From: Burkholderiales bacterium
Lineage (GTDB): Bacteria; Pseudomonadota; Gammaproteobacteria; Burkholderiales; SG8-41
Length of the DNA: 64,000 nucleotides
Assembly: GCA_043743335.1 (NCBI GenBank)
Contig: JAYTWR010000149.1
Location: 11,924 to 75,923, forward strand
Direction: 5' to 3'
In this document: piece after piece, positions 1 through 64,000 of the stretch
Numbering within the stretch: position 1 is the stretch's first letter
How the letters are laid out: each line of letters begins with the position of its first letter
Program-made: the position numbers and the translations under genes
The notes under the pieces: model-generated
The model's input: the letters and a program-made list of their open reading frames with translations, nothing else
Told to the model about the DNA's origin: nothing
Database searches by the model: none

Positions 1-1
1 G

Positions 2-328
2 TTGGGCACTTTCCATACAGCGACCAGCGTGGAGTTCGTGGTGCTGGGCGAAACCATCACCCGCACCACGCATTTGTCTGATATGGCACGCATGGGGCAA
101 ATCTGGGTCACCAAAAAATTCATGAGTAAGCTCTCAATCGCCGAGCGTGACCGAATTGAATTTGGTGTCGATCGCATTGCCTCCAATGGCCAGCGCGGGT
201 TCGTGCAGTCCAGTTATTCGCGAGTCGACAATGTGGTTTATGTGGGCACCGGGCGCTATGCCAAGCTACAGGACATCGCGGGGCTTGCAGTGACTGAAAT
301 TCGTCATGTAAAGTCGGCACAGCCGTGA
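2..328 (+). CDS. hypothetical protein (5' end outside window)
   Basis: ORF open to the window edge with GC-rich codon usage like its neighbours; no family recognised by eye. Confidence 0.3.
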   Translation: MGTFHTATSVEFVVLGETITRTTHLSDMARMGQIWVTKKFMSKLSIAERDRIEFGVDRIASNGQRGFVQSSYSRVDNVVYVGTGRYAKLQDIAGLAVTEIRHVKSAQP

Positions 329-425
329 TCTACCTAGGGTGCCATCCCCCTCAGGCCCCAAGCTGAGGGCTGTGAGGGCTGTATAGCCGCCCGCTTTCGT
401 CGCCCCCCACCCTTGACCCCGGCCT

Positions 426-920
426 TTGCGCCGTGGTTTGTGTTGCCGGAGTCTGATTCTGTCATTTACTGTGCCCCAAGCCGAAGTCACGCTGCCCATC
501 AAGCCTTCCCGCAGGCTCGCGCACTACCTGACGCTAATGGCCGTCGTGCCGGTAGTGCCGGCGCTGAGCTACTTGCCGGTGGAATGGAGCTTGGCGTTGG
601 CGTTGGTGGTGGCTGGATGCCTCGTACACGTGCTGCGATTGCACGCTTGGCGAACGCATCCGCGTGCCATCGTTGCACTGTGGTGTGGGCACGGCAGCCT
701 TGCTTGCGATACTCGCGCGGGCGCGTGGCGAGACGTGAGTGCAGCACCGGGCGGATTTGTCGCAGCGTGGCTGACGGTGATAAAGCTTCAGTCCCCAGAC
801 GGCAGCGTTCGGGCGAGCTATCTGGTGCTGGTGCCAGGCTGTATGGCGGCTGACCATTATCGGCGACTGCGGGTGCATTTGCGGTGGGCGCGGGCGAGTG
901 TGGCACGTGGCCACTTATAA
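426..920 (+). CDS. small two-TM membrane protein, CptA/YgfX-like (start codon uncertain)
   Basis: Two hydrophobic helices, then the tail LVLVPGCMAADHYRRLRVHLRW, which resembles the E. coli YgfX C-terminus as I recall it (LWLAADSMDEAEWRDLRRIL). No sdhE partner seen upstream. Confidence 0.4.
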   Translation: MRRGLCCRSLILSFTVPQAEVTLPIKPSRRLAHYLTLMAVVPVVPALSYLPVEWSLALALVVAGCLVHVLRLHAWRTHPRAIVALWCGHGSLACDTRAGAWRDVSAAPGGFVAAWLTVIKLQSPDGSVRASYLVLVPGCMAADHYRRLRVHLRWARASVARGHL

Positions 921-933
921 GTATTTGATTTGG
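915..933 (-). repeat. AT-rich junction element, exact IHF-consensus core (918-930)
   Basis: Reverse complement AATCAAATACTTA fits WATCAANNNNTTR. It overlaps the stop codon of the 426-920 ORF. Confidence 0.7.
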
Positions 934-1045
934 CAGTGAAATAATCTATATAACGATGAATTAAATACTTTACATAATATACATTATACGAAGTATTGGA
1001 GTTACTTATAAAGAGGGATGCTGCCGAATTCTGTTACGCGCTAAC
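921..1045. other. about 125-bp strongly A+T-rich island between convergent genes
   Basis: Sharp composition drop relative to both flanks. Contains the element copy above and a second degenerate one (GAAGTATTGGAGTTACTTATAAAG). Confidence 0.7.
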
Positions 1046-2254
1046 CTACACGCTAACGACTGCCCGCGACTCCCGCCACGCCAACAACGCTGGCACCGGC
1101 ATGGCTTTGGCAAACAAATAGCCTTGCGCCAGATCGCATTTGAGGCGGCGCAGTCGCTGGAATTGCGCCTCCGTCTCCACACCTTCCGCCACCACTTTCA
1201 TGTGCAGCTCATGGCCGATTTCAATGGTCTTGCGGACGATCACTTCAGCGATGTGATCGTGCTCCATCGCGCTGGTGAATTCTTTGTCGATTTTGATTTC
1301 GTTGGCTGGGATGCGCTTCAACTGATGCATCATCGAAAACCCGGTGCCAAAGTCATCAATTGACAAATTGACGCCGCGCAGTCTGAGTCGCGCCAAGATA
1401 TCCAGCGCTTGAGCCACTTTTTGAATCATGCCGGATTCGGTCACTTCCACCACAATCCGGTCCGGCGCAACGCTGGCTGCCCGCGCGCTCATCAGCAGCC
1501 GGTCCGGCAGCTTCAGGTCGCATAAAGAAAATGCCGAAACGTTAATCGACAGTGTCGGCGTCCATTCGTGCGCACGAAAAACCTTCGCGTCTTCGAGCAC
1601 TTGCTCTACCACCACCCATGTCAACTCATCAATCAGCCCGCAGGATTCTGCCAGTGGAATAAACGCGTCCGGAAAAATCAAGCCGTGTTGCGGATGCGCC
1701 CACCGCAGCAGGGCTTCAACCCCCACTGGCTCGCCGGACGCCACGTCGATTTGCGGCTGGTAATAGGCGATCAGTTGCTTTGCGGCCAGTGCTTGACGCA
1801 AGGCTTCTGCGGTCAATGTTGGCACCGCATTCGACACGCTTGCACCTGCGGGTGCCAGCGCGACAATCTCATCCGCCTGTCGCAAAAACGCTTCAAGATC
1901 GCTGCGCACCAGCGGCTTGCTCAGCCGGCCCAGCACGCGCAAGCGCAACTCACGCGCCATTTCCTCGGCCACTTGCAGCGTGCGGCGCTCTGCCCCACTA
2001 AACAGCAGTATCCCCGCGCGGCACTGCTGCTCAGATAGAAAGCGCAGCACTTCGATGCCGTCGACACCCGACATCATCAAGTCAACCATAATGACCGCCA
2101 CATCGTCCGCCAGTAATGCTTTAAATGCGGTAAAGGTGCGCGCATGCTCGCAGGCAAAGCCCATCGGGGTCGCGATAGCCGAGATAATCAGCCCAAAAAA
2201 ATGACTGTCATCATCGATGGTCAGCAGACGTCTCATGACTTGCTGGGGATCCAC
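1046..2254 (-). CDS. response regulator receiver + EAL domain protein (c-di-GMP phosphodiesterase)
   Basis: N-terminal CheY-like receiver (IDDD..., VDLMMSGVDG). EAL-domain motifs YYQPQ, EALLRW, DDFGTGFS and KIDKEF. Confidence 0.85.
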   Translation of the reverse strand: MDPQQVMRRLLTIDDDSHFFGLIISAIATPMGFACEHARTFTAFKALLADDVAVIMVDLMMSGVDGIEVLRFLSEQQCRAGILLFSGAERRTLQVAEEMARELRLRVLGRLSKPLVRSDLEAFLRQADEIVALAPAGASVSNAVPTLTAEALRQALAAKQLIAYYQPQIDVASGEPVGVEALLRWAHPQHGLIFPDAFIPLAESCGLIDELTWVVVEQVLEDAKVFRAHEWTPTLSINVSAFSLCDLKLPDRLLMSARAASVAPDRIVVEVTESGMIQKVAQALDILARLRLRGVNLSIDDFGTGFSMMHQLKRIPANEIKIDKEFTSAMEHDHIAEVIVRKTIEIGHELHMKVVAEGVETEAQFQRLRRLKCDLAQGYLFAKAMPVPALLAWRESRAVVSV

Positions 2255-2524
2255 TCTGGGCTGCTAACCGTCATTTTGGCTAGCGAAAATATAGCAATGG
2301 CTTACAAAATTTTCAAACACCAGTATACAGAGTCCCACTTCCGATTTTGATATCCTACTGTAACAGATTTGTATCTTTCAGTAGCACTGAATTTCCGCTG
2401 AGACGCGCAAGCGCCGTGATTTATGCCGAAGCGTGTGATGTGCTCACGCAAGGCAATATCGCGATGTCAGCGCCACGACCGATGCGGTCGCTTCGTCACC
2501 GGCATCTTATGACGAATCTGAATA

Positions 2525-2548
2525 GTCAATAAAAACAATAAGTTAGTG
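2525..2548 (+). repeat. AT-rich junction element, variant core AAACAATAAGTTA (2533-2545)
   Basis: GTCAATAAAAACAATAAGTTAGTG aligns to the CTCAATAAAATCAATTAGTTA subfamily; 1 core mismatch. Confidence 0.55.
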
Positions 2549-2564
2549 AAAGTACCGTCAAGCA

Positions 2565-2705
2565 TCAGTCAATTTTCGCGCCGGCGATTTCGACAATCTC
2601 TGCGAACTTTTTAATTTCCACACCCAAAAATTCGCGCAACTGCTCTGCCGTGGACCACTCCGGCGGCGCGCCCATTTTCAGCAGCGTGTCTGCGACCTGT
2701 GGGCT
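2565..2705 (-). pseudogene. Bug/TctC-family receptor, C-terminal fragment only
   Basis: Only about 46 aa remain (PQVADTLLKMGAPPEWSTAEQLREFLGVEIKKFAEIVEIAGAKID). This is the typical Bug C-terminus, with no upstream body. Confidence 0.6.
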
Positions 2706-2896
2706 TGATAGTCCGCGGCTAGCGCGTGTAACGGCAGCACGACCAAGGCCACACGCATGACGCTGCGCATCATGGGCTCTTGATCGTTGCAATCGAGCCA
2801 CGTTTGGTAGAATTCGCCGAACGTCGCTTCATCCAGCGCTTTCACATCGACGCCGCTGATTTCCGCGCCTATCGGCCCCATGCGACGAATTTCCAT
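2678..2896 (-). pseudogene. TauD/TfdA-family dioxygenase, N-terminal fragment
   Basis: Good SD (AGGAG) and start. MEIRRMGPIGAEISGVDVKALDEATFGEF is a typical TauD N-terminus, but the frame ends after about 70 aa and runs into the Bug remnant. Confidence 0.55.
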
Positions 2897-3037
2897 GATC
2901 CGAACTCCTGCGTGATTGGTGTGCTGGCGGCAGTTTAGCCGCTTCGTGTACGGATGTAATCCGCCATCGGGAGCAGCGCAAATTTGATACGCTACAGGCT
3001 CTTTGCCCATTCTCGTTCCAAACGCCGGAAGGATGTC

Positions 3038-3262
3038 ATGCACTGCTTGAGCGTACTTAGCATACTCAGCCTGATTTGCGTTGCAACCACCGTCGCCATC
3101 TCGTCAGCAAGCGCACAGCCCTACCCCGCCAAACCCTTGCGCTTCATCCTGCCGTTCCCACCCGGCGGCGCTACTGATGCCGTAGGCCGCACCATCGCTG
3201 AACGCTTCTCATCCGCGATGTCGGCATACGCGGCGACTGACCCACGCGCATGGACGCTCTGA
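3038..3262 (+). pseudogene. Bug/TctC-family receptor, N-terminal fragment
   Basis: Signal peptide plus QPYPAKPLRFILPFPPGGATDAVGRTIAERFS, then the frame degenerates and stops after about 75 aa (full length is about 325 aa). Confidence 0.6.
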
Positions 3263-3459
3263 CCGCGTTCGGTCTCGTTGCGCTAAGTGCAATGATGTTC
3301 TGCTACGCACTCGAAGACAAAAGCCGCTGGTATACGCTGGGATTCGCCCTCGCCTGCGGTTTGGCATCGGTCTACGGATTCCTGCAAGGGGCGTGGCCGT
3401 TCGGTGTGGTCGAGGCGATTTGGCTGCTGGTCGCCTTGCGCAAGTGGGCGCGGCGGTGA
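3250..3459 (+). CDS. small hydrophobic membrane protein
   Basis: 69-aa ORF with 2-3 predicted TM helices; family not recognised. Confidence 0.4.
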   Translation: MDALTAFGLVALSAMMFCYALEDKSRWYTLGFALACGLASVYGFLQGAWPFGVVEAIWLLVALRKWARR

Positions 3460-3546
3460 TGCAATGGCTATCCGTGAATCGGCCTTACCGTGCTGAGGCT
3501 ACAATACTGCGGGTGCTGGCGCTCGCGGTAATGAATTAAAAATATG

Positions 3547-3567
3547 TTTAAAATCAATTACTTATGA
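3547..3567 (+). repeat. AT-rich junction element, exact core AATCAATTACTTA (3552-3564)
   Basis: TTTAAAATCAATTACTTATG, 29 nt upstream of the acyl-CoA dehydrogenase ATG. Confidence 0.8.
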
Positions 3568-3592
3568 TAAACCCACACTTCACCAGGCGACC

Positions 3593-4801
3593 ATGGATTT
3601 CACCCTAACCCCAGACCACCAGCGCTGGATCAAACTCGCGCGCGAATTCACCGAAAAAATCATCCAGCCTGACGTACTGCGTCGCGATCGGCTGCCGACT
3701 GCCGAAGCGCGCATTCCGTGGGACTGGATACGCGAAGCCGACAAGCAAGGCATACGCACCATGGGCGTGCCCAAACAATTCGGTGGCGCGGGCTGCGATA
3801 TTTTCACCATGTGCCTAGTCGGTGAAGAGCTGGCCGTGGGCGACTTGGGCTTTGCGGTCATCATGGATCAATGCTGGAAAATGGCACACCTGTTTAGCGA
3901 AGCCATGAACGCGGAACAGCAGCAGCGTTTCATTCCCCAATTTGTCGCCGACCCCGAAGCCACCACCGCCATCGGCATCACCGAGGCGGGCGCGGGTTCG
4001 GATCATCAAGGCTATTACGACTCGCCGGATATTGATTTCAAAACCACGGCGGTGCGCGACGGCGATCACTACGTGCTCAATGGCACCAAGCGCTACGTCT
4101 CCAACGGCAGCATGGCGAAACTGTATTTCATCGTCGCGCGCACCGATACCAGCAAGACGCTGCGCGAAGGCGGCAGCATCTTCATCGTGCCCTCTGACAC
4201 ACCTGGCTATCGCCCCGGGTTTTTTCACGAAAAAAGCAGCCAGCGCCTCGCCACCAATGGCACGTTCCATTTTGAAAACTGCCGCGTACCCATCGGCAAC
4301 ATGTTGCAAGGCGAAGGCCTGCTGGGACGGCTGCGTGCCGACTATATGTGGGGCAGCAAAGCCGAAGCCGCCGCCACCGCGCTGGGCGTGGGCCGCGCGG
4401 CCTACGAATACGCGCTGGCCTACGCCAAAAAACGCGTCCAAGGCGGCAAGCCCATCGTGCAATTGGAGTCGGTCGCCATGATGCTAGGCACAATGGCCAT
4501 GAAGCTCGACGCCGCGCGCCTGCAAATCTGGAAAGCCGCATGGCTCGCCGACCGCAAACAGCCCGAAGCCCGCGCGTTGGGCCTGCTGGCCAAGGTGAAC
4601 GCCTCTGAAACCGCGTTCGAGTGCTGCCGCCTCGCCGGCGAAATCCTCGGCGGCGCGTCGATCATGTACGACCACCCGGTCGAAAAATACCTGCGCGATG
4701 CGTCGAGCTTTTTACACTCGGACGGGACCAATCAAGTGTGTTTGCTGCGGGCTACGCAGGCGATTGCGGGTAATGCGCACGCCAACGTGTTCGGGTTTTA
4801 G
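3593..4801 (+). CDS. acyl-CoA dehydrogenase family protein
   Basis: 402 aa with ACAD-like architecture (GITEAGAGSD, C-terminal LHSDGTNQV). Confidence 0.85.
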   Translation: MDFTLTPDHQRWIKLAREFTEKIIQPDVLRRDRLPTAEARIPWDWIREADKQGIRTMGVPKQFGGAGCDIFTMCLVGEELAVGDLGFAVIMDQCWKMAHLFSEAMNAEQQQRFIPQFVADPEATTAIGITEAGAGSDHQGYYDSPDIDFKTTAVRDGDHYVLNGTKRYVSNGSMAKLYFIVARTDTSKTLREGGSIFIVPSDTPGYRPGFFHEKSSQRLATNGTFHFENCRVPIGNMLQGEGLLGRLRADYMWGSKAEAAATALGVGRAAYEYALAYAKKRVQGGKPIVQLESVAMMLGTMAMKLDAARLQIWKAAWLADRKQPEARALGLLAKVNASETAFECCRLAGEILGGASIMYDHPVEKYLRDASSFLHSDGTNQVCLLRATQAIAGNAHANVFGF

Positions 4802-4814
4802 TGAGTAACCGGGA

Positions 4815-5240
4815 TCACGTGGCACCGTACTGAGCGTCGTTCAGCGCAGGCGTGAGGTGCTTAAACGCCACCGGCACAAAATCATAGCCGTTGTGCGGCG
4901 CGTGTACGATGAGGAAAAACGCCTCGTCGGTTGTGCTGGGGTTGAACACCTCGTGGCGCACGCCCGGCGGCATGGCGCAAAACGCGCCGGGTTTTAACTC
5001 GAAAATGCCGTGGCCGTGCTGACCTTCGTGGCGAATTTCCAGCACGCCTTTCACGCCCACAAATAAGTCATACACGCGCGAATGCAAATGGCGCGGCACG
5101 CCCGACCCCGGCGCCACGCGAAACACGGCAGATTGCACGGGGCCGTCTTCGTGAATCACGCCTTTTTCGCAGCCGGGACGGCGTGAGGCGAAGTCAATTT
5201 TTGTGATGTCATCGACGGTAATAACCGGTTGCTGGCCCAT
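4815..5240 (-). CDS. cupin domain protein
   Basis: Cupin motifs GVPRHLHSRVYDLFVGVKG and PPGVRHEVFN. Start taken at MGQQ, which has an AAGGA SD; the longer ORF to 5321 has no SD. Confidence 0.7.
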   Translation of the reverse strand: MGQQPVITVDDITKIDFASRRPGCEKGVIHEDGPVQSAVFRVAPGSGVPRHLHSRVYDLFVGVKGVLEIRHEGQHGHGIFELKPGAFCAMPPGVRHEVFNPSTTDEAFFLIVHAPHNGYDFVPVAFKHLTPALNDAQYGAT

Positions 5241-5393
5241 GGGCAATCCTTGTTGATAGCGAACGAGAAGCGCCATCATCGCATATCGATGCCCGACACG
5301 GCGCATTGAGTCCGCCGCCAAAAGCCCGGATAATGCACGCCACTTACGGTGCCGACGACCGCGTAGGCCCGCCCAAAACCATCAGGAGCGAAC

Positions 5394-6407
5394 ATGAAAG
5401 CAGTGGTATTGAACGAACACGGCGGTCTGGAAAAATTGCAGATCGTGAACGATTTTCCCGACCCGGTGGTGGTGGAGGGGCACGTCGTTATCAAAGTCGG
5501 CGCGACGTCGTTTAATTATCACGATGTGTTCACGGTGCGTGGCATGCCCGGCATCAAGGTGCCGATGCCGATGATTATTGGCTTGGATATCGCGGGCGAA
5601 ATTCTTGAAGTCGGTAGCGGCGTTAGCGGCGTTAGCGGCTGGAAAAAAGGCGACCGCGTGCTGGTGAATCCGCTCAACAAGAAAAAGGGCTTGATGGGCG
5701 AAATGATGCACGGCGGTCTAGCGGAAAAATGTCTGGTAGCTGCCGATCAATTGATTGCCATGCCGAACGAGGTGAGCTACGAACAAGCCGCCTCGCTGCC
5801 GGTGGCTTACGGCACGGCGCACCGCATGATCATCACTCACAACACCATCAAAAAAGGTGACAAGGTACTGGTGCTGGGCGCGAGCGGCGGCGTGGGTACG
5901 GGGTGCGTACTGCTGGCGAAAATGCTGGGCGCGGAAGTCATTGCCTGCGCTTCGAGTGCAGACAAAATCCAGCGCTTGAAAGACCTCGGTGCGGATCACG
6001 TCATCAATTACAAAGACACTGATTTCTCCAAGTGGGCCATCGAAAAATTCGGCAAGCCGCAACGCCGCAACAACGAAGGCGGCGTGGATGTGGTGATCAA
6101 CTTCACGGGCGGCGATACGTGGGGGCCGACGCTGCGTTGCGTGAAACGCGGCGGCAAAATTCTGGTGTGCGGTGCAACGGCGGGCTACGACCCGAAAGAA
6201 GACCTGCGCTATGTGTGGAGCTTTGAGTTGCAGATCATCGGCTCCAACAGCTTTTACGACGAGAACCTCAAAGCGCTGATGGACATGATTCAGCAAGGCA
6301 CGATGAAGCCGGTGATCGACGAAGTACTGCCGCTGGAACGCGCTGCCGAGGGCCTGCGTTTAATTGAAAACCGCGAAGTGTTTGGCAAGGTCATCATAAA
6401 ACCGTAA
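5394..6407 (+). CDS. zinc-type alcohol dehydrogenase / quinone oxidoreductase (MDR family)
   Basis: 337 aa with GDRV, the GASGGVG Rossmann motif and MDR length. Contains an in-frame 9-bp triplication (GSGVSGVSG). Confidence 0.85.
   Translation: MKAVVLNEHGGLEKLQIVNDFPDPVVVEGHVVIKVGATSFNYHDVFTVRGMPGIKVPMPMIIGLDIAGEILEVGSGVSGVSGWKKGDRVLVNPLNKKKGLMGEMMHGGLAEKCLVAADQLIAMPNEVSYEQAASLPVAYGTAHRMIITHNTIKKGDKVLVLGASGGVGTGCVLLAKMLGAEVIACASSADKIQRLKDLGADHVINYKDTDFSKWAIEKFGKPQRRNNEGGVDVVINFTGGDTWGPTLRCVKRGGKILVCGATAGYDPKEDLRYVWSFELQIIGSNSFYDENLKALMDMIQQGTMKPVIDEVLPLERAAEGLRLIENREVFGKVIIKP
5613..5639 (+). repeat. 9-bp tandem repeat x3, in frame in the MDR dehydrogenase
   Basis: GGTAGCGGC GTTAGCGGC GTTAGCGGC encodes GSGVSGVSG. 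Confidence 0.9.
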
Positions 6408-6434
6408 CTAATTGATTTTATTGAGTTATTTTAA
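6405..6434 (-). repeat. AT-rich junction element, exact core (6405-6417)
   Basis: TAACTAATTGATTTTATTGAGTTATTTTAA. It begins with the ADH stop codon and ends 7 nt before the next ATG. Confidence 0.85.
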
Positions 6435-6440
6435 CGGCAC

Positions 6441-8003
6441 ATGACCACCGCCCTGCCCTTCATCCCCTGCCCCGAGCCTCGCGGCTACGCTGGCAATCTC
6501 GGTGCGCTGTTCACCGCACACGCGAGGCTGACGCGCACCGCGCTGGTCGATATGAGCAACGCCACGCAGTCGCGCGAGGTGAGTTTTCGCGCGCTGGATG
6601 ACGCCTGCAATGCCGTGGCGCGCGGGCTCCTGCGCGCCGGTCTTCAAGCCGGTGACCGCATCGGCGTACTCTCGCTCAACCGCGTGGAATTTGTCGCGAC
6701 GGTGCTGGGTGCCATGCGTGCGGGCGTGGTGCCGGTGCCCGTCAACATTAAGCTCGCCCCTGACAGCGCGCACTACATCCTCAACGATGCGGGTGCCAAG
6801 CTGGTGTTCGTCGAAAGCGCGTACTGTAAGCTGTGCCCGGACGGCGTGCGTGTGGTGACGTTCGGCGAAGACTTCGACACGTTTCTCGATGCTGGCCCGT
6901 TTGATGCCATCGAACCCACGCCCGATACCGTTGCGATTCAGCCGTATACGTCTGGCTCAACAGGCCAGCCCAAGGGCGTGCTGTTAACGCACTACGGGCA
7001 AAACTGGAGCCGCTTGATCCTGGCTCACACGCGTCGCACCACAGCGGCGGACGTGATTTTGGTGGCTGCGCCGCTGTATCACAAGAACGCGCTCAACGCG
7101 ATCAAGCAGGGTCTCACCGCTGGTGCGCAACTGGTGCTGATGCCGCAATTCAACATCGAGCGCTACATCGAAGCCATGGGCCGCTATCGCGCCACGGTGA
7201 TTTCCGGCGTGCCGACCATGATGTCCATGCTGCTCACGCGTCGCGAGTTGCTGGCGAAGATTGACACGAGCGGCGTGCGTACGGTCATGATGGGGTCTGC
7301 GCCCTCCTCTGCGCAGTTGTTGCGTGAACTGAAAACCGTGTTCCCCAACGCCGAAGCCTTGGTGGTGTATGGCGTGACGGAAGGCGGCCCGGTGCCGCTG
7401 GGGCCGCACCCGGCAGGCATGGCGCGTCCGGCAGGTTCGATCGGCTTTCCGTATGCGGGCACCGAAGCCAAACTGGTGGGCGGTGCCACGCCTAACGACG
7501 AGGCGAACGAAGCGGCGAACGAAGCGGCGAACGAAGGTGAGCTGGTGCTCAAAAACCCCGGGGTCCTGCTGGGCTATCACAACCTGCCTGCCGAGACCGC
7601 TAAACGCATCCGCGATGGCTGGTATTACAGCGGCGACATTTGCCGGCGCGACGCTGAAGGTTTTTACTACTTCGTCGGACGTAACGACGACATGTTTGTG
7701 TGCGGGGGCGAAAATATTTTCCCGATTGAAGTCGAGTCACTGCTGGAAAAACACCCCGCCGTGCACCAAGCCCATGTCATGCCCTTCGAGCACGCGCTGA
7801 AAGACAAAGTGCCCTACGCTTTTGTGGTGCTGCGCAATAACCAAAGTGCCAGCGAAGACGATCTCAAGCAATTCGCGCTGGCCAACGGCCCGGCGTATCA
7901 GCATCCACGCCGCGTGTTTTTTCTCGATCAGTTGCCACTGGCCGGCACCAACAAAATCGATCAACAGCAGTTGCGGCGCGTCGCGACTGGGAATAAACAG
8001 TAG
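6441..8003 (+). CDS. AMP-dependent acyl-CoA synthetase/ligase
   Basis: YTSGSTGQPKGV AMP-binding motif, GYHN, GDICRRDAEGFYYFVGRNDD. Carries an in-frame 12-bp x3 repeat. Confidence 0.85.
   Translation: MTTALPFIPCPEPRGYAGNLGALFTAHARLTRTALVDMSNATQSREVSFRALDDACNAVARGLLRAGLQAGDRIGVLSLNRVEFVATVLGAMRAGVVPVPVNIKLAPDSAHYILNDAGAKLVFVESAYCKLCPDGVRVVTFGEDFDTFLDAGPFDAIEPTPDTVAIQPYTSGSTGQPKGVLLTHYGQNWSRLILAHTRRTTAADVILVAAPLYHKNALNAIKQGLTAGAQLVLMPQFNIERYIEAMGRYRATVISGVPTMMSMLLTRRELLAKIDTSGVRTVMMGSAPSSAQLLRELKTVFPNAEALVVYGVTEGGPVPLGPHPAGMARPAGSIGFPYAGTEAKLVGGATPNDEANEAANEAANEGELVLKNPGVLLGYHNLPAETAKRIRDGWYYSGDICRRDAEGFYYFVGRNDDMFVCGGENIFPIEVESLLEKHPAVHQAHVMPFEHALKDKVPYAFVVLRNNQSASEDDLKQFALANGPAYQHPRRVFFLDQLPLAGTNKIDQQQLRRVATGNKQ
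7500..7535 (+). repeat. 12-bp tandem repeat x3, in frame in the AMP-ligase
   Basis: GAGGCGAACGAA GCGGCGAACGAA GCGGCGAACGAA encodes EANEAANEAANE. Confidence 0.9.
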
Positions 8004-8139
8004 CTGACGGCAACGCCAGTTCAAGTGTGCTACCGTTCAACAGCTTGTATTCGGTACCGGGTCATGAATAGACGTAGCTTCCCTCCCCCTCCCCTCCAAA
8101 CCACACCACTCCACTTCATCAACCAAAAGGAATCACCGC

Positions 8140-8883
8140 ATGGCACTCATCGAACAAAACATCATGGTCACCACCAAGCACGGTAAATGCCCGGCATTCG
8201 CGGCGTGCCCCGATGCACCCGGGCAGTTCCCCGGCATCATTCTCTACATGGATGCGCCGGGTTATCGCGAAGAACTTTGCAATATGGCGCGACGTATCGC
8301 CAAGCAAGGTTACTTTTGTTTGCTGCCGGATATGTATTACCGGCTCGGCACTTGCCGCTTTGATATACCGCGCCGCAATGACGCAATGTCTGCCGTCATC
8401 AAGGCCTCGATGAACAGCCTTACCAATGCCGACGTGACCGACGACACCGGCGCTTTTATCGCGTGGCTGGACGCGCAGGACAAAGTGAAACCCGGCCCGG
8501 TCGGCTGCGTCGGCCACTGTATGAGCGGTTGCTACATCACCACGGTGTCAGCGAAATTCCCCACGCGCATGATGGCGGCGGCTTCGCTGTATGGCGTGAA
8601 TGTCGTCACCGACAAGCCTGATTCGCCGCACCTGCTGCTCGACAAAATCAAGGGCGAACTCTATTACGGCTTTGCCGAGACCGACGGTTCCGTGCCGGCC
8701 AATGTCATCCCCACATTGACCGAAGCGCTGAAAAAGGCGGGCACCAAACACACGCTGGAAGTGTTGCCGGGCACGCTACACGGCTACTGCTTCTCGGAGC
8801 GCGCCTCGTATAACCCGGTGGCCTCCGAGCATTCGTGGCAGAAAATATTTGATCTGTGGGAGCGTAATCTTAAGAAGGCGTAA
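8140..8883 (+). CDS. dienelactone hydrolase family protein
   Basis: 247 aa with GHCMSG nucleophile-elbow-like motif and DLH-family length and pattern. Confidence 0.7.
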   Translation: MALIEQNIMVTTKHGKCPAFAACPDAPGQFPGIILYMDAPGYREELCNMARRIAKQGYFCLLPDMYYRLGTCRFDIPRRNDAMSAVIKASMNSLTNADVTDDTGAFIAWLDAQDKVKPGPVGCVGHCMSGCYITTVSAKFPTRMMAAASLYGVNVVTDKPDSPHLLLDKIKGELYYGFAETDGSVPANVIPTLTEALKKAGTKHTLEVLPGTLHGYCFSERASYNPVASEHSWQKIFDLWERNLKKA

Positions 8884-8903
8884 TCGAATAAAAGCATTTT
8901 AGC

Positions 8904-8932
8904 CACAGAGGTCACCGAGAACACAGAGAAAA
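8904..8932 (+). repeat. CACAGAGG-type element, copy 1
   Basis: CACAGAGGTCACCGAGAACACAGAGAAAA is about 80% identical to 32393-32421. Both lie about 20 nt after a plus-strand stop codon. Confidence 0.6.
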
Positions 8933-8990
8933 ACAACAGGGCTAACAGATCACCCGAGGCCCTTTATTGCGAAGCACTGCGGTTCGGCAC

Positions 8991-9069
8991 GTCGTTGTTT
9001 TTCCTCGTTGTTCTCGTTGTTCTCGTTGTTCTCGTTGTGCTCGTTGTTCTCGTTGTGCTCGTTGTTCTC
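8991..9069. repeat. 9-bp minisatellite (CTCGTTGTT/G), 7 full units plus degenerate ends
   Basis: Units counted at 9004-9066. Intergenic, between convergent genes; the ORFs across it are repeat translations. Confidence 0.9.
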
Positions 9070-9108
9070 TGCACCCGCTGTGGCAAAAGCGGTTTTTGAT
9101 TAAGTCGT

Positions 9109-9855
9109 TTACGCCGTGCCAAATCCCCGCTGGCGTCGGGCCTCGTACAGGCAAATACCCGCAGACACCGACACGTTCAAGCTCTCCACCGCCCCCAGCA
9201 TGGGAATCCGCACCAGTTCATCGCAGCTCTCGCGCGTGAGGCGGCGCATGCCCTCGCCTTCCGCGCCCAGCACCAGCGCGCGCGCGCCGTCGAGCTTGGC
9301 AGCATGCAGCTCCACCGTGGCATGTTCATCCGTGCCGGTGATCCACACGTTCCGTTCCTTGAGCTCGCGCATGGTGCGCGCGAGGTTGGTCACCGCGATG
9401 TAGGGCACGGTTTCCGCTGCGCCGCTGGCGACTTTGGACACCGTGGCGTTAAGACCCACCGCGCGGTCTTTGGGCGCGATCACCGCATGCACGCCCATCG
9501 CGTCGGCCACGCGCAGGCACGCACCGAGGTTGTGCGGATCGGTGACGCCATCGAGTATCAGCAACAACGGTGGCTCGCTGAGCGTTTCCAGCACATCATC
9601 AATATGGGTGGCGAGTTTGCGTGGCGCGACGCTGGCCGCTACACCCTGGTGGCGCGCGTTGCCGGTCATGCCATCGAGTCGTTTGCCGTCAACGCTCATC
9701 ACTCGCACACCACGCGTTTGCGCCAGTTTGACGACATCCGCGCTGCGGCGGTCACCACGCGCGGCATCGACGAAAATTTCGCGCACTTGGTCTGGCGCAC
9801 TGCGCAGGCGGCTGGTGACGGCGTGAAAGCCGTGAATGACGTGAGATTCACTCAT
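9109..9855 (-). CDS. rlmB: 23S rRNA (guanosine-2'-O)-methyltransferase RlmB
   Basis: SpoU/TrmH motifs ([25 protein letters not shown]) and the conserved position downstream of rnr. Confidence 0.85.
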
Positions 9856-9884
9856 AAAATACTCAATAAAATCAATTAGTTATG
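9856..9884 (+). repeat. AT-rich junction element, exact core AATCAATTAGTTA (9870-9882)
   Basis: AAAATACTCAATAAAATCAATTAGTTATG abuts the rlmB start codon (9853-9855) and fills most of the rnr-rlmB spacer. Confidence 0.85.
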
Positions 9885-9902
9885 TAATATCACCCATCAC
9901 AC

Positions 9903-12260
9903 TCACCCTTCATCCAGCACAAAGTCAATGCGCGCTGAATCCAAATTCGCCCGTGCCACTTTCACGCGCACGCGGTCGCCCAAACGAAAGCGTCGCTTGG
10001 TGCGCTCGCCCAATATTTGATGGCGGGCGGCGTCAAAGTGAAAGTAATCCTTGCCCAAATCCGACACGTGCACCAGCCCTTCGGCGTAAATGTCATCCAG
10101 CGCGACAAAAATGCCGAAGCCGGTGACGCCGCTGATGCTGCCGTTATAGCTCTCGCCCACTTTGTCCTGCATGTAATAGCACTTAAGCCAGTTGGTCACA
10201 TCGCGCGTGGCCTCGTCGGCGCGGCGTTCGGTCATGGAGCATTGCTCGCCGAGCGTAATCCAGTCGCCGGGTTCGTAGCGTTTTTTCTCCAGCACCGCTT
10301 TGATGGCGCGATGTACCAGCAAGTCGGGGTAACGGCGAATGGGTGATGTGAAGTGGGTGTAGGACTCGTATGCTAAGCCAAAATGTCCAGCGTTTTTCGG
10401 GGTATACACCGCCTGCTTTAGCGAGCGCAGCATGACCGTTTGCAGCAATTGCGCATCAGGCCGGTCGCGCACTTTGGTGAGCAGCGCGGCGTAATCCTTG
10501 GCATGCGGTTTGTCGCCGCCACTCAAGTCAAAGCCAAAGCCGCCGAGAAATTCACGCAGCGCAGCCAGTTTTTCCGGCGTGGGGCCTTCGTGCACACGAT
10601 AGAGCATAGGCTGACCGTGCTCCGCGAGAAAATCCGACGCGCACACGTTGGCCGCCAGCATGCACTCCTCGATCACGCGATGCGCGTCGTTACGCTTGAC
10701 CGGCACAATGCGCTCGATCTTGCGCTGATCGTTGAAAATGATTTCGGTCTCGGTGGTTTCGAAATCAATGGCACCGCGCTTTGCGCGCGCCTTCACCAGT
10801 TTGCCGAACAAGGTGTAGAGATTCTTCAATTGCGGCAACAGCTTTTGCTGCTCTGGCGTGCCGGCTTTGCTGTCGGCCAGCATCGCGGCAACCACGGTGT
10901 AAGTGAGCCGCGCATGCGAGCGCATCACCGCTTGATGAAAACTGTAATCGGTGATTTTGCCTTGCGCGCTGACGGTCATGTCGCAGGCCATGCACAAGCG
11001 ATCCACGTGGGGATTGATGGAGCACAAGCCGTTCGACAAATGTTCCGGCAGCATGGGAATCACCTGCCGCGGGAAATACACCGAGTTGCCGCGCTGCTGC
11101 GCTTCCACATCCAGCGCATCGCCGGGCTTCACATAAAAACTGACATCGGCAATCGCCACAATCAGCCGGAAGCCGCCTCTGCCGTGCGGCCCGCAATACA
11201 CCGCGTCGTCAAAATCACGTGCGGTTTCGCCATCGATGGTGACCAGCGGCAATTCGCGCAGATCCAGCCGACCTTTGCAGTCGCGCGCGCTGACTTCAGG
11301 TGAATACTTCGCAGCGAGCTTTTCCACGTCGGGCGGAAACTCGTGCGGTAACGAATGCTTGCGCAGCGCGATTTGGATTTCCATGCCGGGGTCGCCGTAG
11401 CTGCCGAGCACTTCAACCACGCGCGCCACCGGCTGGCTGTGGCGCTGTGGTTGTTCAATCAAATCAACCGTCACCACCTGCCCCGGTTTGGCATTGCCGG
11501 TCTGGCCCGGCGGCACCATGAATTCCTGACTGATGCGCTTGTCTTCGGCCACCACAAAATACACTCCGTGGCGGTTTTGCAGCCGGCCCACGTGGCGCGT
11601 TTTTGCGCGTTCTAGGATTTCCGCGATTTTGCCTTCGGGGCGTCCGCGCCTATCCATGCCGCTGATGCGCGCCATTACCCGATCGCCGTGCAGCACTTTG
11701 CGCATTTCGTCGGGGCCCAGAAACATGTCCGGCCCTTTGTCATCGCGCACCAAAAAGCCGAAGCCATCGGGGTGCCCTTGTACGCGACCGGCCACGAGAT
11801 TTAGTTTTTCGACGATGCAAATCGCGTCTCGCCGGTTGCGCATGATCTGGCCTTCGCGCTCCATTGCGCCCAGACGCCGCGTGAACTGTCGGATTTCGTC
11901 GGCTTGAATGCTGAGCAGTGCGCACAGTTCGTGCTCTGCCACCGGTACGCCCTGCTCTTTCAGCGTGGCGAGGATGAATTCGCGGCTGGGTAGCGGGTTT
12001 TCGTAGCGCAATACTTCCCGGTTATAGAACGGGTCGCGTTGATTGCGATCGGTGAGCGCGGAGTGCTCCGGCGGGCTGGTCACAAGGCGCGCCGTGCGGG
12101 CTGGGCGTGGTTCACGCGGATCACGCGGATCACGTGCCGCGCGTGAAATGCGCGCGGTGCGCGGCTTTTTGCCGGCGGCGACCGGCGCTTTGGTTTTAGC
12201 CGTGCGCGAGGTGCGCGCCGGATTGGTGCTGAGGGCGGATTTCTTTTTAGGTGTTTTCAT
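9903..12260 (-). CDS. rnr: ribonuclease R
   Basis: 785 aa with RNB domain motifs (TIDGETARDFDDAV, FTSPIRRYPDL), a C-terminal S1 domain and a basic N-terminal extension. Confidence 0.9.
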   Translation of the reverse strand: MKTPKKKSALSTNPARTSRTAKTKAPVAAGKKPRTARISRAARDPRDPREPRPARTARLVTSPPEHSALTDRNQRDPFYNREVLRYENPLPSREFILATLKEQGVPVAEHELCALLSIQADEIRQFTRRLGAMEREGQIMRNRRDAICIVEKLNLVAGRVQGHPDGFGFLVRDDKGPDMFLGPDEMRKVLHGDRVMARISGMDRRGRPEGKIAEILERAKTRHVGRLQNRHGVYFVVAEDKRISQEFMVPPGQTGNAKPGQVVTVDLIEQPQRHSQPVARVVEVLGSYGDPGMEIQIALRKHSLPHEFPPDVEKLAAKYSPEVSARDCKGRLDLRELPLVTIDGETARDFDDAVYCGPHGRGGFRLIVAIADVSFYVKPGDALDVEAQQRGNSVYFPRQVIPMLPEHLSNGLCSINPHVDRLCMACDMTVSAQGKITDYSFHQAVMRSHARLTYTVVAAMLADSKAGTPEQQKLLPQLKNLYTLFGKLVKARAKRGAIDFETTETEIIFNDQRKIERIVPVKRNDAHRVIEECMLAANVCASDFLAEHGQPMLYRVHEGPTPEKLAALREFLGGFGFDLSGGDKPHAKDYAALLTKVRDRPDAQLLQTVMLRSLKQAVYTPKNAGHFGLAYESYTHFTSPIRRYPDLLVHRAIKAVLEKKRYEPGDWITLGEQCSMTERRADEATRDVTNWLKCYYMQDKVGESYNGSISGVTGFGIFVALDDIYAEGLVHVSDLGKDYFHFDAARHQILGERTKRRFRLGDRVRVKVARANLDSARIDFVLDEG
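12112..12135. repeat. 9-bp tandem repeat x2.7 in the rnr 5' coding region
   Basis: TCACGCGGA TCACGCGGA TCACGT encodes PRDPRDPREP on the minus strand. Confidence 0.85.
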
Positions 12261-12318
12261 TTGATCAATTCAGTGCATTCGGATAAAATCGCCGCCTGCT
12301 TTTGCTAGAGCAATCTAT

Positions 12319-12403
12319 GCCCAGGTGGCGGAATTGGTAGACGCACCAGCTTCAGGTGCTGGCGGGTAATACCGTGGAGGTTCGAGTCCTCTTCTGGGCA
12401 CCA
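12319..12403 (+). tRNA. tRNA-Leu (anticodon CAG)
   Basis: GCCCAGGTGGCGGAATTGGTAGACGC..., anticodon loop TTCAGGT, long variable arm, GGTTCGAGTCC T-arm and encoded CCA. Confidence 0.9.
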
Positions 12404-12440
12404 GTAGAACTCAGGTAGTTGCAGTGCAGGGCTGACGAAT

Positions 12441-12470
12441 GCGAAACGATGCGAATCGTCTCGCATTTTT
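12441..12470 (+). terminator. rho-independent terminator after tRNA-Leu
   Basis: 10-bp stem GCGAAACGAT/ATCGTCTCGC (1 mismatch), GCGA loop, then ATTTTT. Confidence 0.6.
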
Positions 12471-12544
12471 CATTTACGGCGTTCATCGGTAGCGCAGATT
12501 TGCAGCAGCACAGTAACGCGTTGATGCCGGAAAATGGAAATGCC

Positions 12545-13887
<1,343 letters not shown>

Positions 13888-13892
<5 letters not shown>

Positions 13893-15048
13893 AAATATTC
13901 TTGGCCACGTTCCACACGCCATCCTGGAGTGCCAGCCGACGGTCGCAGCCGAGCTCGCTGCGCGTGTCCGCATGCCCAGGCAAGTCAACAATAACAATCT
14001 CGCCGCGCGCGCGCAATGCAGCAATGCGCTTTTGCAAGGCCGTGTCGCCCGGCTTGTAGGGTGCCAGCACGCCGGGCTTGGCACCGCCATTGGGGCGCGC
14101 CGAAGCCAGCTCGCGCAAATCCATACTAAAGCCGGTGGCTGCGCGGGCACGCCCAAAGGCTTTGCCGACTTCATCATAACGACCGCCGCGTGCCAGCGCG
14201 TTGCTCCAACCTTGGGCGTAGGCGGCGAACACCACGCCGCTGTGATAGTGATAGCCGCGCAGCTCCGCCAAATCAAAGCGGATTTTGGCAAGATCGCCCA
14301 CAGCATCCGACAGGCGCGTTAAATCGCGTAAGGCGTTGCGGATTTCAGGATAACCGGGCAAGCGCTTGGTGGCGGCAACCAGAGCCTCACGGCCCCCATA
14401 CAAATCCGGCAGCGCGGTCAGCGCATCGCGTGTGGTGCGATCCAATTTTTGCGTTAAGGCGCGCAAAGAAGGCACATCCTTCAGTTGCATGGCGTGAAAC
14501 AAATCGGATTCCAGCGCCGCGCCGATTTTCGCCCGGCGCACTACTGCACGGAATATTGCCACATGCCCCAAGTCGAGATGCGCTTCGGTGATGCCCGACG
14601 CGGCCATCGCCTGCATCATCAGGCGCTCTACCTCAATGTCACTTTCGACGCCACTGTGGCCGTAAATTTCTGCGCCGATTTGCAGCGGCTCGCGCGTGCG
14701 ATTGAGTTCCGACGGCAGCGTGTGCAGCACGCTACCGGCGTAACACAGGCGCGTGACGCCCTTGCGGTTGAGCAAATGTGCGTCGATGCGCGCCACCTGC
14801 GGCGTGATGTCGGCGCGCACGCCCAGCATACGCCCTGACAGTTGATCCACCAGCTTAAAGGTGCGTAAATCGAGATCATGGCCTGTGCCGGTGAGCAAGG
14901 AATCGACGTATTCCAGCAGCGGTGGCATCACCAGTTGATAGCCATGTACCGCGAACAGATCGAGTATCGTGCGGCGCAAGCGCTCAATGCGCGCCGCCTC
15001 TGCGGGCAAAATGTCTTCAACGTATTCGGGTAACAGCCAGGTACGCAT
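13888..15048 (-). CDS. hisZ: ATP phosphoribosyltransferase regulatory subunit
   Basis: HisS-like paralogue of 386 aa in the conserved position between hflC/DUF2065 and purA. Confidence 0.85.
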
Positions 15049-15056
15049 GGCGGCAA

Positions 15057-15248
15057 TCAGACCTTCACTAAAAATAGCAGCAGCAGCCCGATAATCATCG
15101 AGGTCAACCCAAAGAAGCGAATTTGTCCGTCGGTCAATTCGGTCAATCGGCGAAACGCATCACGCCAGATGCCGGGCGCCAAAAACGGCAGCATGCCCTC
15201 GATCACCAGCATCAAAGCCACTGCGGTGAGGAGCAGTTGTGTGTTCAT
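15057..15248 (-). CDS. DUF2065-like small membrane protein
   Basis: 63 aa with two TM helices in the conserved slot between hflC and hisZ. Confidence 0.6.
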
Positions 15249-15299
15249 GAAAAAATTGACGGGCGATGGCGGCGTGCCAAGCGACGGGCTTGACGCCCG

Positions 15300-16187
15300 T
15301 TATTTGCCGGCCCGTCCGCCGGACTTGAAATACTTGAAGAAGTCAGAGTTCGGGTCTAACACCAGCACGTCCGATTTGCCCTTAAAGCTGGCCTTGTAAG
15401 CATCCAGGCTGCGATAGAAGGCGTAAAACTCCGGGCTTTGCTCGTAGGCCTTGGCGTAAATAGCCGCGGCCTTGGCGTCGCCCTCACCCTTAATTTTTTG
15501 TGCCTCGCGGTAGGCATCAGCCACGATAAACGCACGCGCTTTGTCGGCTTCGGCGCGAATTTTTTCGGATTCCGCCGCACCGGTGGAACGCAGCTCGTTG
15601 GCCACGCGGGTACGCTCGGCCACCATACGCTGGTAGACCGAATCGGTAACGCTTTCGGGCAAGTCAACCCGCTTCAGACGCACGTCAAGCACTTCGATGC
15701 CGATTTTGCTGGCGTCTTCGCTGGCTTTTTTGCGCATCAAATCCATGATCTTGTCGCGCTCGCCGGACACCACGTCGTGTACCGTGCGGCGGCCAAATTC
15801 GGCGCGCAATCCTTCGTTAATGGTTTGCAGCAGGCGCGTTGCCGCCTGCGACTCACCGCCGCCGCCGCCGACGATACTGACATAGTACTGGCGCACATCG
15901 GAAATACGCCACTTGATAAACAAATCAACTTGGACGTTTTTCTTCTCAGAGGTCAGAAAAAGCTGCGGCTCTGGTGTATCAATGGTCAGAATGCGCACGT
16001 CAAAATAGCGCACATTGTCGAGCAGCGGAATCTTGAAAAACAACCCCGGTTCTTTTTTGACGCTGATGACTTCGCCCAAGCGGAACACAATCGCGTTCTG
16101 GCGCTGATCGACAATAAACATCGAGGTAAAGGCGGCGATGGCCACGCCGATTACCCCGTACAACAAGACAGTAATGGGTTTGTTCAT
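15300..16187 (-). CDS. hflC: protease modulator HflC
   Basis: SPFH/band-7 protein of 295 aa with an N-terminal TM helix; overlaps the hflK stop by 4 nt. Confidence 0.9.
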   Translation of the reverse strand: MNKPITVLLYGVIGVAIAAFTSMFIVDQRQNAIVFRLGEVISVKKEPGLFFKIPLLDNVRYFDVRILTIDTPEPQLFLTSEKKNVQVDLFIKWRISDVRQYYVSIVGGGGGESQAATRLLQTINEGLRAEFGRRTVHDVVSGERDKIMDLMRKKASEDASKIGIEVLDVRLKRVDLPESVTDSVYQRMVAERTRVANELRSTGAAESEKIRAEADKARAFIVADAYREAQKIKGEGDAKAAAIYAKAYEQSPEFYAFYRSLDAYKASFKGKSDVLVLDPNSDFFKYFKSGGRAGK

Positions 16188-17452
16188 GGGCGCTGCTCCC
16201 GTTCACGCGAGCGGAAAGCATCACGGCTGCGCGTCGCGGTGCTGTCGGCGGCAGGCGCTTGTTGCGCGGCCGGCGCGGCGGCGGTACCTGCTGCAGGGGC
16301 CGAAGTGGCTGCGCCCATTTGCATAAGCCGGTCGAGCGGTAAGCTCAATAAATTGTTACCCCCCTTTTCCACCACGATTTTGGTGGTATTGCTCATGATC
16401 TGCTCCATGGCGTCGAGATACAGACGGTCACGCGTGACCTGCGGCGCGCGTTTGTATTCAGCGACAATCAGGTTAAAGCGCTCCGCGTCACCGGTGGCTT
16501 CCTGCACCACGCGTTGGCGATGGCCCTCTGCCTCTTGCTGCATGCGCGACACCAAGCCTTTGGCCTTGGGCAGAATATCATTGGCGTAGGCTTGGCCTTC
16601 GTTTTTTTGCCGCTCGCGATCCTGCCCCGCTTTGACCGCATCATCAAACGCCGCTTGCACTTTCTCTGGCGGTTGAGCGTTTTGCATGTTGAGTTTCTGG
16701 ATTTGGATGCCGGTTTTGTAACGATCCAGAATGATCTGCATCAGCTTGTGTACTTTGTCCTGCACGTCGGCGCGGCCCTGCTGCACCACGTAGTCCATGG
16801 TGCTTTTACCCACCACTTCGCGAATGGCGGTTTCTGCTGCTTGCAACACCGAGTCATCCGGCGAGCGGTTTTCAAACAAGTAATCTTTGGGGCTTTTCAG
16901 CACATATTGCACGGCAAACTGCACATCGACGATGTTCTCGTCGTCGGTCAGCATCAACGATTCTTTCAGCACTTTGCTTTTGACGTTGTTGCGGTAACCC
17001 ACTTCGACGCTGCGCACTTGAGAAACATTCACCACTTGCCGCGATTCCACCGGATACGGCATATGCCAGCGCAAGCCCGGCCCGGTAATCTCAGAATATT
17101 TGCCCAAACGCAGTACCACGCCATTCTGACCTTCGTTGACGATGTAAAAGCCGCTGGCGATCCAGATGCCCAAGACCAACGCCGCCAGCACAATCGCACC
17201 GCCGCCCAGTTGCCGCGGCCCGATGGGCGTGGGTGCTTCGCCGCCGGAACGACCGTTGCCGCCGCCCTTACCAAACAGGCCGCCGAATTTCTTCTGGAAA
17301 TTGCGCCAAACTTCTTCGAGGTCAGGGGGGCCCTGATTGCCGCCACTGGGCTTTTTGCCCCATTGCGGATCGTTGAGCGACATCACCGCATGGAGCACGC
17401 GGGCCACGCCGTGGCGCATCGTTACATTAAGGGATTGCACGAAACCTGCCAT
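16184..17452 (-). CDS. hflK: protease modulator HflK (true start possibly 17383, MSLNDPQWG)
   Basis: NDPQWG...PPDLEEVWR N-terminus, SPFH domain and Ala-rich C-terminal tail. Confidence 0.9.
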   Translation of the reverse strand: MAGFVQSLNVTMRHGVARVLHAVMSLNDPQWGKKPSGGNQGPPDLEEVWRNFQKKFGGLFGKGGGNGRSGGEAPTPIGPRQLGGGAIVLAALVLGIWIASGFYIVNEGQNGVVLRLGKYSEITGPGLRWHMPYPVESRQVVNVSQVRSVEVGYRNNVKSKVLKESLMLTDDENIVDVQFAVQYVLKSPKDYLFENRSPDDSVLQAAETAIREVVGKSTMDYVVQQGRADVQDKVHKLMQIILDRYKTGIQIQKLNMQNAQPPEKVQAAFDDAVKAGQDRERQKNEGQAYANDILPKAKGLVSRMQQEAEGHRQRVVQEATGDAERFNLIVAEYKRAPQVTRDRLYLDAMEQIMSNTTKIVVEKGGNNLLSLPLDRLMQMGAATSAPAAGTAAAPAAQQAPAADSTATRSRDAFRSREREQRP

Positions 17453-17486
17453 GGAAAGTGGTTACTGGATTGACGCGGTGGGGGAT

Positions 17487-17523
17487 GACTTAACGGGATT
17501 CAACAAGACTCAACGGGACTCAA
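17487..17523. repeat. about 20-bp imperfect tandem duplication in the hflX-hflK spacer
   Basis: GACTTAACGGGATTCAA...GACTCAACGGGACTCAA. It shares the word TTAACGGGAT with the rpmF leader array. Confidence 0.6.
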
Positions 17524-17559
17524 AGCACTAGATGGCTACGACGGCGATGGTTTTCAAGG

Positions 17560-18702
17560 TCAGGCTGCGGCCACGCGGTGGCTATCCACCGTATCGGCCG
17601 CCGTAGCCGAAAATGCGGCCTCGGCGATCTGCCCCAGCGCATTCCTCAATAAATCAAGGCCTTGGCCCTTTTCTGCGCTGATCCAAACGCGCGCAATCTT
17701 ACCATATTCGTCCGTTTCAACCCGTGCCAGCAGCGCCGTCAAATCGATTTTGTTGTAGACCAGCACCTGCGGAATGGCATCAGCGCCGATTTCCTTTAAA
17801 ACGAGGTTCACCGCCTCGATTTGAGCGTCGCGATCAGCGCTGCTGGCATCCACCACGTGTAGCAGCACGTCCGCATGCACCGTTTCTTCCAGCGTCGCGC
17901 GGAATGCCGCCACCAGCATGTGCGGCAACCGCCGAATAAAGCCTACGGTGTCAGACAGCACCACGCCCGCAGATGCACCGGTGTGTACCTTACGCGTGGT
18001 GGTATCCAGCGTGGCAAATAGCTGATTGGCGGCGTAGACGTCGGCGCGTGTCAGGGTATTAAACAAGGTGGATTTACCCGCGTTGGTGTAGCCCACCAGC
18101 GACACTGACAAGACATGCGCCCGATTACGCGAGCGCCGCTGTACCGCGCGCTGCGCTTCCACTTTGGCCAGTTTTTCTTTGAGTACTTTGACCCGTTTGG
18201 CCAGCAGCCGCCGGTCGGTTTCAAGCTGGGTTTCGCCGGGGCCGCGCATGCCAATGCCGCCCTTTTGCCGCTCCAGGTGAGTCCAGCCACGCACCAAGCG
18301 GGTGGCCAGATGGTCAAGCTGGGCGAGCTCTACTTGCAGCTTGCCTTCAAAGCTGCGCGCGCGCTGGGCAAAAATATCGAGTATCAAGCTGGTGCGGTCG
18401 ATGACCCGGCAGTTCAGGCGCTTTTCCAGATTTCTCTCTTGCACCGGGGATAACTCATGATTAAAAACAACGAGTTGCGAGTTTGTTGCCGCCACGGCCT
18501 CGGCGATTTGATCAACCTTGCCTTTGCCGGCATAAAGCGCCGGATCGGGGCGGTCACGCTTGCCGTGGATGATGTCTTTGGTTTTGACCCCCGCGCTCGA
18601 CACCAGAAGCTGAATTTCGGCAAGGCTTTCGGCGAAATCGTCGTCGCCGAAATCGAGCGCTACCACCACCGCGTCCGTGCTGCTGCTAGGACGATCAAAC
18701 AT
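17560..18702 (-). CDS. hflX: GTPase HflX
   Basis: GYTNAGKSTLFN G1 motif, DTVGF, NKID; located downstream of hfq. Confidence 0.9.
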   Translation of the reverse strand: MFDRPSSSTDAVVVALDFGDDDFAESLAEIQLLVSSAGVKTKDIIHGKRDRPDPALYAGKGKVDQIAEAVAATNSQLVVFNHELSPVQERNLEKRLNCRVIDRTSLILDIFAQRARSFEGKLQVELAQLDHLATRLVRGWTHLERQKGGIGMRGPGETQLETDRRLLAKRVKVLKEKLAKVEAQRAVQRRSRNRAHVLSVSLVGYTNAGKSTLFNTLTRADVYAANQLFATLDTTTRKVHTGASAGVVLSDTVGFIRRLPHMLVAAFRATLEETVHADVLLHVVDASSADRDAQIEAVNLVLKEIGADAIPQVLVYNKIDLTALLARVETDEYGKIARVWISAEKGQGLDLLRNALGQIAEAAFSATAADTVDSHRVAAA

Positions 18703-18767
18703 CCGCAGCCCTACGTGGTTTCAGGTTCTGCAGGGGGAAAACCTGCGCCAAACGGTGCTTCAAATGG

Positions 18768-19004
18768 CTATTCGCCGGTGTCGTCAGAGGGAATAGACAC
18801 CGCACGCGCAGGCACCACTGTGGAAATGGCGTGTTTGTAGACCATTTGGGTGACGGTGTTTTTGAGCAGCACCACATACTGGTCGAACGATTCAACTTGG
18901 CCTTGCAGCTTGATGCCGTTTACCAAGTAAATCGACACGGGGATATGTTCCTTGCGCAGCACATTGAGGAACGGGTCTTGTAACAACTGCCCTTTATTGC
19001 TCAT
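18768..19004 (-). CDS. hfq: RNA chaperone Hfq
   Basis: [47 protein letters not shown]. Confidence 0.97.
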
Positions 19005-19201
19005 GATGACCTCGCATTTTCTAATTATTCCTCGCTACTCTACCGTAGAAAACCATTTTGCGCCATAGGGTTACGAATGACATGCCCAGTACGGAAAACC
19101 ACGGGGTGAGCCGCGAACGGAGCAAGAAAGTCGTCACGGATGCAGTATCATTGAACGTGTTCACATTGTTAATGCCGTAGGTCAGTACGGCCCAGCCTAA
19201 C

Positions 19202-21769
19202 TTGATACACACCTCAATCAGCAGGAAGGTAGCCTTTGGCGCTGGCGTCATTGTTTTGCTCGCCGTATTCGCCATGGGCACCACCTATTTCATGGCGGCG
19301 GCGGCGATCAAGGCACTGCAAGAGTCGAACGAGCTTTATCAGGCGATGCAGACATCGACCGCCGCCATGCAAGTGGACACCATGGCGGTAGGTTTTGATG
19401 TGCTGCAATATTTCGAAGCGGGCGCGCCGGCGCATCGCCAGTCTTATCAAGAACGCAGCCTACGGCTCGCCCAATTTGCCGAGCGCTTGCTCTCGCTGGC
19501 GCGGTTTCGTGCGTGGCAGGAAATCGGGCCGCTGGTGGCCGAAAAATTGCGGGCATTAGACAAACTCTGTTTAGACCTTATGGCTCAGCGCGATCAGGGC
19601 CAATCCGCTTCGGCGCAGCATGAAAACGTTGCCAAGCTGTTGAAATTACAGCAAGAAACGGTCGAGCTGGTCGGCACTCGTATCAAACCCAAATTGAAGG
19701 TACTGAGCAACGAGGCTGAAAACAAAGCCGGCAACGTAATGATGTGGGTGTTTTTTCTGGCGGGCGGCACGTCGCTACTGCTGTCGCTGTTGGCAGTCTT
19801 CGCGGGCCATTACGTCAGGCGCGCCATTGTCAAACCGGTGCAGCAGCTCGCGGCAAGCGCCAACACCGTGGCCAGCGGTGATTTGAGCCATCGCGTCAAG
19901 CTCACGGCGGACGCCGAGTATATGGCGCTGGCGCGAGACTTCAACAACATGGTCACGCAGTTGCAAATCACCACCGTGTCCAAAACCATGCATGAAGATC
20001 AGGCGACTCAACTACGCGCCTTGCTCGATGGCGTGCGCGATTACGCCATATTTTCCGTTGACGATGAAGGCTATGTCACGAGCTGGAACAGCGCCAGCAC
20101 GCGCATTCTGGGCTATCAGGCCAAAGAAATGGAAGGCGTTTCCTTTGCCCGCATCTTCAAAAATACCACCGAGGCGCGTGAAATCCGCGACGAAGGTTTT
20201 GCAGCCATTAAGGCGACTGGCCGTTTTGAAACCGATACCCATTTGATTAATGCCAGCGGCACGGAATTTGAAGCCAACCTCGTTGTCACGCCCCTCAGCG
20301 CCGTCACCGGTGACGCCAAGGGTTATTCGGTCGTAGTGCGTGACATCACCGAGCGCATGAAAACCGAGCGCCATATCGAGCAATTGGCGACGCGCGATCC
20401 CCTGACAGGCTTGTCCAACCGCAGCATGCTGATGGCGCAAATGTCAGCGGCGATTGCCCGTGCATCGCGCGCGCAATCACAACTGGTGGTGATGTTTATC
20501 GATTTGGATCGCTTCAAGATCATCAACGATACGCTGGGCCACACCGCCGGTGACGAGCTGCTGATCGAGTGCGCCAAGCGCCTGACCGACTGCGTGCGCG
20601 AGGATGATGTGGTGGCGCGGCTCGGTGGCGATGAGTTTGTGGTGCTGCTGTCCGGCGCAACCGGCGCTGCGAGCATTACGCCGATTGTGGATCGCATGCT
20701 CAAGTTGCTGACGACACCCTATCACTTGCGCGGCAATGACGCACAGACTTCCGCCAGCATCGGCATTTGCGTCTATCCCGCCGATGGCAGCGATGTCGCC
20801 ACGCTGATGAAAAATGCCGACATTGCGATGTACCACGCCAAGGCATTGGGTCGCAACAACTACCAGTTCTACGAAGAAGAAATGAACCAGCGCATGTTAA
20901 AGCGCACACAACTCGAACGTGAGCTGCGCGCGGCGCTGGAGAACGGCGAATTCGCCCTGTTTTATCAGCCGCAGGTTGTCGTGGAGACCGGCGCTATCCA
21001 GGGCGCTGAGTCGTTGATCCGCTGGCACCACCCGACGCGAGGATTGGTGTCGCCAGCCGAATTCATTCCCGTGGCCGAAGAAACTGGCCTAATCATCCCC
21101 TTGGGCGAGTGGATACTCGATCATGCCTGCCGCACGATTAAAACGTGGCACGAAAATGGCGTGAATATCCCCTACATTGTCGTCAACGTTTCAGCGGCGC
21201 AACTGAGCAATGATCTGGTGAGCTCTGTGCGCCAAGCCTTGGTCACGCACGGTATTGCGGCCAGTTGGCTGATGCTCGAAATCACTGAAACCATGCTCAT
21301 GGAGCGTGTCGAAGAAGCCATTTTGATCTTGCGCCGCATACGCGAGCTTGGCATACGCATCGCCATGGACGACTTCGGCACCGGGTACTCATCGCTCAGC
21401 GTGCTGCAACGCCTGCCGCTGGATACGCTCAAAATCGACCGCAGCTTTGTCAGCGCCATTGACGACGAGACCGACAACGCGCGCGCCGTGGCCATCATCG
21501 GTGCGATCATCGCCATCGCCAAAGAGCTCAATCTCAGCGTCGTGGCGGAAGGCGTCGAAACGCCCACGCAATTGGCGTTTCTGCGCACCCTCAATTGCGA
21601 TACCTATCAGGGCTACCTCTACAGCAAGCCCATCGATACCATTGCCATGGAAGCCCAGTATTCAGCACCGGCAAAATCTGTGCTGGAAGACGCCCAAGGT
21701 CGCGCCATTACCATGACGGTCAAGGTTAACCTCGAACTCTCTACTGAGGAAATTCAGTTAAGTGTTTGA
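19202..21769 (+). CDS. membrane sensor with HAMP-PAS-GGDEF-EAL domains (TTG start)
   Basis: Two TM helices, HAMP, a PAS region, intact GGDEF (RLGGDEFVVLL) and an EAL domain (ESLIRW, DDFGTGYSS, KIDRSF). Confidence 0.85.
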   Translation: MIHTSISRKVAFGAGVIVLLAVFAMGTTYFMAAAAIKALQESNELYQAMQTSTAAMQVDTMAVGFDVLQYFEAGAPAHRQSYQERSLRLAQFAERLLSLARFRAWQEIGPLVAEKLRALDKLCLDLMAQRDQGQSASAQHENVAKLLKLQQETVELVGTRIKPKLKVLSNEAENKAGNVMMWVFFLAGGTSLLLSLLAVFAGHYVRRAIVKPVQQLAASANTVASGDLSHRVKLTADAEYMALARDFNNMVTQLQITTVSKTMHEDQATQLRALLDGVRDYAIFSVDDEGYVTSWNSASTRILGYQAKEMEGVSFARIFKNTTEAREIRDEGFAAIKATGRFETDTHLINASGTEFEANLVVTPLSAVTGDAKGYSVVVRDITERMKTERHIEQLATRDPLTGLSNRSMLMAQMSAAIARASRAQSQLVVMFIDLDRFKIINDTLGHTAGDELLIECAKRLTDCVREDDVVARLGGDEFVVLLSGATGAASITPIVDRMLKLLTTPYHLRGNDAQTSASIGICVYPADGSDVATLMKNADIAMYHAKALGRNNYQFYEEEMNQRMLKRTQLERELRAALENGEFALFYQPQVVVETGAIQGAESLIRWHHPTRGLVSPAEFIPVAEETGLIIPLGEWILDHACRTIKTWHENGVNIPYIVVNVSAAQLSNDLVSSVRQALVTHGIAASWLMLEITETMLMERVEEAILILRRIRELGIRIAMDDFGTGYSSLSVLQRLPLDTLKIDRSFVSAIDDETDNARAVAIIGAIIAIAKELNLSVVAEGVETPTQLAFLRTLNCDTYQGYLYSKPIDTIAMEAQYSAPAKSVLEDAQGRAITMTVKVNLELSTEEIQLSV

Positions 21770-21790
21770 TTTTATTGATAATTTTAAACG
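21759..21790 (-). repeat. AT-rich junction element, exact core (21759-21771)
   Basis: TAAGTGTTTGATTTTATTGATAATTTTAAACG contains the stop codon of the GGDEF-EAL gene, between convergent genes. Confidence 0.8.
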
Positions 21791-21792
21791 AA

Positions 21793-22512
21793 CTAACGCC
21801 CCCGCGTCGGCGGCGAGCACGCGCGCAGTCGGCCCGCCACACCGGCGTACGATGTCGGCGTGTCGATAGACTGCTGCGCCTCGGTGGCGGCTGCCATTAC
21901 ACGTTCGATCCAGGGTGTCACCAGCGCCTTGGTGCGCTCACGCACATCGGCTTCGGCGTCCTCGCGCGTGGCGTAAATGCGCGCGTCGCCGATTTCCCGT
22001 CGCAGCACGCCCGGCAGCATTTGGGCGCTCGCCCGCAAATGCGACTTCCAGGTGTTGACGTGTTCCTGCTCGTGCGCCCGGATGACTTCACGACGGCAAA
22101 AGTCAGTCAAGTCGCGCGCGAGATAAACCACGAATGCCGAAAATCCTAGCGTCAGCGTGATTTCAGGCACTGCGCATAGCTGCCCCGGCCCGTCGGCCAC
22201 CGCGCGCACGGCCACGCGCAATTGATAAGTGGGTTTGGCATGGGTCAACCCTAAGGTGTTGACGAAGCCACCCGCCGGCTTGTTCGACATTTCGGTTAGC
22301 TTTTGGATGCTAAGGGAATCATCGGATGCCACCACGCGATCCTCAAACTCAACCGTAATCGGTGCCTCGCGCCCGAGGCGCTCACAGCGCTGTGCAAAGT
22401 CCGCTGCAGGCACGTTTGCCGCATGCACGCACATCGATGCGAGCATGGTGCCGACGATTCTCCACATAATTGCGCGAATTAACACAACATTCTTTCTCGG
22501 ATGCGTTCGCAT
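21793..22512 (-). CDS. hypothetical secreted protein with HExxH motif (DUF922-like?)
   Basis: Possible signal peptide (MLASMCVHAANVPA) and an HEQEH motif; family assignment is from memory only. Confidence 0.4.
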   Translation of the reverse strand: MRTHPRKNVVLIRAIMWRIVGTMLASMCVHAANVPAADFAQRCERLGREAPITVEFEDRVVASDDSLSIQKLTEMSNKPAGGFVNTLGLTHAKPTYQLRVAVRAVADGPGQLCAVPEITLTLGFSAFVVYLARDLTDFCRREVIRAHEQEHVNTWKSHLRASAQMLPGVLRREIGDARIYATREDAEADVRERTKALVTPWIERVMAAATEAQQSIDTPTSYAGVAGRLRACSPPTRGR

Positions 22513-22777
22513 GGGCTACCGGGGTGAATCGGTGAACCTTTGGCCGCTACTCGATGTCCGTTGCAAGCGGCGGTCACAGGCTGCCGCATGCGCGCATGCG
22601 GCGTTACGGTAAGTGCTTGTGAAGAGTAAGAAATTTTGTCTCAAGTGTGAATTACTGCCGTAAATTAGTCCGAACGGACTATTGTGTATCTTGTGAGCGT
22701 TGTTATCATTCACGAGTCGATTCGGAACACGAATCGCAATAGTGGCACAAGGCGCTGCGGCACCTCGGAGAGCAAAA

Positions 22778-23536
22778 TTGAATTTTAATAAAATAGCACT
22801 CACCGCCCTCGTAACCTCGGTAACGGCGTTCGCTGGCGCACCCGCGCAGGCCAATACCTACCAATCATTCCTCGAATATACCAACGTCAGTCAGTTCGGC
22901 AGCACCAGCGGTTCGGCCCTCGGCATTCCCAAGCTCACCACGCCTGTCGGCACGGTCACCGTGACTGAAGGTGGTCTCAATGGCAACGGACACTATACCT
23001 ATCTGGATGTCGCTGTTCAGATCAATAGCGGCTTTCGGCTGATCGATGTCGGTAGCCATGAGTTGTTTTCGTATAACTTGACCCAGCCGTCAGCGGTAAC
23101 CATTTCATTTGTCGATCCGAGCAAGTTCGCGACATTTTCTGGCACGCCCTCAACCAATCCGCCTTTTGGCCCGTCGTTTTCCAATGCCGTCACCTGTAAT
23201 ACGGCTAACTACAGTTGCCAAGCCAATACCGGCGGCTCACCGGGCAACCAACTGCTGTTTAGAATCACCGACAAAGCCGGCGGTCCCGACGGGATAGAGG
23301 TTGGCCCGCCAGCGCATGCCGCAACCGCTTTGGTTAATCAATTGATATCCACCGCCGACGGCTGGTGGTTCGCCACCGACCTCGCAAACGCCAATGGCAA
23401 CACGGGTGCCGTCGGTGCACGCGATTTCGTAGTCTTCACCGCCGTACCGGAACCCCAAACCTACGCCATGATGCTGGCGGGCTTGGGTCTGATGGGTTTT
23501 GTGGCCCATCGCCGCAGAAAGCAGCAGGCGGCGTAG
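22778..23536 (+). CDS. PEP-CTERM sorting-domain protein (TTG start)
   Basis: GGAG SD 7 nt upstream of TTG, signal peptide ...AFAGAPAQA, and C-terminal VPEPQTYAMMLAGLGLMGFVAHRRRK. Confidence 0.8.
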   Translation: MNFNKIALTALVTSVTAFAGAPAQANTYQSFLEYTNVSQFGSTSGSALGIPKLTTPVGTVTVTEGGLNGNGHYTYLDVAVQINSGFRLIDVGSHELFSYNLTQPSAVTISFVDPSKFATFSGTPSTNPPFGPSFSNAVTCNTANYSCQANTGGSPGNQLLFRITDKAGGPDGIEVGPPAHAATALVNQLISTADGWWFATDLANANGNTGAVGARDFVVFTAVPEPQTYAMMLAGLGLMGFVAHRRRKQQAA

Positions 23537-23565
23537 CGTTCTGTAGGCTTGCTTCTAAACCCAAA

Positions 23566-23590
23566 CCCCGCTCCGGCGGGGTTTTCTTTT
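23566..23590 (+). terminator. rho-independent terminator
   Basis: CCCCGC-TCCG-GCGGGG hairpin followed by TTTTCTTTT. Confidence 0.7.
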
Positions 23591-23660
23591 GCGGCGGGTC
23601 GTATAATGCACGCCCGGCACTCGACTAACGTTTTTCGAGTTGAGAGTTGCGAGAATAACG

Positions 23661-23680
23661 CTAACTAATTGTTTTATATG
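23661..23680 (-). repeat. AT-rich junction element, variant core (23662-23674)
   Basis: CTAACTAATTGTTTTATATG; the terminal ATG is the MoxR start codon. Confidence 0.7.
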
Positions 23681-24592
23681 ACAAAAATAAACGAGGCTCT
23701 CGCGCAGGTCAGTCACATCATTTTGGGTAAAGAGCGCCAAATCCGCTTGGCCCTAGCGTGCCTGATCGCGCGCGGCCATTTGTTGATTGAGGACGTGCCC
23801 GGCGTCGGCAAAACCACCCTCGCCCACGCGTTAGCCGGCACCTTGGGGCTGGCGTTTCACCGCATCCAGTTCACCAGCGATTTACTGCCGGCGGATGTGC
23901 TGGGCGTGGCGGTATACAACAGCGACGCCGCCCAATTTGAGTTCCACCCCGGGCCAATTTTTTCGCAGGTGGTGCTGGCCGACGAAGTCAACCGCGCTAC
24001 ACCCAAAGCGCAAAGCGCGTTGCTCGAAGCCATGGAAGAACAGCAGGTCACTATCGAAGGCGAAACGCGCAAACTGCCGGAGCCCTTTTTTGTCATCGCC
24101 ACGCAAAATCCCTCACGCCAGATCGGCACGTTTCCGCTGCCGGAGTCGCAACTGGATCGCTTCTTAATGCGTATCGAACTCGGCTACCCAGACGCCGCTG
24201 CCGAACGCGCGCTGCTGCGCGGTGAAAACCGCCGCGATTTGCTGAGTCAACTTAAGCCTGCCTTGCAGCCCGCCGATTTGCTGGCGCTGCAGCGCGAGGC
24301 GCGGCAGGTGCATGTCTCCGACGCGCTGCTCGATTACATCCAAGCGCTGGTCAACCACACGCGCCACAGCGCCGGTTACGCGGGCGGCCTATCGCCGCGC
24401 GCGGCACTGGCGCTGGTGCAGGCCGCGCGCGCTTGGGCGCTGCTGGATGCGCGTACACACGCCGTGCCGGAAGACGTGCAAGCCATTCTGCCGGGCGTGG
24501 TGAGTCACCGGCTGCAAGCCGCCAACGATGGCAGCGGCGGCAGTGGCAATGACGTGGCGGTGCGTCTCTTGGCTGCGGTGGCGATTCCGTAG
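23678..24592 (+). CDS. MoxR-family AAA+ ATPase
   Basis: LIEDVPGVGKTT Walker A, ADEVNRATPKAQSALLEAMEE, FFVIATQNP. Confidence 0.9.
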   Translation: MTKINEALAQVSHIILGKERQIRLALACLIARGHLLIEDVPGVGKTTLAHALAGTLGLAFHRIQFTSDLLPADVLGVAVYNSDAAQFEFHPGPIFSQVVLADEVNRATPKAQSALLEAMEEQQVTIEGETRKLPEPFFVIATQNPSRQIGTFPLPESQLDRFLMRIELGYPDAAAERALLRGENRRDLLSQLKPALQPADLLALQREARQVHVSDALLDYIQALVNHTRHSAGYAGGLSPRAALALVQAARAWALLDARTHAVPEDVQAILPGVVSHRLQAANDGSGGSGNDVAVRLLAAVAIP

Positions 24593-24622
24593 CACAGGCA
24601 CCTGACAGCGCACCCTGAATTC

Positions 24623-25612
24623 ATGTTCGCTGCTTTACGCTCAAGGGCCGCTGCGTGGATGGCACGTCCGCGCACGCCGGAATCCGGCCCTATCGTGCTG
24701 GTGCAGCGGCGCGTGTACATCCTGCCGACGCGTCACGGCATGATCTTCGCCGTGGTGCTGCTGATGATGTTGCTGGGATCAATCAACTATGGCTTGAGCT
24801 TGGGCTTCGTGCTGACGTTTCTGCTGGTGGCGCTGGCCGTTAACGGCATGCTGCATACCTTTCGCAATCTGGCGCATTTGAGCGTGTCGGCGGTGCGTAC
24901 CCCGGCGGTATTTGTGGGCGAGTCGGCGCAATTCACGCTGCATTTAACCAACCCCGGCATCTTGACGCGCCACGCTGTTGGCATCGCACGCGACCGCTAC
25001 GCCCATGCCGTCGAAGACTGCACCGACATTCCTGCGGGCGGCTCCGCGCACCTTAGCGTCCGTGTCGTCGCCGACCGGCGCGGACGCCTGCCCGCCGGAC
25101 GGCTCACGCTCTCTACGCAATTTCCGCTGGGGCTGTACTTTGCGTGGGGCTACGTCCACCTAGATGCCTCGTGCATCGTCTATCCGCGCCCCGCACCGCC
25201 GGGCTTACCGTTGCCGCCAAGCGAGGCCACCGGTGGCGAAGGGGCGCCGCAGGGCGTCGGGCACGACGATTTTTCCGGCTTACGTACCTATCACGCGGGC
25301 GATCCGCCGCGCCACATTGCGTGGAAAGCCGCCGCGCGTGGCCAAGGCTTGCTGACCAAGCAGTTCAGCGGACAGGCTGCTGGCGAAGTCTGGCTGGCCT
25401 GGAACCTGCTCCCGCCGCGCATGGGCATCGAAGAAAAAATAGCCTGCCTCACGCGCTGGGTGCTGGACGCACACGCCTTGCGCATGGCGTATGGCTTGCG
25501 CCTGCCGCGGCTGGCCGTACCGATGGCCAGCGGCGACGCGCAGCGCGAGCGCTGCCTGGAAGCGCTGGCGCTGTACGACACGCCCGAAACATCCGCAGCC
25601 CCGCCATCATGA
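24623..25612 (+). CDS. DUF58 domain protein
   Basis: N-terminal TM pair and DDFSGLRTYHAGDPPRHIAWKA; follows MoxR as in Bat/MoxR operons. Confidence 0.8.
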   Translation: MFAALRSRAAAWMARPRTPESGPIVLVQRRVYILPTRHGMIFAVVLLMMLLGSINYGLSLGFVLTFLLVALAVNGMLHTFRNLAHLSVSAVRTPAVFVGESAQFTLHLTNPGILTRHAVGIARDRYAHAVEDCTDIPAGGSAHLSVRVVADRRGRLPAGRLTLSTQFPLGLYFAWGYVHLDASCIVYPRPAPPGLPLPPSEATGGEGAPQGVGHDDFSGLRTYHAGDPPRHIAWKAAARGQGLLTKQFSGQAAGEVWLAWNLLPPRMGIEEKIACLTRWVLDAHALRMAYGLRLPRLAVPMASGDAQRERCLEALALYDTPETSAAPPS

Positions 25613-27591
25613 ACGCAGTCCAGCCTGCCGCCATCAGCCTGCGCAATACCGTGTGGATTACGCTGACGTTGGCGTTGATTGCCGCACCGCACGCCGAGCG
25701 CCTGCCTTGGTGGTTGAGCCTGCTGGCAGCAGCGTTTTGCGCTTGGCGGCTGTATATCGCGCGCATGCGACTGGCGCTGCCCGCGCGTTGGCTCATGGTT
25801 TTGATCGTGGCCGCCGGATCCGTGGCCATTTTTGTGCAGTACCGCACTTTGCTCGGGCGCGATGCGGGCGTCGCGCTGCTGGTGCTGATGATCTCGTTAA
25901 AGCTGATGGAAACGCGCACCCAGCGCGATGGCATGGTACTCGCCTTCATCGGCTACTTTTTGGTCATTACCAATTTTTTCTACTCGCAGTCGATCCCTAT
26001 GGCGCTGTATTTGCTGGCCTGTGTGTGGCTGATCACCGCCACCATGATGGGGCTGCAATACACCTACACGCGCGAACCCGCCGCTTATCGTACGCAAGTG
26101 CGCGCTCAATTGCGCGCCACGGGCATCATGCTGGCGCAGTCGGCGCCGCTGATGATTGTTTTCTTTTTGCTGTTTCCGCGTGTGCAGGGGCCGCTGTGGG
26201 GCATGCCGTCAGATGCCTTCGCCGGCGTCACGGGCCTCTCAGAAAGCATGAGTCCGGGCACGCTGAACAAACTGGTGTTTTCCGAAGAAGTCGCCCTGCG
26301 CGCCACGTTTGCGGGCCGTGTGCCGCCGCAGAACCGGCTGTATTGGCGCGGGCCGGTACTGATTGATTTTGATGGCCGCACGTGGACTGCCGCGCCGCGT
26401 GGGCTACGCAATCAAATCGAAGTGAATCGCCGCGAAAACCCTGTGCGATACACCGTGACCGTAGAGCCGCACAACCGGCGTTGGCTGTTTGCGCTGGATA
26501 TCCCCGGCACACTGCCGCCGCGCGCGATGATCACGGTAGATCATCTGTTACTGTCGCAAATGCCCATCACCAGTCGTCTGCGCTACGACATGGAGTCGTT
26601 TCTCGACTACACCATCGGCGCGGATTTCAACCCAATTTCTGCGCGCATGCTGGCGTTGCCGCGCAACTTCAATCCGCAAACCCGCGAGCTGGGACAACAA
26701 CTGCGCGCGCAACACAACGACAATCAGGCCATCGTGACCGCCGCGCTCACGCTGCTGCGCGAGCAGAAGTTTGTCTATACGCTAGAGCCGCCGCTGCTTG
26801 GCACGCATGCGGTGGATGAGTTTTTATTCAAAACACGCGCGGGCTTTTGCGAACACTTTGCTTCGGCCTTTGTCGTGCTGATGCGCGCGGCGGGCGTGCC
26901 GTCGCGGGTAGTCACCGGCTATCTGGGGGGCGAATACAACTCGCTCGGTGAGTACTTAATTGTGCGTCAATCCGATGCGCACGCGTGGGCCGAAGTGTGG
27001 ATCGAAAATCGCGGCTGGGTGCGCGTCGATCCGACCAACTCGGTGTCGCCCGCGCGCGCCGAGGGCGGTCTCGCGGCGGCGCTGCCGGACGGCATTTCGC
27101 TGCCGCGTAGCCTGCGTGAAAGCTATCCGCTACTGCATCAGTTGTCCTTGACGCTGGATTCGCTGGCCAATGCCTGGAACCAAACCATCCTCGGCTACAA
27201 CCTCGAAACCCAGCGCGCGCTGATGTTGCGTGCAGGGCTGGAAGACGCCGATTGGCAAACGTTGGTGATACTGCTGATCGCGGCCACCGGCGTCACCACG
27301 TTGCTGCTGGCGCTGTTCATGCTGCGCAACCGTGCGCGGCAGCGCGACCCCGTGCTTGATGCCTGGCTGTTGTTCTGCGCCAAAGCCGCGCATGCGGGCG
27401 TGGCACGGCACGCCGCCGAAGGCCCGCAGGATTTCGCCAACCGCTTAGCCAAAGCGCGGCCTGACATCGCGGCTGACGCGCAGGTGATTACGCGACTCTA
27501 TGTTGGGTTACGCTACGCCAGCACTGAAGCCCCCGGCGAGCGCCATGAGCTACAGCGGCGCGCGCAGCAGTTCACCATAAAATCCATTTAA
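25609..27591 (+). CDS. tgpA: transglutaminase-like membrane protein (TgpA family)
   Basis: ATGA overlap with the DUF58 stop, polytopic N-terminus, and Cys-His-Asp core (FCEHFASAF, SDAHAWAEVW, VRVDPT). Confidence 0.8.
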   Translation: MNAVQPAAISLRNTVWITLTLALIAAPHAERLPWWLSLLAAAFCAWRLYIARMRLALPARWLMVLIVAAGSVAIFVQYRTLLGRDAGVALLVLMISLKLMETRTQRDGMVLAFIGYFLVITNFFYSQSIPMALYLLACVWLITATMMGLQYTYTREPAAYRTQVRAQLRATGIMLAQSAPLMIVFFLLFPRVQGPLWGMPSDAFAGVTGLSESMSPGTLNKLVFSEEVALRATFAGRVPPQNRLYWRGPVLIDFDGRTWTAAPRGLRNQIEVNRRENPVRYTVTVEPHNRRWLFALDIPGTLPPRAMITVDHLLLSQMPITSRLRYDMESFLDYTIGADFNPISARMLALPRNFNPQTRELGQQLRAQHNDNQAIVTAALTLLREQKFVYTLEPPLLGTHAVDEFLFKTRAGFCEHFASAFVVLMRAAGVPSRVVTGYLGGEYNSLGEYLIVRQSDAHAWAEVWIENRGWVRVDPTNSVSPARAEGGLAAALPDGISLPRSLRESYPLLHQLSLTLDSLANAWNQTILGYNLETQRALMLRAGLEDADWQTLVILLIAATGVTTLLLALFMLRNRARQRDPVLDAWLLFCAKAAHAGVARHAAEGPQDFANRLAKARPDIAADAQVITRLYVGLRYASTEAPGERHELQRRAQQFTIKSI

Positions 27592-27605
27592 AATCAATTA
27601 GTTAC
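27577..27605 (+). repeat. AT-rich junction element, exact core (27592-27604)
   Basis: ATAAAATCCATTTAAAATCAATTAGTTAC contains the tgpA stop codon, lies 25 nt upstream of the SDR ATG, and is 28/29 identical to the 28451 copy. Confidence 0.9.
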
Positions 27606-27629
27606 CGTTAATCTAAAAGCTGAATCCCC

Positions 27630-28409
27630 ATGAATCTCGAACTGACCGGACTCACCGCACTCGTCACGGGTGCCTCGCGTGGCATCGGCTTTGCCGTGGC
27701 GCAAGCTTTCGCGCGTGAAGGCTGCCATCTGCACATGGTGGCCCGTACGAGTGCCGATCTTAAGGTGGCGCGCGACAAAATACGCGCTGAAAGCAACGTC
27801 AACATTATCACCCACGCGCTGGATCTCAGCGTGAGCGCCAATATCAACGCCATGGGCAAGCATTGCGACGGCGTGGATATACTCGTCAACAACGCGGGCG
27901 GGATTCCATCGGGTCATTTGCTCGACATTGACGAAGCCCGCTGGCGTGCCGCGTGGGAACTCAAGGTGTTCGGCTATATCAACCTCACCCGTGAAATCTA
28001 TCGCGGCATGTGTGCGCGCAAGCGTGGGGTGATTGTCAATGTGATCGGCGTTGCCGGCGAACGCCTGCGGCAGGATTACATCGCCGGTGGCACCGGCAAC
28101 GCAGCGCTGATGGCGTTCACCCGCAACCTTGGCGGCGAGAGCGTCGATTACGGCGTGCGCGTGATCGGCATCAATCCCGGTCAAATTGAAACCGACCGGC
28201 TGCGCGAGCGCCTCGAAAAGCGCGCGCAAAACGAACTCGGCGACAAAAAGCGCTGGCTGGAACTGGTCGAAGACCCGCCCTTCGGGCGCCTCGCACAGCC
28301 GGACGAAGTGGCCGATGCGGTGTTGTATTTGGCTTCCGCGCGAGCGTCGTACATCAGTGGCACCATTCTCACCGTGGATGGCGGGCGCGCGGTGCGGCAT
28401 GCGACTTGA
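27630..28409 (+). CDS. short-chain dehydrogenase/reductase (SDR)
   Basis: TGASRGIG, NNAG, 259 aa. Confidence 0.85.
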   Translation: MNLELTGLTALVTGASRGIGFAVAQAFAREGCHLHMVARTSADLKVARDKIRAESNVNIITHALDLSVSANINAMGKHCDGVDILVNNAGGIPSGHLLDIDEARWRAAWELKVFGYINLTREIYRGMCARKRGVIVNVIGVAGERLRQDYIAGGTGNAALMAFTRNLGGESVDYGVRVIGINPGQIETDRLRERLEKRAQNELGDKKRWLELVEDPPFGRLAQPDEVADAVLYLASARASYISGTILTVDGGRAVRHAT

Positions 28410-28446
28410 GCGTTAGTCTGAAAACTGCTTTTTATTTTTCAAGCCC

Positions 28447-29436
28447 ATGAATAAAATTCATTTAAAATCAATTAGTTACAAAATATTTCCCCACGCGGTG
28501 TGGGCGCTGCTGCTGGCTGCAGGCGCGTCATTCGCCCAGCCCTACCCCACCAAACCCGTGCGCATTGTCGTGCCCTACCCGCCCGGCGGCGGCGTGGATG
28601 TGGTGGCGCGCGTGGTGGGCCGTAAGCTGACGGACACGTTGGGCCAGCCGGTGATTGTCGAAAATCGCGGTGGTGCCTCGGGCGCTTTGGGCGCTGACAT
28701 CGTGGCTAAAGCCCCGCCCGACGGCTACACCATGGGCCTCATGACCAGCACCGTGCTGATGGTGCCCGCGCTGCAAAAAGTGCCTTACGACGCGGCCAAA
28801 GACTTTGCGCCGATTATTCTGTTTGCCTCGATATCGAACATCTTGGTGGTGCATCCATCGCTGCCGGTGAAATCATTGCAGGACGTGATGCGTCTTGCGC
28901 GCGAGCGTCCCGGCGAGCTCACCCACGCCACCTCCGGCCCCGGCAGCGTACCGCATCTGATGATGGAGCTGCTGCGCACCATGACGCCGCGCTTTGACAT
29001 TGTGCACGTGCCGTACAAAGGCAACGCGCAAGCCATTACCGATTTGCTTGGCGGGCACATCACCATGCACATTTCGTCCATGCTGTCGGCTGTGCCCTAC
29101 ATCAAAACCGGTCGCTTACGCCCGATAGGCGTCACCAGCGCCAAGCGCTCACGCGCGGTGCCAGACGTGCCAACGTTCGCCGAGTCCGGCGCGCCCGGCT
29201 ATGACGTGAGTTCGCTGTGGGGATTTCTCGCGCCCGCGCAAACGCCGCCGGACATCATTAACCGGCTGTATGGCGATATCGGCAAAGTGCTACGTTACCA
29301 AGATGTCAACGACCAGCTCGTCGGGCAAGGCGCGGATATTTCCGGCGCAGGCCCGCAGGAATATGGCGCGCTGTGGCGGGCCGAACTCGCCAAATGGCCC
29401 AAGGTAGTAGCTGCGGCAAAAATCAAGGCGGAATAA
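28447..29436 (+). CDS. Bug/TctC-family tripartite tricarboxylate transporter substrate-binding protein
   Basis: QPYPTKPVRIVVPYPPGGGVDVVAR and VPYKG; 329 aa. The first 12 codons are encoded by the AT-rich junction element. Confidence 0.85.
   Translation: MNKIHLKSISYKIFPHAVWALLLAAGASFAQPYPTKPVRIVVPYPPGGGVDVVARVVGRKLTDTLGQPVIVENRGGASGALGADIVAKAPPDGYTMGLMTSTVLMVPALQKVPYDAAKDFAPIILFASISNILVVHPSLPVKSLQDVMRLARERPGELTHATSGPGSVPHLMMELLRTMTPRFDIVHVPYKGNAQAITDLLGGHITMHISSMLSAVPYIKTGRLRPIGVTSAKRSRAVPDVPTFAESGAPGYDVSSLWGFLAPAQTPPDIINRLYGDIGKVLRYQDVNDQLVGQGADISGAGPQEYGALWRAELAKWPKVVAAAKIKAE
28451..28479 (+). repeat. AT-rich junction element, exact core (28466-28478)
   Basis: ATAAAATTCATTTAAAATCAATTAGTTAC lies inside the first codons of the Bug gene (NKIHLKSISY). 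Confidence 0.9.
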
Positions 29437-29568
29437 AGCGCCTACCCGCATAAGCTGTTTCGACCTACAATTCGTCAACGTGCAGGCGGTAGCAGCGTTT
29501 GAGACTTTGAGCCGCACGCGTGATGGCTGTACTGACCGTAACGACCAACAACATAAGGGGGAATTCAC

Positions 29569-29859
29569 ATGCTGCATTTTCTTTGGATCGCATTGATCGG
29601 TTTTGCTGCGGGCTTCATTGCGCGCGCATTGCATCCCGGCAAGGATAATCTGGGCTTCATCATGACGGCGGTGCTCGGTGTGGCCGGCTCGTTTGGCGCG
29701 ACGTACCTCGGCCAGATTCTCGGCCTCTACAAGCAAGGCGAAAACGCTGGCTTTATTATGTCGGTCATCGGCGCAGTCGTGCTGCTGGTTATTTACGGTT
29801 TTGTCGCGAAGAAAAAAGACGGCGGTGACGGCAGCAGCGGAGGTGGCACATCGAACTAA
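29569..29859 (+). CDS. GlsB/YeaQ/YmgE-family stress membrane protein
   Basis: AAGGGGG SD; FLWIALIGFAAGFIARAL..G with three TM helices. Confidence 0.75.
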   Translation: MLHFLWIALIGFAAGFIARALHPGKDNLGFIMTAVLGVAGSFGATYLGQILGLYKQGENAGFIMSVIGAVVLLVIYGFVAKKKDGGDGSSGGGTSN

Positions 29860-29897
29860 TTCGCTGGCCAGCGCTACGGCTCCCCACGCTTTATCCC

Positions 29898-30419
29898 ATG
29901 CGCAGCGGACAGCTAAATAGCGCTGCGCCGACGGCCTCCACCGCGCTGGCCCTGCCCGGCAACGCGGCGGCGCTGGACGCTGCGGTCAAGCGCGCCAACG
30001 CCGTGGTTACCCGCCGTGCGGCGCTGGCCTCGGCTGCGTCGCTGGTGCCCTTGCCAGGGCTCGATCTCGCCGTGGATATCGCTGCGGTAATGAGGCTCAT
30101 CCCCGCGATCAATCAAGAGTTTGGCCTAACGCCCGCGCAAATTGCCAAACTCAGCCCCGCCCGACAGTTGATGGTTTACAAATCCATAGTGGCGGTGGGC
30201 AGTGTGATGATCGGAAAACTCGTCACCAAAGAAATCGCCATCGGGGTGCTGAAAACCGTGGGCGTGCGTCTCACCGCCAAGCAAGCGGGCAAATACGTGC
30301 CGGTGGCCGGCCAAGCGTTGTCCGTGGTGCTGGGATTCGCGGCGATGAAATACGTGGGGCAGCAGCACATCAACGACTGTCGCAGCGTCGTCGAAGCCAC
30401 ACTACCGCGTGAGGCTTGA
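29898..30419 (+). CDS. DUF697-like protein
   Basis: LVPLPGLDLAVDIAAVMRLIPAINQEFGL resembles the YcjF/DUF697 pattern; assignment from memory. Confidence 0.45.
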   Translation: MRSGQLNSAAPTASTALALPGNAAALDAAVKRANAVVTRRAALASAASLVPLPGLDLAVDIAAVMRLIPAINQEFGLTPAQIAKLSPARQLMVYKSIVAVGSVMIGKLVTKEIAIGVLKTVGVRLTAKQAGKYVPVAGQALSVVLGFAAMKYVGQQHINDCRSVVEATLPREA

Positions 30420-30515
30420 GCACACCGAGCGTGCGGTGAACTCAGCGCGATACGGCGTCAGGCCTGCTATCATTGGGGCCGCCGCAATGTGGCTGGAATT
30501 AAATGCCTGCTACAG

Positions 30516-30544
30516 TATAATAATCAATAAAATCAATTAGTTAC
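30516..30544 (+). repeat. AT-rich junction element, exact core (30531-30543)
   Basis: TATAATAATCAATAAAATCAATTAGTTAC, 25 nt upstream of the malonyl-CoA decarboxylase ATG. Confidence 0.85.
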
Positions 30545-30568
30545 GCATAATATTTCGCCGCCCTCAGC

Positions 30569-31897
30569 ATGGCTCCCTCCTTATTGAAACGGCTGGTGCG
30601 CACCGTGGTGCCGCCGCCCAACGAAGCCGCCCGCGCCAGCCGTCACGCAGCCAAGGTCATTGATGCCTGGCGCGAGCTTCTGTCTGACCGTGGTGAAGTC
30701 TCCGGTGCGGCCATCGCGCGCGAAGCGCTGGGCGCTTGGCGCGATTTCGATACGGCCTATTTGCCGGCATTTTTTGACCGCCTTGCGGCAGAATTTTCAC
30801 CGGAAGAAGCCGCATTGCGCGCCGCTGCCCAGCGCTACATCGCCGAACCTTCCGCACCGCACTTGATGCACCTGCAGCGCATCGCTGCATCGCCGCGCCA
30901 GGAATTGTTTCGCCGCCTGAATCAAGCGCCCGAAGGCACCGTCACGCTGGTGCACCTGCGAAAAAATTTGCTGTCCCAGATGGCCGACCACCCTGAATGG
31001 CAGGTCATCGACGCCGATCTGGTGCACTTGTTCAATTCGTGGTTCAACCGCGGATTTTTGACGCTGCAGCGCATCGACTGGCACACGCCGGCCATCGTGC
31101 TGGAAAAGCTCATCGAATATGAAGCGGTGCATGAAATCTCCGGCTGGCCCGACTTGCGCCGCCGTCTGCAAAGTGACCGGCGTTGCTTCGCTTTTTTCCA
31201 CCCGGCCTTACCCAACGAGCCGCTAATTTTCATCGAAGTGGCCTTGGTCAAAGGCATTAGCAGCGCCGTACAGCCGTTGCTGGACATCAACGCACCAGTC
31301 GCCGATCCCGAAAAAGCAGATACGGCGGTGTTTTACTCCATCACCAACTGTCAGCCGGGTTTACGTGGCGTATCGTTCGGCAACCTGTTGATTAAACAAG
31401 TGGCGCAGCGCTTGGGCGAAGAATTCCCGCGCATCAAGACCTTTTCCACGCTGTCGCCGATACCGGGCTTCACTGCGTGGCTGGCGGCTAACGCCAGCAG
31501 CGTGTCCGAACCCGCCAAAGCCGTGCTGCAAAACCTGCTGGTGCCGGACTGGCACCGTCAATCGACACTGGTGGCATCGCTGCAAAAGGTGCTGCCGCCC
31601 CTGTGCTCACATTATCTGTTGCATGCAACCCATGACGGTGCGCCGGCCGATCCGGTAGCCCGTTTTCACTTGGGCAACGGCGCCCGCGCTGAACGGCTTA
31701 ACTGGCTGGCTGACACCTCGGCACGCGGCGTGAAAAATTGCGCGGGCATGATGGTCAATTACGTCTACCATCTCGACCAAATCGAAGACAATCACGAACA
31801 CTATGTGCGCGAACATCGCGTCGCCGCCACGCACGACATGCGGCGACTGGCGCGCGAAAGCACGCTGGCAGACCCCGCTATAACGCACAAGCACTAA
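30569..31897 (+). CDS. malonyl-CoA decarboxylase
   Basis: FFHPALPNEPLIFIEVAL, AVFYSITNCQPGLRGVSFGNLLIKQV, TFSTLSPIPGF. Confidence 0.85.
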   Translation: MAPSLLKRLVRTVVPPPNEAARASRHAAKVIDAWRELLSDRGEVSGAAIAREALGAWRDFDTAYLPAFFDRLAAEFSPEEAALRAAAQRYIAEPSAPHLMHLQRIAASPRQELFRRLNQAPEGTVTLVHLRKNLLSQMADHPEWQVIDADLVHLFNSWFNRGFLTLQRIDWHTPAIVLEKLIEYEAVHEISGWPDLRRRLQSDRRCFAFFHPALPNEPLIFIEVALVKGISSAVQPLLDINAPVADPEKADTAVFYSITNCQPGLRGVSFGNLLIKQVAQRLGEEFPRIKTFSTLSPIPGFTAWLAANASSVSEPAKAVLQNLLVPDWHRQSTLVASLQKVLPPLCSHYLLHATHDGAPADPVARFHLGNGARAERLNWLADTSARGVKNCAGMMVNYVYHLDQIEDNHEHYVREHRVAATHDMRRLARESTLADPAITHKH

Positions 31898-31923
31898 CGC
31901 ACAAGCAGTAACGGAACACCCCT

Positions 31924-32373
31924 ATGGAAATGACCGGCGAACAACTCATCCCGCAACCGCAGGATGTCACCTGGAAAGCGCTCAACGACACGGCGGTGCT
32001 GAAAGCCTGCATTCCCGGCTGTGAATCCATTGAACAAACCGGCGACAACGAATATCAGTTGGTGATGGTGGCCAGAGTCGGCCCGGTCAGTGCCAAGTTC
32101 AAGGGCAAAATGACGCTGTCGAATATCGTCGCACCGCAATCCTACCGCTTGGCGTTTGAAGGTTCTGGCGGTGTGGCCGGATTCGCCAAGGGCGAGGCCA
32201 GCGTGCACCTCTCACCCGGCGACGGTGGTACCAAGCTCGCGTATGCCTGCAACGCCATGATCGGCGGCAAGCTGGCGCAGGTGGGCTCACGTCTCATTGA
32301 CGGCGTGGCAAAAAAAATTGCGGGGGAGTTTTTTACCGCGTTTAATACGCAGGTCAGCGCGCTAGGGAAGTAA
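31924..32373 (+). CDS. CoxG/SRPBCC-family protein
   Basis: 149 aa with GPVSAKFKG...GGKLAQVGSRLIDGVAKK, typical of CoxG. Confidence 0.75.
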   Translation: MEMTGEQLIPQPQDVTWKALNDTAVLKACIPGCESIEQTGDNEYQLVMVARVGPVSAKFKGKMTLSNIVAPQSYRLAFEGSGGVAGFAKGEASVHLSPGDGGTKLAYACNAMIGGKLAQVGSRLIDGVAKKIAGEFFTAFNTQVSALGK

Positions 32374-32392
32374 CGGCGACCGCTGAATTGGA

Positions 32393-32421
32393 CACAGAGG
32401 CCGCAGAGGACACATAGGACG
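32393..32421 (+). repeat. CACAGAGG-type element, copy 2
   Basis: CACAGAGGCCGCAGAGGACACATAGGACG, about 20 nt after the CoxG stop codon. Confidence 0.6.
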
Positions 32422-32428
32422 AAAGCGC

Positions 32429-33067
32429 CTATTCCTTAGCCCCGGCTTTCGTCAAAATCCGCACGATTTCATCGTTATTGCGCTGTTTAGCAGCGGCCAG
32501 CGCGGTGTAGCCATTGGGCGCTTTGTTGCTGATGTTGGCCCCGTATTCCATCAACAGCAGCACGGCCTGCGTTTGCCCTTCGCGTGCGGCGAGCATGAGC
32601 GCGGTCAGCCCGGCGGCATTTGACGCATCTATTTTGGCACCGCGCACCAGCAAAAATCGCATCACATCGATACGGTTCATCGACGCCGCATACATCAGCG
32701 GCGTCCAGCCGCCGTGATCGATTTGCGCGCCCTCCGCCAGCAGCGCCTTTACCACCTCTAGGTGGCCTTTAATGGCAGCCAGCATCAGCGCACTTTCGCC
32801 GAAGCTGTTCAGCGCAGCAACCTTGGGCTTGGCCGACAGCAACGTTTTGATGACAGTCATATTGCCTTCTTTGGCCGCCATCATCAAAAAGGAGTCGCCT
32901 TCCTTGTTGACTGAATTCACGTCCAAGCCCTTTTGCAGCAGGTTCGAAACCGTGCTTTGATCGCCCAAGCCGATGGCGCGGATCATGTCTTCATAGACCG
33001 CTGCAGCGCAAAAACCTGCTGAAAACATCAGGCAGCAGGCTAAAAAATATCGAATAAACAACTTCAT
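32429..33067 (-). CDS. secreted ankyrin-repeat protein
   Basis: Signal peptide followed by about 5 ANK repeats (G.T.LM.AA..G....V..LL..GA). Confidence 0.85.
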   Translation of the reverse strand: MKLFIRYFLACCLMFSAGFCAAAVYEDMIRAIGLGDQSTVSNLLQKGLDVNSVNKEGDSFLMMAAKEGNMTVIKTLLSAKPKVAALNSFGESALMLAAIKGHLEVVKALLAEGAQIDHGGWTPLMYAASMNRIDVMRFLLVRGAKIDASNAAGLTALMLAAREGQTQAVLLLMEYGANISNKAPNGYTALAAAKQRNNDEIVRILTKAGAKE

Positions 33068-33077
33068 GTTTAGTTCC

Positions 33078-33119
33078 TAACTATTTGAATAATTTAATAA
33101 AATTATTTGTAGTATTTTC
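33078..33119 (-). repeat. AT-rich junction element, degenerate/expanded copy (core 33078-33090, 1 mismatch)
   Basis: TAACTATTTGAATAATTTAATAAAATTATTTGTAGTATTTTC encodes the tatD tail ENTTNNFIKLFK and its stop codon. Confidence 0.6.
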
Positions 33120-33839
33120 GGCAATCCATTCAAACGTGCAGCCTCGCAAGCGTGCGATTTCTTCCGCTACATGCTTGACCAGCCCCGGCTCATTGGTCTT
33201 GCCGCGAAACGGCACAGGCGCCAAATACGGCGAATCGGTCTCGATCAGCATGCGATCCAGTGGCACTTTTTGCGCCACTTCCTTTAGCGCTTTGGCGTTT
33301 TTGAAGGTGACGATGCCGGAAAACGAAATGTAAAAACCCATGTCCAGCGCGGCTTGTGCCACTTCCCAAGTCTCGGTAAAACAATGCATCACGCCGCCCG
33401 CTTCTTGCGCACCCTCGGCCTGCATAATACGTAAGGTGTCATCGGCAGCCGATCTTGTGTGAATAATCAAAGGCTTAGCAGATTTTTTGGCGGCCTGGAT
33501 GTGGTTGCGAAAACGCTGCCGTTGCCATTCCAAATCGCCGGTTAGTCGGTAATAATCCAGTCCTGTTTCGCCGATGGCGACGATTTTCGGGTGCTGCGCC
33601 AATCTGACCAACTCATCGACAGAGGGTTCAGTCACATCCGGATAATCCGGATGCACGCCCACCGAGGCATATAGCTGCTCATGCGCCTCCGCCAGCGCTA
33701 AAACCTGTGGGAAATCTTCCATATTGACGCTGACACACAACGCATGCGTCACTTGATTCTCGCGCATGCGCGCCAAAACTTCGTCGAGACGGGCTGCAAG
33801 CTCAGGAAAATCCAAGTGGCAGTGGGAATCTATGAGCAT
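33081..33839 (-). CDS. tatD: TatD-family metal-dependent hydrolase
   Basis: MLIDSHCHLDF, IGETGLDY, ETDSPYL. Confidence 0.9.
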   Translation of the reverse strand: MLIDSHCHLDFPELAARLDEVLARMRENQVTHALCVSVNMEDFPQVLALAEAHEQLYASVGVHPDYPDVTEPSVDELVRLAQHPKIVAIGETGLDYYRLTGDLEWQRQRFRNHIQAAKKSAKPLIIHTRSAADDTLRIMQAEGAQEAGGVMHCFTETWEVAQAALDMGFYISFSGIVTFKNAKALKEVAQKVPLDRMLIETDSPYLAPVPFRGKTNEPGLVKHVAEEIARLRGCTFEWIAENTTNNFIKLFK

Positions 33840-34832
33840 TTAGGCTCGCAGCAGTTGGGCGTAACGCAGCATCAAATCTTCCAGTAGCAGACGCGGGTTT
33901 AGAGGGTGATTCACAATCCGCTGAAAACGCACCAATTCGCGGTGATAGCGCATAATTTCCAATGTATTCATGCGTTTTGTGGCAGAAATTAGCGCATCTT
34001 TTCGGTCAGGATTGTAACGTAATGGCTGCCCCAAACTCAGTCGCACCAAATCATAACTCCAGCGCTGTAACCAATTGATTATTTGAGGAATTGGCTGAGC
34101 AGCGCAACGCTCTGCCACGGCCAGCGGGTCGAATTCCCGGCTGGAAAGCCCCTCCAGCAGTTGCTGCCGCCCTGCCCAATAGTCCGGCGTATCGAGTTCT
34201 ACGGCCAGCAAAGGGGCTCCGCCAGCTTGGGCCAAGGCCAAATCGGGCTGCGAAATGCCGCTTTTTGCCAACCAGGCGGCGGCTTCCGGCGCAGAGGGCG
34301 GTGGCAGTGCGATTTGTTGACAGCGGCTGCGTAGGGTCGCAGGCAGCATGTGAGACCGGTCGCTGACCAGTAAGAAATGGGTGTGGGGCGGCGGCTCTTC
34401 TAGGCTTTTCAACAACGCATTGGCCGCGTTGACGTTCATCGCTTCAGCGGGCTGCACCACCACCACTTTGACGCCACTGCGATGCGCGCTGATATTGATA
34501 AACTCTGCTAAGGAACGCACCTGCGCTATCGATATATCGCGCTTTTTCTTTTTATCGGACGGTTCGTCGTCAGCGGCGGCTTCAGCGATTTCCGGCTGTA
34601 ACAGGCGGTAATCGGGGTGGTTCCCGGTGTCGAACCAATGGCAGGCTTGACACGCGCCGCAGGCCTGCAGCGGCGCAGTCGGTGCCTCGCACAGCAGGCC
34701 TTTGGCCAGCGCTGCGGCAAACTCACGCTTGCCGATGCCGGCTGGACCTTTGAATAAAAGGGCATGCGGCAACTGCGCCGCGCGCTGGGCGAGTTGCTGG
34801 TACTGCCTTTCATGCCATTTATAAATAGTCAT
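33840..34832 (-). CDS. holB: DNA polymerase III delta' subunit
   Basis: [22 protein letters not shown] zinc module, [11 protein letters not shown]. Confidence 0.85.
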
Positions 34833-34858
34833 TTAAAACAATTACTTACAATTACTTC
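34829..34858 (+). repeat. AT-rich junction element with duplicated core (variant AAACAATTACTTA, 34836-34848)
   Basis: TCATTTAAAACAATTACTTACAATTACTTC. ACAATTACTT occurs twice in tandem. The copy carries the tmk stop, the holB start and the tmk tail. Confidence 0.75.
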
Positions 34859-35452
34859 TTCTACTGATTGTTTAACTTCAGGTAACGTTAAAGTGGCGTC
34901 CACCACCCGTATGCGCTGCGGATGTTCACGCGCGCGCCGCAGATAGCCGTCACGCACCCGGTCGAAAAACGAGCGGCCCTCCTGCTCGAAACGATCCGGC
35001 TCGCGCGCGGCCTGCGTACGCGCCTTGCCGACTTCGCTGGGCACGTCAAAATACAGCGTCAAGTCAGGTTGCAAGCTGCCCTGCACCCAAGTCTCCAACG
35101 CCGCAATGCGCTCCCAAGCCAGCCCGCTGCCCCCAGACTGATAGGCGAAGGTGGCGTCGGTGAAACGGTCGCAAACCACCCAAATGCCAGCATCGAGGGC
35201 GGGGCGTATGACTTTATCTAAGTGCTCGCGCCGCGCCGCAAACATCAGCAAAGCCTCGGTTTCGGGGTGCAGCTTCTGCGCCTTGGCCAGCAGCAACTCG
35301 CGCAGCCGCTCGCCCAGCGGCGTGCCGCCGGGTTCGCGCGTGAGCTGCACCTTGACGCCGCGCGCCTCGAGAAAGCCAGGTAGCCACGTCAGATGCGTGC
35401 TTTTGCCAGCGCCGTCCATGCCTTCCAGCGTAATGAATTTGCCACGTGTCAT
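34829..35452 (-). CDS. tmk: thymidylate kinase
   Basis: [14 protein letters not shown] and DRF..ATFAYQ; ATGA overlap with holB. Confidence 0.92.
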
Positions 35453-35460
35453 TTGCGCCC

Positions 35461-36495
35461 TCAGCGTCTTGAGCGTTGGTATTTGTTGACGGCGTTATTA
35501 TGCTCGTCCAACGTACGCGAAAACTGCGAACTGCCGTCGCCCCGTGCCACAAAATACAGCATTTTGCTGTCAGCGGGGTTTAAAGCGGCTTGTATCGACG
35601 CCAGCCCCGGCATGGCAATGGGCGTGGGCGGCAACCCGCCACGGGTGTAGGTGTTCCACGGCGTATCGGTTTGTAGGTCGCGCCGCCGCAGATTGCCGTC
35701 GAAACGCTCGCCCATGCCGTAAATCACCGTGGGGTCGGTTTGCAGCCGCATGTTCAGAAGCAGCCGGTTGACGAATACCGCCGCCACCAGCGGCCGGTCG
35801 GCGGCTTTGCCGGTTTCTTTTTCGACGATGGATGCCAGAATCAGCACCTCATACGGCGTGGCCAGCGGTGAATTCGGCACCCGCGCCGCCCATTGTGCAG
35901 CGAGGTGACTTTGCATCAGTCGATGGGCGCGCTTTAACACGGCCAAATCGCTGGTGCCGCGTGAGAAATGATAGGTCTCGGGGAAGATCCAGCCCTCGGC
36001 CTGCCCGTCCGCAAGGCCCAGCACACGGGCTAGCGCGTCGTCGCTCATGCCGGCAGTATCGTGCTTCAAAGCATCGTGCGTATCGAGCACTTGCCGCACC
36101 TGACGGAAATTCCAGCCGTCGACAAAGCGCACCGCCGATTGTGTAGCGTCACCGCGCGTCATTTTTCGCAGCAGCGCCACGGGCGAGATGGGTGAGGCGA
36201 ATTCGTAGTTACCCGCCTTAAGGTGAGGTGCGTCACCGCGCACACGGCCCAGCGCCTCAAACAGCAACGCCCCCCCCGCACCCGGCAGCACGCCCAAGGC
36301 TACCAGCTCGCGCGCGACGGAACGCAGGTTACCGCCAGATTTCAGATCGTAGGTGATGCTGGACGGTGTGAACGTAAGCTCTTGTTTTGCATGGAAATAT
36401 AGCCCCACGAACGCTGCGGTGATAAGCACAAAACCCAGCGCCACCAAGCGTTTAATCAGCCGCCACATCGTCGCCGTCGTTTTCCAAGGCCGCAC
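35461..36495 (-). CDS. mltG: endolytic murein transglycosylase MltG (YceG)
   Basis: N-terminal TM helix, [20 protein letters not shown]. Confidence 0.85.
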
Positions 36496-37276
36496 GAATG
36501 CGTTTGCTTAAAGTCCCCGCAGGCCAACGGCGCTCTTGCAGCGTGGCTACTGACCACAAACCGATCAGGCTATTGGTGAAAAACACTTCGTCGGCGTCGA
36601 GCAGCCGTTGCAGTGAGATGGGCGTCACTTGGCAGCGCACGCCCGCCGCTGTCGCCCACGCCATCACGCGATCTCGCGTCACGCCCGCTACGCCGCAGCG
36701 CGACAAATCGGGGGTAAAAAGCTGCCCGTGCGCGACCACAAACACGTTGCTCATGGTGCCGCCGATGGCGTTGCCGTCTTGATCGAGTAGCAGGCCTTCG
36801 CGAATAGCGGCGTCATGCCATTCCGCGCGCGCCAGAACATTTTCCAATCGATTCAAGTGCTTAGCACCAGCCAAGGCAGGCTGGTGTGACAGTCGCAGTT
36901 GGCACAGATGAGCGTGTATACCCGGCTCTACAACCGGCGCAGCCGCAGACAGCGAACTGGCGCTCACCACGCGCAAGGGCATTGACGGCACAGGCGGTGC
37001 ATAGCCACGCGGGCCGCTGCCACGGGTGACGATGATTTTGACTGCGGCATCGGGCCAAGCAGCGGTAGCCCGGCAGATTTCGTCCAGCAGCACGGTTTCA
37101 GGCGGGCACTGTAGCGACAAGCGCGCGCAGTCGGCGCTCAATTTGGCGTAGTGCAGCGCCCAATGTCGCGGCTGGCCGTCAACCGCGCGCAGCGTGCGAA
37201 ACACGCCGTCGCCATAGGCAAGGCCGCGGTCATCGGCGGGGAGGGTTTGCGCCAGCGTGCCGTTAACGAACATCAT
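36452..37276 (-). CDS. pabC: aminodeoxychorismate lyase (class IV aminotransferase fold)
   Basis: DRGLAYGDGVFRTL, and the conserved position between fabF and mltG. Start taken at MMFVNG; the longer ORF would overlap fabF. Confidence 0.7.
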   Translation of the reverse strand: MMFVNGTLAQTLPADDRGLAYGDGVFRTLRAVDGQPRHWALHYAKLSADCARLSLQCPPETVLLDEICRATAAWPDAAVKIIVTRGSGPRGYAPPVPSMPLRVVSASSLSAAAPVVEPGIHAHLCQLRLSHQPALAGAKHLNRLENVLARAEWHDAAIREGLLLDQDGNAIGGTMSNVFVVAHGQLFTPDLSRCGVAGVTRDRVMAWATAAGVRCQVTPISLQRLLDADEVFFTNSLIGLWSVATLQERRWPAGTLSKRIRAALENDGDDVAAD

Positions 37277-37298
37277 GGCAACGGCCAGCGGCGCGCGT

Positions 37299-38546
37299 TC
37301 AGATTTTGCGGAAAACCAGACTGCCGTTGGTGCCGCCAAAGCCGAAGGAATTCGATAGCGCAACGTCAATTTTCATCGGGCGCGCGGTATTGGGCACGTA
37401 ATCCAGATCGCACTGCAGATCCGGATTGTGCAGATTGATGGTAGGCGGCGCGAGCTGATCGCGTATCGCCAACACGGAAAACACGGCTTCAACACCACCC
37501 GCAGCACCCAGCAAATGTCCGGTCATCGACTTGGTGGAACTCACCGCGAGTTTTTTGGCATGCTCGCCGAACGCACGTTTGACGGCCACGGTTTCGGCCA
37601 GGTCACCCAGTGGTGTGGAGGTGCCGTGCGCATTGACGTAATCGACCTGATCAGCGTTCAGCCCGCCGTTGCGCAACGTGTTGGTCATGCAGCGCAGCGC
37701 CCCTGCCCCGTCTGCGCTGGGCGCGGTGATGTGGTTGGCATCAGCGCTCATGCCATAACCGGCGAGTTCGCAATAAATGCGCGCGCCGCGCGCTTTGGCG
37801 TGTTCGTATTCTTCAAGCACCAGCACACCGGCACCTTCGCCGATGACAAAGCCGTCGCGGTCTTTGTCCCACGGACGGCTGGCTGCGGTGGCGTCGTCGT
37901 TACGGGTGGACAGTGCGCGGGCAGCGCAAAAACCACCGACGCCGAGCTTGGAAATCGCGTCTTCCGCACCGCCGGCGATCATCACATCAGCGTCGCCGTA
38001 TTCAATGAGTCGCCCGGCTTCGCCGATGCTGTGGTTGGCCGTGGTGCACGCCGTGACTACCGCGAGATTGGGGCCGCGCAATCCATACATGATCGAGAAT
38101 TGCCCGGAGATCATGTTGATAATCGAACCGGGTATGAAAAACGGGCCAATTTTGCGCGCACCGCCCGCCAGCATGGCGTCGTGGGTATCTTCGATCAGCG
38201 GCAGGCCACCGATGCCCGAGCCGATGCACACGCCGGCCATATCGCGATCAATGCGTTCGAGGTCGAGGCCGGAATCCTTGAGCGCCTCAATCCCTGCTAC
38301 CAAACCATAATGAATAAAGGTGTCAAAACGCCGCGCCTCCTTGGCATTGAGCCACTGAGTGACATCGAAGTTTTTGACCTCGCCCGCGATACGCGACGTA
38401 AACGTTGAGGCGTCAAAACGAGTGATCGGGCCGATGCCGGATTTGCCCGCAGTGATGTTGCCCCAAGCCTCGGCAATGCCGGTGCCTACGGGGGAAACAA
38501 TGCCTAATCCGGTAACGACGACTCTGCGGGACGATGAACGCGGCAT
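37299..38546 (-). CDS. fabF: 3-oxoacyl-ACP synthase II
   Basis: RRVVVTGLG, active-site [22 protein letters not shown]. Confidence 0.95.
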
Positions 38547-38620
38547 GGTATCTTGGGGTTAAGTGCGACGGGTTAAATACGGCCCTCAAAAACTACACCG
38601 GCGGATCAGCGCCAAGCGCG

Positions 38621-38654
38621 GAACATGGGACATGGGATATCGAACATGGGACAT
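38621..38654. repeat. direct repeat GAACATGGGACAT x2 (21-bp period) in the acpP-fabF spacer
   Basis: Copies at 38621-38633 and 38642-38654, with an internal ACATGGG doublet. Confidence 0.8.
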
Positions 38655-38700
38655 ACCCCTGCTTGAAGCCGCGCCGCCGGTATGCGTGCTGCTGCGCCGG

Positions 38701-38943
38701 TTACGCCTTTTTGGCGTGCGCCGTCACGTAGTCGATAGCTTGTTGGACGGTGGTGATTTTCTCGGCGAATTCATCAGGAATTTCGGTCTCGAATTCCTCT
38801 TCCAGCGCCATCACCAACTCCACCGTATCGAGCGAATCTGCGCCCAGATCATTGACGAACGATGACTCATTCTTGACGTCGCCTTCGGCTACGCCCAGTT
38901 GCTCGGCAACAATCTTCTTGACGCGTTGCTCGACATTATCCAT
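38701..38943 (-). CDS. acpP: acyl carrier protein
   Basis: [19 protein letters not shown]. Confidence 0.97.
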
Positions 38944-39047
38944 ATGACTTCCCCTTTTCTGGTTTGACCCGTGCTGCTGGACCCCCTCGGTCGCGGCATT
39001 CAGGTTTAGCGTGCTATTTTACCACAAATTAAAATGCCCTACATACA

Positions 39048-39075
39048 AAAAATCATTTAAAAACAGATACTTAGG
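39048..39075 (+). repeat. AT-rich junction element, degenerate copy (core 39061-39073, 2 mismatches)
   Basis: AAAATCATTTAAAAACAGATACTTAGGG aligns to the 13871 and 61684 copies; lies in the fabG-acpP spacer. Confidence 0.5.
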
Positions 39076-39083
39076 GTTTTCGA

Positions 39084-39830
39084 TTACGTCATATCCATGC
39101 CACCGTTGACGTGCAGCGTCGCGCCAGTGATATAGGCCGCGCCTGGCGAGGCCAAAAACACGACCGCCGCCGCCACATCGGCAGCCTCTCCCAAACGCCC
39201 TAGCGGAATCTGCGTCATCAGGGCTTTACGTTGATCGTCGGACAGGCTGCGTGTCATATCGGTATCGATAAAGCCCGGTGCGACGCAGTTCACGGTGATA
39301 TTGCGGCTGCCGATTTCACGCGCCAGCGATTTGGAAAATCCGATCATGCCAGCCTTGGCCGCCGCGTAATTGGCCTGTCCTGCATTGCCCATCTCGCCCA
39401 CCACCGAGCCGATGTTAATAATGCGCCCGCTGCGCGCTTTCATCATGCCGCGCAACACGGCCTTGGACAGCTTGAACACCGCCTTGAGATTGGTGGCCAG
39501 CGTGTCGTCCCACTCATCGTCTTTCATGCGAATCAGAAGATTGTCGCGCGTGATGCCGGCGTTATTCACCAAAATGGCGATGTCGCCGAAGCGCTGCGTC
39601 ACATCCGCCAGCACGGCGTCGATTTGCGCGGCGTCGGTGACGTTGAGCGTCACCCCCGCGCCCTGTATGCCGGCCTCAGACAGCGCTTGGGAAATGGTTT
39701 CCGCACCGGCCGCTGAAGTCGCCGTGCCAATGACTGTAGCGCCAGCCTTGCCGAGCGCCAGCGCTATCGCCCGACCGATGCCGCGTGTCGCGCCGGTCAC
39801 CAACGCCACCTTGCCGGCCAACGCGGTCAT
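39084..39830 (-). CDS. fabG: 3-oxoacyl-ACP reductase
   Basis: LVTGATRGIGRAIA, NNAGITRD, YAAAKAG. Start at MTALAGK overlaps the fabD stop. Confidence 0.93.
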   Translation of the reverse strand: MTALAGKVALVTGATRGIGRAIALALGKAGATVIGTATSAAGAETISQALSEAGIQGAGVTLNVTDAAQIDAVLADVTQRFGDIAILVNNAGITRDNLLIRMKDDEWDDTLATNLKAVFKLSKAVLRGMMKARSGRIINIGSVVGEMGNAGQANYAAAKAGMIGFSKSLAREIGSRNITVNCVAPGFIDTDMTRSLSDDQRKALMTQIPLGRLGEAADVAAAVVFLASPGAAYITGATLHVNGGMDMT

Positions 39831-40756
39831 TTCATCGCCTCCAGCGCCGCTGCCAAAGACGCCGGATCGATGATGGCAAAACTTTGCAGACGCTTGTCGA
39901 TACGCCCCGTCATACCCGACAACACCTTGCCCGGCCCGCACTCCGCCACGTGGGTCACGCCGGTGCCGGCCATGTGCTTGATGACTTCTACCCAGCGCAC
40001 GGGGTTGCAGGCTTGGCGCGCGAGCGCCGTCTTGATTGCGGCAGGATCACTCACTACAGACACATCGACGTTATTCACCACCGGAATCTGCGGCGCGTTG
40101 AAGGTGACGTTTTTCAGGTAATCCGCCAGTCGGTCGGCGGCGGGTTTCAGCAGCGACGAATGAAACGGCGCACTCACCGGCAACGGCAACGCGCGCCTCG
40201 CGCCACGTGCTTTGCACGCGGCCATACCACGTTCCACTGCCGCTTTGCTGCCCGCGATCACCACTTGGCTAGGCGCGTTGAAATTGACGGCTTCGACGAC
40301 CTCGCCTTGACAAGCCTCGGCACACGCGGCGCGCACGCCGTCGTCATCCAGTCCCAAAATCGCCGCCATCGCGCCGGTGCCCATGGGCACGGCTTCCTGC
40401 ATGGCTTGTGCGCGAAATCGCACCAGCGGCACCGCGTCTTTAAACGCAATCACACCTGCAGCGACCAGCGCGGTGTATTCCCCCAAGCTGTGCCCCGCCA
40501 CCATCGCCGGCACTGCACCACCCGCCGCCTGCCACGCACGATACGTTGCATACGCCGCCGTCAGCATCACCGGCTGCGTATTCACCGTTGCGTTTAAGTG
40601 CTCGGCAGGGCCTTCCGCAACCAACTGCCACAAATCCTGCCCCAGCGCCTCGGAAGCCTCGGCGAAAGTATCTTTCACCACCGGCACTTCAGCAAACGGC
40701 TGCATCATGGCAACGGCCTGTGAGCCTTGACCGGGAAAAATCAGTGCCAATTTCAT
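39827..40756 (-). CDS. fabD: malonyl-CoA:ACP transacylase
   Basis: FPGQGSQ, GHSLGEY. Confidence 0.95.
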   Translation of the reverse strand: MKLALIFPGQGSQAVAMMQPFAEVPVVKDTFAEASEALGQDLWQLVAEGPAEHLNATVNTQPVMLTAAYATYRAWQAAGGAVPAMVAGHSLGEYTALVAAGVIAFKDAVPLVRFRAQAMQEAVPMGTGAMAAILGLDDDGVRAACAEACQGEVVEAVNFNAPSQVVIAGSKAAVERGMAACKARGARRALPLPVSAPFHSSLLKPAADRLADYLKNVTFNAPQIPVVNNVDVSVVSDPAAIKTALARQACNPVRWVEVIKHMAGTGVTHVAECGPGKVLSGMTGRIDKRLQSFAIIDPASLAAALEAMK

Positions 40757-40759
40757 GAT

Positions 40760-40808
40760 AAATTATTCAATAAAATCAAATAGTTAAATAGTTAAATCGT
40801 TAAATACG
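40760..40808 (+). repeat. AT-rich junction element, exact core (40774-40786), followed by an 8-bp tandem array
   Basis: TTATTCAATAAAATCAAATAGTT then AAATAGTT AAATCGTT AAATACG. It spans the whole fabH-fabD spacer, including the fabH stop. Confidence 0.85.
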
Positions 40809-41798
40809 AACCATGACTGCGCCCCAGGTAAACCCGCCGCCCACCCCTTCGAGCAGCACGTGCTGCCCCGGCTTGATGCGGCCATCACGCACCGCCGTGT
40901 CGAGCGCCAGCGGCACCGATGCGGCTGAAGTGTTGGCATGACGATCCACCGTGGTCACCACTTTGTCCATCGGCAACGCGAGCTTTTTCGCCGTAGCCTG
41001 AATGATACGGATATTGGCTTGGTGCGGTATCAGCCAGTCGATTTGCGATTTGTCCATGTGGTTGGCGACGAGCGCCTCGTCGGCCACCTCGCCCAGCACG
41101 CGCACCGCGAATTTGAACACCGCATTGCCTTCCATTTGCAACAGCGGCCGTCCGCTCACTTGCCCGCGATTCACGCTGCCCGGCACGGAAAGAATATGCG
41201 CGTGGCTGCCATCCGCATGCAAATGCGTGGATAAAATACCCGGCGTGTCGCTACGCCGCAAAACCACCGCGCCCGCGCCGTCGCCGAACAACACACAAGT
41301 GGTGCGATCCTGCCAATCGAGGATGCGCGAATACACCTCCGCGCCCACCACCAGAATATTTTGATACTGCCCCGAGCGCATGAAATGATCGGCCGTGGTC
41401 AGCGCGTAAACAAAGCCGCTGCACACTGCCTGCACATCAAACGCCGGACAATTTTTAGCGCCGAGCTTGGCCTGTAAAATGCACGCCGTGCTGGGGAACA
41501 CCATATCCGGCGTGGTGGTGGCGACAATAATCAGACTCAAATCCGCCGCATTGGTGCCCGCCGCTTCCAGCGCGCGCTGGCTGGCTTTGAGTGCGAGATC
41601 ACTGGCGAATTCGTGGTCCGCAGCGATGTGACGCTGGCGTATGCCGGTGCGGCTGAATATCCATTCGTCCGAAGTCTCGACGCTACCTTCGAGGTCTTTA
41701 TTGGAAAGCACCTTGGCTGGCAGGTAGCTGCCCGTGCCGACGATGCGCGAAAAGTGAGTCAAGTGAGGCGTCAGGTGAGGCGTCAATGGAGGCGTCAA
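40800..41798 (-). CDS. fabH: 3-oxoacyl-ACP synthase III (probable true start TTG at 41762)
   Basis: [11 protein letters not shown], active-site [16 protein letters not shown]. The longest ORF adds [12 protein letters not shown], encoded by a 12-bp tandem array. Confidence 0.92.
41754..41798. repeat. 12-bp tandem array at the plsX-fabH junction
   Basis: GTGAGGCGTCAG GTGAGGCGTCAA TGGAGGCGTCAA plus a partial unit. On the minus strand each unit starts with an in-frame TTG or CTG and encodes LTPH. Confidence 0.85.
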
Positions 41799-42859
41799 GC
41801 GGCAATTCCGTTATTCTGCGGCAGCGGTGCCTGCGCCTGCGACTGCACATGGATATGCGTCAGGCGCTCCGAGATATGCGCCAGCATGCCGGTGCGCACT
41901 TCTTCGACCGCGCGCCGCAACGCGCATTCAAAACTGTAGGCGTCCGCCGAGCCGTGGCTCTTCAACACAATGCCGCGCAAGCCCAGCAAACTCGCGCCAT
42001 TGTAGCCCCGATAATCCACGCGCTTTTTGAATGAATTTAGCACCGGCATCGCCACTATCGCCGCGAGTCGCGTAAAAATATTGCGGGCAAATTCTTCGCG
42101 CAAAAACGTGCGAATCAAATGCGCCAGTCCCTCGGCCGATTTCAGCGCGACATTGCCGACAAACCCATCGCACACCACCACGTCGGTGGTGCCTTTAAAA
42201 ATATCGTTGCCTTCGACGTTGCCGTAAAAATTGAGATCGCTGGCGCGCAGCAACTCGGCAGCGCGTTTCACCACCTCGTTACCCTTGATGTCTTCTTCGC
42301 CGATGTTGAGCAAGCCCACCGTCGGCGCGGTTTTGTGCTCCACGCAGGCCACTAACTCTGAACCCATGATGCCGAATTGCAGCAAATGCTCGGCAGTGCA
42401 ATCGACGTTCGCCCCGAGATCCAGCACATACACTTTGCCGGTGAGCGTGGGCATGATCGAGGCAATCGCTGGCCGGTCGATGCCCGGCAGCGTCTTCAAC
42501 ACATAGCGCGAAATCGCCATCAGCGCGCCCGTATTGCCCGCGCTCACAGCGGCCTGCGCCTCGTTGGATTTCACCAGATCGGCCATCACGCGCATGGACG
42601 AATCTTTCTTGGAGCGCATGGCCACTGCGGGCGGCTCATCCATGCCCACCACTTCGGAGGCGTGACGTACCACCAGCCGGTCGCCAAACGCGGCGGGGCT
42701 GGATTTATTGAGTTTGAGTTGCGCCTCGATTTCGGCAGCAAGGCCCACGAGGACCACCCCGGCGTCGGCGTCATCGCGCAGCAAGCCGAGCGCCGCAGGC
42801 ACTGTGACCGAGGGGCCGTGATCGCCCCCCATGCAGTCAACCGCTACCGTTACCCGCAT
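41795..42859 (-). CDS. plsX: phosphate acyltransferase PlsX
   Basis: [16 protein letters not shown] and CDGFVGNV. The upstream in-frame extension to 42943 has no support. Confidence 0.92.
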
Positions 42860-42965
42860 CTGAAACTGGCTTGGGTGGTTCGCCGGGATTTCACTGAGGC
42901 ATCGCCTGAACGTCGCGCAGACGTCGCGCGGACGTCGCTGCAACCGCGAGCCTGCTCAAGCGCGG

Positions 42966-43145
42966 CTTACTCGCCTTTGGCTTTGAGAACCTTCTTGCCA
43001 CGATAAAAACCGTTCGGGCTAATGTGATGACGCAGGTGCACCTCACCCGTGGTCGGCTCCAGCGCCAGCGGCGCTACGTCCAGTGCTTGATGCGCACGAT
43101 GCATGCCGCGCTTAGACGGCGATTTTTTGTTTTGCTGAACAGCCA
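42966..43145 (-). CDS. rpmF: 50S ribosomal protein L32
   Basis: My own translation gives [19 protein letters not shown]...[20 protein letters not shown] (59 aa, below the ORF-track cutoff). GAAGGAG SD. Confidence 0.9.
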
Positions 43146-43160
43146 TTTCACTACTCCTTC

Positions 43161-43190
43161 GATTAACGGGATATTAACGGGATACTAACT
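43161..43190. repeat. 11-bp tandem repeat x2.7 in the rpmF 5' leader
   Basis: ATTAACGGGAT ATTAACGGGAT ACTAACTG, immediately upstream of the rpmF SD. Confidence 0.85.
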
Positions 43191-43199
43191 GGGGTTACG

Positions 43200-43228
43200 T
43201 TATAACTAATTGATTTTAATAAATATTA
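43200..43228 (-). repeat. AT-rich junction element, exact core (43202-43214)
   Basis: TATAACTAATTGATTTTAATAAATATTAT in the yceD-rpmF spacer. Confidence 0.85.
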
Positions 43229-43301
43229 TTATCTGAACGATACAGGCGCAAGTTCACAACCTGCCCTCACTTTCGCCAATCCGTTACCAAAACTTTACTT
43301 G

Positions 43302-43817
43302 CTACTTAATCTTCAGCGCGGACAACACGCTAAAAGCCGTCACATTTTGACTACCGCCATCCGCTGCCACGCGGGTGGCCTTTGCCACACACGTGCCTTC
43401 TTCATGCCGCGGATACGGCGGCAACGCCAACAACACCTCATCCTCGATCAACGCAGTGACATCCAGCTCACCGCTTGCGACGATGCAATCCGGCTCGTCC
43501 GGATTATCACCCACAGCTTCATACTCGGCATCCAGCGCCTCAGCCGCTACCAAACGCAGCGCCGTGTCGATGGCGACGCGATGCGTCAAGCCCTCCAGAC
43601 AGCGCTGGCACTGCACCTGCACCACCCCGGTCACCCGCAAACGCAGCACCGGCCGCTCGCGACTGTCTGCGTCACCTGCCAAGGCATAGTCAAGATCACC
43701 GCCGTCGCCGAGCACACTTTCCACCAGCCGCGGCAAATCGGCCACGGCTATGGCGCCGGCCAAACGTCGCCGGTCCCGCACGAGTTTAAGGCTGTCTACG
43801 ATGATGGGTTTTGACAT
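43302..43817 (-). CDS. yceD: YceD/DUF177 family protein
   Basis: 171 aa with the CQRCLE...C pattern in the conserved position upstream of rpmF. Confidence 0.8.
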   Translation of the reverse strand: MSKPIIVDSLKLVRDRRRLAGAIAVADLPRLVESVLGDGGDLDYALAGDADSRERPVLRLRVTGVVQVQCQRCLEGLTHRVAIDTALRLVAAEALDAEYEAVGDNPDEPDCIVASGELDVTALIEDEVLLALPPYPRHEEGTCVAKATRVAADGGSQNVTAFSVLSALKIK

Positions 43818-43971
43818 AATTCACTTCGCCCGGCCCCACTTGCGCACCCGTTTTCGGGCGCGCGCAATCACGTGCGCAATCCCACACGCAATCCACACAA
43901 TGCCCGCAGCGCACGTAAACCATCAATGATAGTATTTCCACGCGCCTTTGTCAAAGCTGAAAATCAGAAAC

Positions 43972-43994
43972 TCGTTAAAAAGCAACTACTTAGC
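43972..43994 (+). repeat. AT-rich junction element, variant core AAGCAACTACTTA (43980-43992)
   Basis: TCGTTAAAAAGCAACTACTTAGC, about 32 nt upstream of the maf ATG. Confidence 0.5.
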
Positions 43995-44025
43995 TCAATC
44001 CCATGCCGTCAAAATCGCGCTACTC

Positions 44026-44610
44026 ATGCCCGCCCGCCGGTTAATTCTGGCTTCCTCGTCGATTTACCGGCGCAGCCTGCTTGACCGCCTAGGCCAGACT
44101 GTCGTGTGCGTCGCGCCCGATATCGACGAATCGCCACTGGCCCATGAGCGCCCGGCAGACACCGCGCTGCGCCTTGCGCTGGCCAAGGCGCAAGCCGTCG
44201 CCAGCACGCACCCAAGCGCATTGATCATAGGCTCCGATCAAGTGGCCGAACGCAACGGTGCCCCCATCGGCAAGCCCGGCACCCACGCCAATGCCGTGCA
44301 GCAACTGCAAGCCATGCGCGGCAAACGCGTGGCCTTTCACACCGCGCTGTGCCTGCTCGACGCCGCCAGTGGCCGACATCAACGCGAAAACGTCATCACC
44401 ACCGTGCATTTTCGCGATCTCAGCGACGCACAAATCGAAAGCTACCTGCAACGTGAAAAGCCCTACGACTGCGCCGGCAGCGCCAAAATCGAAAGCCTCG
44501 GCATTGCACTGGTTCACGGCATCCACTGTGACGACCCCACGGCCTTGATCGGCCTGCCGCTGATCGCGCTGGTCAGCATGCTCAAGCGCGAAGGGGTAGA
44601 AGTTGTTTAG
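44026..44610 (+). CDS. maf: Maf-like nucleotide pyrophosphatase
   Basis: LILASSSIYRRSLL, GSDQV, KPYDCAGSAKIE. Start at MPARR; the TTG-extended ORF from 43948 is AT-rich element sequence. Confidence 0.85.
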   Translation: MPARRLILASSSIYRRSLLDRLGQTVVCVAPDIDESPLAHERPADTALRLALAKAQAVASTHPSALIIGSDQVAERNGAPIGKPGTHANAVQQLQAMRGKRVAFHTALCLLDAASGRHQRENVITTVHFRDLSDAQIESYLQREKPYDCAGSAKIESLGIALVHGIHCDDPTALIGLPLIALVSMLKREGVEVV

Positions 44611-44635
44611 CCTTAAGCCAACGCGGCGAATACCT

Positions 44636-44656
44636 TGTAACTATTTGATTTTATAC
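44636..44656 (-). repeat. AT-rich junction element, exact core (44638-44650)
   Basis: TGTAACTATTTGATTTTATAC sits just after the maf stop, where the Bug pseudogene's signal peptide should be. Confidence 0.8.
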
Positions 44657-44680
44657 GGATTTTTAACATCAACCAGCCAA

Positions 44681-45120
44681 GCCGCTGACACCTACCCCGC
44701 AAAAAGCATACGCCTCATACACGGCTACGCCTCCGGCAGTTCTATGGACCTCAACGCCCGAGCCGTCGCGCAAAAACTCGCCGAAGCGCTGGGTCAGCAA
44801 ATCATCGAATGCTGCACGTGCCGTATCGCGGCGGCGGCACCACCGCCATCACCGATCTCGTCAGCGGCCGCGTCGATATGATGTGGAACAACCTCGCCTT
44901 CCTGCTGCCGCAGGTGCAAATCGGCAAACTCAAAGCGCTCGGCGTCACCGGCGTGCGCCGCATCTCCAGCATCAAGCACGTGCCGACCATCGCCGAAAGC
45001 GGCCTGCCCGGCTATGAAATCGCTGGTTGGCAAGGCCTACTCGGCCCCGCTGCGCTGCCGAAAGACATCGTTGCGCGACCGCAAAGCGCGCTGGTGAAAA
45101 TCTTTGCGCAACCTTGCTAG
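44681..45120 (+). pseudogene. Bug/TctC-family receptor, internally deleted and frameshifted
   Basis: N-terminal piece (TYPAKSIRL...LGQQIIE) joins out of frame near 44800 to the mid/C-terminal piece (LHVPYRGGG...GWQGLLGPAALPKDIV). About 110 aa are missing and there is no signal peptide. Confidence 0.7.
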
Positions 45121-45141
45121 CAGAGCGCGCAAATGCCGCCG

Positions 45142-45426
45142 TCAATCCGCTTGAAAAAGCCGCTTGATAACGCGCCATCTCAAACCAAAATCCGCGTCGC
45201 TTTCAGGGAGTTGCCAAACGTCATGCAAATGATCCGGCATCACGCAATACGTAATACGTAATACGTAATACGCCAGCGAGCGGAATGCGTGGCCTGCCTG
45301 TGCAACCCAAAACGCATTGCGCAGGCGATCAATCTCCGTTACCCGCATGCGGCTTTCGCAATCGGCAAGATTGACCGTGAAAAAGAATGTCCCACCCGAG
45401 GCGAGACTTCGTCGATAGCGCGACAT
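45142..45426 (-). pseudogene. RayT/IS200-like (Y1 HUH) transposase, N-terminal fragment
   Basis: MSRYRRSLASGGTFFFTVN...PDHLH..W.LPESDADF..RW matches the REP-associated tyrosine transposase N-terminus. It ends at 94 aa, lacks the catalytic Tyr region, and carries a 7-bp tandem expansion. Confidence 0.7.
45242..45274. repeat. 7-bp tandem repeat (ACGTAAT) x4.7 inside the RayT-like fragment
   Basis: ACGCAAT ACGTAAT ACGTAAT ACGTAAT ACGCC. Three extra units insert 7 aa (YVLRITY) next to the HUH motif. Confidence 0.9.
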
Positions 45427-45438
45427 GAAGCACCGTTA

Positions 45439-45736
45439 TCACGCACGCTTGTTCGCGTGGGCACGCTGCGCTTTGCCTGCCCTTGCTTGCTTCACCGCCT
45501 CAATGATCGCGATCTCGTGCTTTAAAAGATCATTGGCCAGCGCCGACACCGGCACCCCCTTGCGCCCCCTTGCGTTGTGCTAGGTGCGCAAGATACGCCT
45601 GCACCTCGGCATCCAGATACACCGGCAGATTAAGCTTTGCATTCGGTCGATAAAACTGCCCGCGCACCCCTCCTCTGAAATCGATCTCGGCAGGCATATC
45701 CCCATCATTGCTGGGGGGCTGGTTCGCTGCGCTCAT
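45439..45736 (-). pseudogene. RHH/CopG-type antitoxin-like gene disrupted by a 10-bp tandem duplication
   Basis: The annotated frame ends ...AQRKGAQGGAGVGAGQ*. Removing one copy of CGCAAGGGGG restores ...AQRKGVPVSALANDLLKHEIAIIEAVKQARAGKAQRAHANKRA*, which ends at 45439. Confidence 0.6.
45555..45574. repeat. 10-bp tandem duplication causing a frameshift
   Basis: CCCCCTTGCG CCCCCTTGCG. Confidence 0.9.
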
Positions 45737-45753
45737 CGCATCACTGGGTTGGT

Positions 45754-46182
45754 TCAATCGGCGCGGATCACCGCCAGCGCCTGCGCCGCCGGCACAATGC
45801 GCATGCCTCGACACTGCTTCAGATTCAGCAAATCCGAGTCGCCCGACACGATGGCGTCGGCTTGCGCCGAGAGCGCGCAGGCGATCACATGATCGTCATC
45901 GGCATCGGCGGTGACGATACCCTCGATGATTGCCGTTGCCGCAAAATTCACGATGGCGATATAGCGGGCCACGCACCGATCCGCCGTTTCACCGCTGACG
46001 GTTAAGCGCTTGACCAACTTCGGATAAGCCAGCACCTCGCGCAACTCCGCCACCAGCACCGCGCTGGTGTAAAGCTCAGCGGCGCCATCAAGCGCCGCAT
46101 CCAACAAGCGGCGTGGCGGGCCATTCCACAACAGCCCCGAAATAACCGTATTCGTATCCAGCACCAGCCGCAGCGTGGGCAT
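45754..46182 (-). CDS. PIN-domain toxin (TA system)
   Basis: LVLDTNTVISGL, ...DDDHVIACALSAQADAIVSGDSDLL. Its start overlaps the upstream antitoxin stop. Confidence 0.8.
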   Translation of the reverse strand: MPTLRLVLDTNTVISGLLWNGPPRRLLDAALDGAAELYTSAVLVAELREVLAYPKLVKRLTVSGETADRCVARYIAIVNFAATAIIEGIVTADADDDHVIACALSAQADAIVSGDSDLLNLKQCRGMRIVPAAQALAVIRAD

Positions 46183-46427
46183 CAGCCCGTGCCGCGTTGG
46201 CGCCGCTCGGCACGATAAGCGCGCACCTCGGCCACGATCTCCTGCTCGATCTCGTCCGTGAGGGGTTCCGGCATGCGCGCCCACATCTCGCGTAACGACT
46301 CGCCAGCCCTGCGGCGCTCCTCCTGAGTGGCCAGAAAGCTCACAAAATCAGCCACCTGTCCCAAGCGTTCAGGCGACAGAATCTTTAACTTCTCAATCAG
46401 CGCTTCGGCAGTAATCGGGGCATTCAT
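46182..46427 (-). CDS. putative antitoxin (DUF2281-like) of the PIN toxin
   Basis: 81 aa, LIEKLKILSPERLGQVADFVSFLA; translationally coupled to the PIN gene (TGATG overlap). Confidence 0.6.
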   Translation of the reverse strand: MNAPITAEALIEKLKILSPERLGQVADFVSFLATQEERRRAGESLREMWARMPEPLTDEIEQEIVAEVRAYRAERRQRGTG

Positions 46428-46548
46428 GGGCAACCTCCTGAGCAGCGCTGTACGCCGCAAAAACCAAACCCGAATCATCATACCACTCGCACCACCCCCC
46501 ACGATCAGTCAGCGCGTAACCCGCCCTACGGGTTGCTCGGACGGCGAG

Positions 46549-48642
46549 CTACTTCAGCCGCATCACCGCATCAACAGCTACCGCTCCGTGCCCGTCAACC
46601 CCCACAATCACCGGATTGATCTCCACCTCCGCCAGCCTATCCGCGTGATCGGCAATCAGCCACGACACGCGGCTGACCGTATCGGCTAGCGCGTCAATAT
46701 CGCACGCGGGTTTGCCGCGATAACCTTGCAGGATTTTCGCGCCCTTGAGGCGCAGCACGAGTTCTCGTGCGCTGGCCGCATCGAACGGCGCATAGGCACG
46801 CACCACGTCCTGAAACAGCTCGGCATACACGCCGCCCATGCCCAGCATGACCAACGGGCCGAATGAGGGGTTGTTGAGCGCGCCGATGATGAACTCGACG
46901 CCAGTGGCCATTTCTTCCACCAGCCAGCCACGGATGCGCGCCGTGGGTTGATGCGCAGGCACGGCCTGCTGCATCATCATAAGTGATTGTTTTAATTGAG
47001 TAATATTGGATATGCTAATACGCACGCCGCCGGCTTCGGTTTTGTGCGGCAAGTCGGGACTGACGACTTTGAGTGCCACCGGAAAATTCAGCTCACAGCG
47101 TGCGAGCGCGGCCTCGTCGCCCGCCGCGATGAACATCCGCCGGGGCGTGGCGATGCCGTAAGCGGCTAGGCAAGCTTTGCCCTGCAATTCATCCACGCCG
47201 TCGGTGCCGTTCATCGGCAGCGGCTGTTTTGCGCAAGCGCGCACCGGCGCGCGCCGCACGGCGGCCCGCTCGCACTGGCGTGTGAAATGATTCAATGCCG
47301 CAGCGGCAAACACCAAGCGGCTCGGCGCTTCAAAACACGGCACGCCGCCGGCTTCTACCGTCGGCAACCACGATGCTGAGTCGTTGACGGCACCGGAGAG
47401 GCTGACGAGTATGGGCTTATCACTGGCGTTGGCATCGGTGACAAAATGCTCGGCCCACACGGGCGCGTCGCGCCCTGGATACGAGCGCAAAAACAGCATG
47501 TCCACGTTGGCGTCATCGAGCACAGCTTGTGTGGCTGCGCGAAACGCGGGTTCGTTTTGTGCGATGGCGGCGGTGATGTCGATGGGGTTCGCCATCGACG
47601 CAAAATCCGGCAGCACGGGTTTTAACGCTGCCAGTGTCGACGCGCTCATAGCCGGCAGCGCCAACTGCGCGCGCTCGCAGGCATCAGCCAGCAACACCCC
47701 TGCTCCGCCGCTGGCGGTGACGATCGCGGCTCGGTTGCCGCGCGGGCGTTTGCGCGAACGAAACACGCGCGCGGCGTCAATCAAATCGTAAATTTCATGA
47801 ATCTCAATAAAGCCGCCTTCACGAAACGCGTCACGATAATAATCGTAATCTTCAGTGAGATTGGCCGTGTGCGACACCGCTGCGCGACTACCGGCGTGCG
47901 TGTTGCCGACTTTCCACACCGCGATGGGCTTACCGATTTCGAGCGCGCGGCGGCCCAGCGCGCGCAGGCGTTTGCCGTCGCTGATGCCTTCCATGTACAC
48001 CGCGATCAACTTGGTGGCTTCGTCGGCGAGAAAATACTCGATGAAATCCAGCGCACCCAAGCTGCTTTCATTGCCGGTAGAAACCATGTGGTCAAAGCCG
48101 ATGCCAGCTTCTTGGCAGAACGTCATGATCGAATAGGCAAAGCCGCCGCTCTGCGAAATCATCGCCACCGGCCCGCCGCGCCAATCGGTCTTGCGAAACG
48201 TCGCGCCGAATCCGGCAAACACGCGCGTGCGCAAATTCATCATACCGATGCAATTGGGCCCCACCGCGCGTACGCCGGAGGTTTTAAGCGCCGCCTGTAA
48301 TTGCGCTTCGAGCGCTGCACCCCGTTCGCCGATTTCGCGAAAGCCCGCGCTCAAAATCACCGCGTGGGTCATGCCGTTGCGCCCGCAGGCTTCGATGGCG
48401 CCGGGCACATCCACCGCCGGCACCGCGATGACCGCCAAATCACAGCGCTGCGGCAGCGCGTCGGGGCTGGCGTAACACGGCAAGCCGTTGATTTCGGTGT
48501 AGCGCGGATTCACCGCAAATACCTTACCGGCGTAGCCCTGATGCGTCAGCAAGTGCAGCGGCGCGCCACCCGGCCGACGCCTATCCTGCGTGGCGCCGAC
48601 AATGGCCACGGATGACGGGTTGAACAGCGGCTCTAGTGACAT
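46549..48642 (-). CDS. ADP-forming acyl-CoA synthetase (CoA-binding + succinyl-CoA-ligase-like + ATP-grasp fusion)
   Basis: SVAIVGAT...YAGKVFAVNP, AVGPNCIGMM, C-terminal ATP-grasp region; 697 aa. Contains an in-frame AT-rich element copy. Confidence 0.8.
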   Translation of the reverse strand: MSLEPLFNPSSVAIVGATQDRRRPGGAPLHLLTHQGYAGKVFAVNPRYTEINGLPCYASPDALPQRCDLAVIAVPAVDVPGAIEACGRNGMTHAVILSAGFREIGERGAALEAQLQAALKTSGVRAVGPNCIGMMNLRTRVFAGFGATFRKTDWRGGPVAMISQSGGFAYSIMTFCQEAGIGFDHMVSTGNESSLGALDFIEYFLADEATKLIAVYMEGISDGKRLRALGRRALEIGKPIAVWKVGNTHAGSRAAVSHTANLTEDYDYYRDAFREGGFIEIHEIYDLIDAARVFRSRKRPRGNRAAIVTASGGAGVLLADACERAQLALPAMSASTLAALKPVLPDFASMANPIDITAAIAQNEPAFRAATQAVLDDANVDMLFLRSYPGRDAPVWAEHFVTDANASDKPILVSLSGAVNDSASWLPTVEAGGVPCFEAPSRLVFAAAALNHFTRQCERAAVRRAPVRACAKQPLPMNGTDGVDELQGKACLAAYGIATPRRMFIAAGDEAALARCELNFPVALKVVSPDLPHKTEAGGVRISISNITQLKQSLMMMQQAVPAHQPTARIRGWLVEEMATGVEFIIGALNNPSFGPLVMLGMGGVYAELFQDVVRAYAPFDAASARELVLRLKGAKILQGYRGKPACDIDALADTVSRVSWLIADHADRLAEVEINPVIVGVDGHGAVAVDAVMRLK
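46980..47010 (-). repeat. AT-rich junction element copy inside a CDS, in frame (variant core 46980-46992)
   Basis: TAAGTGATTGTTTTAATTGAGTAATATTGGA. The reverse complement aligns to AAAATACTCAATAAAATCAATTAGTTA and encodes SNITQLKQSL in the acyl-CoA synthetase. Confidence 0.75.
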
Positions 48643-48672
48643 AACTAGTTGATTTTATTGAATATTTTTTAA
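48640..48672 (-). repeat. AT-rich junction element, exact core (48642-48654)
   Basis: CATAACTAGTTGATTTTATTGAATATTTTTTAA carries the acyl-CoA synthetase start codon, the deacetylase stop codon and the deacetylase tail LKNIQ. Confidence 0.85.
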
Positions 48673-49491
48673 GGAAAATTCTGTCGCTGCATCGCCCAGC
48701 CGCATGAACACTGCGCCGTTGTCCTTGAGCGTGCGAATCAGCTTTTCCAACACAATCATGCGATGCCCGCGCCCGATCACGAAGGGGTGAAACGTGTAGG
48801 TGATGACGCCCCAATCGAGGTGATCGTGCAGATAGGTGTAATCGTCCGTCCAGTTTTGCAGCACGTGATGCGCGTTCATATTGCCCTGCAAAATGGTGGT
48901 GTTGGTGCGCACGAATTCAAAATGCGGATAGTCGTCGAGTGACCAACTGATCGGCATTTCAATCAACTTCGTTTCTGCGCCAAAAATCGCCGGCTGTTCG
49001 AGCGTGATGACGTCACCCTGCCGCACGTAATACGGCGTGTAGTCGTCGCCCATCATACTGCTGTCGTACGCAAAGCCGTGCTTGAGCAACAACGCTACTG
49101 AGTGCGGGGACAAATCCCACGACGGCGAGCGGTAGCCACGCGCATACGCGCCGGTGAGTTTTTTGATTTGCGCGTTGGCGCGGACGAGCCCGGCTTCTTC
49201 TTCATCGCCTGTCATCGCGGCGGGCGGCACGTGTGTCCAGCCGTGGTGGCCGATTTCGTGGCCGGCGTCAAACACGCGCTGGCATTGATCGGGGTAGGTT
49301 TCCAGTGTGTGGCCGGGAATGTACCAGCTAGACTGAATGCCGTATTTTTTCAGCAAATTCAGTATGCGCTGCGCCCCCACGTTTGCGCCAAACTCGCCGC
49401 GCGAGATCGGTGACGGCGACGTCATGCCGCGCGAAATAAAACCCGATAGGGCGTCGAAATCAAAAGTCAGGCAAGCAATGTGTTTTTTCAT
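48655..49491 (-). CDS. polysaccharide deacetylase family protein
   Basis: ACLTFDFD, HGWTH. Start at MKKHIA; the longer ORF to 49575 translates a 12-bp tandem repeat (HRNAHRNAHR). Confidence 0.75.
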   Translation of the reverse strand: MKKHIACLTFDFDALSGFISRGMTSPSPISRGEFGANVGAQRILNLLKKYGIQSSWYIPGHTLETYPDQCQRVFDAGHEIGHHGWTHVPPAAMTGDEEEAGLVRANAQIKKLTGAYARGYRSPSWDLSPHSVALLLKHGFAYDSSMMGDDYTPYYVRQGDVITLEQPAIFGAETKLIEMPISWSLDDYPHFEFVRTNTTILQGNMNAHHVLQNWTDDYTYLHDHLDWGVITYTFHPFVIGRGHRMIVLEKLIRTLKDNGAVFMRLGDAATEFSLKNIQ

Positions 49492-49511
49492 GACGTTTCC
49501 GATGCGCTGTC

Positions 49512-49547
49512 GATGGGCATTACGATGGGCATTACGATGGACATTAG
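49512..49547. repeat. 12-bp tandem repeat x3 upstream of the deacetylase gene
   Basis: GATGGGCATTAC GATGGGCATTAC GATGGACATTAG, about 20 nt upstream of the start at 49491. Confidence 0.9.
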
Positions 49548-49688
49548 CGTGATGCATTTTAGCCGGTTTCGCCACGACGGCTGTGCAGTACAGGCGTGTG
49601 GACTTGACCGGCTACGCGTGGTTCGAGATACTCGCTCGCGCTTCGGACGAGCCACACAATCGCGCCGTGGCGTACACCCTTGAAAAGC

Positions 49689-49730
49689 GCCATTCGACAT
49701 CCGCCATCCGACATTCGCCATCCGCGCCAC
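49689..49730. repeat. 14-bp tandem repeat x3 upstream of the LLM oxidoreductase gene
   Basis: GCCATTCGACATCC GCCATCCGACATTC GCCATCCGCGCCAC, ending 12 nt before the ATG at 49743. Confidence 0.85.
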
Positions 49731-49742
49731 CAAGGACCACCA

Positions 49743-50834
49743 ATGAAGCTCGCTACATTCATGATGCCGCTCCACCCGCCGGGTAAGAGCTATCCGCAAT
49801 CGCTGCGCGAAGATCGCGAGGCCATTATTCTCGCCGACGAGCTCGGCTATGAAGAAGCCTATGTCGGCGAACACGTCACCGACGCCGCAGAAACCGTCAC
49901 GCACTGCATGACCTTTCTCGCCACGCTGATTCACGCCACCAAGCGCATTAAGCTCGGCACCGGCACTATCAATATTCCGACGTCGCATCCGGCGGCCATT
50001 GCCGCCCAGGTGGCGATGATGGATAACCTGCTCGAAGGGCGCTTCATCATGGGCATTAGCCCCGGCGGGCTGGCGTCTGACGCTGAGGTGTTCGGCAATC
50101 TGGACAAAGACCGCAACGCCATGTTTGTCGAGGGCATCAACATGGTGCTCAAGATCTGGGAATCCGAGCCGCCGTATAACCTTGAAGGCAAATACTGGAA
50201 AGTCACCACCGAAAAAACCAGCATTCCTGAAATCGGTCAGGGCCGTATCCTGCGCCCGTTCCAGAAGCCGCATCCGCCTATCGTCGGCACGGTCGTGGCA
50301 CCGTACTCGAAAGGCGTCATTGCGATGGCAGAGCGCGGCTGGCTGCCGATTTCAGCCAATTTTTTGATGCCCGCATGGGTGAAAACCCATTGGCCGAATT
50401 ACGCCGAAGGCAAAAAAAATATCGGCCAGGTTGCCGATACCGCAGACTGGCGCATCGCCAAAAGTATTTTTGTCGCCGACGACGAAGCCACAGCGCAGCG
50501 CTACGGTAAATCGGCAGAAGGCCCGTATCACTTTTATTTCAAGCAACTGGTGCGCAAGCTGGTGGGCTTTAGCGGGCGCAGTAATTTATTCAAGGTCGAT
50601 CAAAGCATGCCGGATTCGGCGATTACGCCAGAGTACGTCACCGACAAGCTGGTGCTCGCCGGCACGGTCAACAGCGTGGTCGATCAGATACTCGCGTTTC
50701 GTGAAGCCGTCGGCGACTTCGGCACGCTGGTTTACGCCTGCCACGACTGGATCGATCCGGCGCTGGGCAAGCGCAGCATGCAGTTGATGGCGGAGCAGGT
50801 GATGCCGAAGGTCAATGCGGCTCTGGGAAAATAG
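49743..50834 (+). CDS. LLM-class (luciferase-like) flavin-dependent oxidoreductase
   Basis: MKLATFMMPLHPP...GYEEAYVGEH is typical of the LLM family. The upstream in-frame extension is tandem-repeat sequence. Confidence 0.8.
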   Translation: MKLATFMMPLHPPGKSYPQSLREDREAIILADELGYEEAYVGEHVTDAAETVTHCMTFLATLIHATKRIKLGTGTINIPTSHPAAIAAQVAMMDNLLEGRFIMGISPGGLASDAEVFGNLDKDRNAMFVEGINMVLKIWESEPPYNLEGKYWKVTTEKTSIPEIGQGRILRPFQKPHPPIVGTVVAPYSKGVIAMAERGWLPISANFLMPAWVKTHWPNYAEGKKNIGQVADTADWRIAKSIFVADDEATAQRYGKSAEGPYHFYFKQLVRKLVGFSGRSNLFKVDQSMPDSAITPEYVTDKLVLAGTVNSVVDQILAFREAVGDFGTLVYACHDWIDPALGKRSMQLMAEQVMPKVNAALGK

Positions 50835-50840
50835 AACAAT

Positions 50841-50863
50841 CCATATAAATCAAGGAGTTACAT
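50841..50863 (+). repeat. AT-rich junction element, exact core AATCAAGGAGTTA (50848-50860)
   Basis: CCATATAAATCAAGGAGTTACAT. The variable NNNN is GGAG, giving the AAGGAG SD of the downstream TTG-start gene. Confidence 0.7.
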
Positions 50864-51862
50864 TTGTTAAACGTCGCAGTCGTCGGCATGGGTTGGTGGG
50901 GCAAAATCATTGTTCCGCTAATCAAGACCAGTGCAAAACTCAGTGTCACTACCGTCGTGGAAGTGAATGCACCGGCGATCGCGGATTTTGCGCAGGCGCA
51001 AGGCGTCAAAGTGGTTACCGATTTCAATGCCGTGCTGCGCGATCCGACAATACAGGCCGTGGTGCTGGCGACGCCGCACACGCTGCATACCGATCAAATC
51101 GTCGCTGCGGCCAACGCTGGCAAGCACATCTACTGCGAAAAGCCGCTGTCGATGACGCGCGCCGACGTGTTGCGCGCGATCCAATCGGTCAACGACAACA
51201 AGGTGGCGCTGGCGGTGGGCCACGAGCGGCGCTTTGAGCCGCCGATTATCGAGGCCATGCGCGTGATTCGTTCCGGCGAGCTGGGCGTGCCACTGCAAAT
51301 CGAAGCCAATTTCAGCCAGGATAAATTTCTCACGCTGCCGGCCGATAACTGGCGGCTGTCTGGCAAAGAAGCGCCGGCCGGCCCGATGACGGCGACCGGC
51401 ATTCATCTGCTGGATCTGTCGGTGGGCGTGTTTGGCGAGGCCGAGCGCGTGTTCGCCAGTTGCAAACAACTCGGCAGTCAGCTCGTCAACGGCGATACGC
51501 TGGCCATTCTGGTGTCGTTCAAAAACGGCGGGCATGCGCTGTTGAGCGCCATCCTCGCCACGCCGTTTGAAGGCCGCTTCGCGGTCTATTGCACCAAGGG
51601 CTGGATCGAGGTGCGCGACAAAACCCATCCCGAAGCACCGGAAGGCTGGACGCTCACCACCACGCATCAGGGCGGCAAGCGCGAAGTGCGGGAATACGCC
51701 CCGGCGTCCACCGTGCTCGCCAATCTGGAAGCGTTTGCTGATGCCGCAGCGGGCCGCGCGCCCTACCCCGTGCCGCAGTCGCAGATGATTGCTAATATTT
51801 CCGCGCTGGAAGCCATTTTCAAATCTGCATCCAGTGGCGAAATCGTCGCGGTGGAATCGTGA
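50864..51862 (+). CDS. Gfo/Idh/MocA family oxidoreductase (TTG start)
   Basis: VAVVGMGWWGK Rossmann N-terminus and EKPL; AAGGAG SD 6 nt upstream. Confidence 0.8.
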   Translation: MLNVAVVGMGWWGKIIVPLIKTSAKLSVTTVVEVNAPAIADFAQAQGVKVVTDFNAVLRDPTIQAVVLATPHTLHTDQIVAAANAGKHIYCEKPLSMTRADVLRAIQSVNDNKVALAVGHERRFEPPIIEAMRVIRSGELGVPLQIEANFSQDKFLTLPADNWRLSGKEAPAGPMTATGIHLLDLSVGVFGEAERVFASCKQLGSQLVNGDTLAILVSFKNGGHALLSAILATPFEGRFAVYCTKGWIEVRDKTHPEAPEGWTLTTTHQGGKREVREYAPASTVLANLEAFADAAAGRAPYPVPQSQMIANISALEAIFKSASSGEIVAVES

Positions 51863-51921
51863 GCCATGCCACGCCGGTTTATAATACGCGTTAGTAACTA
51901 TCTGATACCGTTGGAGGTTGT

Positions 51922-52767
51922 ATGAAGCTGTGCCGCTATGGAAAAGAAGGTAACGAAAAACCCGGCATCATTGATGCGCAAGGCAAGCTGCGTGATTTGT
52001 CTAAAGTGGTCGGCGCGCTGGACGCTGAAACGCTGTCGCCACGCAATCTGGCGCGCATCACCAAGATCAAGCCAGAAACACTGGCTGTCGTCACGGGCAC
52101 GCCGCGTTTTGGCGTGCCGTTCACCGGCATTTCGAAATACGTTGCTATTGGCTTGAATTATTCCGATCACGCCGCTGAAGCCGGCATGGCGGTGCCCACC
52201 GAGCCGATTATTTTCATGAAGGCCACCACCAGCATTTGCGGCCCGAACGACGACACTATCATCCCGCGTCATTCCACCAAGTTGGATTGGGAATGCGAGC
52301 TGGCGATTGTTATCGGTACCAAGGCCCAGTACGTGAGCGAAGAAGATTCGCTCAACTACGTGGCCGGTTATTGCGTGGCCAACGATGTTTCCGAACGCGC
52401 GTGGCAGTTGCAATCGTCGCAGTGGGACAAGGGCAAGGGCTGCGATACCTTCGGCCCCATCGGCCCGTGGCTGGTGACCACCGAGGAAATGACCGACGCG
52501 CAAAATCTGGATATGTGGCTGAACGTCAACGGCCAGCGCATGCAGGCCGGCAACACCCGCACCATGATTTTCGGTGTGCGCAAAATCATTTCGTACTGCA
52601 GCCACTACATGACGTTGCTGCCCGGCGATGTCATCTGCACCGGCACTCCGCCTGGCGTGGGTATGGGCAAAAAGCCCAACCCCATCTGGCTTAAAGCCGG
52701 TGACGTGGTGACACTGGGCATCGAAGGCTTGGGGCAGCAACAGCAAAAGATCGTTGCCGCGTCGTAA
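51922..52767 (+). CDS. fumarylacetoacetate hydrolase (FAH) family protein
   Basis: GLNYSDHAAE, ELAIVIG, GDVICTGTPPGVG; GGAGG SD. Confidence 0.85.
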   Translation: MKLCRYGKEGNEKPGIIDAQGKLRDLSKVVGALDAETLSPRNLARITKIKPETLAVVTGTPRFGVPFTGISKYVAIGLNYSDHAAEAGMAVPTEPIIFMKATTSICGPNDDTIIPRHSTKLDWECELAIVIGTKAQYVSEEDSLNYVAGYCVANDVSERAWQLQSSQWDKGKGCDTFGPIGPWLVTTEEMTDAQNLDMWLNVNGQRMQAGNTRTMIFGVRKIISYCSHYMTLLPGDVICTGTPPGVGMGKKPNPIWLKAGDVVTLGIEGLGQQQQKIVAAS

Positions 52768-52808
52768 TTAAATAACCCATTGATTTTTAACAGTTTTAGT
52801 ATTTTATT
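52768..52808 (-). repeat. AT-rich junction element, exact core (52773-52785)
   Basis: TTAAATAACCCATTGATTTTTAACAGTTTTAGTATTTTATT fills the entire FAH-Gfo spacer. Its left arm TTAAATAACCCA is shared with the 54841 copy. Confidence 0.75.
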
Positions 52809-53783
52809 ATGATTAACGCAGCCATCGTCGGCCTCGGCTGGTGGGGAAAAACCATCGTCAATGCGGTGCAGGGTAAAAGCGAAAAAATTCGCTTCGTGCA
52901 CGGCGTCAGCCACGAACCCGACGCGGTGCGTGAATACGCTAGGGAACAAGGCTTCACCCTCAGCACCACGCTCGACGCTGCGCTCGCTGACCCGCAAGTG
53001 CAGGTAGTCTGGCTGGCGACGCCGCACTCCACCCACCGCACGCTGCTGGAACAAGTGGCCGCCGCTGGCAAGCCGGTGTTTTGTGAAAAGCCTTTTGCGC
53101 TCAAATTTGCCGACGCGTTGGCGATGGTGGATGCCTGCAAAAAGGCGCAGGTGCCGGTGGGCGTGGGGCAGAACAAACGCTTTTGGCCGTCTATGGCCGA
53201 ACTGCGACGTGTGGTGGCCAGTGGTGCGCTGGGTCGCGTGCTGCACATTGAGGGGCATTACAGTAACGAGAATTCGAGCAATTTCTTCGCGCCGTGGCGC
53301 GATTTACCCAGCGAGACGCCCGGCGCAGGTATGACCGGCACCGGCATTCATATTCTTGATGCGTTCACCAACCTTGCCGGCCCCACGGCAGAAGTTAACG
53401 CGCAGTTTGTCTCCACGCAAGCGGGCCACAATCCGCTGGATACCATCAGCGTGCTGTTTAAATTTGCTAATGGCGTGAGTGGCTTTTTGGGCGCGGTGCG
53501 CCCGTCACCATTTTATTGGCGGGTACAGGTGTTCGGCGACAAAGGTTCAGCCGAAGCGCTGGGCGAAACCGAATGTATTACGCGCCTGTCGGGCGGCAAA
53601 ACCGAGCGCAAAGAATTCCCCAAAATTGATTCACTGCTGGCAGAAATCGAGTATTTCGCCGACGCGGTCGCCGGCAAAGCGCCCTACCCTATTACGCCGG
53701 ATGAAATCATCAATACCATCGGCGCGTTTGAGGCGATCACCACGTCGATTGAGACGGGCAAGCCGGTGAAATTGACCGGCTAG
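52809..53783 (+). CDS. Gfo/Idh/MocA family oxidoreductase
   Basis: AAIVGLGWWGK and CEKPF; paralogue of 50864-51862. Confidence 0.8.
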   Translation: MINAAIVGLGWWGKTIVNAVQGKSEKIRFVHGVSHEPDAVREYAREQGFTLSTTLDAALADPQVQVVWLATPHSTHRTLLEQVAAAGKPVFCEKPFALKFADALAMVDACKKAQVPVGVGQNKRFWPSMAELRRVVASGALGRVLHIEGHYSNENSSNFFAPWRDLPSETPGAGMTGTGIHILDAFTNLAGPTAEVNAQFVSTQAGHNPLDTISVLFKFANGVSGFLGAVRPSPFYWRVQVFGDKGSAEALGETECITRLSGGKTERKEFPKIDSLLAEIEYFADAVAGKAPYPITPDEIINTIGAFEAITTSIETGKPVKLTG

Positions 53784-53803
53784 ACGAATCGGCGTCACAA
53801 AAA

Positions 53804-53839
53804 AGCCCGGCGCAGTTTTACACTGCGCCGGGCTTTTTG
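53804..53839. terminator. bidirectional rho-independent terminator
   Basis: AAAAAGCCCGGCGCAG...CTGCGCCGGGCTTTTT: a 12-bp GC stem flanked by an A-run and a T-run, between convergent genes. Confidence 0.85.
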
Positions 53840-53854
53840 TTGAAATGCGCAGGA

Positions 53855-54667
53855 TCAGTTGGGCTTTTGCAGCAACACCTGATGCGGTGCTGGCACCGGC
53901 CACACGTGAGTGGCGCCTACTTCGGCAATGGCCTTGTTGGCGTCAAAAAACACCTGCCAGTAATCTTTGTTATTGCAGTACGGGCGCACACCCAGCAAGG
54001 TGCCCGCTGCGTTGAATTCCAGAATTTCCACGTCCGGCGCGGGGCTTTTCACCACATTGGGCAGTAGCGCCAGGCGCGTCTTGAGCTTGGCTATGGCGTC
54101 GCGGGGATCAACGCTGTGCGCGAGCTGGCATTTCAAATCGACACGACGATACGGATTGGCCGTGTAGTTGACGACATTATCGGCAAGTATTTTGCCGTTG
54201 CCGACATACACGCGCAGATTGTCCACCGTATGCAGCGTGGTGACGAACATGCCCATTTCCACCACGTCGCCCGTGACGCCGCCTGCTGTGATCATGTCGC
54301 CCACTTTGAACGGGCGCAGCAGTACCAAAAACGCACCGGCAGCAAAATTCGCCAACAGGCCTGACCATGCCGCGCCAATGGCGATACCCGCCGCTGCAAG
54401 CAGTGCAGCAAAGCTGGTGGTCTCGATGCCGAACACCGACAGTACCGCGAGCACCAACACGATACGCAGCAACACGCGGATACACGAATCTGCGTATTTG
54501 ATTAACGTGGGGTCAACCTTGCGCGACGTCATGCCGTCGGTCGCCAATTTCAACAAAAAGTTGATGACAAATCCACCGATAATCCAAAGCGCAATCGCCC
54601 CCAATATTTTGGTGCCGGCATTCAGCGCGTAGGTGGTGAGTAATTGCGTGTTAATCCAATCGGGCAT
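53855..54667 (-). CDS. small-conductance mechanosensitive channel (MscS family)
   Basis: Three N-terminal TM helices, then LRPFKVGDMI...G.V.E..MF.T. Confidence 0.85.
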   Translation of the reverse strand: MPDWINTQLLTTYALNAGTKILGAIALWIIGGFVINFLLKLATDGMTSRKVDPTLIKYADSCIRVLLRIVLVLAVLSVFGIETTSFAALLAAAGIAIGAAWSGLLANFAAGAFLVLLRPFKVGDMITAGGVTGDVVEMGMFVTTLHTVDNLRVYVGNGKILADNVVNYTANPYRRVDLKCQLAHSVDPRDAIAKLKTRLALLPNVVKSPAPDVEILEFNAAGTLLGVRPYCNNKDYWQVFFDANKAIAEVGATHVWPVPAPHQVLLQKPN

Positions 54668-54694
54668 GGTGGCTCCTTTTTGTGCTTATAAATC

Positions 54695-54712
54695 GGGATG
54701 GGGATGGGGATG
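54695..54712. repeat. 6-bp tandem repeat (GGGATG) x3 upstream of the MscS gene
   Basis: GGGATGGGGATGGGGATG, about 30 nt upstream of the start at 54667. Confidence 0.85.
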
Positions 54713-54840
54713 AAAGTTGCGAGGCGCCGCAAGCGCTCAGCGCGCGACAGGGGCATGCTACGCCCGCGCACGGGGCCACGCCAGTGGCTTAGCCGGGGTT
54801 TACAAATAAATTACGAGCGCTGACGACCCAGGAAGAAGAA

Positions 54841-54876
54841 TTTTAAATAACCCAATAAAATCAATTACTTAAATAG
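54841..54876 (+). repeat. AT-rich junction element, exact core (54859-54871)
   Basis: TTTTAAATAACCCAATAAAATCAATTACTTAAATAG, 10 nt beyond the prpE-like stop codon. Confidence 0.85.
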
Positions 54877-54885
54877 ATATCGCCA

Positions 54886-56787
54886 TTAACGTTTGGTCGC
54901 CAGCGCCACGCGTATTTGTTCCAGTGCCGCAGGGTCTTCGATGGTAGTGAGATCGCCAGCATCGCGTCCTTCAGCCAGCGCTTGTATCGAACGCCGCAGC
55001 AATTTACCGGAGCGTGTTTTGGGCAGCAGCGCAATGAAATGCACGCGCGCCGGTCGCCCCAGCGCGCCGATTTGTTTGTCGACGACATCCATGACCGCTT
55101 TTTCCTGCGCCGCCATCAATGCGGGCGTCGCAATCTGTGCGACATCTTTCACCACCGCAAACGCCACAGGGATCTGTCCTTTGATGGGATCGGCCACACC
55201 CACCACGGCAACTTCGGCAATATTGGCATGCGACTGCACGGCCTCTTCGATTTCGCGTGTGCCCAAGCGGTGCCCGGCGACGTTGATCACATCATCGGTG
55301 CGGCCCAGAATGTAGTGATAGCCGTCTTTGTCGCGTATGCCCCAGTCGAACGTGGCGTACACCTGCTTCGAGCGAAAGCTGGTGAAATAGGTCTGCACAA
55401 AACGATCATCATCGCCCCACACCGTGCTCATGCAGCCCGGCGGCAAGGGCGGCACAATGGCGACCACGCCTTTTTCGTCTGCGGCCGCAGGCTGCGCATC
55501 GGATTCACGCAGAATTTGCACATCGTAACCATATACGGGGAAACTCGGCGTGCCCATTTTCAGCGGCGTTTTTTCTACGCCATGCACCGCAGACAAAATC
55601 GGCCAGCCGGTTTCGGTTTGCCAATAGTTGTCGATCACCGGCTTTTGAATGGCATCAGAGAGCCAGCGATGCGTGGGCTCATCCAGCGGCTCGCCAGCGA
55701 GGAACAAATGCCGCAGCGAGGACAGATCGTATTTACTGAGATACGCCGGATCCTGTTTTTTGAGCACGCGCGCAGCGGTCGGCGACGAGAACATCACCGA
55801 CACTTTGTGCGCTTCGACGATTTTCCACCAGATGCCCGCATCGGGGCGTATCGGCAAACCTTCATACAAAATCGTCGTCATACCCGCGATCAGTGGGGCG
55901 TAGACAATATAGGAATGCCCCACCACCCAGCCGATGTCGGACGTGGTGAGCATGGTCTCGCCAGCGTTGCCGCAGTAGATGTGCTTCATCGACGCCGCCA
56001 GCGCCACCGCGTAACCGCCGGTATCACGCTGGATGCCTTTCGGCTGGCCCGTGGTGCCGGACGTGTACAAAATATACGACGGGTCGCTCGACTCCAGCCA
56101 GGTCACCGGCGTATTCACACTGGCGTGTGCTTTGCGCAGCGTGGCGTAATCGAGATCGCGCCCGGCCACCGCTGTGAAATCTTTGTCGATGCCGCGATTC
56201 ACCACGATCACATTGCGCGGCGGATGCTGTGCCAGGCGCAGCGCAGCGTCCACCAGTGGTTTATACAAAATGGCGCGTCCGCCGCGCATGCCAGCATCCG
56301 ACGTAATCATCAGTGCGGGCTTCGCATCGTCAATACGTGTGGCGAGACTCGCTGCCGCAAAGCCACCGAACACCACCGAGTGAATCGCGCCGACGCGTGC
56401 GCAAGCCAGCATGGCGAACACTGCCTCGGCAATCATCGGCATGTAAATCAACACGCGGTCGCCCTTGCCCACGCCCAGCGTTGTGAGCATGGCGGCGGCG
56501 CGATTCACCTCTTTGTACAGTTCGCGATAGGAGTAGGTTTTTTCCTGACCGGTTTCGGTCGAGATGTAAATCAGCGCCTTCTGATCGCCGCGCGTGGCAA
56601 GGTGGCGGTCAATCGCGTTGTAACAAAGATTCGTTTCACCGCCCACAAACCATTTGGCAAACGGCGGTCGGCTGAAATCACACACTTGCGTGAACGGCGT
56701 ATGCCAGTCAATCAGTGCGGCCTGTTCGGTCCAAAACGCATCGCGCTCATTCAGCGAACGCCGGTGAAAATCCTGATAGGCGCTCAT
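54886..56787 (-). CDS. prpE: propionate--CoA ligase-like acyl-CoA synthetase
   Basis: 633 aa with an ACS/PrpE-type N-terminus (FWTEQAALIDWHTPF...), YTSGTTGQPKG, and C-terminal PKTRSGKLLRR. Confidence 0.75.
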   Translation of the reverse strand: MSAYQDFHRRSLNERDAFWTEQAALIDWHTPFTQVCDFSRPPFAKWFVGGETNLCYNAIDRHLATRGDQKALIYISTETGQEKTYSYRELYKEVNRAAAMLTTLGVGKGDRVLIYMPMIAEAVFAMLACARVGAIHSVVFGGFAAASLATRIDDAKPALMITSDAGMRGGRAILYKPLVDAALRLAQHPPRNVIVVNRGIDKDFTAVAGRDLDYATLRKAHASVNTPVTWLESSDPSYILYTSGTTGQPKGIQRDTGGYAVALAASMKHIYCGNAGETMLTTSDIGWVVGHSYIVYAPLIAGMTTILYEGLPIRPDAGIWWKIVEAHKVSVMFSSPTAARVLKKQDPAYLSKYDLSSLRHLFLAGEPLDEPTHRWLSDAIQKPVIDNYWQTETGWPILSAVHGVEKTPLKMGTPSFPVYGYDVQILRESDAQPAAADEKGVVAIVPPLPPGCMSTVWGDDDRFVQTYFTSFRSKQVYATFDWGIRDKDGYHYILGRTDDVINVAGHRLGTREIEEAVQSHANIAEVAVVGVADPIKGQIPVAFAVVKDVAQIATPALMAAQEKAVMDVVDKQIGALGRPARVHFIALLPKTRSGKLLRRSIQALAEGRDAGDLTTIEDPAALEQIRVALATKR

Positions 56788-56833
56788 GTGTTTTCTCCGC
56801 TGGTTGTTTGCCTACATTCTGCGTCTGGCGCAC

Positions 56834-57823
56834 TTACGACATCCTGACCACTGCCCTGCCGCGTATGCCGCCTTGGAGCATCTGGCCAAAGTATGCGCCC
56901 AGATCCGCCAGCGTGATGAGGTTCGCGATATCCGCCAAATGACGTGGCTTCAAATCCGTGGCGAGCCGCTGCCACACTTTGCGCCGCAACGGCATGGGCG
57001 TTGCCGCTGAATCCACGCCAATCAGTCGCACCCCACGCAAAATAAACGGTAGCACATTGGTTTTGAGTTCGATGCCGCCCGCGTTACCGAAGCTCGCAAT
57101 CAGACCGCTTGGGTTCATGGTGCGCGTAAGCCAACCGAGTGGTTCGCCGCCCACCGAATCCAACGCCGCTGCCCACAGGGGTTTTTCCAGCGCACGCGTG
57201 CCGAAGTCGATGGCACCGCGCGCGAGAATGTCACGCGCCCCTAGCCTGCGCAGAAAATCGTGCTCACTGTCTTTGCCGGTCACAGCGGTAATGTCGTAGC
57301 CCTTGCCCGCCAGCATGTCGATAGCCAAACTCGCTACGCCGCCGGTGGCACCATTGACCAACACGGTGCCGTTGCCAGGCGCAAGGCCGTTGAGTTCCAG
57401 CAACTCTACCGCAAGGCCGGCGGTGTAGCCCGCAGTGCCGATAACCATCGCCTCTTGCAAGGACAAGCCTTGCGGCAACGGCACCACCCAAGCGGCCGGC
57501 ACGCGGCATACCTGCGCAAAGCCGCCATCGTGCGCCACGCCGAAATCATAGCTGGTGCAAATGACTTCATCGCCCGCCTTGAAACGCGCATCGCTGGATG
57601 ACAGCACCACGCCCGCCGCATCGATGCCGCCGACCAGGGGATATTGACGGATAACTTTGCCGCCCACGCCGGTAGCCGCCAGCGCGTCTTTGTAATTCAC
57701 GCTGGAATACGCGTTCTTAAAAACGACTTCGCCGGGCATTAGGTCATCCAGGGACAGATCGCTGATACGCCCCTCTATCTTGTTGTTTTCATTGAAGATT
57801 CTGTAAGCGCTGAATTTATCCAT
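56834..57823 (-). CDS. acuI: YhdH/AcuI-family NADPH-dependent acrylyl-CoA reductase-like MDR
   Basis: MDKFSAYRIF..., ...SSVNYKDALA, YDFGVAHDGGFA, typical of the YhdH subfamily. Start chosen at MDKF. Confidence 0.7.
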   Translation of the reverse strand: MDKFSAYRIFNENNKIEGRISDLSLDDLMPGEVVFKNAYSSVNYKDALAATGVGGKVIRQYPLVGGIDAAGVVLSSSDARFKAGDEVICTSYDFGVAHDGGFAQVCRVPAAWVVPLPQGLSLQEAMVIGTAGYTAGLAVELLELNGLAPGNGTVLVNGATGGVASLAIDMLAGKGYDITAVTGKDSEHDFLRRLGARDILARGAIDFGTRALEKPLWAAALDSVGGEPLGWLTRTMNPSGLIASFGNAGGIELKTNVLPFILRGVRLIGVDSAATPMPLRRKVWQRLATDLKPRHLADIANLITLADLGAYFGQMLQGGIRGRAVVRMS

Positions 57824-57830
57824 AGTGACC

Positions 57831-58997
57831 TCAAGGCAGGTGCGGTTGGGCAAGATAGTCGTGCGATTGCATTTCGGTCAAGCGACTCACCAGACGGTCT
57901 TTGAGCGAGGCATTGAGATTCGCCTGAAAGGCATCGGATTGATCGGCTGCGGCAATCAAATCATCGACTGCCACGGGCGCCGACAGAATGAGCTTGACGC
58001 GCCGGTCGTAAAACTCGTCGATCATCCATACAAAGCGCCGCAGCTTGTCAGCCATGCCGGTGCTGAATTGCGGCACCTGGGACACCATCACCGTGTGATA
58101 GCGCTTGGACAGCTCAATGTAATCGGGCTTGCCACGCGGGCCGTCGCACAGTGCGTTGAAATCAAACCAGGCCACGTCGCGCGCGTGGCGACGCACCGGC
58201 ACACTGCGGTTTTCGATCTCCAGTTCAGCATCTTCCGAGATATCGTGCCGCGCGATGGCCATGAACTCGTCGTGCATGCGCGTCTCAGCATCCGCACCGG
58301 TGTGATACACGCCAGCTTTTTCCAATTCGCGCAGCCGGTAGTCCGTGCCGTCATCCACATTCACGATATCAAAGCGCTGTTTGATGAGATCAATGGCCGG
58401 CATGAATTGCGTGCGCTGCAAGCCGTGCAGATAAAGCGAGTCCGGCTCAAAATTCGAAGTCGTCACCACCACCACGCCCTGCTCCATCAGGCCTTCGAGG
58501 AGCTTGCGCATCAGCATGGCATCGGTGATGTCAGTGATGTGAAATTCATCCAGACACAATAGCCGTGTGTCCTTCGCCATGTCACGCGCGACGCCAGCGA
58601 GCGGCTCTGCCTGACCCGTGAGCGCGTTCATGCGCTGATGTACTTCCTGCATGAAGCGGTGAAAGTGAATGCGGCGTTTTTTCGCCACCGGCGCGCAGTT
58701 GAAAAAGCTGTCCATCAAAAAACTCTTGCCGCGCCCTACCCCGCCCCATAGGTACATGCCCTTCACCACGCGCTTGCGCGCCAGCAGGCGGATAAATGAG
58801 GATTCGAGTTTTTCCAGACCGATCAAGTCTTCGGACAAACGCTGCAGGCGCTGCACCGCGCGCATCTGCGAGGCATCAAGCGTAAAGCCGTGTTCTGATG
58901 CGTGCTGTGCGATCCAGTGCGCTACGTCGGCGCTGTCGTGCGGCAGTCGGGCATGGCTATGGCTGGCACCCGCCCCCGATGATACGGCGTTGCTCAC
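57831..58997 (-). CDS. zapE: AFG1-like ATPase ZapE
   Basis: YLWGGVGRGKSFLMD Walker A and LLCLDEFHITD; conserved position after lpdA. Confidence 0.85.
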   Translation of the reverse strand: MSNAVSSGAGASHSHARLPHDSADVAHWIAQHASEHGFTLDASQMRAVQRLQRLSEDLIGLEKLESSFIRLLARKRVVKGMYLWGGVGRGKSFLMDSFFNCAPVAKKRRIHFHRFMQEVHQRMNALTGQAEPLAGVARDMAKDTRLLCLDEFHITDITDAMLMRKLLEGLMEQGVVVVTTSNFEPDSLYLHGLQRTQFMPAIDLIKQRFDIVNVDDGTDYRLRELEKAGVYHTGADAETRMHDEFMAIARHDISEDAELEIENRSVPVRRHARDVAWFDFNALCDGPRGKPDYIELSKRYHTVMVSQVPQFSTGMADKLRRFVWMIDEFYDRRVKLILSAPVAVDDLIAAADQSDAFQANLNASLKDRLVSRLTEMQSHDYLAQPHLP

Positions 58998-59001
58998 TCG
59001 A

Positions 59002-60426
59002 TCAAAGATTCAGCGTACGCCCATCCACCGCCAGCGCCGCCTCTTTCATAGCCTCGGACAGCGACGGATGCGCATGGCAAATCATCGCGATGTCTTCAGA
59101 TGAAGCGCCGAATTCCATCGCGGTGACGGCCTCGCTAATCAGCTCGGATGCCATGGGCCCGATGATGTGTACACCCAGGATACGATCCGATTTTTTGTCG
59201 GCGATAATTTTTACAAAGCCGGTGGTATCACCCAAGGCGCGCGCACGGCCATTGGCCATGAATGGAAACGACCCCGTACGGTATTCGAACCCTTCAGCTT
59301 TGACCTGCTGCTCGGTCTTGCCCACCCAAGCGATTTCCGGCGCGGTGTAAATTACCCATGGCACGGTGTTGAAATCCACGTGGCCATATTTGCCAGCGAT
59401 GCGTTGCGCCACCGCTACGCCCTCTTCTTCGGCTTTGTGCGCGAGCATGGGGCCGCGTACCACGTCGCCCACCGCCCACACATTCGGCAGATTGGTTTTG
59501 CAATGATCGTCCACGGCGACAAAGCCGCGCTCGTCGAGCGTGAGGCCTACTGCGGCAGCATTCAGCCCGGCGGTATGGGGCACGCGGCCGATGGAGACGA
59601 TGAGCTTGTCCACGATCAGCGTCTGCGCTTTGCCGGCGCTGTCGGTGTAGTCAACACTGACCGCTTTAGCGGATTGGATAGCGCCGACTTTAACGCCGGT
59701 ATGTATGGCAAGCCCTTGTTTTATAAAGACTTTATTCGCTTCTTTCGCGACCGCTTCGTCTGCGGCACCGAGAAACACCGGTAACGCTTCGAGTATCGTG
59801 ACCGTCGCGCCCAAGCGCCGCCACACGCTACCCATCTCCAGGCCGATGACACCCGCGCCAATGACGCCCAGCGTTTTGGGCGCTTCGGTAATCGCCAGCG
59901 CGCCGGCGTTGTCGAGGATCAGCTTGTTGTCGAACGGCGCGCCGGGCAATGCGCGCGGGCTGGAGCCAGTGGCGACGATCACATGCTTGGCCACCAAATC
60001 TTCTTCAGTTTTGCCGCTGACTTTGATTTGCCACGCCCCCACCGCACCACCGGCAAATGCGCCGGTGCCGTGAAAAAACGTGACTTTGTTTTTCTTCAGC
60101 AAATACAGAATGCCGTCGTTGTTTTGTTTAACGACCTTGTCTTTGCGTTTGAGCATTTGCGCCACATCCATGCTCAAGCCGCTGACCTTGATGCCATGAT
60201 CAGCAAAGGTATGCGCGGCATGGTCGTAGTTCTCGGACGATTGCAGCAGCGCCTTAGACGGAATACAACCCACGTTGGTGCAAGTACCACCGGGTGCAGG
60301 CTTGCCGTCAGCGGTTTTCCATTCGTCTATGCACGCCACCTGCATGCCAAGTTGCGCCGCGCGGATAGCGGCAATGTAGCCGCCGGGACCGGCGCCGATG
60401 ACCACCACGTCGAAATTTTTAGCCAT
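59002..60426 (-). CDS. lpdA: dihydrolipoyl dehydrogenase (E3)
   Basis: [11 protein letters not shown], redox-active [14 protein letters not shown]-terminal HAHPSLSE. Confidence 0.95.
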
Positions 60427-60427
60427 G

Positions 60428-61675
60428 TTAAACGTCCAGCAACATGCGCGCGGGGTCTTCCAGCGCGTCTTTCATCGCCACCAATGACAACACGGCTTCG
60501 CGGCCATCAATAATTCGGTGATCGTACGACAGGGCCAGATAATTCATCGGGCGAATCACGATTTGACCATTCTCAACCACGGGCCGGTCTTTGGTGGCGT
60601 GCACGCCGAGTATGGCGCTTTGCGGCGGATTGATAATCGGCGTGGAGAGCATGGAGCCGAACACCCCGCCATTGGAAATCGAAAACGTGCCGCCGGTGAG
60701 TTCTTCCAGCGTGAGCTTGCCTTCTTGCGCGCGCTTGCCGTAGTCGGCGATGGTTTTTTCGATGGCGGCCAGCGTCAGTTGATCGGCGTTGCGCACGATC
60801 GGCACCACCAGCCCGCGCGGGCTGCCCACGGCGACGCCGATGTCGTAGTAGCCGTGATAAATAATATCGTTGCCGTCGATTGACGCATTCACTAGCGGAT
60901 ATTTCTTCAGCGCATACACCGCCGCCTTGACGAAGAACGACATAAAGCCCAGCTTCACGCCATGCTCTTTTTCAAAGCGGTCTTTGTAACGATTGCGCAG
61001 ATCAATCACCGGCTGCATGTTGACTTCGTTGAATGTGGTCAAAATCGCAGCGGTGGATTGCGACTGAATCAAGCGCTCGGCTATGCGCGCACGCAAGCGT
61101 GACATGGGCACGCGCTGTTCTGGACGCTCGCCCAAGGCGCTGAGATCGACGCTGGGTGCGGCAGCGCGTGCCACGGCGCGCACCACTGCAGGTGCAGCCG
61201 CTTTCGAGGTTGGTACCATAGGTGCCGAAACAGCTGCCGCCGGTTTGAGCGCGTCAATGACATCGCCTTTCGTCACGCGGCCACCGCGACCGCTGCCGCT
61301 GATGGTGCCGGTATCGAGATTATTTTCGGCGGCTAATTTTTGCGCAGCGGGCATGGCGGCGGCTTTTGCAGATGCAGATGCGGGTGTTGCAGTCGCGGCA
61401 GGTGCGCCGCCTGCGGGCGCACTTTCAGACGCCACGGCTTCGGTATCAATCTGCGCGATAATTTCTTTGCTGGCGACGGTGCTGCCATCGCCTTTGACAA
61501 TTTTGATGAGCACACCCGAAGCGGGTGCGGGGGTCTCCAGCACCACCTTGTCGGTTTCGATATCGACCAGATTTTCGTCGCGGGTCACCTTTTGGCCGGC
61601 TTTCTTGTGCCAACTAACCAAGGTGGCTTCTGCTACCGATTCCGACAACTGCGGCACTTTGACTTCGACTATCAT
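60428..61675 (-). CDS. sucB: dihydrolipoyllysine-residue succinyltransferase (E2o)
   Basis: Lipoyl domain (IETDKVVLE), Ala/Pro linker, catalytic SYDHRIIDG. Confidence 0.95.
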
Positions 61676-61683
61676 GGAATCAC

Positions 61684-61713
61684 CGTAAGTATTTGTTTTT
61701 ATTATGTTTTATT
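61684..61713 (-). repeat. AT-rich junction element, variant core (61686-61698)
   Basis: CGTAAGTATTTGTTTTTATTATGTTTTATT fills the sucA-sucB spacer. Its core is identical to the 13878 copy. Confidence 0.7.
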
Positions 61714-64000
61714 TTAATTCTCTTCGCCTGCTGACAACGGACGTGGCTGGTTTTTCACGCTCAGCGGCTCGCTGCCACCCGACAGGGTCAAAGCCTGATT
61801 GACCAACTCTTTTTGCTGCGCGTCATGCAGCGATTTGTAACCGGCCGCCGGTGTCGCGGAAGACTCTCGGCCCGCGTAAAACAGCTTTTGATGCGGCAGT
61901 AAATTGCGCATCAGATAGTGCTGAATGTGTCGCCATGCCCCCTGATTGCGCGGCTCTTCCTGACACCACACAATTTCGGCGGCGTTCTTGTAGCGCACAA
62001 TCAGCGAGCGGAAATCGTCGTGTGAAAATGGATATAACTGCGCGATGCGCACGATAGGCAAATGCTTGATGCCGCGCGCCCGACGCTCGGCGCGGATGTC
62101 GTAAAACACCTTGCCGCTGCACAGAATCACGCGCTTCACTTGATCAGGCTGGATATCGTTTTCTTCCCAATCCTCGTTCACTGGCTTGAATTTGTCGTTG
62201 GCGAATTCTTCCAGCGGCGACACCGATTCTTTGTGCCGCAGCAAACTCTTCGGCGAAAAAATTACCAACGGCTTGCGATACGGGCGAATCATCTGTCGGC
62301 GCAGCAGGTAGTACATTTGCACCGGCGTGGCCGGCACGCAAATCTGCATGTTGTAGTCGGAGCACAGTTGCAAGAAACGCTCGATGCGCGCCGACGAATG
62401 CTCCGGCCCTGCGCCCTCGTAGCCGTGCGGCAGCATCATGGTCAGGCCGCACAAGCGTCCCCATTTGACTTCACCGGAAGCGATAAATTGATCGATCACG
62501 ACTTGCGCGCCATTGGCGAAATCGCCGTATTGCGCTTCCCAAATGACCAAATCATTCGGGCCTGCCGTGGCATAGCCGTATTCGAAACCGAGCACAGCCG
62601 CTTCTGACAACACGGAATCAATGACGGCAAAGTCACCCTGCTTCGACGACAAGTGTTGCAACGGAATGTGTATGCCTTGATCCCACCGTTCGCGATTCTG
62701 GTCATGCAGCACCGCATGGCGATGGAAGAACGTGCCACGTCCGGCATCCTGCCCGGAGAGACGTATTGCGTAACCTTCGTGCAGCAGCGTGGCATACGCC
62801 AACGACTCAGCCATGCCCCAATCCAGCGCCAGCTTGCCTTCGGCCATCAAACGCCGATCTTGCATGATCTTGTCTACGCGCGGGTGCAACTGGAAATTCG
62901 CGGGCACTTCACACAATTTGCGCGCGAGCATTTGCAGTGTTTCAAGCGGCAGGCGCGTATCGTCTTGCTCGTTCCACTTGATGCCTTTATACGGTGCCCA
63001 GTTGGCCTCGAACGGCGGCTTGTAATTCGACAAAATGGTTTGGTTGGTGTGATAGCCGCGATCGAGTGCATCGCGGCAAGTGGCAACCGCGGCCTCGCCA
63101 TCGGCCTCGTGGGTCACACCCTCACGCACCAAGCGATCCGCGTACACTTTGCGCGGCGTCGGATGCGAATGGATGCGCTTGTACATCAGCGGCTGGGTAA
63201 CCATCGGCTCATCCTGCTCGTTGTGGCCGAGGCGGCGATAACACACGAGATCGATTACCACATCCTTGTGAAACTTCATGCGGTAATCGAGCGCGATTTC
63301 GGTGACAAAACAAACCGCTTCCGGATCGTCGCCATTGACATGGAAAATCGGCACTTCCAGCATCTTGGCCACATCGGAGCAATACAGGGTCGAGCGCGAA
63401 TCACGCGGATCAGAGGTCGTGAAGCCAATCTGATTGTTGATAATGATGTGTACTGTGCCGCCCGTGCCGTAGCCGCGCGTCTCAGCCAGATTCAAGCCTT
63501 CCTGAATCACGCCTTGTCCAGCGAAGGCCGCATCGCCGTGAATAAGCACCGGCAACACCTGCCCGCCCGAGTGATCTTTGCGCCGATGCTGACGCGCGCG
63601 CACAGAGCCTTCAACTACCGGATTGACGATTTCCAGATGCGACGGGTTGAACGCCAGCATGGCGTGCATCGGCCCGCCGGGGGTCATGATGTTAGAGGAT
63701 TGGCCATCGTGATACTTCACGTCACCGGCCAGCACTTCAGGATTTTGCTTGCCTTCAAACGACGAGAACAAATCTTTGGGCATTTTGCCCAGCGTATTCA
63801 CCAACACGTTCAAACGCCCGCGATGCGCCATGCCGATCACCAGCTCTTGCACGCCCGCGGCCCCTGCACGTTGCAGCAGATTGTCCAGCAGCGGAATCAG
63901 CGCGTCGCCGCCTTCGAGCGAGAAGCGCGTCTGACCGACGTACTTGGCGTTGAGGTATTTTTCCAGCGTCTCGGCGGCAGTGAGCCGTTCGAGGATGTGT
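61714..64000 (-). CDS. sucA: 2-oxoglutarate dehydrogenase E1 component (N-terminus beyond window)
   Basis: GMAHRGRLNVL, HGDAAFAGQG, and the frame stays open upstream of the GTG at 63852 to the window edge. Confidence 0.95.
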   Translation of the reverse strand, partial: HILERLTAAETLEKYLNAKYVGQTRFSLEGGDALIPLLDNLLQRAGAAGVQELVIGMAHRGRLNVLVNTLGKMPKDLFSSFEGKQNPEVLAGDVKYHDGQSSNIMTPGGPMHAMLAFNPSHLEIVNPVVEGSVRARQHRRKDHSGGQVLPVLIHGDAAFAGQGVIQEGLNLAETRGYGTGGTVHIIINNQIGFTTSDPRDSRSTLYCSDVAKMLEVPIFHVNGDDPEAVCFVTEIALDYRMKFHKDVVIDLVCYRRLGHNEQDEPMVTQPLMYKRIHSHPTPRKVYADRLVREGVTHEADGEAAVATCRDALDRGYHTNQTILSNYKPPFEANWAPYKGIKWNEQDDTRLPLETLQMLARKLCEVPANFQLHPRVDKIMQDRRLMAEGKLALDWGMAESLAYATLLHEGYAIRLSGQDAGRGTFFHRHAVLHDQNRERWDQGIHIPLQHLSSKQGDFAVIDSVLSEAAVLGFEYGYATAGPNDLVIWEAQYGDFANGAQVVIDQFIASGEVKWGRLCGLTMMLPHGYEGAGPEHSSARIERFLQLCSDYNMQICVPATPVQMYYLLRRQMIRPYRKPLVIFSPKSLLRHKESVSPLEEFANDKFKPVNEDWEENDIQPDQVKRVILCSGKVFYDIRAERRARGIKHLPIVRIAQLYPFSHDDFRSLIVRYKNAAEIVWCQEEPRNQGAWRHIQHYLMRNLLPHQKLFYAGRESSATPAAGYKSLHDAQQKELVNQALTLSGGSEPLSVKNQPRPLSAGEEN

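Follow-up and report, generated by a model that had tools for sequence, protein, structure and literature searches.

Conserved A+T islands with an IHF-like core suggest lineage-specific marking of gene borders in a Burkholderiales genome

The window analysed here, a 64,000-nt stretch of a Burkholderiales contig with a GC content of 58.6%, carries housekeeping operons together with genes such as those for acyl-CoA enzymes and EAL-domain proteins. Dispersed among these genes are 24 copies of one sequence family, 15 with an exact match to the IHF core consensus WATCAANNNNTTR and nine variants, each forming a discrete A+T island of ~37 bp. The copies are listed below with their strand and core; a slash marks the junction of two genes, and L numbers denote loci from other genomes.

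910-946, minus: island, core AATCAAATACTTA, about 100 nt past the stop of an EAL response-regulator gene (1046-2254, minus)
2517-2553, plus: variant island, core AAACAATAAGTTA, within the spacer 5' of the same gene (1046-2254, minus)
3536-3572, plus: island, core AATCAATTACTTA, with an acyl-CoA dehydrogenase ATG (3593) 28 nt downstream
6397-6433, minus: island, core AATCAATTAGTTA, filling a 33-nt spacer and supplying the TAA stop of 5394-6407; an acyl-CoA ligase ATG lies at 6441
9854-9890, plus: rnr/rlmB island, core AATCAATTAGTTA; A/T arm abuts the rlmB ATG (9855, minus); kept in L159, L161 and L163
13862-13898, plus: hisZ/purA variant island, core AAACAAATACTTA; hisZ ends at the TAA of the island
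21751-21787, minus: island, core AATCAAACACTTA, in a 23-nt convergent spacer (19202-21769, plus; 21793-22512, minus), overlapping the stop of a GGDEF/EAL gene
23654-23690, minus: variant island, core AAACAATTAGTTA, overlapping the start of a MoxR-type AAA gene
27576-27612, plus: island, core AATCAATTAGTTA; left arm forms the last codons and TAA of a TgpA-like gene, with an SDR ATG 25 nt downstream
28450-28486, plus: island, core AATCAATTAGTTA, starting 3 nt past the ATG of a TctC gene (28447) and encoding signal-peptide residues 2-13 (NKIHLKSISYKI) if that ATG is the true start
30515-30551, plus: island, core AATCAATTAGTTA, with a malonyl-CoA decarboxylase ATG 25 nt downstream
33070-33106, minus: weak variant, core ATTCAAATAGTTA, at the junction of tatD and 32429-33067
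34820-34856, plus: tmk/holB variant island at a stop/start overlap (ATGA); core within the last tmk codons, left arm within the initial codons of the gene that follows
39045-39081, plus: fabG/acpP variant island, core AAACAGATACTTA, with a TGnTAAAAT extended -10-like box downstream; kept in L079
40758-40794, plus: fabH/fabD island, core AATCAAATAGTTA; A/T arm abuts the fabD ATG
43195-43231, minus: yceD/rpmF island, core AATCAATTAGTTA; present in L080/L081, missing from L079, L086 and L085
43964-44000, plus: weak variant, core AAGCAACTACTTA, directly upstream of a possible maf ATG
44630-44666, minus: island, core AATCAAATAGTTA, 27 nt past the maf stop; weak counterpart in L080/L081
46972-47008, minus: variant, core AAACAATCACTTA, inside an ADP-forming acyl-CoA synthetase ORF, as an in-frame run of A/T-rich codons (local GC 0.23)
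48634-48670, minus: island, core AATCAACTAGTTA, at a 12-nt spacer; left arm carries the upstream stop (TAA), and the ATG of 46549-48642 arises where TG adjoins the final TTA of the core; weak counterpart in L080
50832-50868, plus: weakest exact match, core AATCAAGGAGTTA; its N4 holds the GGAG ribosome-binding site of 50864-51862, and the match may be partly coincidental
52765-52801, minus: island, core AATCAATGGGTTA, filling the 41-nt spacer between FAA-hydrolase and oxidoreductase genes
54843-54879, plus: island, core AATCAATTACTTA, 14 nt past the prpE stop
61678-61714, minus: sucA/sucB variant island, core AAACAAATACTTA, filling a 38-nt spacer

Both strands of the whole window together contain 22 exact matches to WATCAANNNNTTR, compared to 1.22 ± 1.02 in dinucleotide shuffles, none of which reached 22, confirming the over-representation of an A+T element with an IHF-consensus core proposed in the initial annotation. 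Fifteen of these matches (8 plus, 7 minus) are the exact family copies, for which the core coordinates given there were all correct save one (43202, now 43203). The other seven (17652, 23335, 30111, 31381, 33465, 34068 and 48481) lie in GC-rich coding DNA without an A/T flank and do not belong to the family. Weaker copies were sought using an HMM trained on the 15 exact copies and a relaxed pattern, which retrieved the nine variants named earlier (2533, 13878, 23662, 33078, 34836, 39061, 43980, 46980 and 61686); the total is thus 24 copies, rather than the 25 first counted from 15 exact copies and ten variants, nine of them named. In an unbiased k-mer count of the window, ATCAATTAGTTA and neighbouring words rank first among the over-represented words. 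The A+T-richness of spacers is not the cause of the count, because junction segments alone, which make up 13% of the window, contain 14 exact cores versus 0.25 expected when each segment is shuffled separately. Overall, the density in the source lineage is roughly one element per 2.6 kb (about 0.4 sites per kb).

The placement at gene boundaries was borne out, with 23 of the 24 copies touching a junction, also within the packed housekeeping operons (rnr/rlmB, hisZ/purA, fabH/fabD, fabG/acpP, tmk/holB and sucA/sucB), and with the copy at 46980 as the only one deep inside an ORF. Often the island takes up the whole 12-47 bp spacer and overlaps a stop or start codon, the TAA at one end being the stop codon of the upstream gene and the opposite end abutting or overlapping the downstream ATG, frequently without a Shine-Dalgarno sequence. 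Several copies extend into terminal coding sequence, as at the tmk C-terminus and holB N-terminus, or in the n-region of the TctC signal peptide. At co-directional junctions, 11 copies are antisense and 9 sense, showing no orientation bias relative to transcription; a wide set from other genomes is likewise unbiased, and one copy (21759) lies between convergent genes. The proposal that the elements demarcate transcription units is not supported, because many copies lie inside conserved operons (fabH/fabD, hisZ/purA, rnr/rlmB, sucA/sucB, tmk/holB), in addition to the one between convergent genes and the one within an ORF.

In the forward direction, the family consensus is A-tract-(TCAAT/nTTT)AAAA-W-CAR-WTAS-TTA, with an A-rich tract leading into (A)A-W-C-A-R, then W-T-A-S and finally T-T-A. 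The consensus T is missing from 9 of the 24 window copies (six AAACAA and one each of AAACAG, AAGCAA and ATTCAA). If IHF is the ligand, it must accept A at this position, because the AAACAA form is frequent, occurring in 11 of 17 copies from relatives, and is itself perfectly conserved. In the E. coli IHF-site compilation, this T is reportedly the least conserved letter. The N4 of the core is constrained to W-T-A-S: every one of the 24 window copies has S and 18 have TA, and 19 orthologous copies from five junctions share an invariant TTA, CA, A run, TA step and S, with R as the last base of CAR. The three subfamilies described earlier are visible, but they represent a continuum, since orthologous copies switch between forms. 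The tmk/holB copy has a tandem duplication, and the fabH/fabD copy a tandem repeat, of the right core half. The islands showed no terminal or flanking inverted repeats, essentially no predicted hairpins or self-structure, and no sigma-70 promoter or terminator features.

Among related genomes, the elements are restricted to the closest relatives (GC 56-59%), where they occupy the same junctions. The hisZ/purA 18-mer TAAGTATTTGTTTTTAAA is identical in five genomes in which third codon positions of purA are 54-63% identical, and the core remains invariant at orthologous junctions while synonymous sites are near saturation. The fabH/fabD copy is found at seven loci representing six distinct relatives (L080 and L081 being identical here) and is absent from distant relatives, which have an overlapping stop/start or a 4-17 nt spacer (40 nt in L102) compared with 27-62 nt in the source lineage, indicating that about 30 nt were added in this lineage. 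Comparison of orthologous junctions, a check proposed in the initial annotation, revealed shared sites and, at some junctions, presence/absence differences, namely gain or loss between relatives at yceD/rpmF and rnr/rlmB. No element was found in over 70 loci at greater evolutionary distance (mostly exceeding 55% GC, up to 21 kb each); nearly all GC-rich loci among them had not one core, AT-rich loci had cores only at chance level, and a 50-kb E. coli control contained two cores and no element. The retention of islands with an invariant core at orthologous junctions argues for host-level constraint, and these sequence comparisons suggest that the islands are a conserved, lineage-specific marking of gene borders.

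The exact 20-mer of the element also occurs in many other Proteobacteria, including records titled Alpha- and Deltaproteobacteria, mostly as one copy per locus. In 49 GC-rich loci of other species containing it, A+T content is 0.84-0.98 at positions -9 to -1 (A-biased) and 0.6-0.86 at +21 to +28, before dropping to about 0.45, which delimits an island of 37 bp with its A-tract directly preceding the 20-mer on the WATCAA strand. In L040, L049, L052 and L060, sigma-54-type promoters (TGGCAY-N5-YYGCW) are found 6-20 nt away from the island, meaning four within about 45 nt versus an estimated 0.4 or so expected from a background of 0.023 per kb per strand, and sigma-54 activator genes adjoin the island in L049 and L052. 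Elsewhere, the island lies immediately 3' of tRNA-Thr (L002) or tRNA-Val (L019), or follows a tRNA fragment with a P4-type integrase alongside (L069). Such sigma-54 promoter and tRNA/integrase settings are classical IHF contexts, although the identity of the 20-mer over several proteobacterial classes exceeds what the published IHF consensus predicts.

We give roughly even chances to a reading in which the islands are candidate IHF-type DNA-bending sites that act at the DNA level and are kept by selection. The IHF-site interpretation made initially agrees with their anatomy, comprising the core, a same-strand A-tract about one helical turn 5' and a sharp extent of ~37 bp, and with the contexts of the 20-mer elsewhere; the identity of the ligand as IHF we infer from these features. 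Each island would be a strong site for the heterodimeric nucleoid protein IHF, or for a protein of nearly the same specificity, and bound IHF would wrap about 35 bp and bend the intergenic spacer sharply. Action on double-stranded DNA would allow either orientation to work, and DNA-level action is indicated by the 11 antisense to 9 sense orientation, the convergent-gene copy and the even strand split. The sites may have accumulated in the source lineage through copy-and-paste, gene conversion or repeated selection towards one optimum, with purifying selection retaining them and neighbouring genes adapting to them, using TAA as the upstream stop and ATG at the opposite end. More tentatively, the bends may be local architectural or insulating elements tuning the expression of neighbouring genes; we know of no role that an IHF site within an operon would play.

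Some other nucleoid or architectural protein with A+T specificity (H-NS-like, Fis, Lrp or a lineage-specific factor), with the IHF likeness partly coincidental, is an unlikely ligand. In its favour, the family is stricter than the IHF consensus (N4 as WTAS, W replacing the consensus T), its high density is limited to one lineage, and the H-NS nucleation suggested earlier is based on the agreement at 8 of 10 positions between the left arm of one subfamily, TCAATAAAAT, and TCGATAAATT, reportedly a high-affinity H-NS motif. This arm is, however, missing from the equally conserved TTTAAAAACAAATACTTA form, neither the Fis (G-N13-C) nor the Lrp pattern fits by inspection, and the sigma-54 and tRNA/integrase settings of the identical 20-mer are not H-NS contexts. 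The Alpha- and Deltaproteobacteria, in whose records the 20-mer appears, to our knowledge largely lack H-NS and Fis.

Similarly, it seems improbable that the islands are harmless, tiny selfish or copy-and-paste elements of about 30-37 bp inserting at stop/start junctions, with the IHF site as a passenger or cofactor site. The mobile origin considered in the initial annotation is consistent with the extra ~30 nt at fabH/fabD, the polymorphism at yceD/rpmF and rnr/rlmB, the three-frame stops in one orientation, and the near-identity over about 30 nt of window paralogues (6405 and 9870; 27592 and 28466), which are mutually closer than 9870 is to its own orthologues. Nevertheless, target-site duplications are no commoner than in controls (mean 2.15 versus 2.29), inverted repeats and self-structure are lacking, transposases and integrases are not enriched among the genes of 107 flanks taken from other genomes, and the copies remain at orthologous junctions with an invariant core despite near-saturated synonymous sites. 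We know of no mechanism for moving 37 bp.

An unstructured A/U-rich intercistronic mRNA signal, such as an SD-independent (ribosomal protein S1-type) translation enhancer, a cassette for re-initiation or a site of RNase E cleavage, would account for the frequent stop-element-start layout, the near absence of predicted structure, the direct contact of ATG and A/T arm at genes such as rlmB, fabD and the one at 52809, and the lack of a Shine-Dalgarno match in 11 of the 14 genes marked as closely preceded by an element. We regard it as quite improbable: sense and antisense copies are both conserved although their RNA sequences differ, some copies (21759, 54859, 918) are flanked by convergent genes or are 100-170 nt away from the nearest start, the same 20-mer occurs upstream of sigma-54 promoters in probably untranscribed DNA, and a generic A/U-rich leader needs no invariant 16-nt sequence. 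Promoters or UP-element-like activating sequences of the downstream gene are very unlikely; a TATAAT-like hexamer often lies 3' of the 20-mer in other genomes, the fabG/acpP island directly precedes its conserved TGnTAAAAT box and three sense-oriented copies lie 25-28 nt before an ATG, but across the 60 kb scanned no sigma-70-type match coincides with an element, a TTG-type -35 at constant spacing is lacking, half of the copies are oriented against flanking genes, with one between convergent stops, and many island-filled spacers leave too little room for a promoter and a leader. A role as DNA uptake sequences in a lineage with natural competence, which would fit the over-representation, dual orientation, orthologous conservation and lineage-specific density, is extremely unlikely given the degenerate core (AATCAA or AAACAA; TTAG, ATAG, TTAC or ATAC), the mostly single copies of the 20-mer in many unrelated Proteobacteria, the strictly junctional placement and the sharp 37-bp bounds.

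Returning to the reading as IHF-type sites, the A-tract of lambda H' lies 9-14 nt 5' of its core, and the A-tract placement in the islands agrees with this spacing. The invariant positions of the 19 orthologous copies fit the IHF consensus WATCAR-N4-TTR, except that its T is W here, and N4 = WTAS is a feature of the island family, whereas the classical consensus has no such requirement. RIB/RIP and Correia elements carry IHF sites, and IHF-type sites would thus be common to them and the islands. Correia elements further contain stop codons in three frames (PMC2229807), as does the island in one orientation (TAACTAATTGA).

The 13-mer core pattern WATCAANNNNTTR has 22 matches on both strands of the 64-kb window (58.6% G+C), against 1.22 ± 1.02 expected in dinucleotide-preserving shuffles, and none of 100 shuffles reached 22, which bears out the excess over chance put forward in the initial annotation. 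Alignment shows that the likeness among 15 of these matches extends well beyond the 13-mer, running from an A/T arm ([A]TAAAAT(A)n-TCAATAA or nnTTTAA) into AATCAA, WTAS and TTA; eight of these strong copies lie on the plus strand and seven on the minus strand. The remaining seven matches are unrelated and lie within GC-rich coding DNA, with no A/T flank. A profile made from the strong copies, used together with a relaxed pattern, added nine weaker ones, all of which retain CAR and TTA and eight of which carry A or G where the consensus has T.

Weaker copies found with the profile and relaxed pattern, named by core coordinate
2533, 13878, 23662, 34836, 46980 and 61686: AAACAA instead of AATCAA
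39061 and 43980: AAACAG or AAGCAA variants
33078: ATTCAA variant, in which T replaces the second-position A

The dispersed element is a solid observation, with 24 copies in the window instead of the 25 first counted and with the earlier coordinates correct to within one base. Its density, about 1 per 2.6 kb, exceeds that of cores in an E. coli control roughly ninefold, and a 50-kb E. coli stretch held no copy of the element. When junction segments only were considered (spacers plus 20 nt of either gene end; 13% of the window), each shuffled separately, 14 cores were observed against 0.25 expected, so A+T-rich spacers alone cannot account for the count. Pattern-free k-mer counting likewise gave ATCAATTAGTTA and overlapping words as the most over-represented in the window. 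The second most over-represented word set comes from a 9-bp tandem repeat of perfect period at 9004–9069 (CTCGTTGTT x 7.3, 92% matches), in a 225-nt spacer downstream of rlmB.

Genes were called by an iterative codon model and checked against Pfam and NCBIfam; they include rlmB-rnr, purA-hisZ-hflCK, tmk-holB-tatD, the plsX-fabHDG-acpP-fabF cluster, yceD-rpmF, maf, prpE, sucAB and others. As had been claimed, the copies sit at gene boundaries, 23 of the 24 touching a junction, and where spacers are short (12–47 nt) the element makes up essentially the entire spacer. The stop codon of the upstream gene is the TAA at the element's TTA end at 6405 and at hisZ/purA, and the start codons of rlmB, fabD and gene 52809 abut the A/T arm. 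At copy 48642, where the intergenic distance is just 12 nt, the left arm holds the upstream stop, and the last TTA of the core continues with TG to give the downstream ATG. At tmk/holB the genes overlap (ATGA) and the element lies wholly within the coding ends of both. Copy 46980 (46972–47008) lies deep in an ORF, in the ATP-grasp part of an ADP-forming acyl-CoA synthetase, where it reads in frame as ...ISISNITQLKQSLMMM... through consecutive A/T-rich codons, with a local GC of 0.23 against a GC3 of ~0.70. Orientation is unbiased, with 11 antisense and 9 sense copies at co-directional junctions; one copy sits between convergent stop codons. Because many copies lie within conserved operons, the earlier suggestion that the element demarcates transcription units is unsupported.

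Copy 28466 (28447–28486) codes for residues 2–13 (NKIHLKSISYKI; MNKIHLKSISYKI...) of the signal peptide of a TctC (Bug-family) protein, provided that translation truly begins at the ATG at 28447; the alternative GTG start would give no charged n-region. A second QPYPxKP(V/L)R motif, like the mature TctC N-terminus, is found at 3100–3150 (CCCTACCCC at 3119; compare 28540). This region may be a gene fragment, since no full TctC ORF fits there, and the gene call beside it, 2678–3043 on the minus strand, is doubtful.

A metagenome scan probed with FabH gave 80 loci fetched from other genomes (L-numbers), of which only the closest carry the element (L079–L084 and L086; FabH 80–89% identical, G+C 56–59%). 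It is absent from more than 70 more distant loci, of up to 21 kb each and mostly above 55% G+C; nearly all GC-rich ones are without any WATCAANNNNTTR, and AT-rich ones have it at chance level only. It follows that the high density belongs to a single lineage, whose members have copies at the same junctions in the same orientation.

Presence of the element at orthologous junctions
fabH/fabD: in the window, L079, L080/81, L082, L083, L084 and L086
fabG/acpP: in the window and L079
yceD/rpmF: in the window and L080/81; absent in L079, L086 and L085

At fabH/fabD, distant relatives have a stop/start overlap or spacers of 4–17 nt, with one of 40 nt (L102), and ~30 nt were therefore added in the lineage. 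With RlmB as a second probe, five more loci were fetched, one of them from MAG GCA_945861275.1. At hisZ/purA all five genomes share the 18-mer TAAGTATTTGTTTTTAAA without a difference, and purA third codon positions are only 54–63% identical among them. At rnr/rlmB the element is present in four genomes and in the fifth has shrunk to 12 nt, and its versions there read TAACTAATTGATTTT, TAACTAATTGTTTTT, TAACTATTTGTTTTT or TAAGTATTTGTTTTA. The subfamilies distinguished in the initial annotation are real as sequences; since different versions occupy this one orthologous site, they interconvert. Across 19 orthologous copies at five junctions, T-AAAA-W-CA-R-W-TA-S-TTA (forward sense) is invariant. 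The comparison of orthologous junctions proposed earlier thus yielded both same-site copies and presence/absence differences, at yceD/rpmF and rnr/rlmB, and this alignment is strong evidence for purifying selection on the specific sequence, with occasional gain and loss.

Four lake MAGs (L159, GCA_945861275.1, contig CAMATZ010000017.1; L017; L021; L056) also carry the element, at 59–61% G+C and with RlmB 86% identical to that of the window. Their records are titled Bordetella parapertussis, a label that looks wrong, and they belong in or near the window's lineage. In L159 the rnr/rlmB spacer has grown to 151 nt (9880–9990) through three tandem copies of the short unit CAGGATTAA and a partial copy in inverted orientation, TCCTGTCAATCCTGTCC, directly past the element. 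In the window, an 11-bp tandem repeat at 43162–43189 (ATTAACGGGAT x 2.5), missing in relatives L079 and L080, separates the yceD/rpmF element from the rpmF ribosome-binding site.

The longer exact form of the core, the 20-mer TCAATAAAATCAATTAGTTA, occurs at at least 77 loci in one-genome-per-species contigs. Among the matches listed, it is found mostly in Burkholderiales-type Betaproteobacteria, and also in Pseudomonas, Cellvibrio, Tepidiphilus, Bergeriella and records titled Alpha- and Deltaproteobacteria, usually with one copy per 8-kb locus. At 49 distinct GC-rich loci the surroundings of the 20-mer are A+T-rich just at -9 to -1 (A-biased) and +21 to +28, beyond which A+T falls abruptly to background; window copies are alike. 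Many unrelated genomes therefore have the unit as a discrete island of 37 bp. In these other genomes the orientation of the 20-mer relative to flanking genes is unbiased. Those genes are of many kinds, and the Pfam families of 107 flanking ORFs are not enriched in transposases or integrases; the commonest family, TctC (6), tops the list because Burkholderiales have so many of its members. When the island was compared by BLAST with 5,426 E. coli genomes and 50,697 phage records, the matches did not exceed chance level and fell in A+T-rich DNA. Two loci (L015 and L050; Alphaproteobacteria; Reyranella) have the 20-mer 118 nt ahead of gyrA with flanks conserved on both sides; the site is orthologous and apparently a conserved regulatory one.

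IHF has two textbook places, upstream of sigma-54 promoters and in the arms of integrase att sites, and these contexts apply to the 20-mer in other genomes, not to the window copies. A sigma-54-type promoter motif (TGGCAY-N5-YYGCW) lies 6–20 nt from the island in L040, L049, L052 (Pseudomonas) and L060 (Cellvibrio), against an estimated ~0.4 expected so near (measured background 0.023 per kb per strand), and in L049 and L052 the adjoining gene codes for a sigma-54 activator. The island starts at, or a few bases from, the 3' end of a tRNA gene in L002 and L019, MAGs titled Deltaproteobacteria and Limnohabitans, and in L069 it follows a tRNA 3' fragment beside a P4-type integrase with an arm-binding domain.

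The core, the A-tract, the 37-bp extent, the independence of orientation and these contexts elsewhere lead us to read the islands as putative IHF-type sites. Fifteen copies match the classical core WATCAR-N4-TTR exactly, and CA and TTA are invariant in the 19 orthologous copies. Classical IHF sites extend over ~35 bp and have an A/T tract about one helical turn 5' of the core on the same strand; in the 37-bp islands an A-tract lies directly 5' of the 20-mer on the same strand, at a position that we take to match the spacing of lambda H', and the presumed lambda H2 sequence (AATCAACTACTTA) is one base different from copy 48642. Other features fit the IHF proposal of the initial annotation less well: the consensus T is W in the element family, the AAACAA form being itself perfectly conserved; N4 is restricted to WTAS; and the whole 20-mer is identical over several proteobacterial classes to a degree greater than the published consensus predicts. 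Either the optimum of IHF would be sharper than the textbook pattern, or the ligand would be a protein of overlapping specificity. We therefore see the odds as evenly balanced that the islands are IHF-type bending sites acting on DNA with IHF itself as the ligand, and rate a DNA-level protein site in general higher. Such bends at gene borders might provide local architectural, supercoil or transcription insulation, tune the expression of neighbouring genes or serve nucleoid folding.

The A/U-rich transcript may have a secondary role in translation, since of the 14 genes that were flagged as directly preceded by an element, 11 have no recognisable Shine-Dalgarno match, a figure that is indicative only because start calls are approximate. 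Across the window, with the same approximate starts, a recognisable Shine-Dalgarno sequence within 20 nt of the called start is found in few genes, and in almost none that an element precedes. Such a role cannot, however, explain copies between convergent genes or far from starts, nor sequence conservation in both orientations.

The ~30-nt additions at once-compact junctions, the near-identical paralogues and the gain and loss of copies suggest copying of the element. Near-identical pairs in the window are 6405 with 9870 and 27592 with 28466, and possible filled and empty sites are seen as presence/absence at yceD/rpmF and rnr/rlmB and as the longer fabH/fabD spacer, with blurred boundaries. 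A conventional mobile element as the source of copies is argued against by the lack of any transposon hallmark and by the long persistence of copies at orthologous junctions. Target-site duplications average 2.15 at elements and 2.29 at random control positions; the longest inverted repeat between the two flanks of 65 nt has a mean length of 5.4 nt (controls, 6.0), with none of 8 nt or more; and the islands show no self-structure, with a minimum free energy of -1.1 kcal/mol compared with -1.6 for shuffles. Two junctions show tandem duplication of the core's right half, at 40778–40806 after the fabH/fabD element (AAATAGTT x 3.6) and at 34838–34857 in tmk/holB (ACAATTACTT x 2), a pattern that suggests replication slippage on the element.

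An H-NS-like 10-mer, judged against TCGATAAATT, which we take to be the high-affinity nucleation motif, matches at 8 of 10 positions just in the TCAATAAAAT arm of one subfamily and is absent from the conserved TTTAAAAACAAATACTTA form. A sigma-70 promoter or UP element, for which -35 and -10 hexamers spaced 16–18 nt and pointing towards a gene would be expected, was rejected, as no promoter-like match overlaps the elements and orientation is unbiased; the scan for sigma-70-type promoters covered 60 kb of the window, as did one for intrinsic terminators (a GC-rich hairpin plus T run), of which none was found at elements. DNA uptake sequences have an exact, lineage-specific core at about 1 per kb, whereas here the core is degenerate and the same 20-mer occurs in many unrelated taxa. 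Resemblances to Ter/Tus (GTAACTAA) and to an FNR half-site (TTGAT-N4-TTGA, a direct and not an inverted repeat) were dropped on inspection. No element has an Rfam match; the sole match in the window is tRNA-Leu(CAG) at 12319–12403, between purA and rnr, the only RNA gene found there.

The most far-reaching account, which we consider unlikely, is that a lineage of Betaproteobacteria, uncultured and from freshwater and soil, uses a stand-alone 37-bp IHF-type site as general gene punctuation; at the density of the window, each genome would have roughly a thousand copies or more. The copies would be made by a copy-and-paste or concerted-evolution process on units far below any known mobile element. 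Selection would maintain them as boundary elements that at the same time supply the stop codon, the spacer and a start region free of Shine-Dalgarno sequence.

Full-text searches for the 13-mer in either orientation returned no description of the element in the accessible, incomplete literature, and a broader search on IHF repeats returned known REP and MITE work only. With classical single IHF sites, such as lambda attP H' and H2 and those upstream of sigma-54 promoters, the element shares WATCAR-N4-TTR, the same-strand 5' A-tract and an extent of ~35 bp, and the 20-mer of the family fills classical contexts in Pseudomonas, Cellvibrio, Tepidiphilus and the two MAGs with a tRNA-adjacent island (L002, L019). 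Classical sites are individual regulatory or recombination sites, whereas the window has ~24 copies in 64 kb at housekeeping junctions, where neither sigma-54 promoters nor att sites accompany them, N4 is narrower (WTAS) and AAACAA is frequent. That one 20-mer recurs as a probable IHF site across several proteobacterial classes suggests an optimum sharper than the textbook consensus. Cyanobacterial SDRs, reportedly the subject of work by Elhai et al. in 2008, are said to be 21–27 nt long, partly palindromic, nested and not protein-site-like. They and the element are both tiny repeats far below MITE size, apparently inserted at many places, but the element, unlike SDRs so described, is non-palindromic, junction-specific and conserved at orthologous sites.

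The closest parallels are dispersed repeats that contain an IHF site. RIB/RIP elements (BIME-1) of E. coli have one between two inverted GC-rich REP palindromes and, like the window element, are dispersed, extragenic and multi-copy; they lie between genes or at the 3' ends of transcription units (PMC2817692, citing Boccard & Prentki 1993). In the MG1655 record, the stretch at 150–200 kb, inspected for annotated RIP or IHF sites, lists no repeat features. The window element, in contrast, has no flanking inverted repeats or hairpins, consists just of the ~37-bp site itself, often lies over stop and start codons and occurs inside operons. Correia elements (NEMIS/CREE) of Neisseria are MITEs of 105–155 bp with 26-bp terminal inverted repeats and TA duplication, and the 155-bp form has an IHF site that binds in vitro and stop codons in all frames (PMC2229807). 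Like the window element, they are intergenic, lie in either orientation and abound in a lineage of Betaproteobacteria, but the window element is 37 bp long, with no terminal inverted repeats, target-site duplication or sequence similarity to Correia. Membership of RIB/RIP or of a MITE family was rejected, as the defining palindromes, terminal inverted repeats and target-site duplication are all missing; by analogy, the element may work like the IHF module of RIB/RIP and Correia on its own. Those repeats have been known for ~30 years without a settled function, and in them the IHF site comes together with confounding palindromes or transposon ends. In the window an IHF-type site stands alone, dense, exactly at gene borders even inside essential operons and under measurable purifying selection across genomes. 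The element bears on how a 37-bp unit can multiply and gives clean access to the long-standing question of what purpose dispersed IHF sites serve; if IHF binds, it would make the lineage a natural experiment on the effects of sharp protein-induced bends at gene boundaries.

Follow-up and report, generated by a model that had tools for sequence, protein, structure and literature searches.

A surplus of short tandem arrays at tolerated sites in a 64-kb stretch of a Burkholderiales genome, probably left by replication slippage

Contingency loci of Neisseria, Haemophilus and Campylobacter are long tracts of 1-7 nt units; when units are gained or lost, this alters the reading frame or promoter spacing of surface, restriction-modification or virulence genes. 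The genome of Burkholderia pseudomallei contains 70-102 tandem arrays per Mb, of which 68-75% are intergenic, with triplet units in genes (U'Ren et al. 2007, PMC1853098). In yeast deficient in rad27/FEN1, insertion-biased duplications that turn ABA into ABABA arise, according to PMC5677150 (citing Tishkoff et al. 1997).

We compared these systems with a 64-kb stretch of DNA (the window) from a Burkholderiales genome. Its lineage is uncultured and distant from Burkholderia, with a FabD ~70% identical to that of Burkholderia and Paraburkholderia. By the criterion of PMC1853098 (TRF arrays >30 bp with at least 80% similarity), the window, which is 64 kb of one genome, contains 109 arrays per Mb. 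This is of the same order as the VNTR/SSR richness of B. pseudomallei and B. mallei (70-102 per Mb). Units in both are mostly 6-14 nt long, the arrays are mostly intergenic or near gene starts and clustered along the chromosome, and non-triplet units occur outside genes and triplet units inside. In contrast, copy numbers are 2-4.6 in the window (one array has 7.3) and 4-21 in these species, the window's units do not recur at other places in it, its nearest relatives lack the high density, and the window is known from static sequence.

TRF was run on the full window and found every array of a preliminary description, which had listed at least 14, within a few bases. At scores of at least 30, 40, 50 and 60 it called 44, 20, 10 and 5 arrays, versus 15.4, 2.15, 0.33 and 0.05 in 40 dinucleotide shuffles. 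As a stricter statistic, we counted exact periodicity over at least 18 nt with a period of 6-15 nt. The window, picked beforehand as unusual-looking, contained 13 such arrays (0.203 per kb), versus 0.042 per kb in 158 related loci (1.87 Mb in total, for the most part loci around the fab operon from short-read MAGs). Pseudo-windows of 64 kb, resampled in 20,000 draws, had a mean of 2.7 and a maximum of 10.8 strict arrays, and 13 was never reached. No strict array was found in the syntenic 50 kb of E. coli K-12. The unusually high density claimed in the preliminary description is thus real rather than similar to that of relatives: the surplus over related Burkholderiales is ~5-fold overall and ~13-fold in non-coding plus junction sequence. 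The surplus in coding sequence (CDS) only was not significant (4 arrays versus 2.0 expected, p = 0.14). The nearest relatives showed the same tendency far more weakly. The 13 strict arrays include two, 34838 and 12112, that are not net insertions.

The surplus is restricted to units of 6-15 nt, for which it was 6.2-fold against GC-matched controls. In the same comparison, 1-5 nt units showed no surplus (homopolymers of at least 7 nt, 0.56-fold; trinucleotides, 1.1-fold; tetra- and pentanucleotide repeats, 0 observed), with (CG)n as the sole exception.

Chance or faulty assembly is the least credible source of the arrays, although weak arrays (TRF scores 30-39) lie near the level of shuffles and in some the period is that of a dispersed motif. 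Ten arrays with scores of at least 50, against 0.3 in shuffles, speak against chance. Short-read Logan contigs from two independent sequencing runs were 100% identical to the window across 23.6 kb, including 14 arrays, so that these are not assembly artefacts; the contigs leave out the arrays at 5615, 7494, 9004, 45242 and 45555. Copy-number variation between the two runs, an expectation raised in the preliminary description, was not seen across the 14 arrays.

The arrays are unevenly placed. Among the 20 with a score of at least 40, 14 lie within the ~14% of the sequence that is intergenic or junction, and the verified in-gene insertions fall in surface loops when compared with solved homologs. 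Both observations agree with the earlier proposal that selection filters a stream of duplications. Triplet-multiple units are found in 15 of the 20 arrays in CDS and in 10 of the 23 outside (one-sided Fisher p = 0.037), so that the claimed dominance of such units in genes holds in direction, at weak significance. Non-triplet units occur outside genes or in dead genes, as had been described. Array ends are partial units, and the diverged copies are those at the edges. Three units carry the stop codon of the upstream gene (malonyl-CoA decarboxylase, fabH and plsX). At plsX/fabH, fabH/fabD, the rpmF leader and the malonyl-CoA decarboxylase stop, relatives have a single copy. Because orthologous junctions in relatives hold the sequence once, the arrays are lineage-specific duplications, and spacers with arrays exceed the compared orthologs in length. 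Many arrays, being perfect or near-perfect, are recent rather than slowly accumulated.

Arrays occupy five of the seven junctions of the rpmF-plsX-fab operon. An 11 bp x2.5 array (43162-43189; mRNA sense AUCCCGUUAAU) lies directly 5' of the rpmF Shine-Dalgarno sequence and is absent from the relatives L081, L082, L004 and L007. The rpmF-plsX spacer contains an 11 bp x2.6 array (42910-42938), called by TRF and unlisted before. At the plsX stop and fabH start, where relatives have a plain 4-nt overlap (GCTTGA), a 12 bp x3.5 array (41758-41799) repeats the TTGA overlap in each unit and gives fabH four in-phase TTG starts. An 8 bp x3.6 array (40778-40806; minus-strand ATTTAAC[G/T]) lies upstream of the fabD ATG; its units repeat the TAA stop of fabH together with the 5' half of a dispersed AT-rich junction motif, and relatives have a single copy at this site. 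The acpP-fabF spacer, longest here among the relatives compared, contains a 7 bp x4.6 array (38623-38654; mRNA sense CCCAUGU, 76% matches) within the loop of a terminator-like hairpin. A promoter-like site (43954-43926, minus strand, 11/12 match) occurs in the divergent yceD-maf spacer, and downstream of it lies a previously unlisted 11 bp x2.1 array (43875-43898).

The rpmF leader gained unrelated arrays independently in two other lineages (L091 and L070), and the operon spacers of close relatives contain three arrays versus 0.06 in shuffles. The five occupied junctions and the independent gains in the rpmF leader are unexpected under pure neutrality and could mean that mutation has a hot spot here or that spacer length is under selection. 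They also fit the idea that leader and junction arrays are tuning elements, whose copy number would set the stop-start distance or 5' UTR length and thereby adjust translational coupling and stoichiometry of this operon and other genes, as does the placement of arrays directly 5' of a Shine-Dalgarno sequence or 18-27 nt ahead of start codons. We nevertheless regard tuning as distinctly improbable. The array units share no common word (P = 0.47 and 0.79), RNA folding of ten spacers was no better than in shuffles (z -0.67 to +1.15), a search of Rfam gave no match, array sequence shows no conservation between relatives, and copy number did not vary between the two sequencing runs. Arrays are equally found in dead genes and between convergent genes, positions that serve no start codon.

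Other spacers and leaders also contain arrays. A 12 bp x3.0 array (49511-49546) lies 19 nt upstream of a polysaccharide-deacetylase start (49491, - strand), a 14 bp x2.6 array (49688-49724) 18 nt upstream of a luciferase-like monooxygenase start (49743, + strand), and an exact 6 bp x3.0 array of GGGATG (54695-54712) 27 nt upstream of an MscS-like channel start (54667, - strand). The hflX-hflK intercistronic spacer holds a degenerate 10 bp x3.7 array (17487-17523, 74% matches). Three further arrays were new to our TRF run. An exact 9 bp x2.1 array (364-382; TGAGGGCTG) is intergenic, after the ORF at 29-328. In a 14 bp x2.4 array (31881-31913), the unit holds the TAA stop of malonyl-CoA decarboxylase (30569-31897, + strand); it precedes coxG, and the window is ~21 nt longer here than relative L005. 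The spacer of the convergent coxG and ankyrin-repeat genes contains a degenerate 9 bp x3.4 array (32390-32420; GGACACAGA, 77% matches). The weak arrays at 27578, 9850, 30517 and 61690 show only the internal periodicity of the AT-rich junction motif, which has four times more copies in the window than in relatives.

The unit at 32390 resembles the arms of a palindromic REP/MITE-like element (8890-9096) located between convergent dienelactone hydrolase and rlmB-like genes. Its 45-nt arms are 71% complementary and 9-bp periodic (GnCACAGAG), and the right arm has expanded into a 9 bp x7.3 array (9004-9069). The intergenic minisatellite reported at 8991 is instead this expanded arm. As in REP/REPIN and RAYT systems, the element is an intergenic palindrome with a related copy in another spacer of a relative (L003), and the window holds a remnant of a REP-associated tyrosine transposase (RAYT; 45145-45426, - strand). 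It differs in that the window has one copy, with unusual arms built of 9-bp tandem units, and in that the RAYT is truncated and 36 kb from the element; the comparison is one of sequences.

Inside genes, three of the four in-frame arrays of the preliminary description stand as such. An exact 9 bp x2.8 array (5615-5639) in an MDR/quinone-oxidoreductase-like gene (5394-6407, + strand) encodes GSGVSGVSG, a 3-residue loop insertion compared with the best solved homolog (GPGVE---G in 2eih). A 12 bp x3.6 array (7494-7536) in an acyl-CoA ligase gene (6441-8003, + strand) encodes NDEANEAANEAANEG, a loop insertion versus homologs (8wev has a 4-residue gap there). The exact 9 bp x2.6 array at 12112-12134 belongs to the RNase R gene (9903-12260, - strand), in the part that encodes a basic, disordered N-terminal tail. 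It stands as an array but not as a duplication that adds length: it falls within an old (x-P-R)n peptide repeat common to all cluster relatives, with a net length gain of zero. The fourth, an exact 10-mer doublet in the last tmk codons (34838-34857), overlaps the AT-rich junction motif; with 10 bp per unit it could not be in frame, and it was rejected as a duplication, since the tmk tail of relatives is equally long, with a quasi-repeat at the same position. A 63-aa DUF2065 gene (15057-15248, - strand) contains an exact 9 bp x2.0 array (15130-15147) that had not been listed.

The suggestion that the arrays are contingency loci, i.e. on/off phase-variation switches based on hypermutable simple sequence repeats, is very improbable. 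Some arrays lie near gene starts, as in contingency loci, and comparable VNTRs of B. pseudomallei mutate at >1e-5 per locus per generation (PMC1853098). However, the tracts are short and their units long, all true CDS arrays have triplet-multiple units and are unable to shift the frame, sequences were identical in two independent runs, and the genes beside arrays are housekeeping genes (rpmF, plsX, fabH, fabD, fabF, hflK), with no surface, restriction-modification or virulence gene among them.

Two arrays lie in decaying genes, in agreement with the preliminary description. A 7 bp x4.4 array (45242-45272) in the truncated RAYT adds 21 bp (7 residues, YYVLRIT) just ahead of the HUH motif (MPDHLH). 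An exact 10 bp x2 duplication (45555-45574) frameshifts a small ORF (45442-45736, - strand); when one copy is taken out, a single, weakly RelB-antitoxin-like ORF of ~95 aa results. The disabling frameshift and the array in a truncated gene display the raw mutational character of these events. A TctC fragment is also present in the window. Such decay could point to ordinary mutational input under weak purifying selection, as after a recent bottleneck or in a small effective population, where slightly deleterious spacer insertions would persist. The abundant junction motif and the long array-bearing spacers are in line with this explanation, which we consider unlikely: decay is limited to a stretch of mobile or addiction-module DNA ~1.1 kb long, with housekeeping genes intact, many arrays are recent, and the non-coding fraction (13.8%) matches that of relatives (14.0%) and therefore does not point to a general relaxation of selection.

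MutS acts on loops no larger than about 4 nt. The restriction of the surplus to 6-15 nt units argues against the mismatch-repair genes named in the preliminary description, and a signature of the flap-processing type would fit better than mismatch-repair loss (PMC5677150). A lineage-specific defect in lagging-strand flap processing or replication, with Pol I 5'-nuclease, Xni/ExoIX or a replisome or helicase variant as candidates, might have made short duplications between direct repeats more frequent and left a natural mutator scar. Short direct-repeat-mediated duplications with ABA to ABABA anatomy, expansion of minisatellite-size units and expansion of a palindrome arm are classes reported for rad27-deleted yeast (PMC5677150), and the unchanged non-coding fraction is compatible with such a defect. 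The yeast data are an experimental spectrum from a eukaryotic mutant, unlike the static genome sequence studied here. Moreover, the rate in CDS shows no significant increase, and holB, the only repair or replication gene within the window, looks intact. We know of no such flap-processing defect in B. pseudomallei. That species equals the window in array density (PMC1853098), and a mutator origin seems doubtful.

We consider it probable (about 0.7) that the arrays arose recently by replication slippage and are visible where they are harmless, rather than being designed elements. Slippage between short direct repeats would convert ABA to ABABA, followed by further gain or loss of units. Insertions would persist only at sites without cost, such as intercistronic spacers, 5' leaders, the loop of a terminator hairpin, and decaying mobile and addiction-module genes. 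Protein surface loops or disordered tails would tolerate them when the unit is a multiple of three, and a stop-containing duplication at a stop/start junction would leave the upstream protein unchanged and merely lengthen the spacer. With a ~5-fold surplus that lies nearly entirely at harmless sites, these arrays therefore look like ordinary slippage made unusually visible and not like genetic switches.

TRF recovered every short tandem array listed in the preliminary description, together with several unlisted ones. At scores of at least 30, 40, 50 and 60, the window contained 44, 20, 10 and 5 arrays, respectively, compared with 15.4, 2.15, 0.33 and 0.05 in dinucleotide shuffles. Because real genomes always exceed shuffles, relatives were taken as the control. 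The first control set consisted of 78 syntenic loci from a GTDB scan (1.2 Mb), and the full set, with 80 metagenome loci added, comprised 158 loci (1.87 Mb). At a TRF score of at least 50, array density was 0.16/kb in the window versus 0.058/kb in the controls. By the criterion of U'Ren et al. (>30 bp, at least 80% similarity), the window held seven arrays in 64 kb, or 109/Mb, versus 30/Mb in the 1.87 Mb of controls. We also calculated a strict statistic, exact periodicity over at least 18 nt with a period of 6-15 nt, which is nearly chance-free (0.77 arrays expected per shuffled window); it superseded an earlier statistic, exact 6-mer doublets, that was swamped by chance matches. The strict statistic gave 13 arrays in the window (0.203/kb) versus 0.042/kb in the controls. 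Resampled 64-kb pseudo-windows had a mean of 2.7 arrays and a maximum of 10.8 in 20,000 draws, and the 50-kb syntenic region in E. coli K-12 had none. The comparison with relatives thus bears out the unusual density that had been noted from the sequence, with corrections to individual arrays.

Logan short-read contigs from two runs were 100% identical to the window across 23.6 kb holding 14 arrays, and these 14 are therefore not assembly artefacts. Two Logan contigs from different runs (L001 and L002) both stop exactly at 39289, inside fabG, which suggests an assembly-graph branch caused by a repeated k-mer or a strain variant. A search for papers citing the two SRA run accessions, SRR23617269 and SRR22198268, found nothing useful.

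The window has a G+C content of 58.6% and a core housekeeping content, with the gene blocks hfq-hflX-hflK-hflC, hisZ-purA, rnr-rlmB and yceD-rpmF-plsX-fabH-fabD-fabG-acpP-fabF-pabC-mltG-tmk-holB, and with lpd and 2-oxoglutarate dehydrogenase genes. Its placement in the Burkholderiales comes from holB and FabD/FabH matches. No conspecific sequence was found in the GTDB and JGI scans, where the closest sequences were uncultured MAG contigs (at most 90% for FabD and 89% for FabH). The window is part of an NCBI contig of 87 kb. At 90% identity, almost every protein it encodes is a singleton in a set of about 15 billion sequences; hence, the species is essentially unsampled elsewhere. Unrelated to the arrays, a PEP-CTERM-motif protein adjoins a cluster of a MoxR-type AAA ATPase, a DUF58-like protein and a TgpA-type transglutaminase (22778-23536, 23678-27591).

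The gene map used to locate the arrays was built with a self-trained codon model; it replaced a GC3-only map that had missed known genes. Selection had been proposed to filter a high rate of short duplication, and this holds: 14 of the 20 arrays with a score of at least 40 were intergenic or straddled a gene end, and periods that are multiples of three were commoner inside genes (15/20 in CDSs vs 10/23 outside; one-sided p=0.037). By the strict statistic, the rate in non-coding and junction DNA was 1.02/kb versus 0.076/kb in the controls (Poisson p=4e-8), while CDS interiors held four arrays versus 2.0 expected (p=0.14). A typical array consists of identical units save one or two diverged copies, usually terminal, and ends in a partial unit of 1-11 nt. 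Such diverged end copies and partial units are the usual anatomy of slipped-strand arrays.

Relative to GC-matched controls, units of 6-15 nt were in 6.2-fold excess, whereas homopolymers of at least 7 nt stood at 0.56-fold and trinucleotides at 1.1-fold; tetra- and pentanucleotide arrays were not observed. The sole other excess, 2-fold, was in (CG)n. Alternating (CG)n runs of 8-12 nt numbered 37 versus 17 expected from GC-matched related loci, with overall CpG and GpC frequencies equal. A general slippage or mismatch-repair weakness was rejected, as repeats of 1-5 nt were not in excess apart from (CG)n. Mismatch repair handles loops up to about 4 nt, and the confinement of the excess to units of 6-15 nt argues against it as the cause.

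Comparison with the orthologous junctions of relatives identifies the arrays as derived insertions; for the arrays at 32390 and 49511, no alignment with relatives was obtained. At plsX/fabH, relatives have a plain 4-nt overlap, GCTTGA, to which the window adds three 12-bp units that each repeat TTGA. At fabH/fabD, TAACTATTTG... occurs once in relatives, and ATTTAAC, including the stop codon, occurs three times in the window. In the rpmF leader, an 11-bp duplication precedes the conserved TTAATCGAAGGAG, and four related loci (L081, L082, L004, L007) are without it. The stop of the malonyl-CoA decarboxylase gene lies in a stretch about 21 nt longer than in the related locus L005, with TAA within each 14-bp unit. 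The acpP-fabF array is in the loop of a terminator-like hairpin. As duplication across an overlapping stop and start keeps both proteins intact, gene junctions are safe places for insertion. Because of the 12-bp array (41762-41798, minus strand), four TTG codons lie in phase ahead of the conserved FabH N-terminus, and gene callers are split on the fabH start for this reason: the Logan and NCBI calls give a FabH of 332 aa, and a start at the TTG aligned with relatives gives 320 aa.

The arrays cluster in the yceD-to-fabF operon, where five of the seven junctions carry one. Operon spacers of the closest relatives held three arrays of at least 16 nt, versus 0.06 expected from shuffles. The yceD-rpmF spacers of more distant Burkholderiales-type relatives have their own unrelated arrays, GTCGAACACCA x3.5 in L091 and AACGAGCAAT x3 in L070. 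Together with the 11-bp array of the window, these suggest that the rpmF leader is a hot spot where short duplications arise repeatedly. Neither the clustering in the operon nor the arrays in the spacers of relatives are obviously predicted by neutrality. They may point to a local hot spot of mutation, the operon being highly expressed, or to selection acting on the length of spacers.

Several arrays required a different reading. The array at 34838, described as a duplication in the tmk tail, is not one: this tail has identical length in relatives, and the related locus L006 already reads ATTATTGTAAGTAATTGT at the site. Substitution within a junction motif produced the exact 10-mer doublet. 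The array at 12112 exists but adds no net insertion; the disordered N-terminal tail of RNase R, in which it lies, has (x-P-R)n repeats in all relatives, with 3-residue indels among them. The array at 9004 is likewise real, but it is not a free minisatellite: a palindromic element some 200 nt long (8890-9096) has had its right arm expanded here. This REP/MITE-like element has 45-nt arms of 9-bp tandem units (GCCACAGAG GTCACAGAG GACACAGAG) and is single copy in the window; the arms were already 9-bp periodic, and one has expanded to 7.3 units. A related element is inserted in the fabH-fabD spacer of the related locus L003 (about 1960-2040), and the degenerate array at 32390-32420 has a unit similar to the arms. 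REP/REPIN-RAYT systems combine many short intergenic palindromes with a cognate RAYT gene. The window has one palindromic element and a truncated RAYT remnant, and the related element is in L003.

Periodicities at 27578, 9850, 30517 and 61690 were dismissed as arrays, being merely internal to a dispersed AT-rich motif, TAAsTAwTTGwTTTTA. This motif has 22 matches at up to three mismatches versus 0.27 expected in the window, and reaches about 28 nt with a second T-tract (...ttgAgtAtTTTA). Among the 22 sites are 6405-6420, 43203-43218, 44638-44653, 48642-48657 and 61686-61701 on the plus strand, and 9867-9882, 13875-13890, 27589-27604, 28463-28478, 30528-30543, 40771-40786 and 54856-54871 on the minus strand. 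Nearly all are intergenic, in both orientations relative to genes. In some copies (6405, 13875), the gene upstream uses the leading TAA of the motif as its stop codon. The distance to the next ATG is often 12-35 nt, with no obvious Shine-Dalgarno sequence. In close relatives the motif occurs at orthologous junctions and is about four times rarer; in distant relatives it is absent. Its complement, TAAAATCAATTAGTTA, fits the IHF consensus, WATCAANNNNTTR, making it a candidate IHF site.

Two arrays in coding sequence encode loop insertions, GSGVSGVSG and NDEANEAANEAANEG, when compared with solved homologs. Arrays also occur in a small island of decaying or accessory DNA (44680-46430) between maf and an acetyl-CoA-synthetase-like gene. 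The island holds a frameshifted fragment of a TctC (Bug-family) receptor (about 44738-45120, plus strand) and, on the minus strand, a truncated RAYT transposase (45145-45426), a frameshifted, weakly RelB-like small ORF (45442-45736) and a PIN-domain toxin that looks intact and has an 81-aa partner upstream (45754-46427). The array at 45242 adds 21 bp directly before the HUH motif of the truncated REP-associated tyrosine transposase, a remnant that matches profile NF047646 (E=1.8e-21, positions 1-84 of 146, 76.6 bits vs a cut-off of 80). At 45555, deleting one 10-bp copy merges two frames into a single ORF of about 95 aa, so that the duplication itself is the disabling frameshift. Weak selection in the lineage is another candidate cause of the excess. 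However, the non-coding fraction is 13.8% in the window versus 14.0% in relatives, and all gene decay falls within some 1.1 kb that is mobile or addiction-module DNA.

The suggestion that the arrays are contingency loci was not upheld. Tracts are short and units long (6-14 nt, with 2-4.6 copies and one array at 7.3), unlike the long, hypermutable tracts of many short units (typically 1-7 nt) that mark contingency loci. In the true CDS arrays the units are 9, 12, 9 and 9 nt long, all multiples of three, which do not shift the frame. The arrays in leaders are placed within intercistronic spacers or at 18-27 nt from a start codon, where a change in copy number would shift no reading frame and probably leaves -35/-10 spacing as it is. 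The associated genes (rpmF, plsX, fabH, fabD, fabF, hflK and those for RNase R, an acyl-CoA ligase, an oxidoreductase and an MscS-like channel) are housekeeping genes, and an association with surface, host-interaction or restriction-modification functions was rejected. Copy number did not vary between the two short-read runs over the 14 arrays, although the runs may represent one strain, and exact-protein look-ups for strain-level copy-number variants yielded no contigs other than those of the same strain. The idea that the spacers with arrays hold a structured regulatory RNA was rejected as well, with ten folds no better than shuffles (z -0.67 to +1.15); an Rfam search of the window matched only tRNA. 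The shared word GGGAT/ATGGG in leader units, considered as a common binding site, was no commoner than in shuffled units (P=0.47 and 0.79).

Among known defects, flap-endonuclease deficiency has the closest described signature, with insertion-biased ABA->ABABA duplications and palindrome expansion (PMC5677150). The likeness is a resemblance only: arrays end in partial units and relatives are single-copy, as in a rad27/FEN1-like signature, but ordinary slippage gives the same anatomy. The 64-kb window contains no flap-nuclease gene (Pol I 5'-nuclease or Xni). It is improbable that the lineage is a natural duplication mutator, in which altered lagging-strand flap processing or altered replisome behaviour would specifically raise 6-15 bp tandem duplications, junctions of highly expressed genes (rpmF leader, plsX/fabH, fabH/fabD) would be hot spots, and arrays would re-tune translational coupling.

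By the TRF criterion of U'Ren et al., Burkholderia pseudomallei reaches 70-102 arrays/Mb, compared with 37/Mb for Y. pestis and 13/Mb for B. anthracis (PMC1853098). Its arrays are 68-75% intergenic, and triplet units dominate inside genes (PMC1853098). The window resembles it in density (109/Mb, from 64 kb sampled), in its mostly intergenic arrays and in the triplet bias within genes. The arrays of B. pseudomallei have 4-21 copies, with measured high mutation rates; those of the window have far fewer copies. Since density and distribution match, we assign the window to a tandem-repeat-rich Burkholderiales genome, probably one that slippage and selection have shaped. In this 64-kb sample, the excess is an oddity of quantity that known processes account for, and the arrays do not make up a novel type of element.

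Duplications at junctions are raw material for uncoupling overlapping genes, and junction arrays render start-codon annotation ambiguous, as at fabH. If the excess is genome-wide, this organism would be a second tandem-repeat-rich example in the Burkholderiales, here environmental and uncultured. It would then offer ready-made VNTR markers for strain tracking, and a natural system for studying the determinants of short-duplication rates in bacteria.

Follow-up and report, generated by a model that had tools for sequence, protein, structure and literature searches.

A dispersed IHF-like element in an uncultured betaproteobacterium and its near-identical copies on either side of an SDR gene

Short dispersed repeats and the element family

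According to PMC8421141, sites for integration host factor (IHF) follow a consensus and have a footprint of 35 bp, and the strongest among them also contain an A-tract. In E. coli, the BIME and RIB/RIP elements, which are REP clusters with an IHF site, are dispersed, extragenic, IHF-associated, and present in hundreds of copies (PMC3184786). The Correia elements of Neisseria and the MITEs of Coxiella are likewise proteobacterial repeats in which an IHF consensus lies beside genes (PMC3184786, PMC5896051). Abundant intergenic direct repeats of TAACTGA are found in Beggiatoaceae and cyanobacteria (PMC4679880).

The element described here is about 30 nt long, AT-rich, and non-palindromic, and consists of an A-tract, 8 nt, and then AATCAA-NNNN-TTA. 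Its host is an uncultured betaproteobacterium with a genome of about 58% GC, from which a stretch of 64,000 nucleotides (hereafter, the window) was analyzed. The core fits the consensus of IHF sites such as H', H1, and H2 of lambda attP (WATCARNNNNTTR with an upstream A-tract), and lambda H2 (AATCAACTACTTA) is nearly a member of the family. The length of about 30 nt is close to the 35-bp footprint, and both kinds of site are asymmetric yet used either way round. The element differs from ordinary IHF sites in its far higher fidelity and density and in its extra conserved positions, as well as in the preference of relatives for AAACAA.

With REP/BIME sequences, the element shares a high copy number and a location between operon genes and at the 3' ends of transcription units. 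However, it lacks their GC-rich palindrome or stem-loop and amounts essentially to the IHF-like site alone; no link to a RAYT-type transposase was seen for the element. Correia elements and Coxiella MITEs measure 100–150 bp or more and possess terminal inverted repeats (TIR) and target duplications, whereas the 30-nt element has neither. MITEs measure at least 50 bp, and identity as a MITE was rejected for a unit of 29–31 nt with no TIR and with unrelated flanks. The TAACTGA repeats are also short, abundant, intergenic motifs, and the reverse complement of the element begins TAACTAA. They form tandem heptamer arrays, however, whereas the sites of the element are single, asymmetric, 30 nt long, and of mixed orientation.

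Two copies of the element, alike over 29 nt, stand on either side of a gene for an SDR (short-chain dehydrogenase/reductase). The explanation adopted here, with modest confidence, is that both 29-mers are dispersed IHF-type sites, the left one ancestral and the right one a recent private gain, and that they are not the ends of a cassette.

Distribution in the window and in related genomes

A PWM scan of the 64 kb, with a threshold of at least 25 bits, located 24 copies, while five shuffles gave 0 hits of at least 14 bits. A search with the core, allowing up to 3 mismatches, found 23 matches in the window versus 0–2 in shuffles, and six perfect 15-mers occur in the 64 kb. The density is about 1 copy per 2.7 kb, with 13 copies on the plus strand and 11 on the minus strand, and the mean pairwise identity among copies is 19/29. 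The information of the PWM is highest in a TAAAAT tract that ends 8 nt before the W of the consensus. The gene map of the window is a rough ORF/GC3 call; on this map, 23 of the 24 copies lie in or overlap intergenic DNA, which makes up about 13% of the window, and roughly half of the usable intergenic spacers are occupied.

Stop or start codons are often overlapped by copies. The copy at 6404–6434 (−) fills a 33-nt spacer between the Zn-ADH and AMP-ligase genes and contains the Zn-ADH stop codon TAA, and the copy at 9853–9883 (+), between rnr (RNase R) and rlmB, has at its edge a CAT whose reverse complement is the rlmB start. The copy at 23661–23691 (−) abuts or overlaps the MoxR start (ATG 23678) and runs opposite to the one at the end of tgpA. 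Other copies separate a hisS/hisZ-like gene from purA (13861–13891, +), fabG from acpP (39044–39074, +; fabG was placed by tblastn at 39821–39099), fabH from fabD (40757–40787, +; extra AATAGTTA units then run to about 40803), and sucA from sucB (61685–61715, −). A copy at 30514–30544 (+) is situated 24 nt 5' of the malonyl-CoA decarboxylase gene. Convergent gene ends surround the copies at 917–947 (−), found in the PWM scan, and at 21758–21788 (−), where a GGDEF/EAL gene end faces the next gene end. Further copies of at least 25 bits were located at 2516–2546 (+), 3535–3565 (+), 33077–33107 (−), 34819–34849 (+), 43202–43232 (−), 43963–43993 (+), 44637–44667 (−), 48641–48671 (−), 50831–50861 (+), 52772–52802 (−), and 54842–54872 (+). 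Within the coding sequence of an ADP-forming acyl-CoA synthetase-like protein, the copy at 46979–47009 (−) is read in frame as ISNITQLKQSL. The GC3 of copies inside coding sequence is 0.2–0.4, compared with 0.66–0.83 for the host gene; judging from sequence, the element is kept under DNA-level selection even there.

Neither inverted symmetry, nor TIR, nor target-site duplication was found in the copies, and folding at the copies was no better than in shuffles (z −1.0 to +1.7). No predicted sigma70-like promoter overlaps a copy in 21001–41000. The only strong canonical terminator near a copy, at 23563–23584, is separate from it. For 21001–41000, identity as a sigma70 promoter (−35/−10 hexamers spaced 16–18 nt) or as an intrinsic terminator (GC-rich hairpin plus T-run) was rejected.

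Most genes that directly follow a copy have no Shine–Dalgarno sequence, whereas other genes have good ones. Together with the way in which copies abut or overlap starts, this hints at a role at the RNA level too. In that case the element could act between cistrons as an unstructured, AU-rich module, either standing in for the Shine–Dalgarno sequence (S1-dependent initiation) or providing an RNase E processing site. Such a reading is improbable. The regions are indeed unstructured, copies lie between the cistrons of classic operons, and the copy before the SDR gene keeps its orientation and its nearness to the ATG in five lineages. However, the strongly asymmetric sequence of 15–28 nt is conserved both ways relative to transcription (about 9 against 11 with respect to the downstream gene, by manual tabulation), the copies at 917 and 21758 sit between convergent gene ends, and copies are found inside the tgpA 3' coding region whatever the downstream gene. 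AU-richness alone also leaves the sequence-specific conservation unexplained.

The closest relative is L046, with 86% amino acid identity in TgpA, and the density of the element falls to about 0 in relatives with a TgpA identity of 57% or less. While the surrounding spacer diverges, copies keep their place upstream of MoxR and upstream of SDR as well as at the end of the GGDEF gene and the 3' end of tgpA. The copy at the GGDEF/EAL gene end forms a conserved island in L039 and L043. The copy at the MoxR start keeps its position in L020, L039/41, and L042, and L043 has a sub-threshold remnant only. Five relatives carry an in-frame copy in the tgpA 3' coding region. The exact 20-mer of the element was found in at least 120 metagenome contigs, of which 46 have a GC content of at least 55% and a 5' flank that is 82% AT; many unrelated high-GC contigs contain it as a single copy. 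A gammaproteobacterial locus holds 4 copies in 12.6 kb.

A genome-wide density of about one per 2.7 kb, use of both orientations, high fidelity to the consensus, and clade-specific abundance with gain and loss by point changes at orthologous sites recall the DUS of Neisseriaceae and the USS of Pasteurellaceae. It is nevertheless very unlikely that the element is a DNA uptake signal accumulated in that manner by biased uptake and recombination. In contrast to DUS and USS, it is AT-rich, about 30 nt long, almost exclusively intergenic, and strongly conserved in position. The single 20-mers in unrelated high-GC contigs, the presence of the same 20-mer in a gammaproteobacterial lineage, and the close match to IHF sites also speak against uptake.

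The SDR gene and its two flanking copies

The tgpA gene (transglutaminase-like; 25609–27591, +), the last in a conserved MoxR–DUF58–TgpA operon, is followed by the 259-aa SDR gene (27630–28409, +; Pfam adh_short 1.2e-39, adh_short_C2 3.7e-40) and by the gene for a TctC/Bug periplasmic receptor, the conserved partner of SDR (28447–29436, +; Pfam TctC 1.1e-65). The initial annotation had reported two same-strand copies matching at 28 of 29 positions, and these are indeed present on the plus strand at 27577–27605 and 28451–28479, with a C/T mismatch at 27584/28458 as their sole difference. In the PWM scan, the left copy extends over 27575–27605 (+, 38.6 bits), which is the 29-mer plus 2 nt of PWM extent, and the right copy over 28449–28479 (+, 40.7 bits), which holds its 29-mer and lies within the 5' end of the Bug/TctC ORF. 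The copies are spaced 874 bp apart and, as had been claimed, enclose the SDR ORF (27630–28409) only. The statement that no two copies in the window are more alike also holds, since the runner-up among the 276 pairs formed by the 24 copies reaches 26/29. In 100 dinucleotide shuffles, no match to the focal 29-mer was obtained. A blastn comparison of ±150 nt around the 29-mers detected no further similarity, and the likeness ends exactly at their borders.

The left copy contains the tgpA stop codon (TAA, 27589–27591), in agreement with the initial annotation, and ends 24 nt 5' of the SDR ATG. The right copy had been described as the first 12 codons of the Bug signal peptide; it does lie within the predicted signal peptide but spans codons 2–11. 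The Bug/TctC ORF opens at ATG 28447 and reads MNKIHLKSISYK..., and on the identical contig L001 the gene caller picks the same start. This predicted start is plausible because the sole downstream in-frame alternative, GTG 28498, leaves a signal peptide of 13 residues without a charged N-region.

It had further been proposed that the SDR gene travelled as a cassette with the element at its borders. That SDR is a mobile module delimited by a direct recombination site on either side, like integron attC cassettes or Xer-dependent pdif modules, is exceedingly unlikely. The surface likeness is that of a single gene between two sites of 28–29 nt: two 29-mers in the same orientation, identical at 28 positions, enclose exactly one gene. 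In addition, SDR orthologs with 85–89% identity occur in at least 4 different genomic contexts. However, L039–L041 show the order tgpA–SDR–TctC although their SDR|TctC junction has no copy and their tgpA|SDR junction just a decayed remnant, in genomes where the element is present at other loci. Where SDR orthologs sit in a different setting (L050, L172/173), the upstream copy is the only one and Bug still follows directly downstream; a single site travels with the gene, unlike in attC and pdif cassettes. The element has no inverted arms or hairpin and no palindromic two-arm architecture, its copies occur everywhere, in either orientation and separating genes of every kind, even within the sucAB and fab operons, and no integrase or Xer gene was seen among the genes near the SDR locus. 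A comparison of SDR with its neighbours lends no support to a cassette either: composition is unremarkable (GC3 0.72 versus 0.71–0.73), and SDR has diverged in step with Bug (88% and 85% to L039). At the observed density, chance alone would put copies on both sides of some gene, and other genes and operons are flanked too. According to the initial annotation, the cassette would be refuted if relatives showed the same gene order without the element and no other gene were bracketed; that order was observed, apart from the left remnant, and the refutation largely holds. A mobile gene cassette was rejected, as neither presence or absence together with bounding sites nor an attC/pdif site architecture was found.

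The left copy has positional orthologs upstream of SDR in L046, L050, L172/173, and L174, and a decayed remnant in L039. Bug orthologs, 85–86% identical, lie immediately 3' of SDR in L039/41 and L050. The SDR|TctC junction of L039–41, L050, L172, and L173 lacks the right copy, and a copy at the SDR|Bug junction was seen in none of the other lineages examined. From these comparisons, the left copy is an old feature of the SDR 5' region, shared by five lineages, and the right copy is unique to this genome. A recent 29-nt copying or conversion event between the two copies is likely because the left copy matches its L046 ortholog at 23/29 positions and its neighbour at 28/29. At 5 of the 6 differences from the ortholog, the left copy agrees with the right copy. 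The earlier suggestion of a recent duplication or recombination is supported by these matches and by the absence of the right copy elsewhere. The left copy would be an ancestral site 5' of the SDR–Bug pair that came along with the pair to its place behind tgpA. The right copy would be a recent gain private to this genome, produced either by copying of the left 29-nt unit or through short-patch conversion involving both, and the N-region of the Bug signal peptide would have incorporated it.

Instead of one being copied from the other, the two sequences could have become alike by chance or by convergent selection inside a subfamily, an alternative that is rather doubtful. A TTTAAAA variant is present in 6 of the 24 window copies, and the (C/T)CATTTAAAA of the focal pair is this recurrent non-consensus state. 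An independent-column model predicts 0.005 pairs of at least 28/29, which supports a copying event; more pairs of 25–26/29 are seen than the model predicts, so the model is too strict. The chance of the best pair being adjacent is 0.08. Against coincidence stand the next-best pair of just 26/29 and the 5 of 6 positions at which the left copy sides with the right copy. Neighbouring copies are not generally more alike and the window contains one near-identical pair, so the copying mechanism rests on a single event.

An exact 29-nt unit copied without flanking homology, in a REP/BIME-like distribution, is also what a selfish MITE- or REP-like miniature repeat might produce, with the focal pair as its newest insertion. 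Spread by transposition is, however, a very improbable origin: terminal inverted repeats, target-site duplications, and hairpins are lacking, 30 nt is far under MITE size, the copies are diverged and conserved at orthologous positions rather than polymorphic, and near-identical pairs number just one.

Candidate binding protein

The intergenic DNA, 8.6 kb in all, contains the strict IHF consensus WATCAANNNNTTR 15 times, versus 0.29 in composition-matched shuffles. Of 22 strict WATCAR-NNNN-TTR matches in the window, 17 fall in element copies; the remaining copies carry A for T (AAACAA) and are off the canonical IHF consensus. On the other arm, about one helical turn upstream, the element has the A/T-tract typical of strong IHF sites, and 8 nt separate the end of this A-tract from W, just as in lambda H' (NC_001416). 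When the core PWM was applied to lambda attP, the best match was H2 (12.8 bits). With the full PWM, H2, H', and H1 rank, in register, 2nd to 4th of about 1,140, although their absolute scores of 1.5–4 bits (AT-rich background) lie within the shuffle range and not above the shuffle maxima. From sequence, we infer IHF as the binding protein, with an architectural or regulatory role. The likeliest reader would be an IHF-type nucleoid-associated, DNA-bending protein. Its sites would be kept by selection in situ, at about one per gene junction, and would be tolerated where they overlap stops, starts, or coding sequence itself; they would not be the ends of a mobile element.

A more far-reaching proposal, which is rather unlikely, describes a stand-alone IHF-type site with a "super-consensus" of about 30 nt, amplified to about one per junction in a clade of Bug-rich, uncultured betaproteobacteria and, independently of them, in a lineage of gammaproteobacteria, serving as genome-wide architectural punctuation and propagated as an exact 29-nt unit. 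If this were true, each junction would retain its one punctuation mark even where coding sequence or a Shine–Dalgarno site has to give way. Exact 29-nt propagation without flanking homology would then imply dedicated short-patch copying, a mechanism not known from other repeats in bacteria.

The motif is richer in information than the bare IHF consensus, so some other protein, or a second one besides IHF, might read it. Positions conserved outside the IHF consensus include TA inside N4 and an upstream TCAAT, and the consensus of relatives, AAAAACAAATAsTTA, has A in place of the T of WATCAA, favouring AAACAA over ATCAA. The TCAATAAAAT in the element presumably recalls the reported high-affinity H-NS motif TCGATAAATT. 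A reader other than IHF is unlikely; candidates would be a silencer of the H-NS/MvaT type, some other nucleoid protein, or a global regulator of very wide scope. The asymmetric A-tract-plus-core arrangement with lambda H'-like spacing, the H2 match, and the recurrence of one and the same 20-mer in contigs from both beta- and gammaproteobacteria fit IHF best. This recurrence, in at least 120 contigs, suggests a broadly conserved reader of the candidate site.

Sequence and placement of the motif family

The core of the element, AAAATCAATTAGTTA, occurs 23 times in the window on both strands with up to 3 mismatches, compared with 0–2 occurrences in shuffled sequences. The matrix (PWM) derived from these core copies extends the motif to approximately 28–31 nt, TAAAATAnTCAATAAAATCAATTAGTTA. 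Scanning the 64 kb with it returned 24 copies at ≥25 bits, while in the shuffles nothing reached 14 bits. The copies are divided almost evenly between the strands (13+/11−), with a median spacing of about 2 kb. Folding six copies with their flanks as RNA, in search of a hairpin, yielded no structure, and an Rfam scan of the whole window returned tRNA only, with no family matching the motif. Similarly, no sigma70-like promoter or terminator in a scan for such signals coincides with the copies. An intrinsic terminator (AAACCCCGC-TCCG-GCGGGGTTT plus a T-run) is located at 23563–23584, after the gene of a PEP-CTERM protein; the copy nearest MoxR lies roughly 80 nt further on. Its textbook form indicates that the organism uses ordinary terminators.

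On a gene map based on a rough ORF/GC3 call, all copies but one lie within intergenic spacers or overlap their ends, and these spacers make up only about 13% of the window. In this GC-rich lineage the motif occupies roughly one intergenic spacer in two, and spacers of 12–47 nt often contain scarcely more than the motif itself. Copies supply the stop codons of tgpA and of the genes at 5394–6407 and 426–920, and they abut or overlap the start codons of rlmB, fabD, MoxR, and the gene at 52809. They separate cistrons of classic operons, including sucA/sucB, fabH/fabD, fabG/acpP, rnr/rlmB, and hisS/Z/purA, and are also found between unrelated, convergent, and divergent genes. Copies point either way with respect to the gene downstream (approximately 9 head-first and 11 tail-first in a manual tabulation). 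An in-frame copy inside a coding sequence is present at 46979–47009 (−, 33 bits), where it encodes ISNITQLKQSL. It falls within the ATP-grasp part of an ADP-forming acyl-CoA synthetase-like gene (46549–48642) with a GC3 of 0.72.

Most genes that directly follow a copy have no Shine–Dalgarno sequence, while good ones are found elsewhere in the organism. In the copy at 50831–50861, the variable N4 of the core reads GGAG (AATCAAGGAGTTA; 50846–50864) and sits 7 nt ahead of the TTG that opens a GFO/IDH/MocA oxidoreductase gene; this copy looks as if it had been modified to serve as a Shine–Dalgarno sequence too. Behind the fabH/fabD copy (40765–40803), the "head" of the motif recurs in additional tandem units (AATAGTTA AATAGTTA AATCGTTA). 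An unrelated tandem 9-nt repeat (TTGTTCTCG, about 9–10 units) occupies 8990–9078, in the gap between the convergent genes 8140–8883 and 9109–9855. Two remnants of Bug/TctC genes were also noted: one at 3083–3223 retains residues 20–66 only, and the other at 44660–45078 retains residues 22–70 and 153–273, with an internal loss. The latter begins directly behind the copy at 44637–44667, where the signal peptide should be.

The SDR gene and its two copies

The initial annotation described an SDR gene bracketed by two near-identical direct copies and considered that it might have moved as a cassette bounded by the element. The underlying sequence description proved accurate. The left (27577–27605) and right (28451–28479) copies, both on the + strand, are 28/29 identical, a match not seen in any of 100 shuffles. 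The interval between them holds just the 259-aa SDR ORF (27630–28409), and the tgpA stop codon (TAA, 27589–27591) lies within the left copy. Codons 2–11 of the TctC/Bug ORF are supplied by the right copy. This ORF starts at ATG 28447, and a gene caller applied to the identical contig L001 chose the same start. Similarity between the two copies stops at the 29-mer edges, as blastn of ±150 nt revealed nothing further.

The comparison with relatives does not support the cassette. The MoxR-DUF58-TgpA operon is widespread, and neither an SDR nor a Bug gene follows tgpA in the 36 relatives from the genome collection (TgpA identity ≤71%), the closest of which is a betaproteobacterial MAG at 71%. The order tgpA-SDR-TctC is, however, retained in the metagenomic contigs L039–L041 (TgpA 80%, SDR 88%, Bug 85% identity), where the SDR/TctC junction carries no copy. 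The same gene order in relatives lacking the element, proposed as evidence against the cassette, is thus largely what these contigs display, except that a decayed remnant, CACTTTATGTCAACCTCGGTAAC, persists in the tgpA/SDR spacer and the genomes carry the family elsewhere. In L046, the closest contig (TgpA 86%), the window arrangement recurs, with a copy at the tgpA stop and the SDR start behind it; this copy is 23/29 identical to the left copy. The contig ends 78 nt into the SDR gene, so that the comparison covers its tgpA/SDR junction only.

In contigs L050, L172/L173, and L174, SDR orthologs of 85–88% identity have other surroundings and are transcribed away from a small hypothetical gene. 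These contigs share the sequence CGCTACACTG upstream of SDR, and each has one same-orientation copy ending 5–12 nt before the SDR ATG. The TctC gene downstream of SDR in L050 is an 86% ortholog of the window Bug, while in L172 and L173 a TctC gene lies directly behind SDR, with its start overlapping the SDR end or coming 13 nt later and with no copy between. In L047–L049, an 89% identical SDR has no copy and an ordinary Shine–Dalgarno sequence. From these comparisons, SDR and Bug form the conserved unit, together with one upstream copy. The left copy belongs ancestrally to the SDR 5′ region, and the right copy, among the SDR/Bug junctions compared, is private to the window genome. The SDR gene shows no compositional anomaly. 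Since the cassette claim is unsupported, the SDR locus offers no new mobile-element biology.

Several further observations concern this locus. The Bug gene downstream of SDR in L047–L049 (~6780–6900) is cut off right behind the conserved ...IIVPYPP, beyond which lies unrelated AT-richer sequence, probably an insertion or rearrangement breakpoint. The SDR and TctC genes after tgpA in L043/44 were considered as an inverted version of the locus and rejected as paralogs (32% and 35% identity). The first base of contig L002 (SRR23617268, same organism; position 1–14) falls 13 nt ahead of the SDR ATG and immediately past the left copy, a position that may reflect an assembly break at the repeated element.

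The two copies at SDR are indeed, as claimed, the most similar pair in the window and a single outlier among copy pairs (28/29, against 26/29 for the runner-up and a mean of 19/29). The number of pairs this alike expected under independence is 0.005, a model that is too strict because subfamilies exist. Six positions separate the left copy from its ortholog in L046, and at five of them the right copy has the left-copy state, which agrees with the suggested recent duplication or recombination. Local copying does not appear to be the routine mode of spread: neighboring copies are no more alike than others (19.4 vs. 19.4 of 31), and the chance of the best pair being adjacent is 0.08. The best reading is a single event in the window lineage in which the 29-nt unit was copied or underwent short-patch conversion. 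The bracketing itself is rated as ordinary. Two copies also flank maf and a 171-aa ORF at 43299 in the window and an acyl-CoA dehydrogenase gene in L047, and inverted copies enclose the whole MoxR-DUF58-TgpA operon in the window, L020, L039/41, and L042. At this density, a gene between two copies is expected by chance.

Conservation of copies and the candidate reader

Copies are positionally conserved amid diverging spacer sequence after the GGDEF/EAL gene, at the MoxR start, and before SDR. In five relatives, an in-frame copy lies within the 3′ coding region of tgpA, whatever gene comes next. Its core AAT AAA AAC AAA TAC TTA encodes N-K-N-K-Y-L, with codons of GC3 0.2–0.4 compared with 0.66–0.83 for the gene. 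The window (YASTEAPGER) and L046 have lost this copy and kept the spacer copy about 45 nt downstream, while L039 has kept the coding copy and its spacer copy has decayed. This reciprocal turnover, "one site per junction", argues for function rather than selfish spread.

An IHF-type protein is the most likely reader of the motif. The core fits the IHF consensus: in the 8.6 kb of intergenic DNA, the strict form WATCAANNNNTTR appears 15 times where 0.29 would be expected. An 8-nt gap separates the A-tract from the core, the spacing also found in lambda H′. Known IHF sites share this architecture of consensus plus A-tract, with a 35-bp footprint (PMC8421141). In 601 bp of lambda attP, the core PWM has H2 as its top match (AATCAACTACTTA), and the full PWM gives H2, H′, and H1, with register and strand correct, ranks two to four among about 1,140 positions, at unremarkable absolute scores. 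The motif also has conserved positions additional to the IHF consensus, and the core in relatives prefers AAACAA over ATCAA.

At least 120 metagenome contigs contain the exact 20-mer TCAATAAAATCAATTAGTTA, and 46 of them have a GC content ≥55% and an 82% AT 5′ flank; the estimated chance expectation in contigs of such GC content is far below one. Several Bug-rich betaproteobacterial contigs reach a copy density like that of the window. Contig L119 (Ga0233425_10009269; GC 41%), gammaproteobacterial by its L25 protein (58–65% to Coxiellaceae- and Gammaproteobacteria-labelled MAGs), has the motif type (TATCAATAAAATCAATGAATTAG) four times in 12.6 kb, at 2385–11818. It also contains an Rpn-family nuclease/transposase gene (3505–4398). 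Occurrence beyond the clade implies a reader conserved well outside it, which fits IHF. Density is the clade-specific feature, with ~0 copies in ~400 kb from relatives with TgpA identity ≤57%.

Relation to known repeats and significance

To our knowledge, none of the FNR, Fur, CtrA, Xer/dif, sigma54, or uptake-sequence consensuses fits the motif when compared by eye. When a 33-mer of the consensus was searched by BLAST in PLSDB plasmids and in 5,426 E. coli genomes, the only matches were weak (E ≥0.02), intergenic, and unannotated, with no named feature among them. The element is set apart from MITEs, Correia elements, attC or pdif sites, and Beggiatoa-type heptamer arrays, and probably also from DUS/USS. 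In its distribution and putative IHF link it resembles REP/BIME (RIB/RIP) repeats (PMC3184786), but it lacks their palindrome and appears to be essentially a bare high-fidelity IHF-type site. Literature searches turned up no published account of the element.

What is noteworthy is that one protein-site-like motif of ~30 nt occupies so large a share of the spacers of an uncultured lineage, overlaps stop and start codons, takes the place of Shine–Dalgarno sequences, is kept at orthologous junctions and within coding sequence, and turns over at one site per junction. If its reader is IHF, the clade would lend itself to the question of why a genome bends its DNA sharply at almost all gene boundaries, with supercoil or transcription insulation and operon sub-structuring as example roles, and its sites could serve as clean training data for recognizing IHF sites outside enterics. 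In practice, the motif may account for places where contigs break and for unusual gene starts in the clade's MAGs.

Finally, two groups of unrelated metagenome contigs (L074, L087, L099; and L105, L130, L147, L152) have the exact 20-mer inside longer conserved contexts, for example ...GGACGTCGGTGGATA[20-mer]TGTGTCGATTGTGCTATGG...; such contexts may represent regulatory regions under conservation or the ends of mobile elements, with a strong candidate IHF-type site inside.
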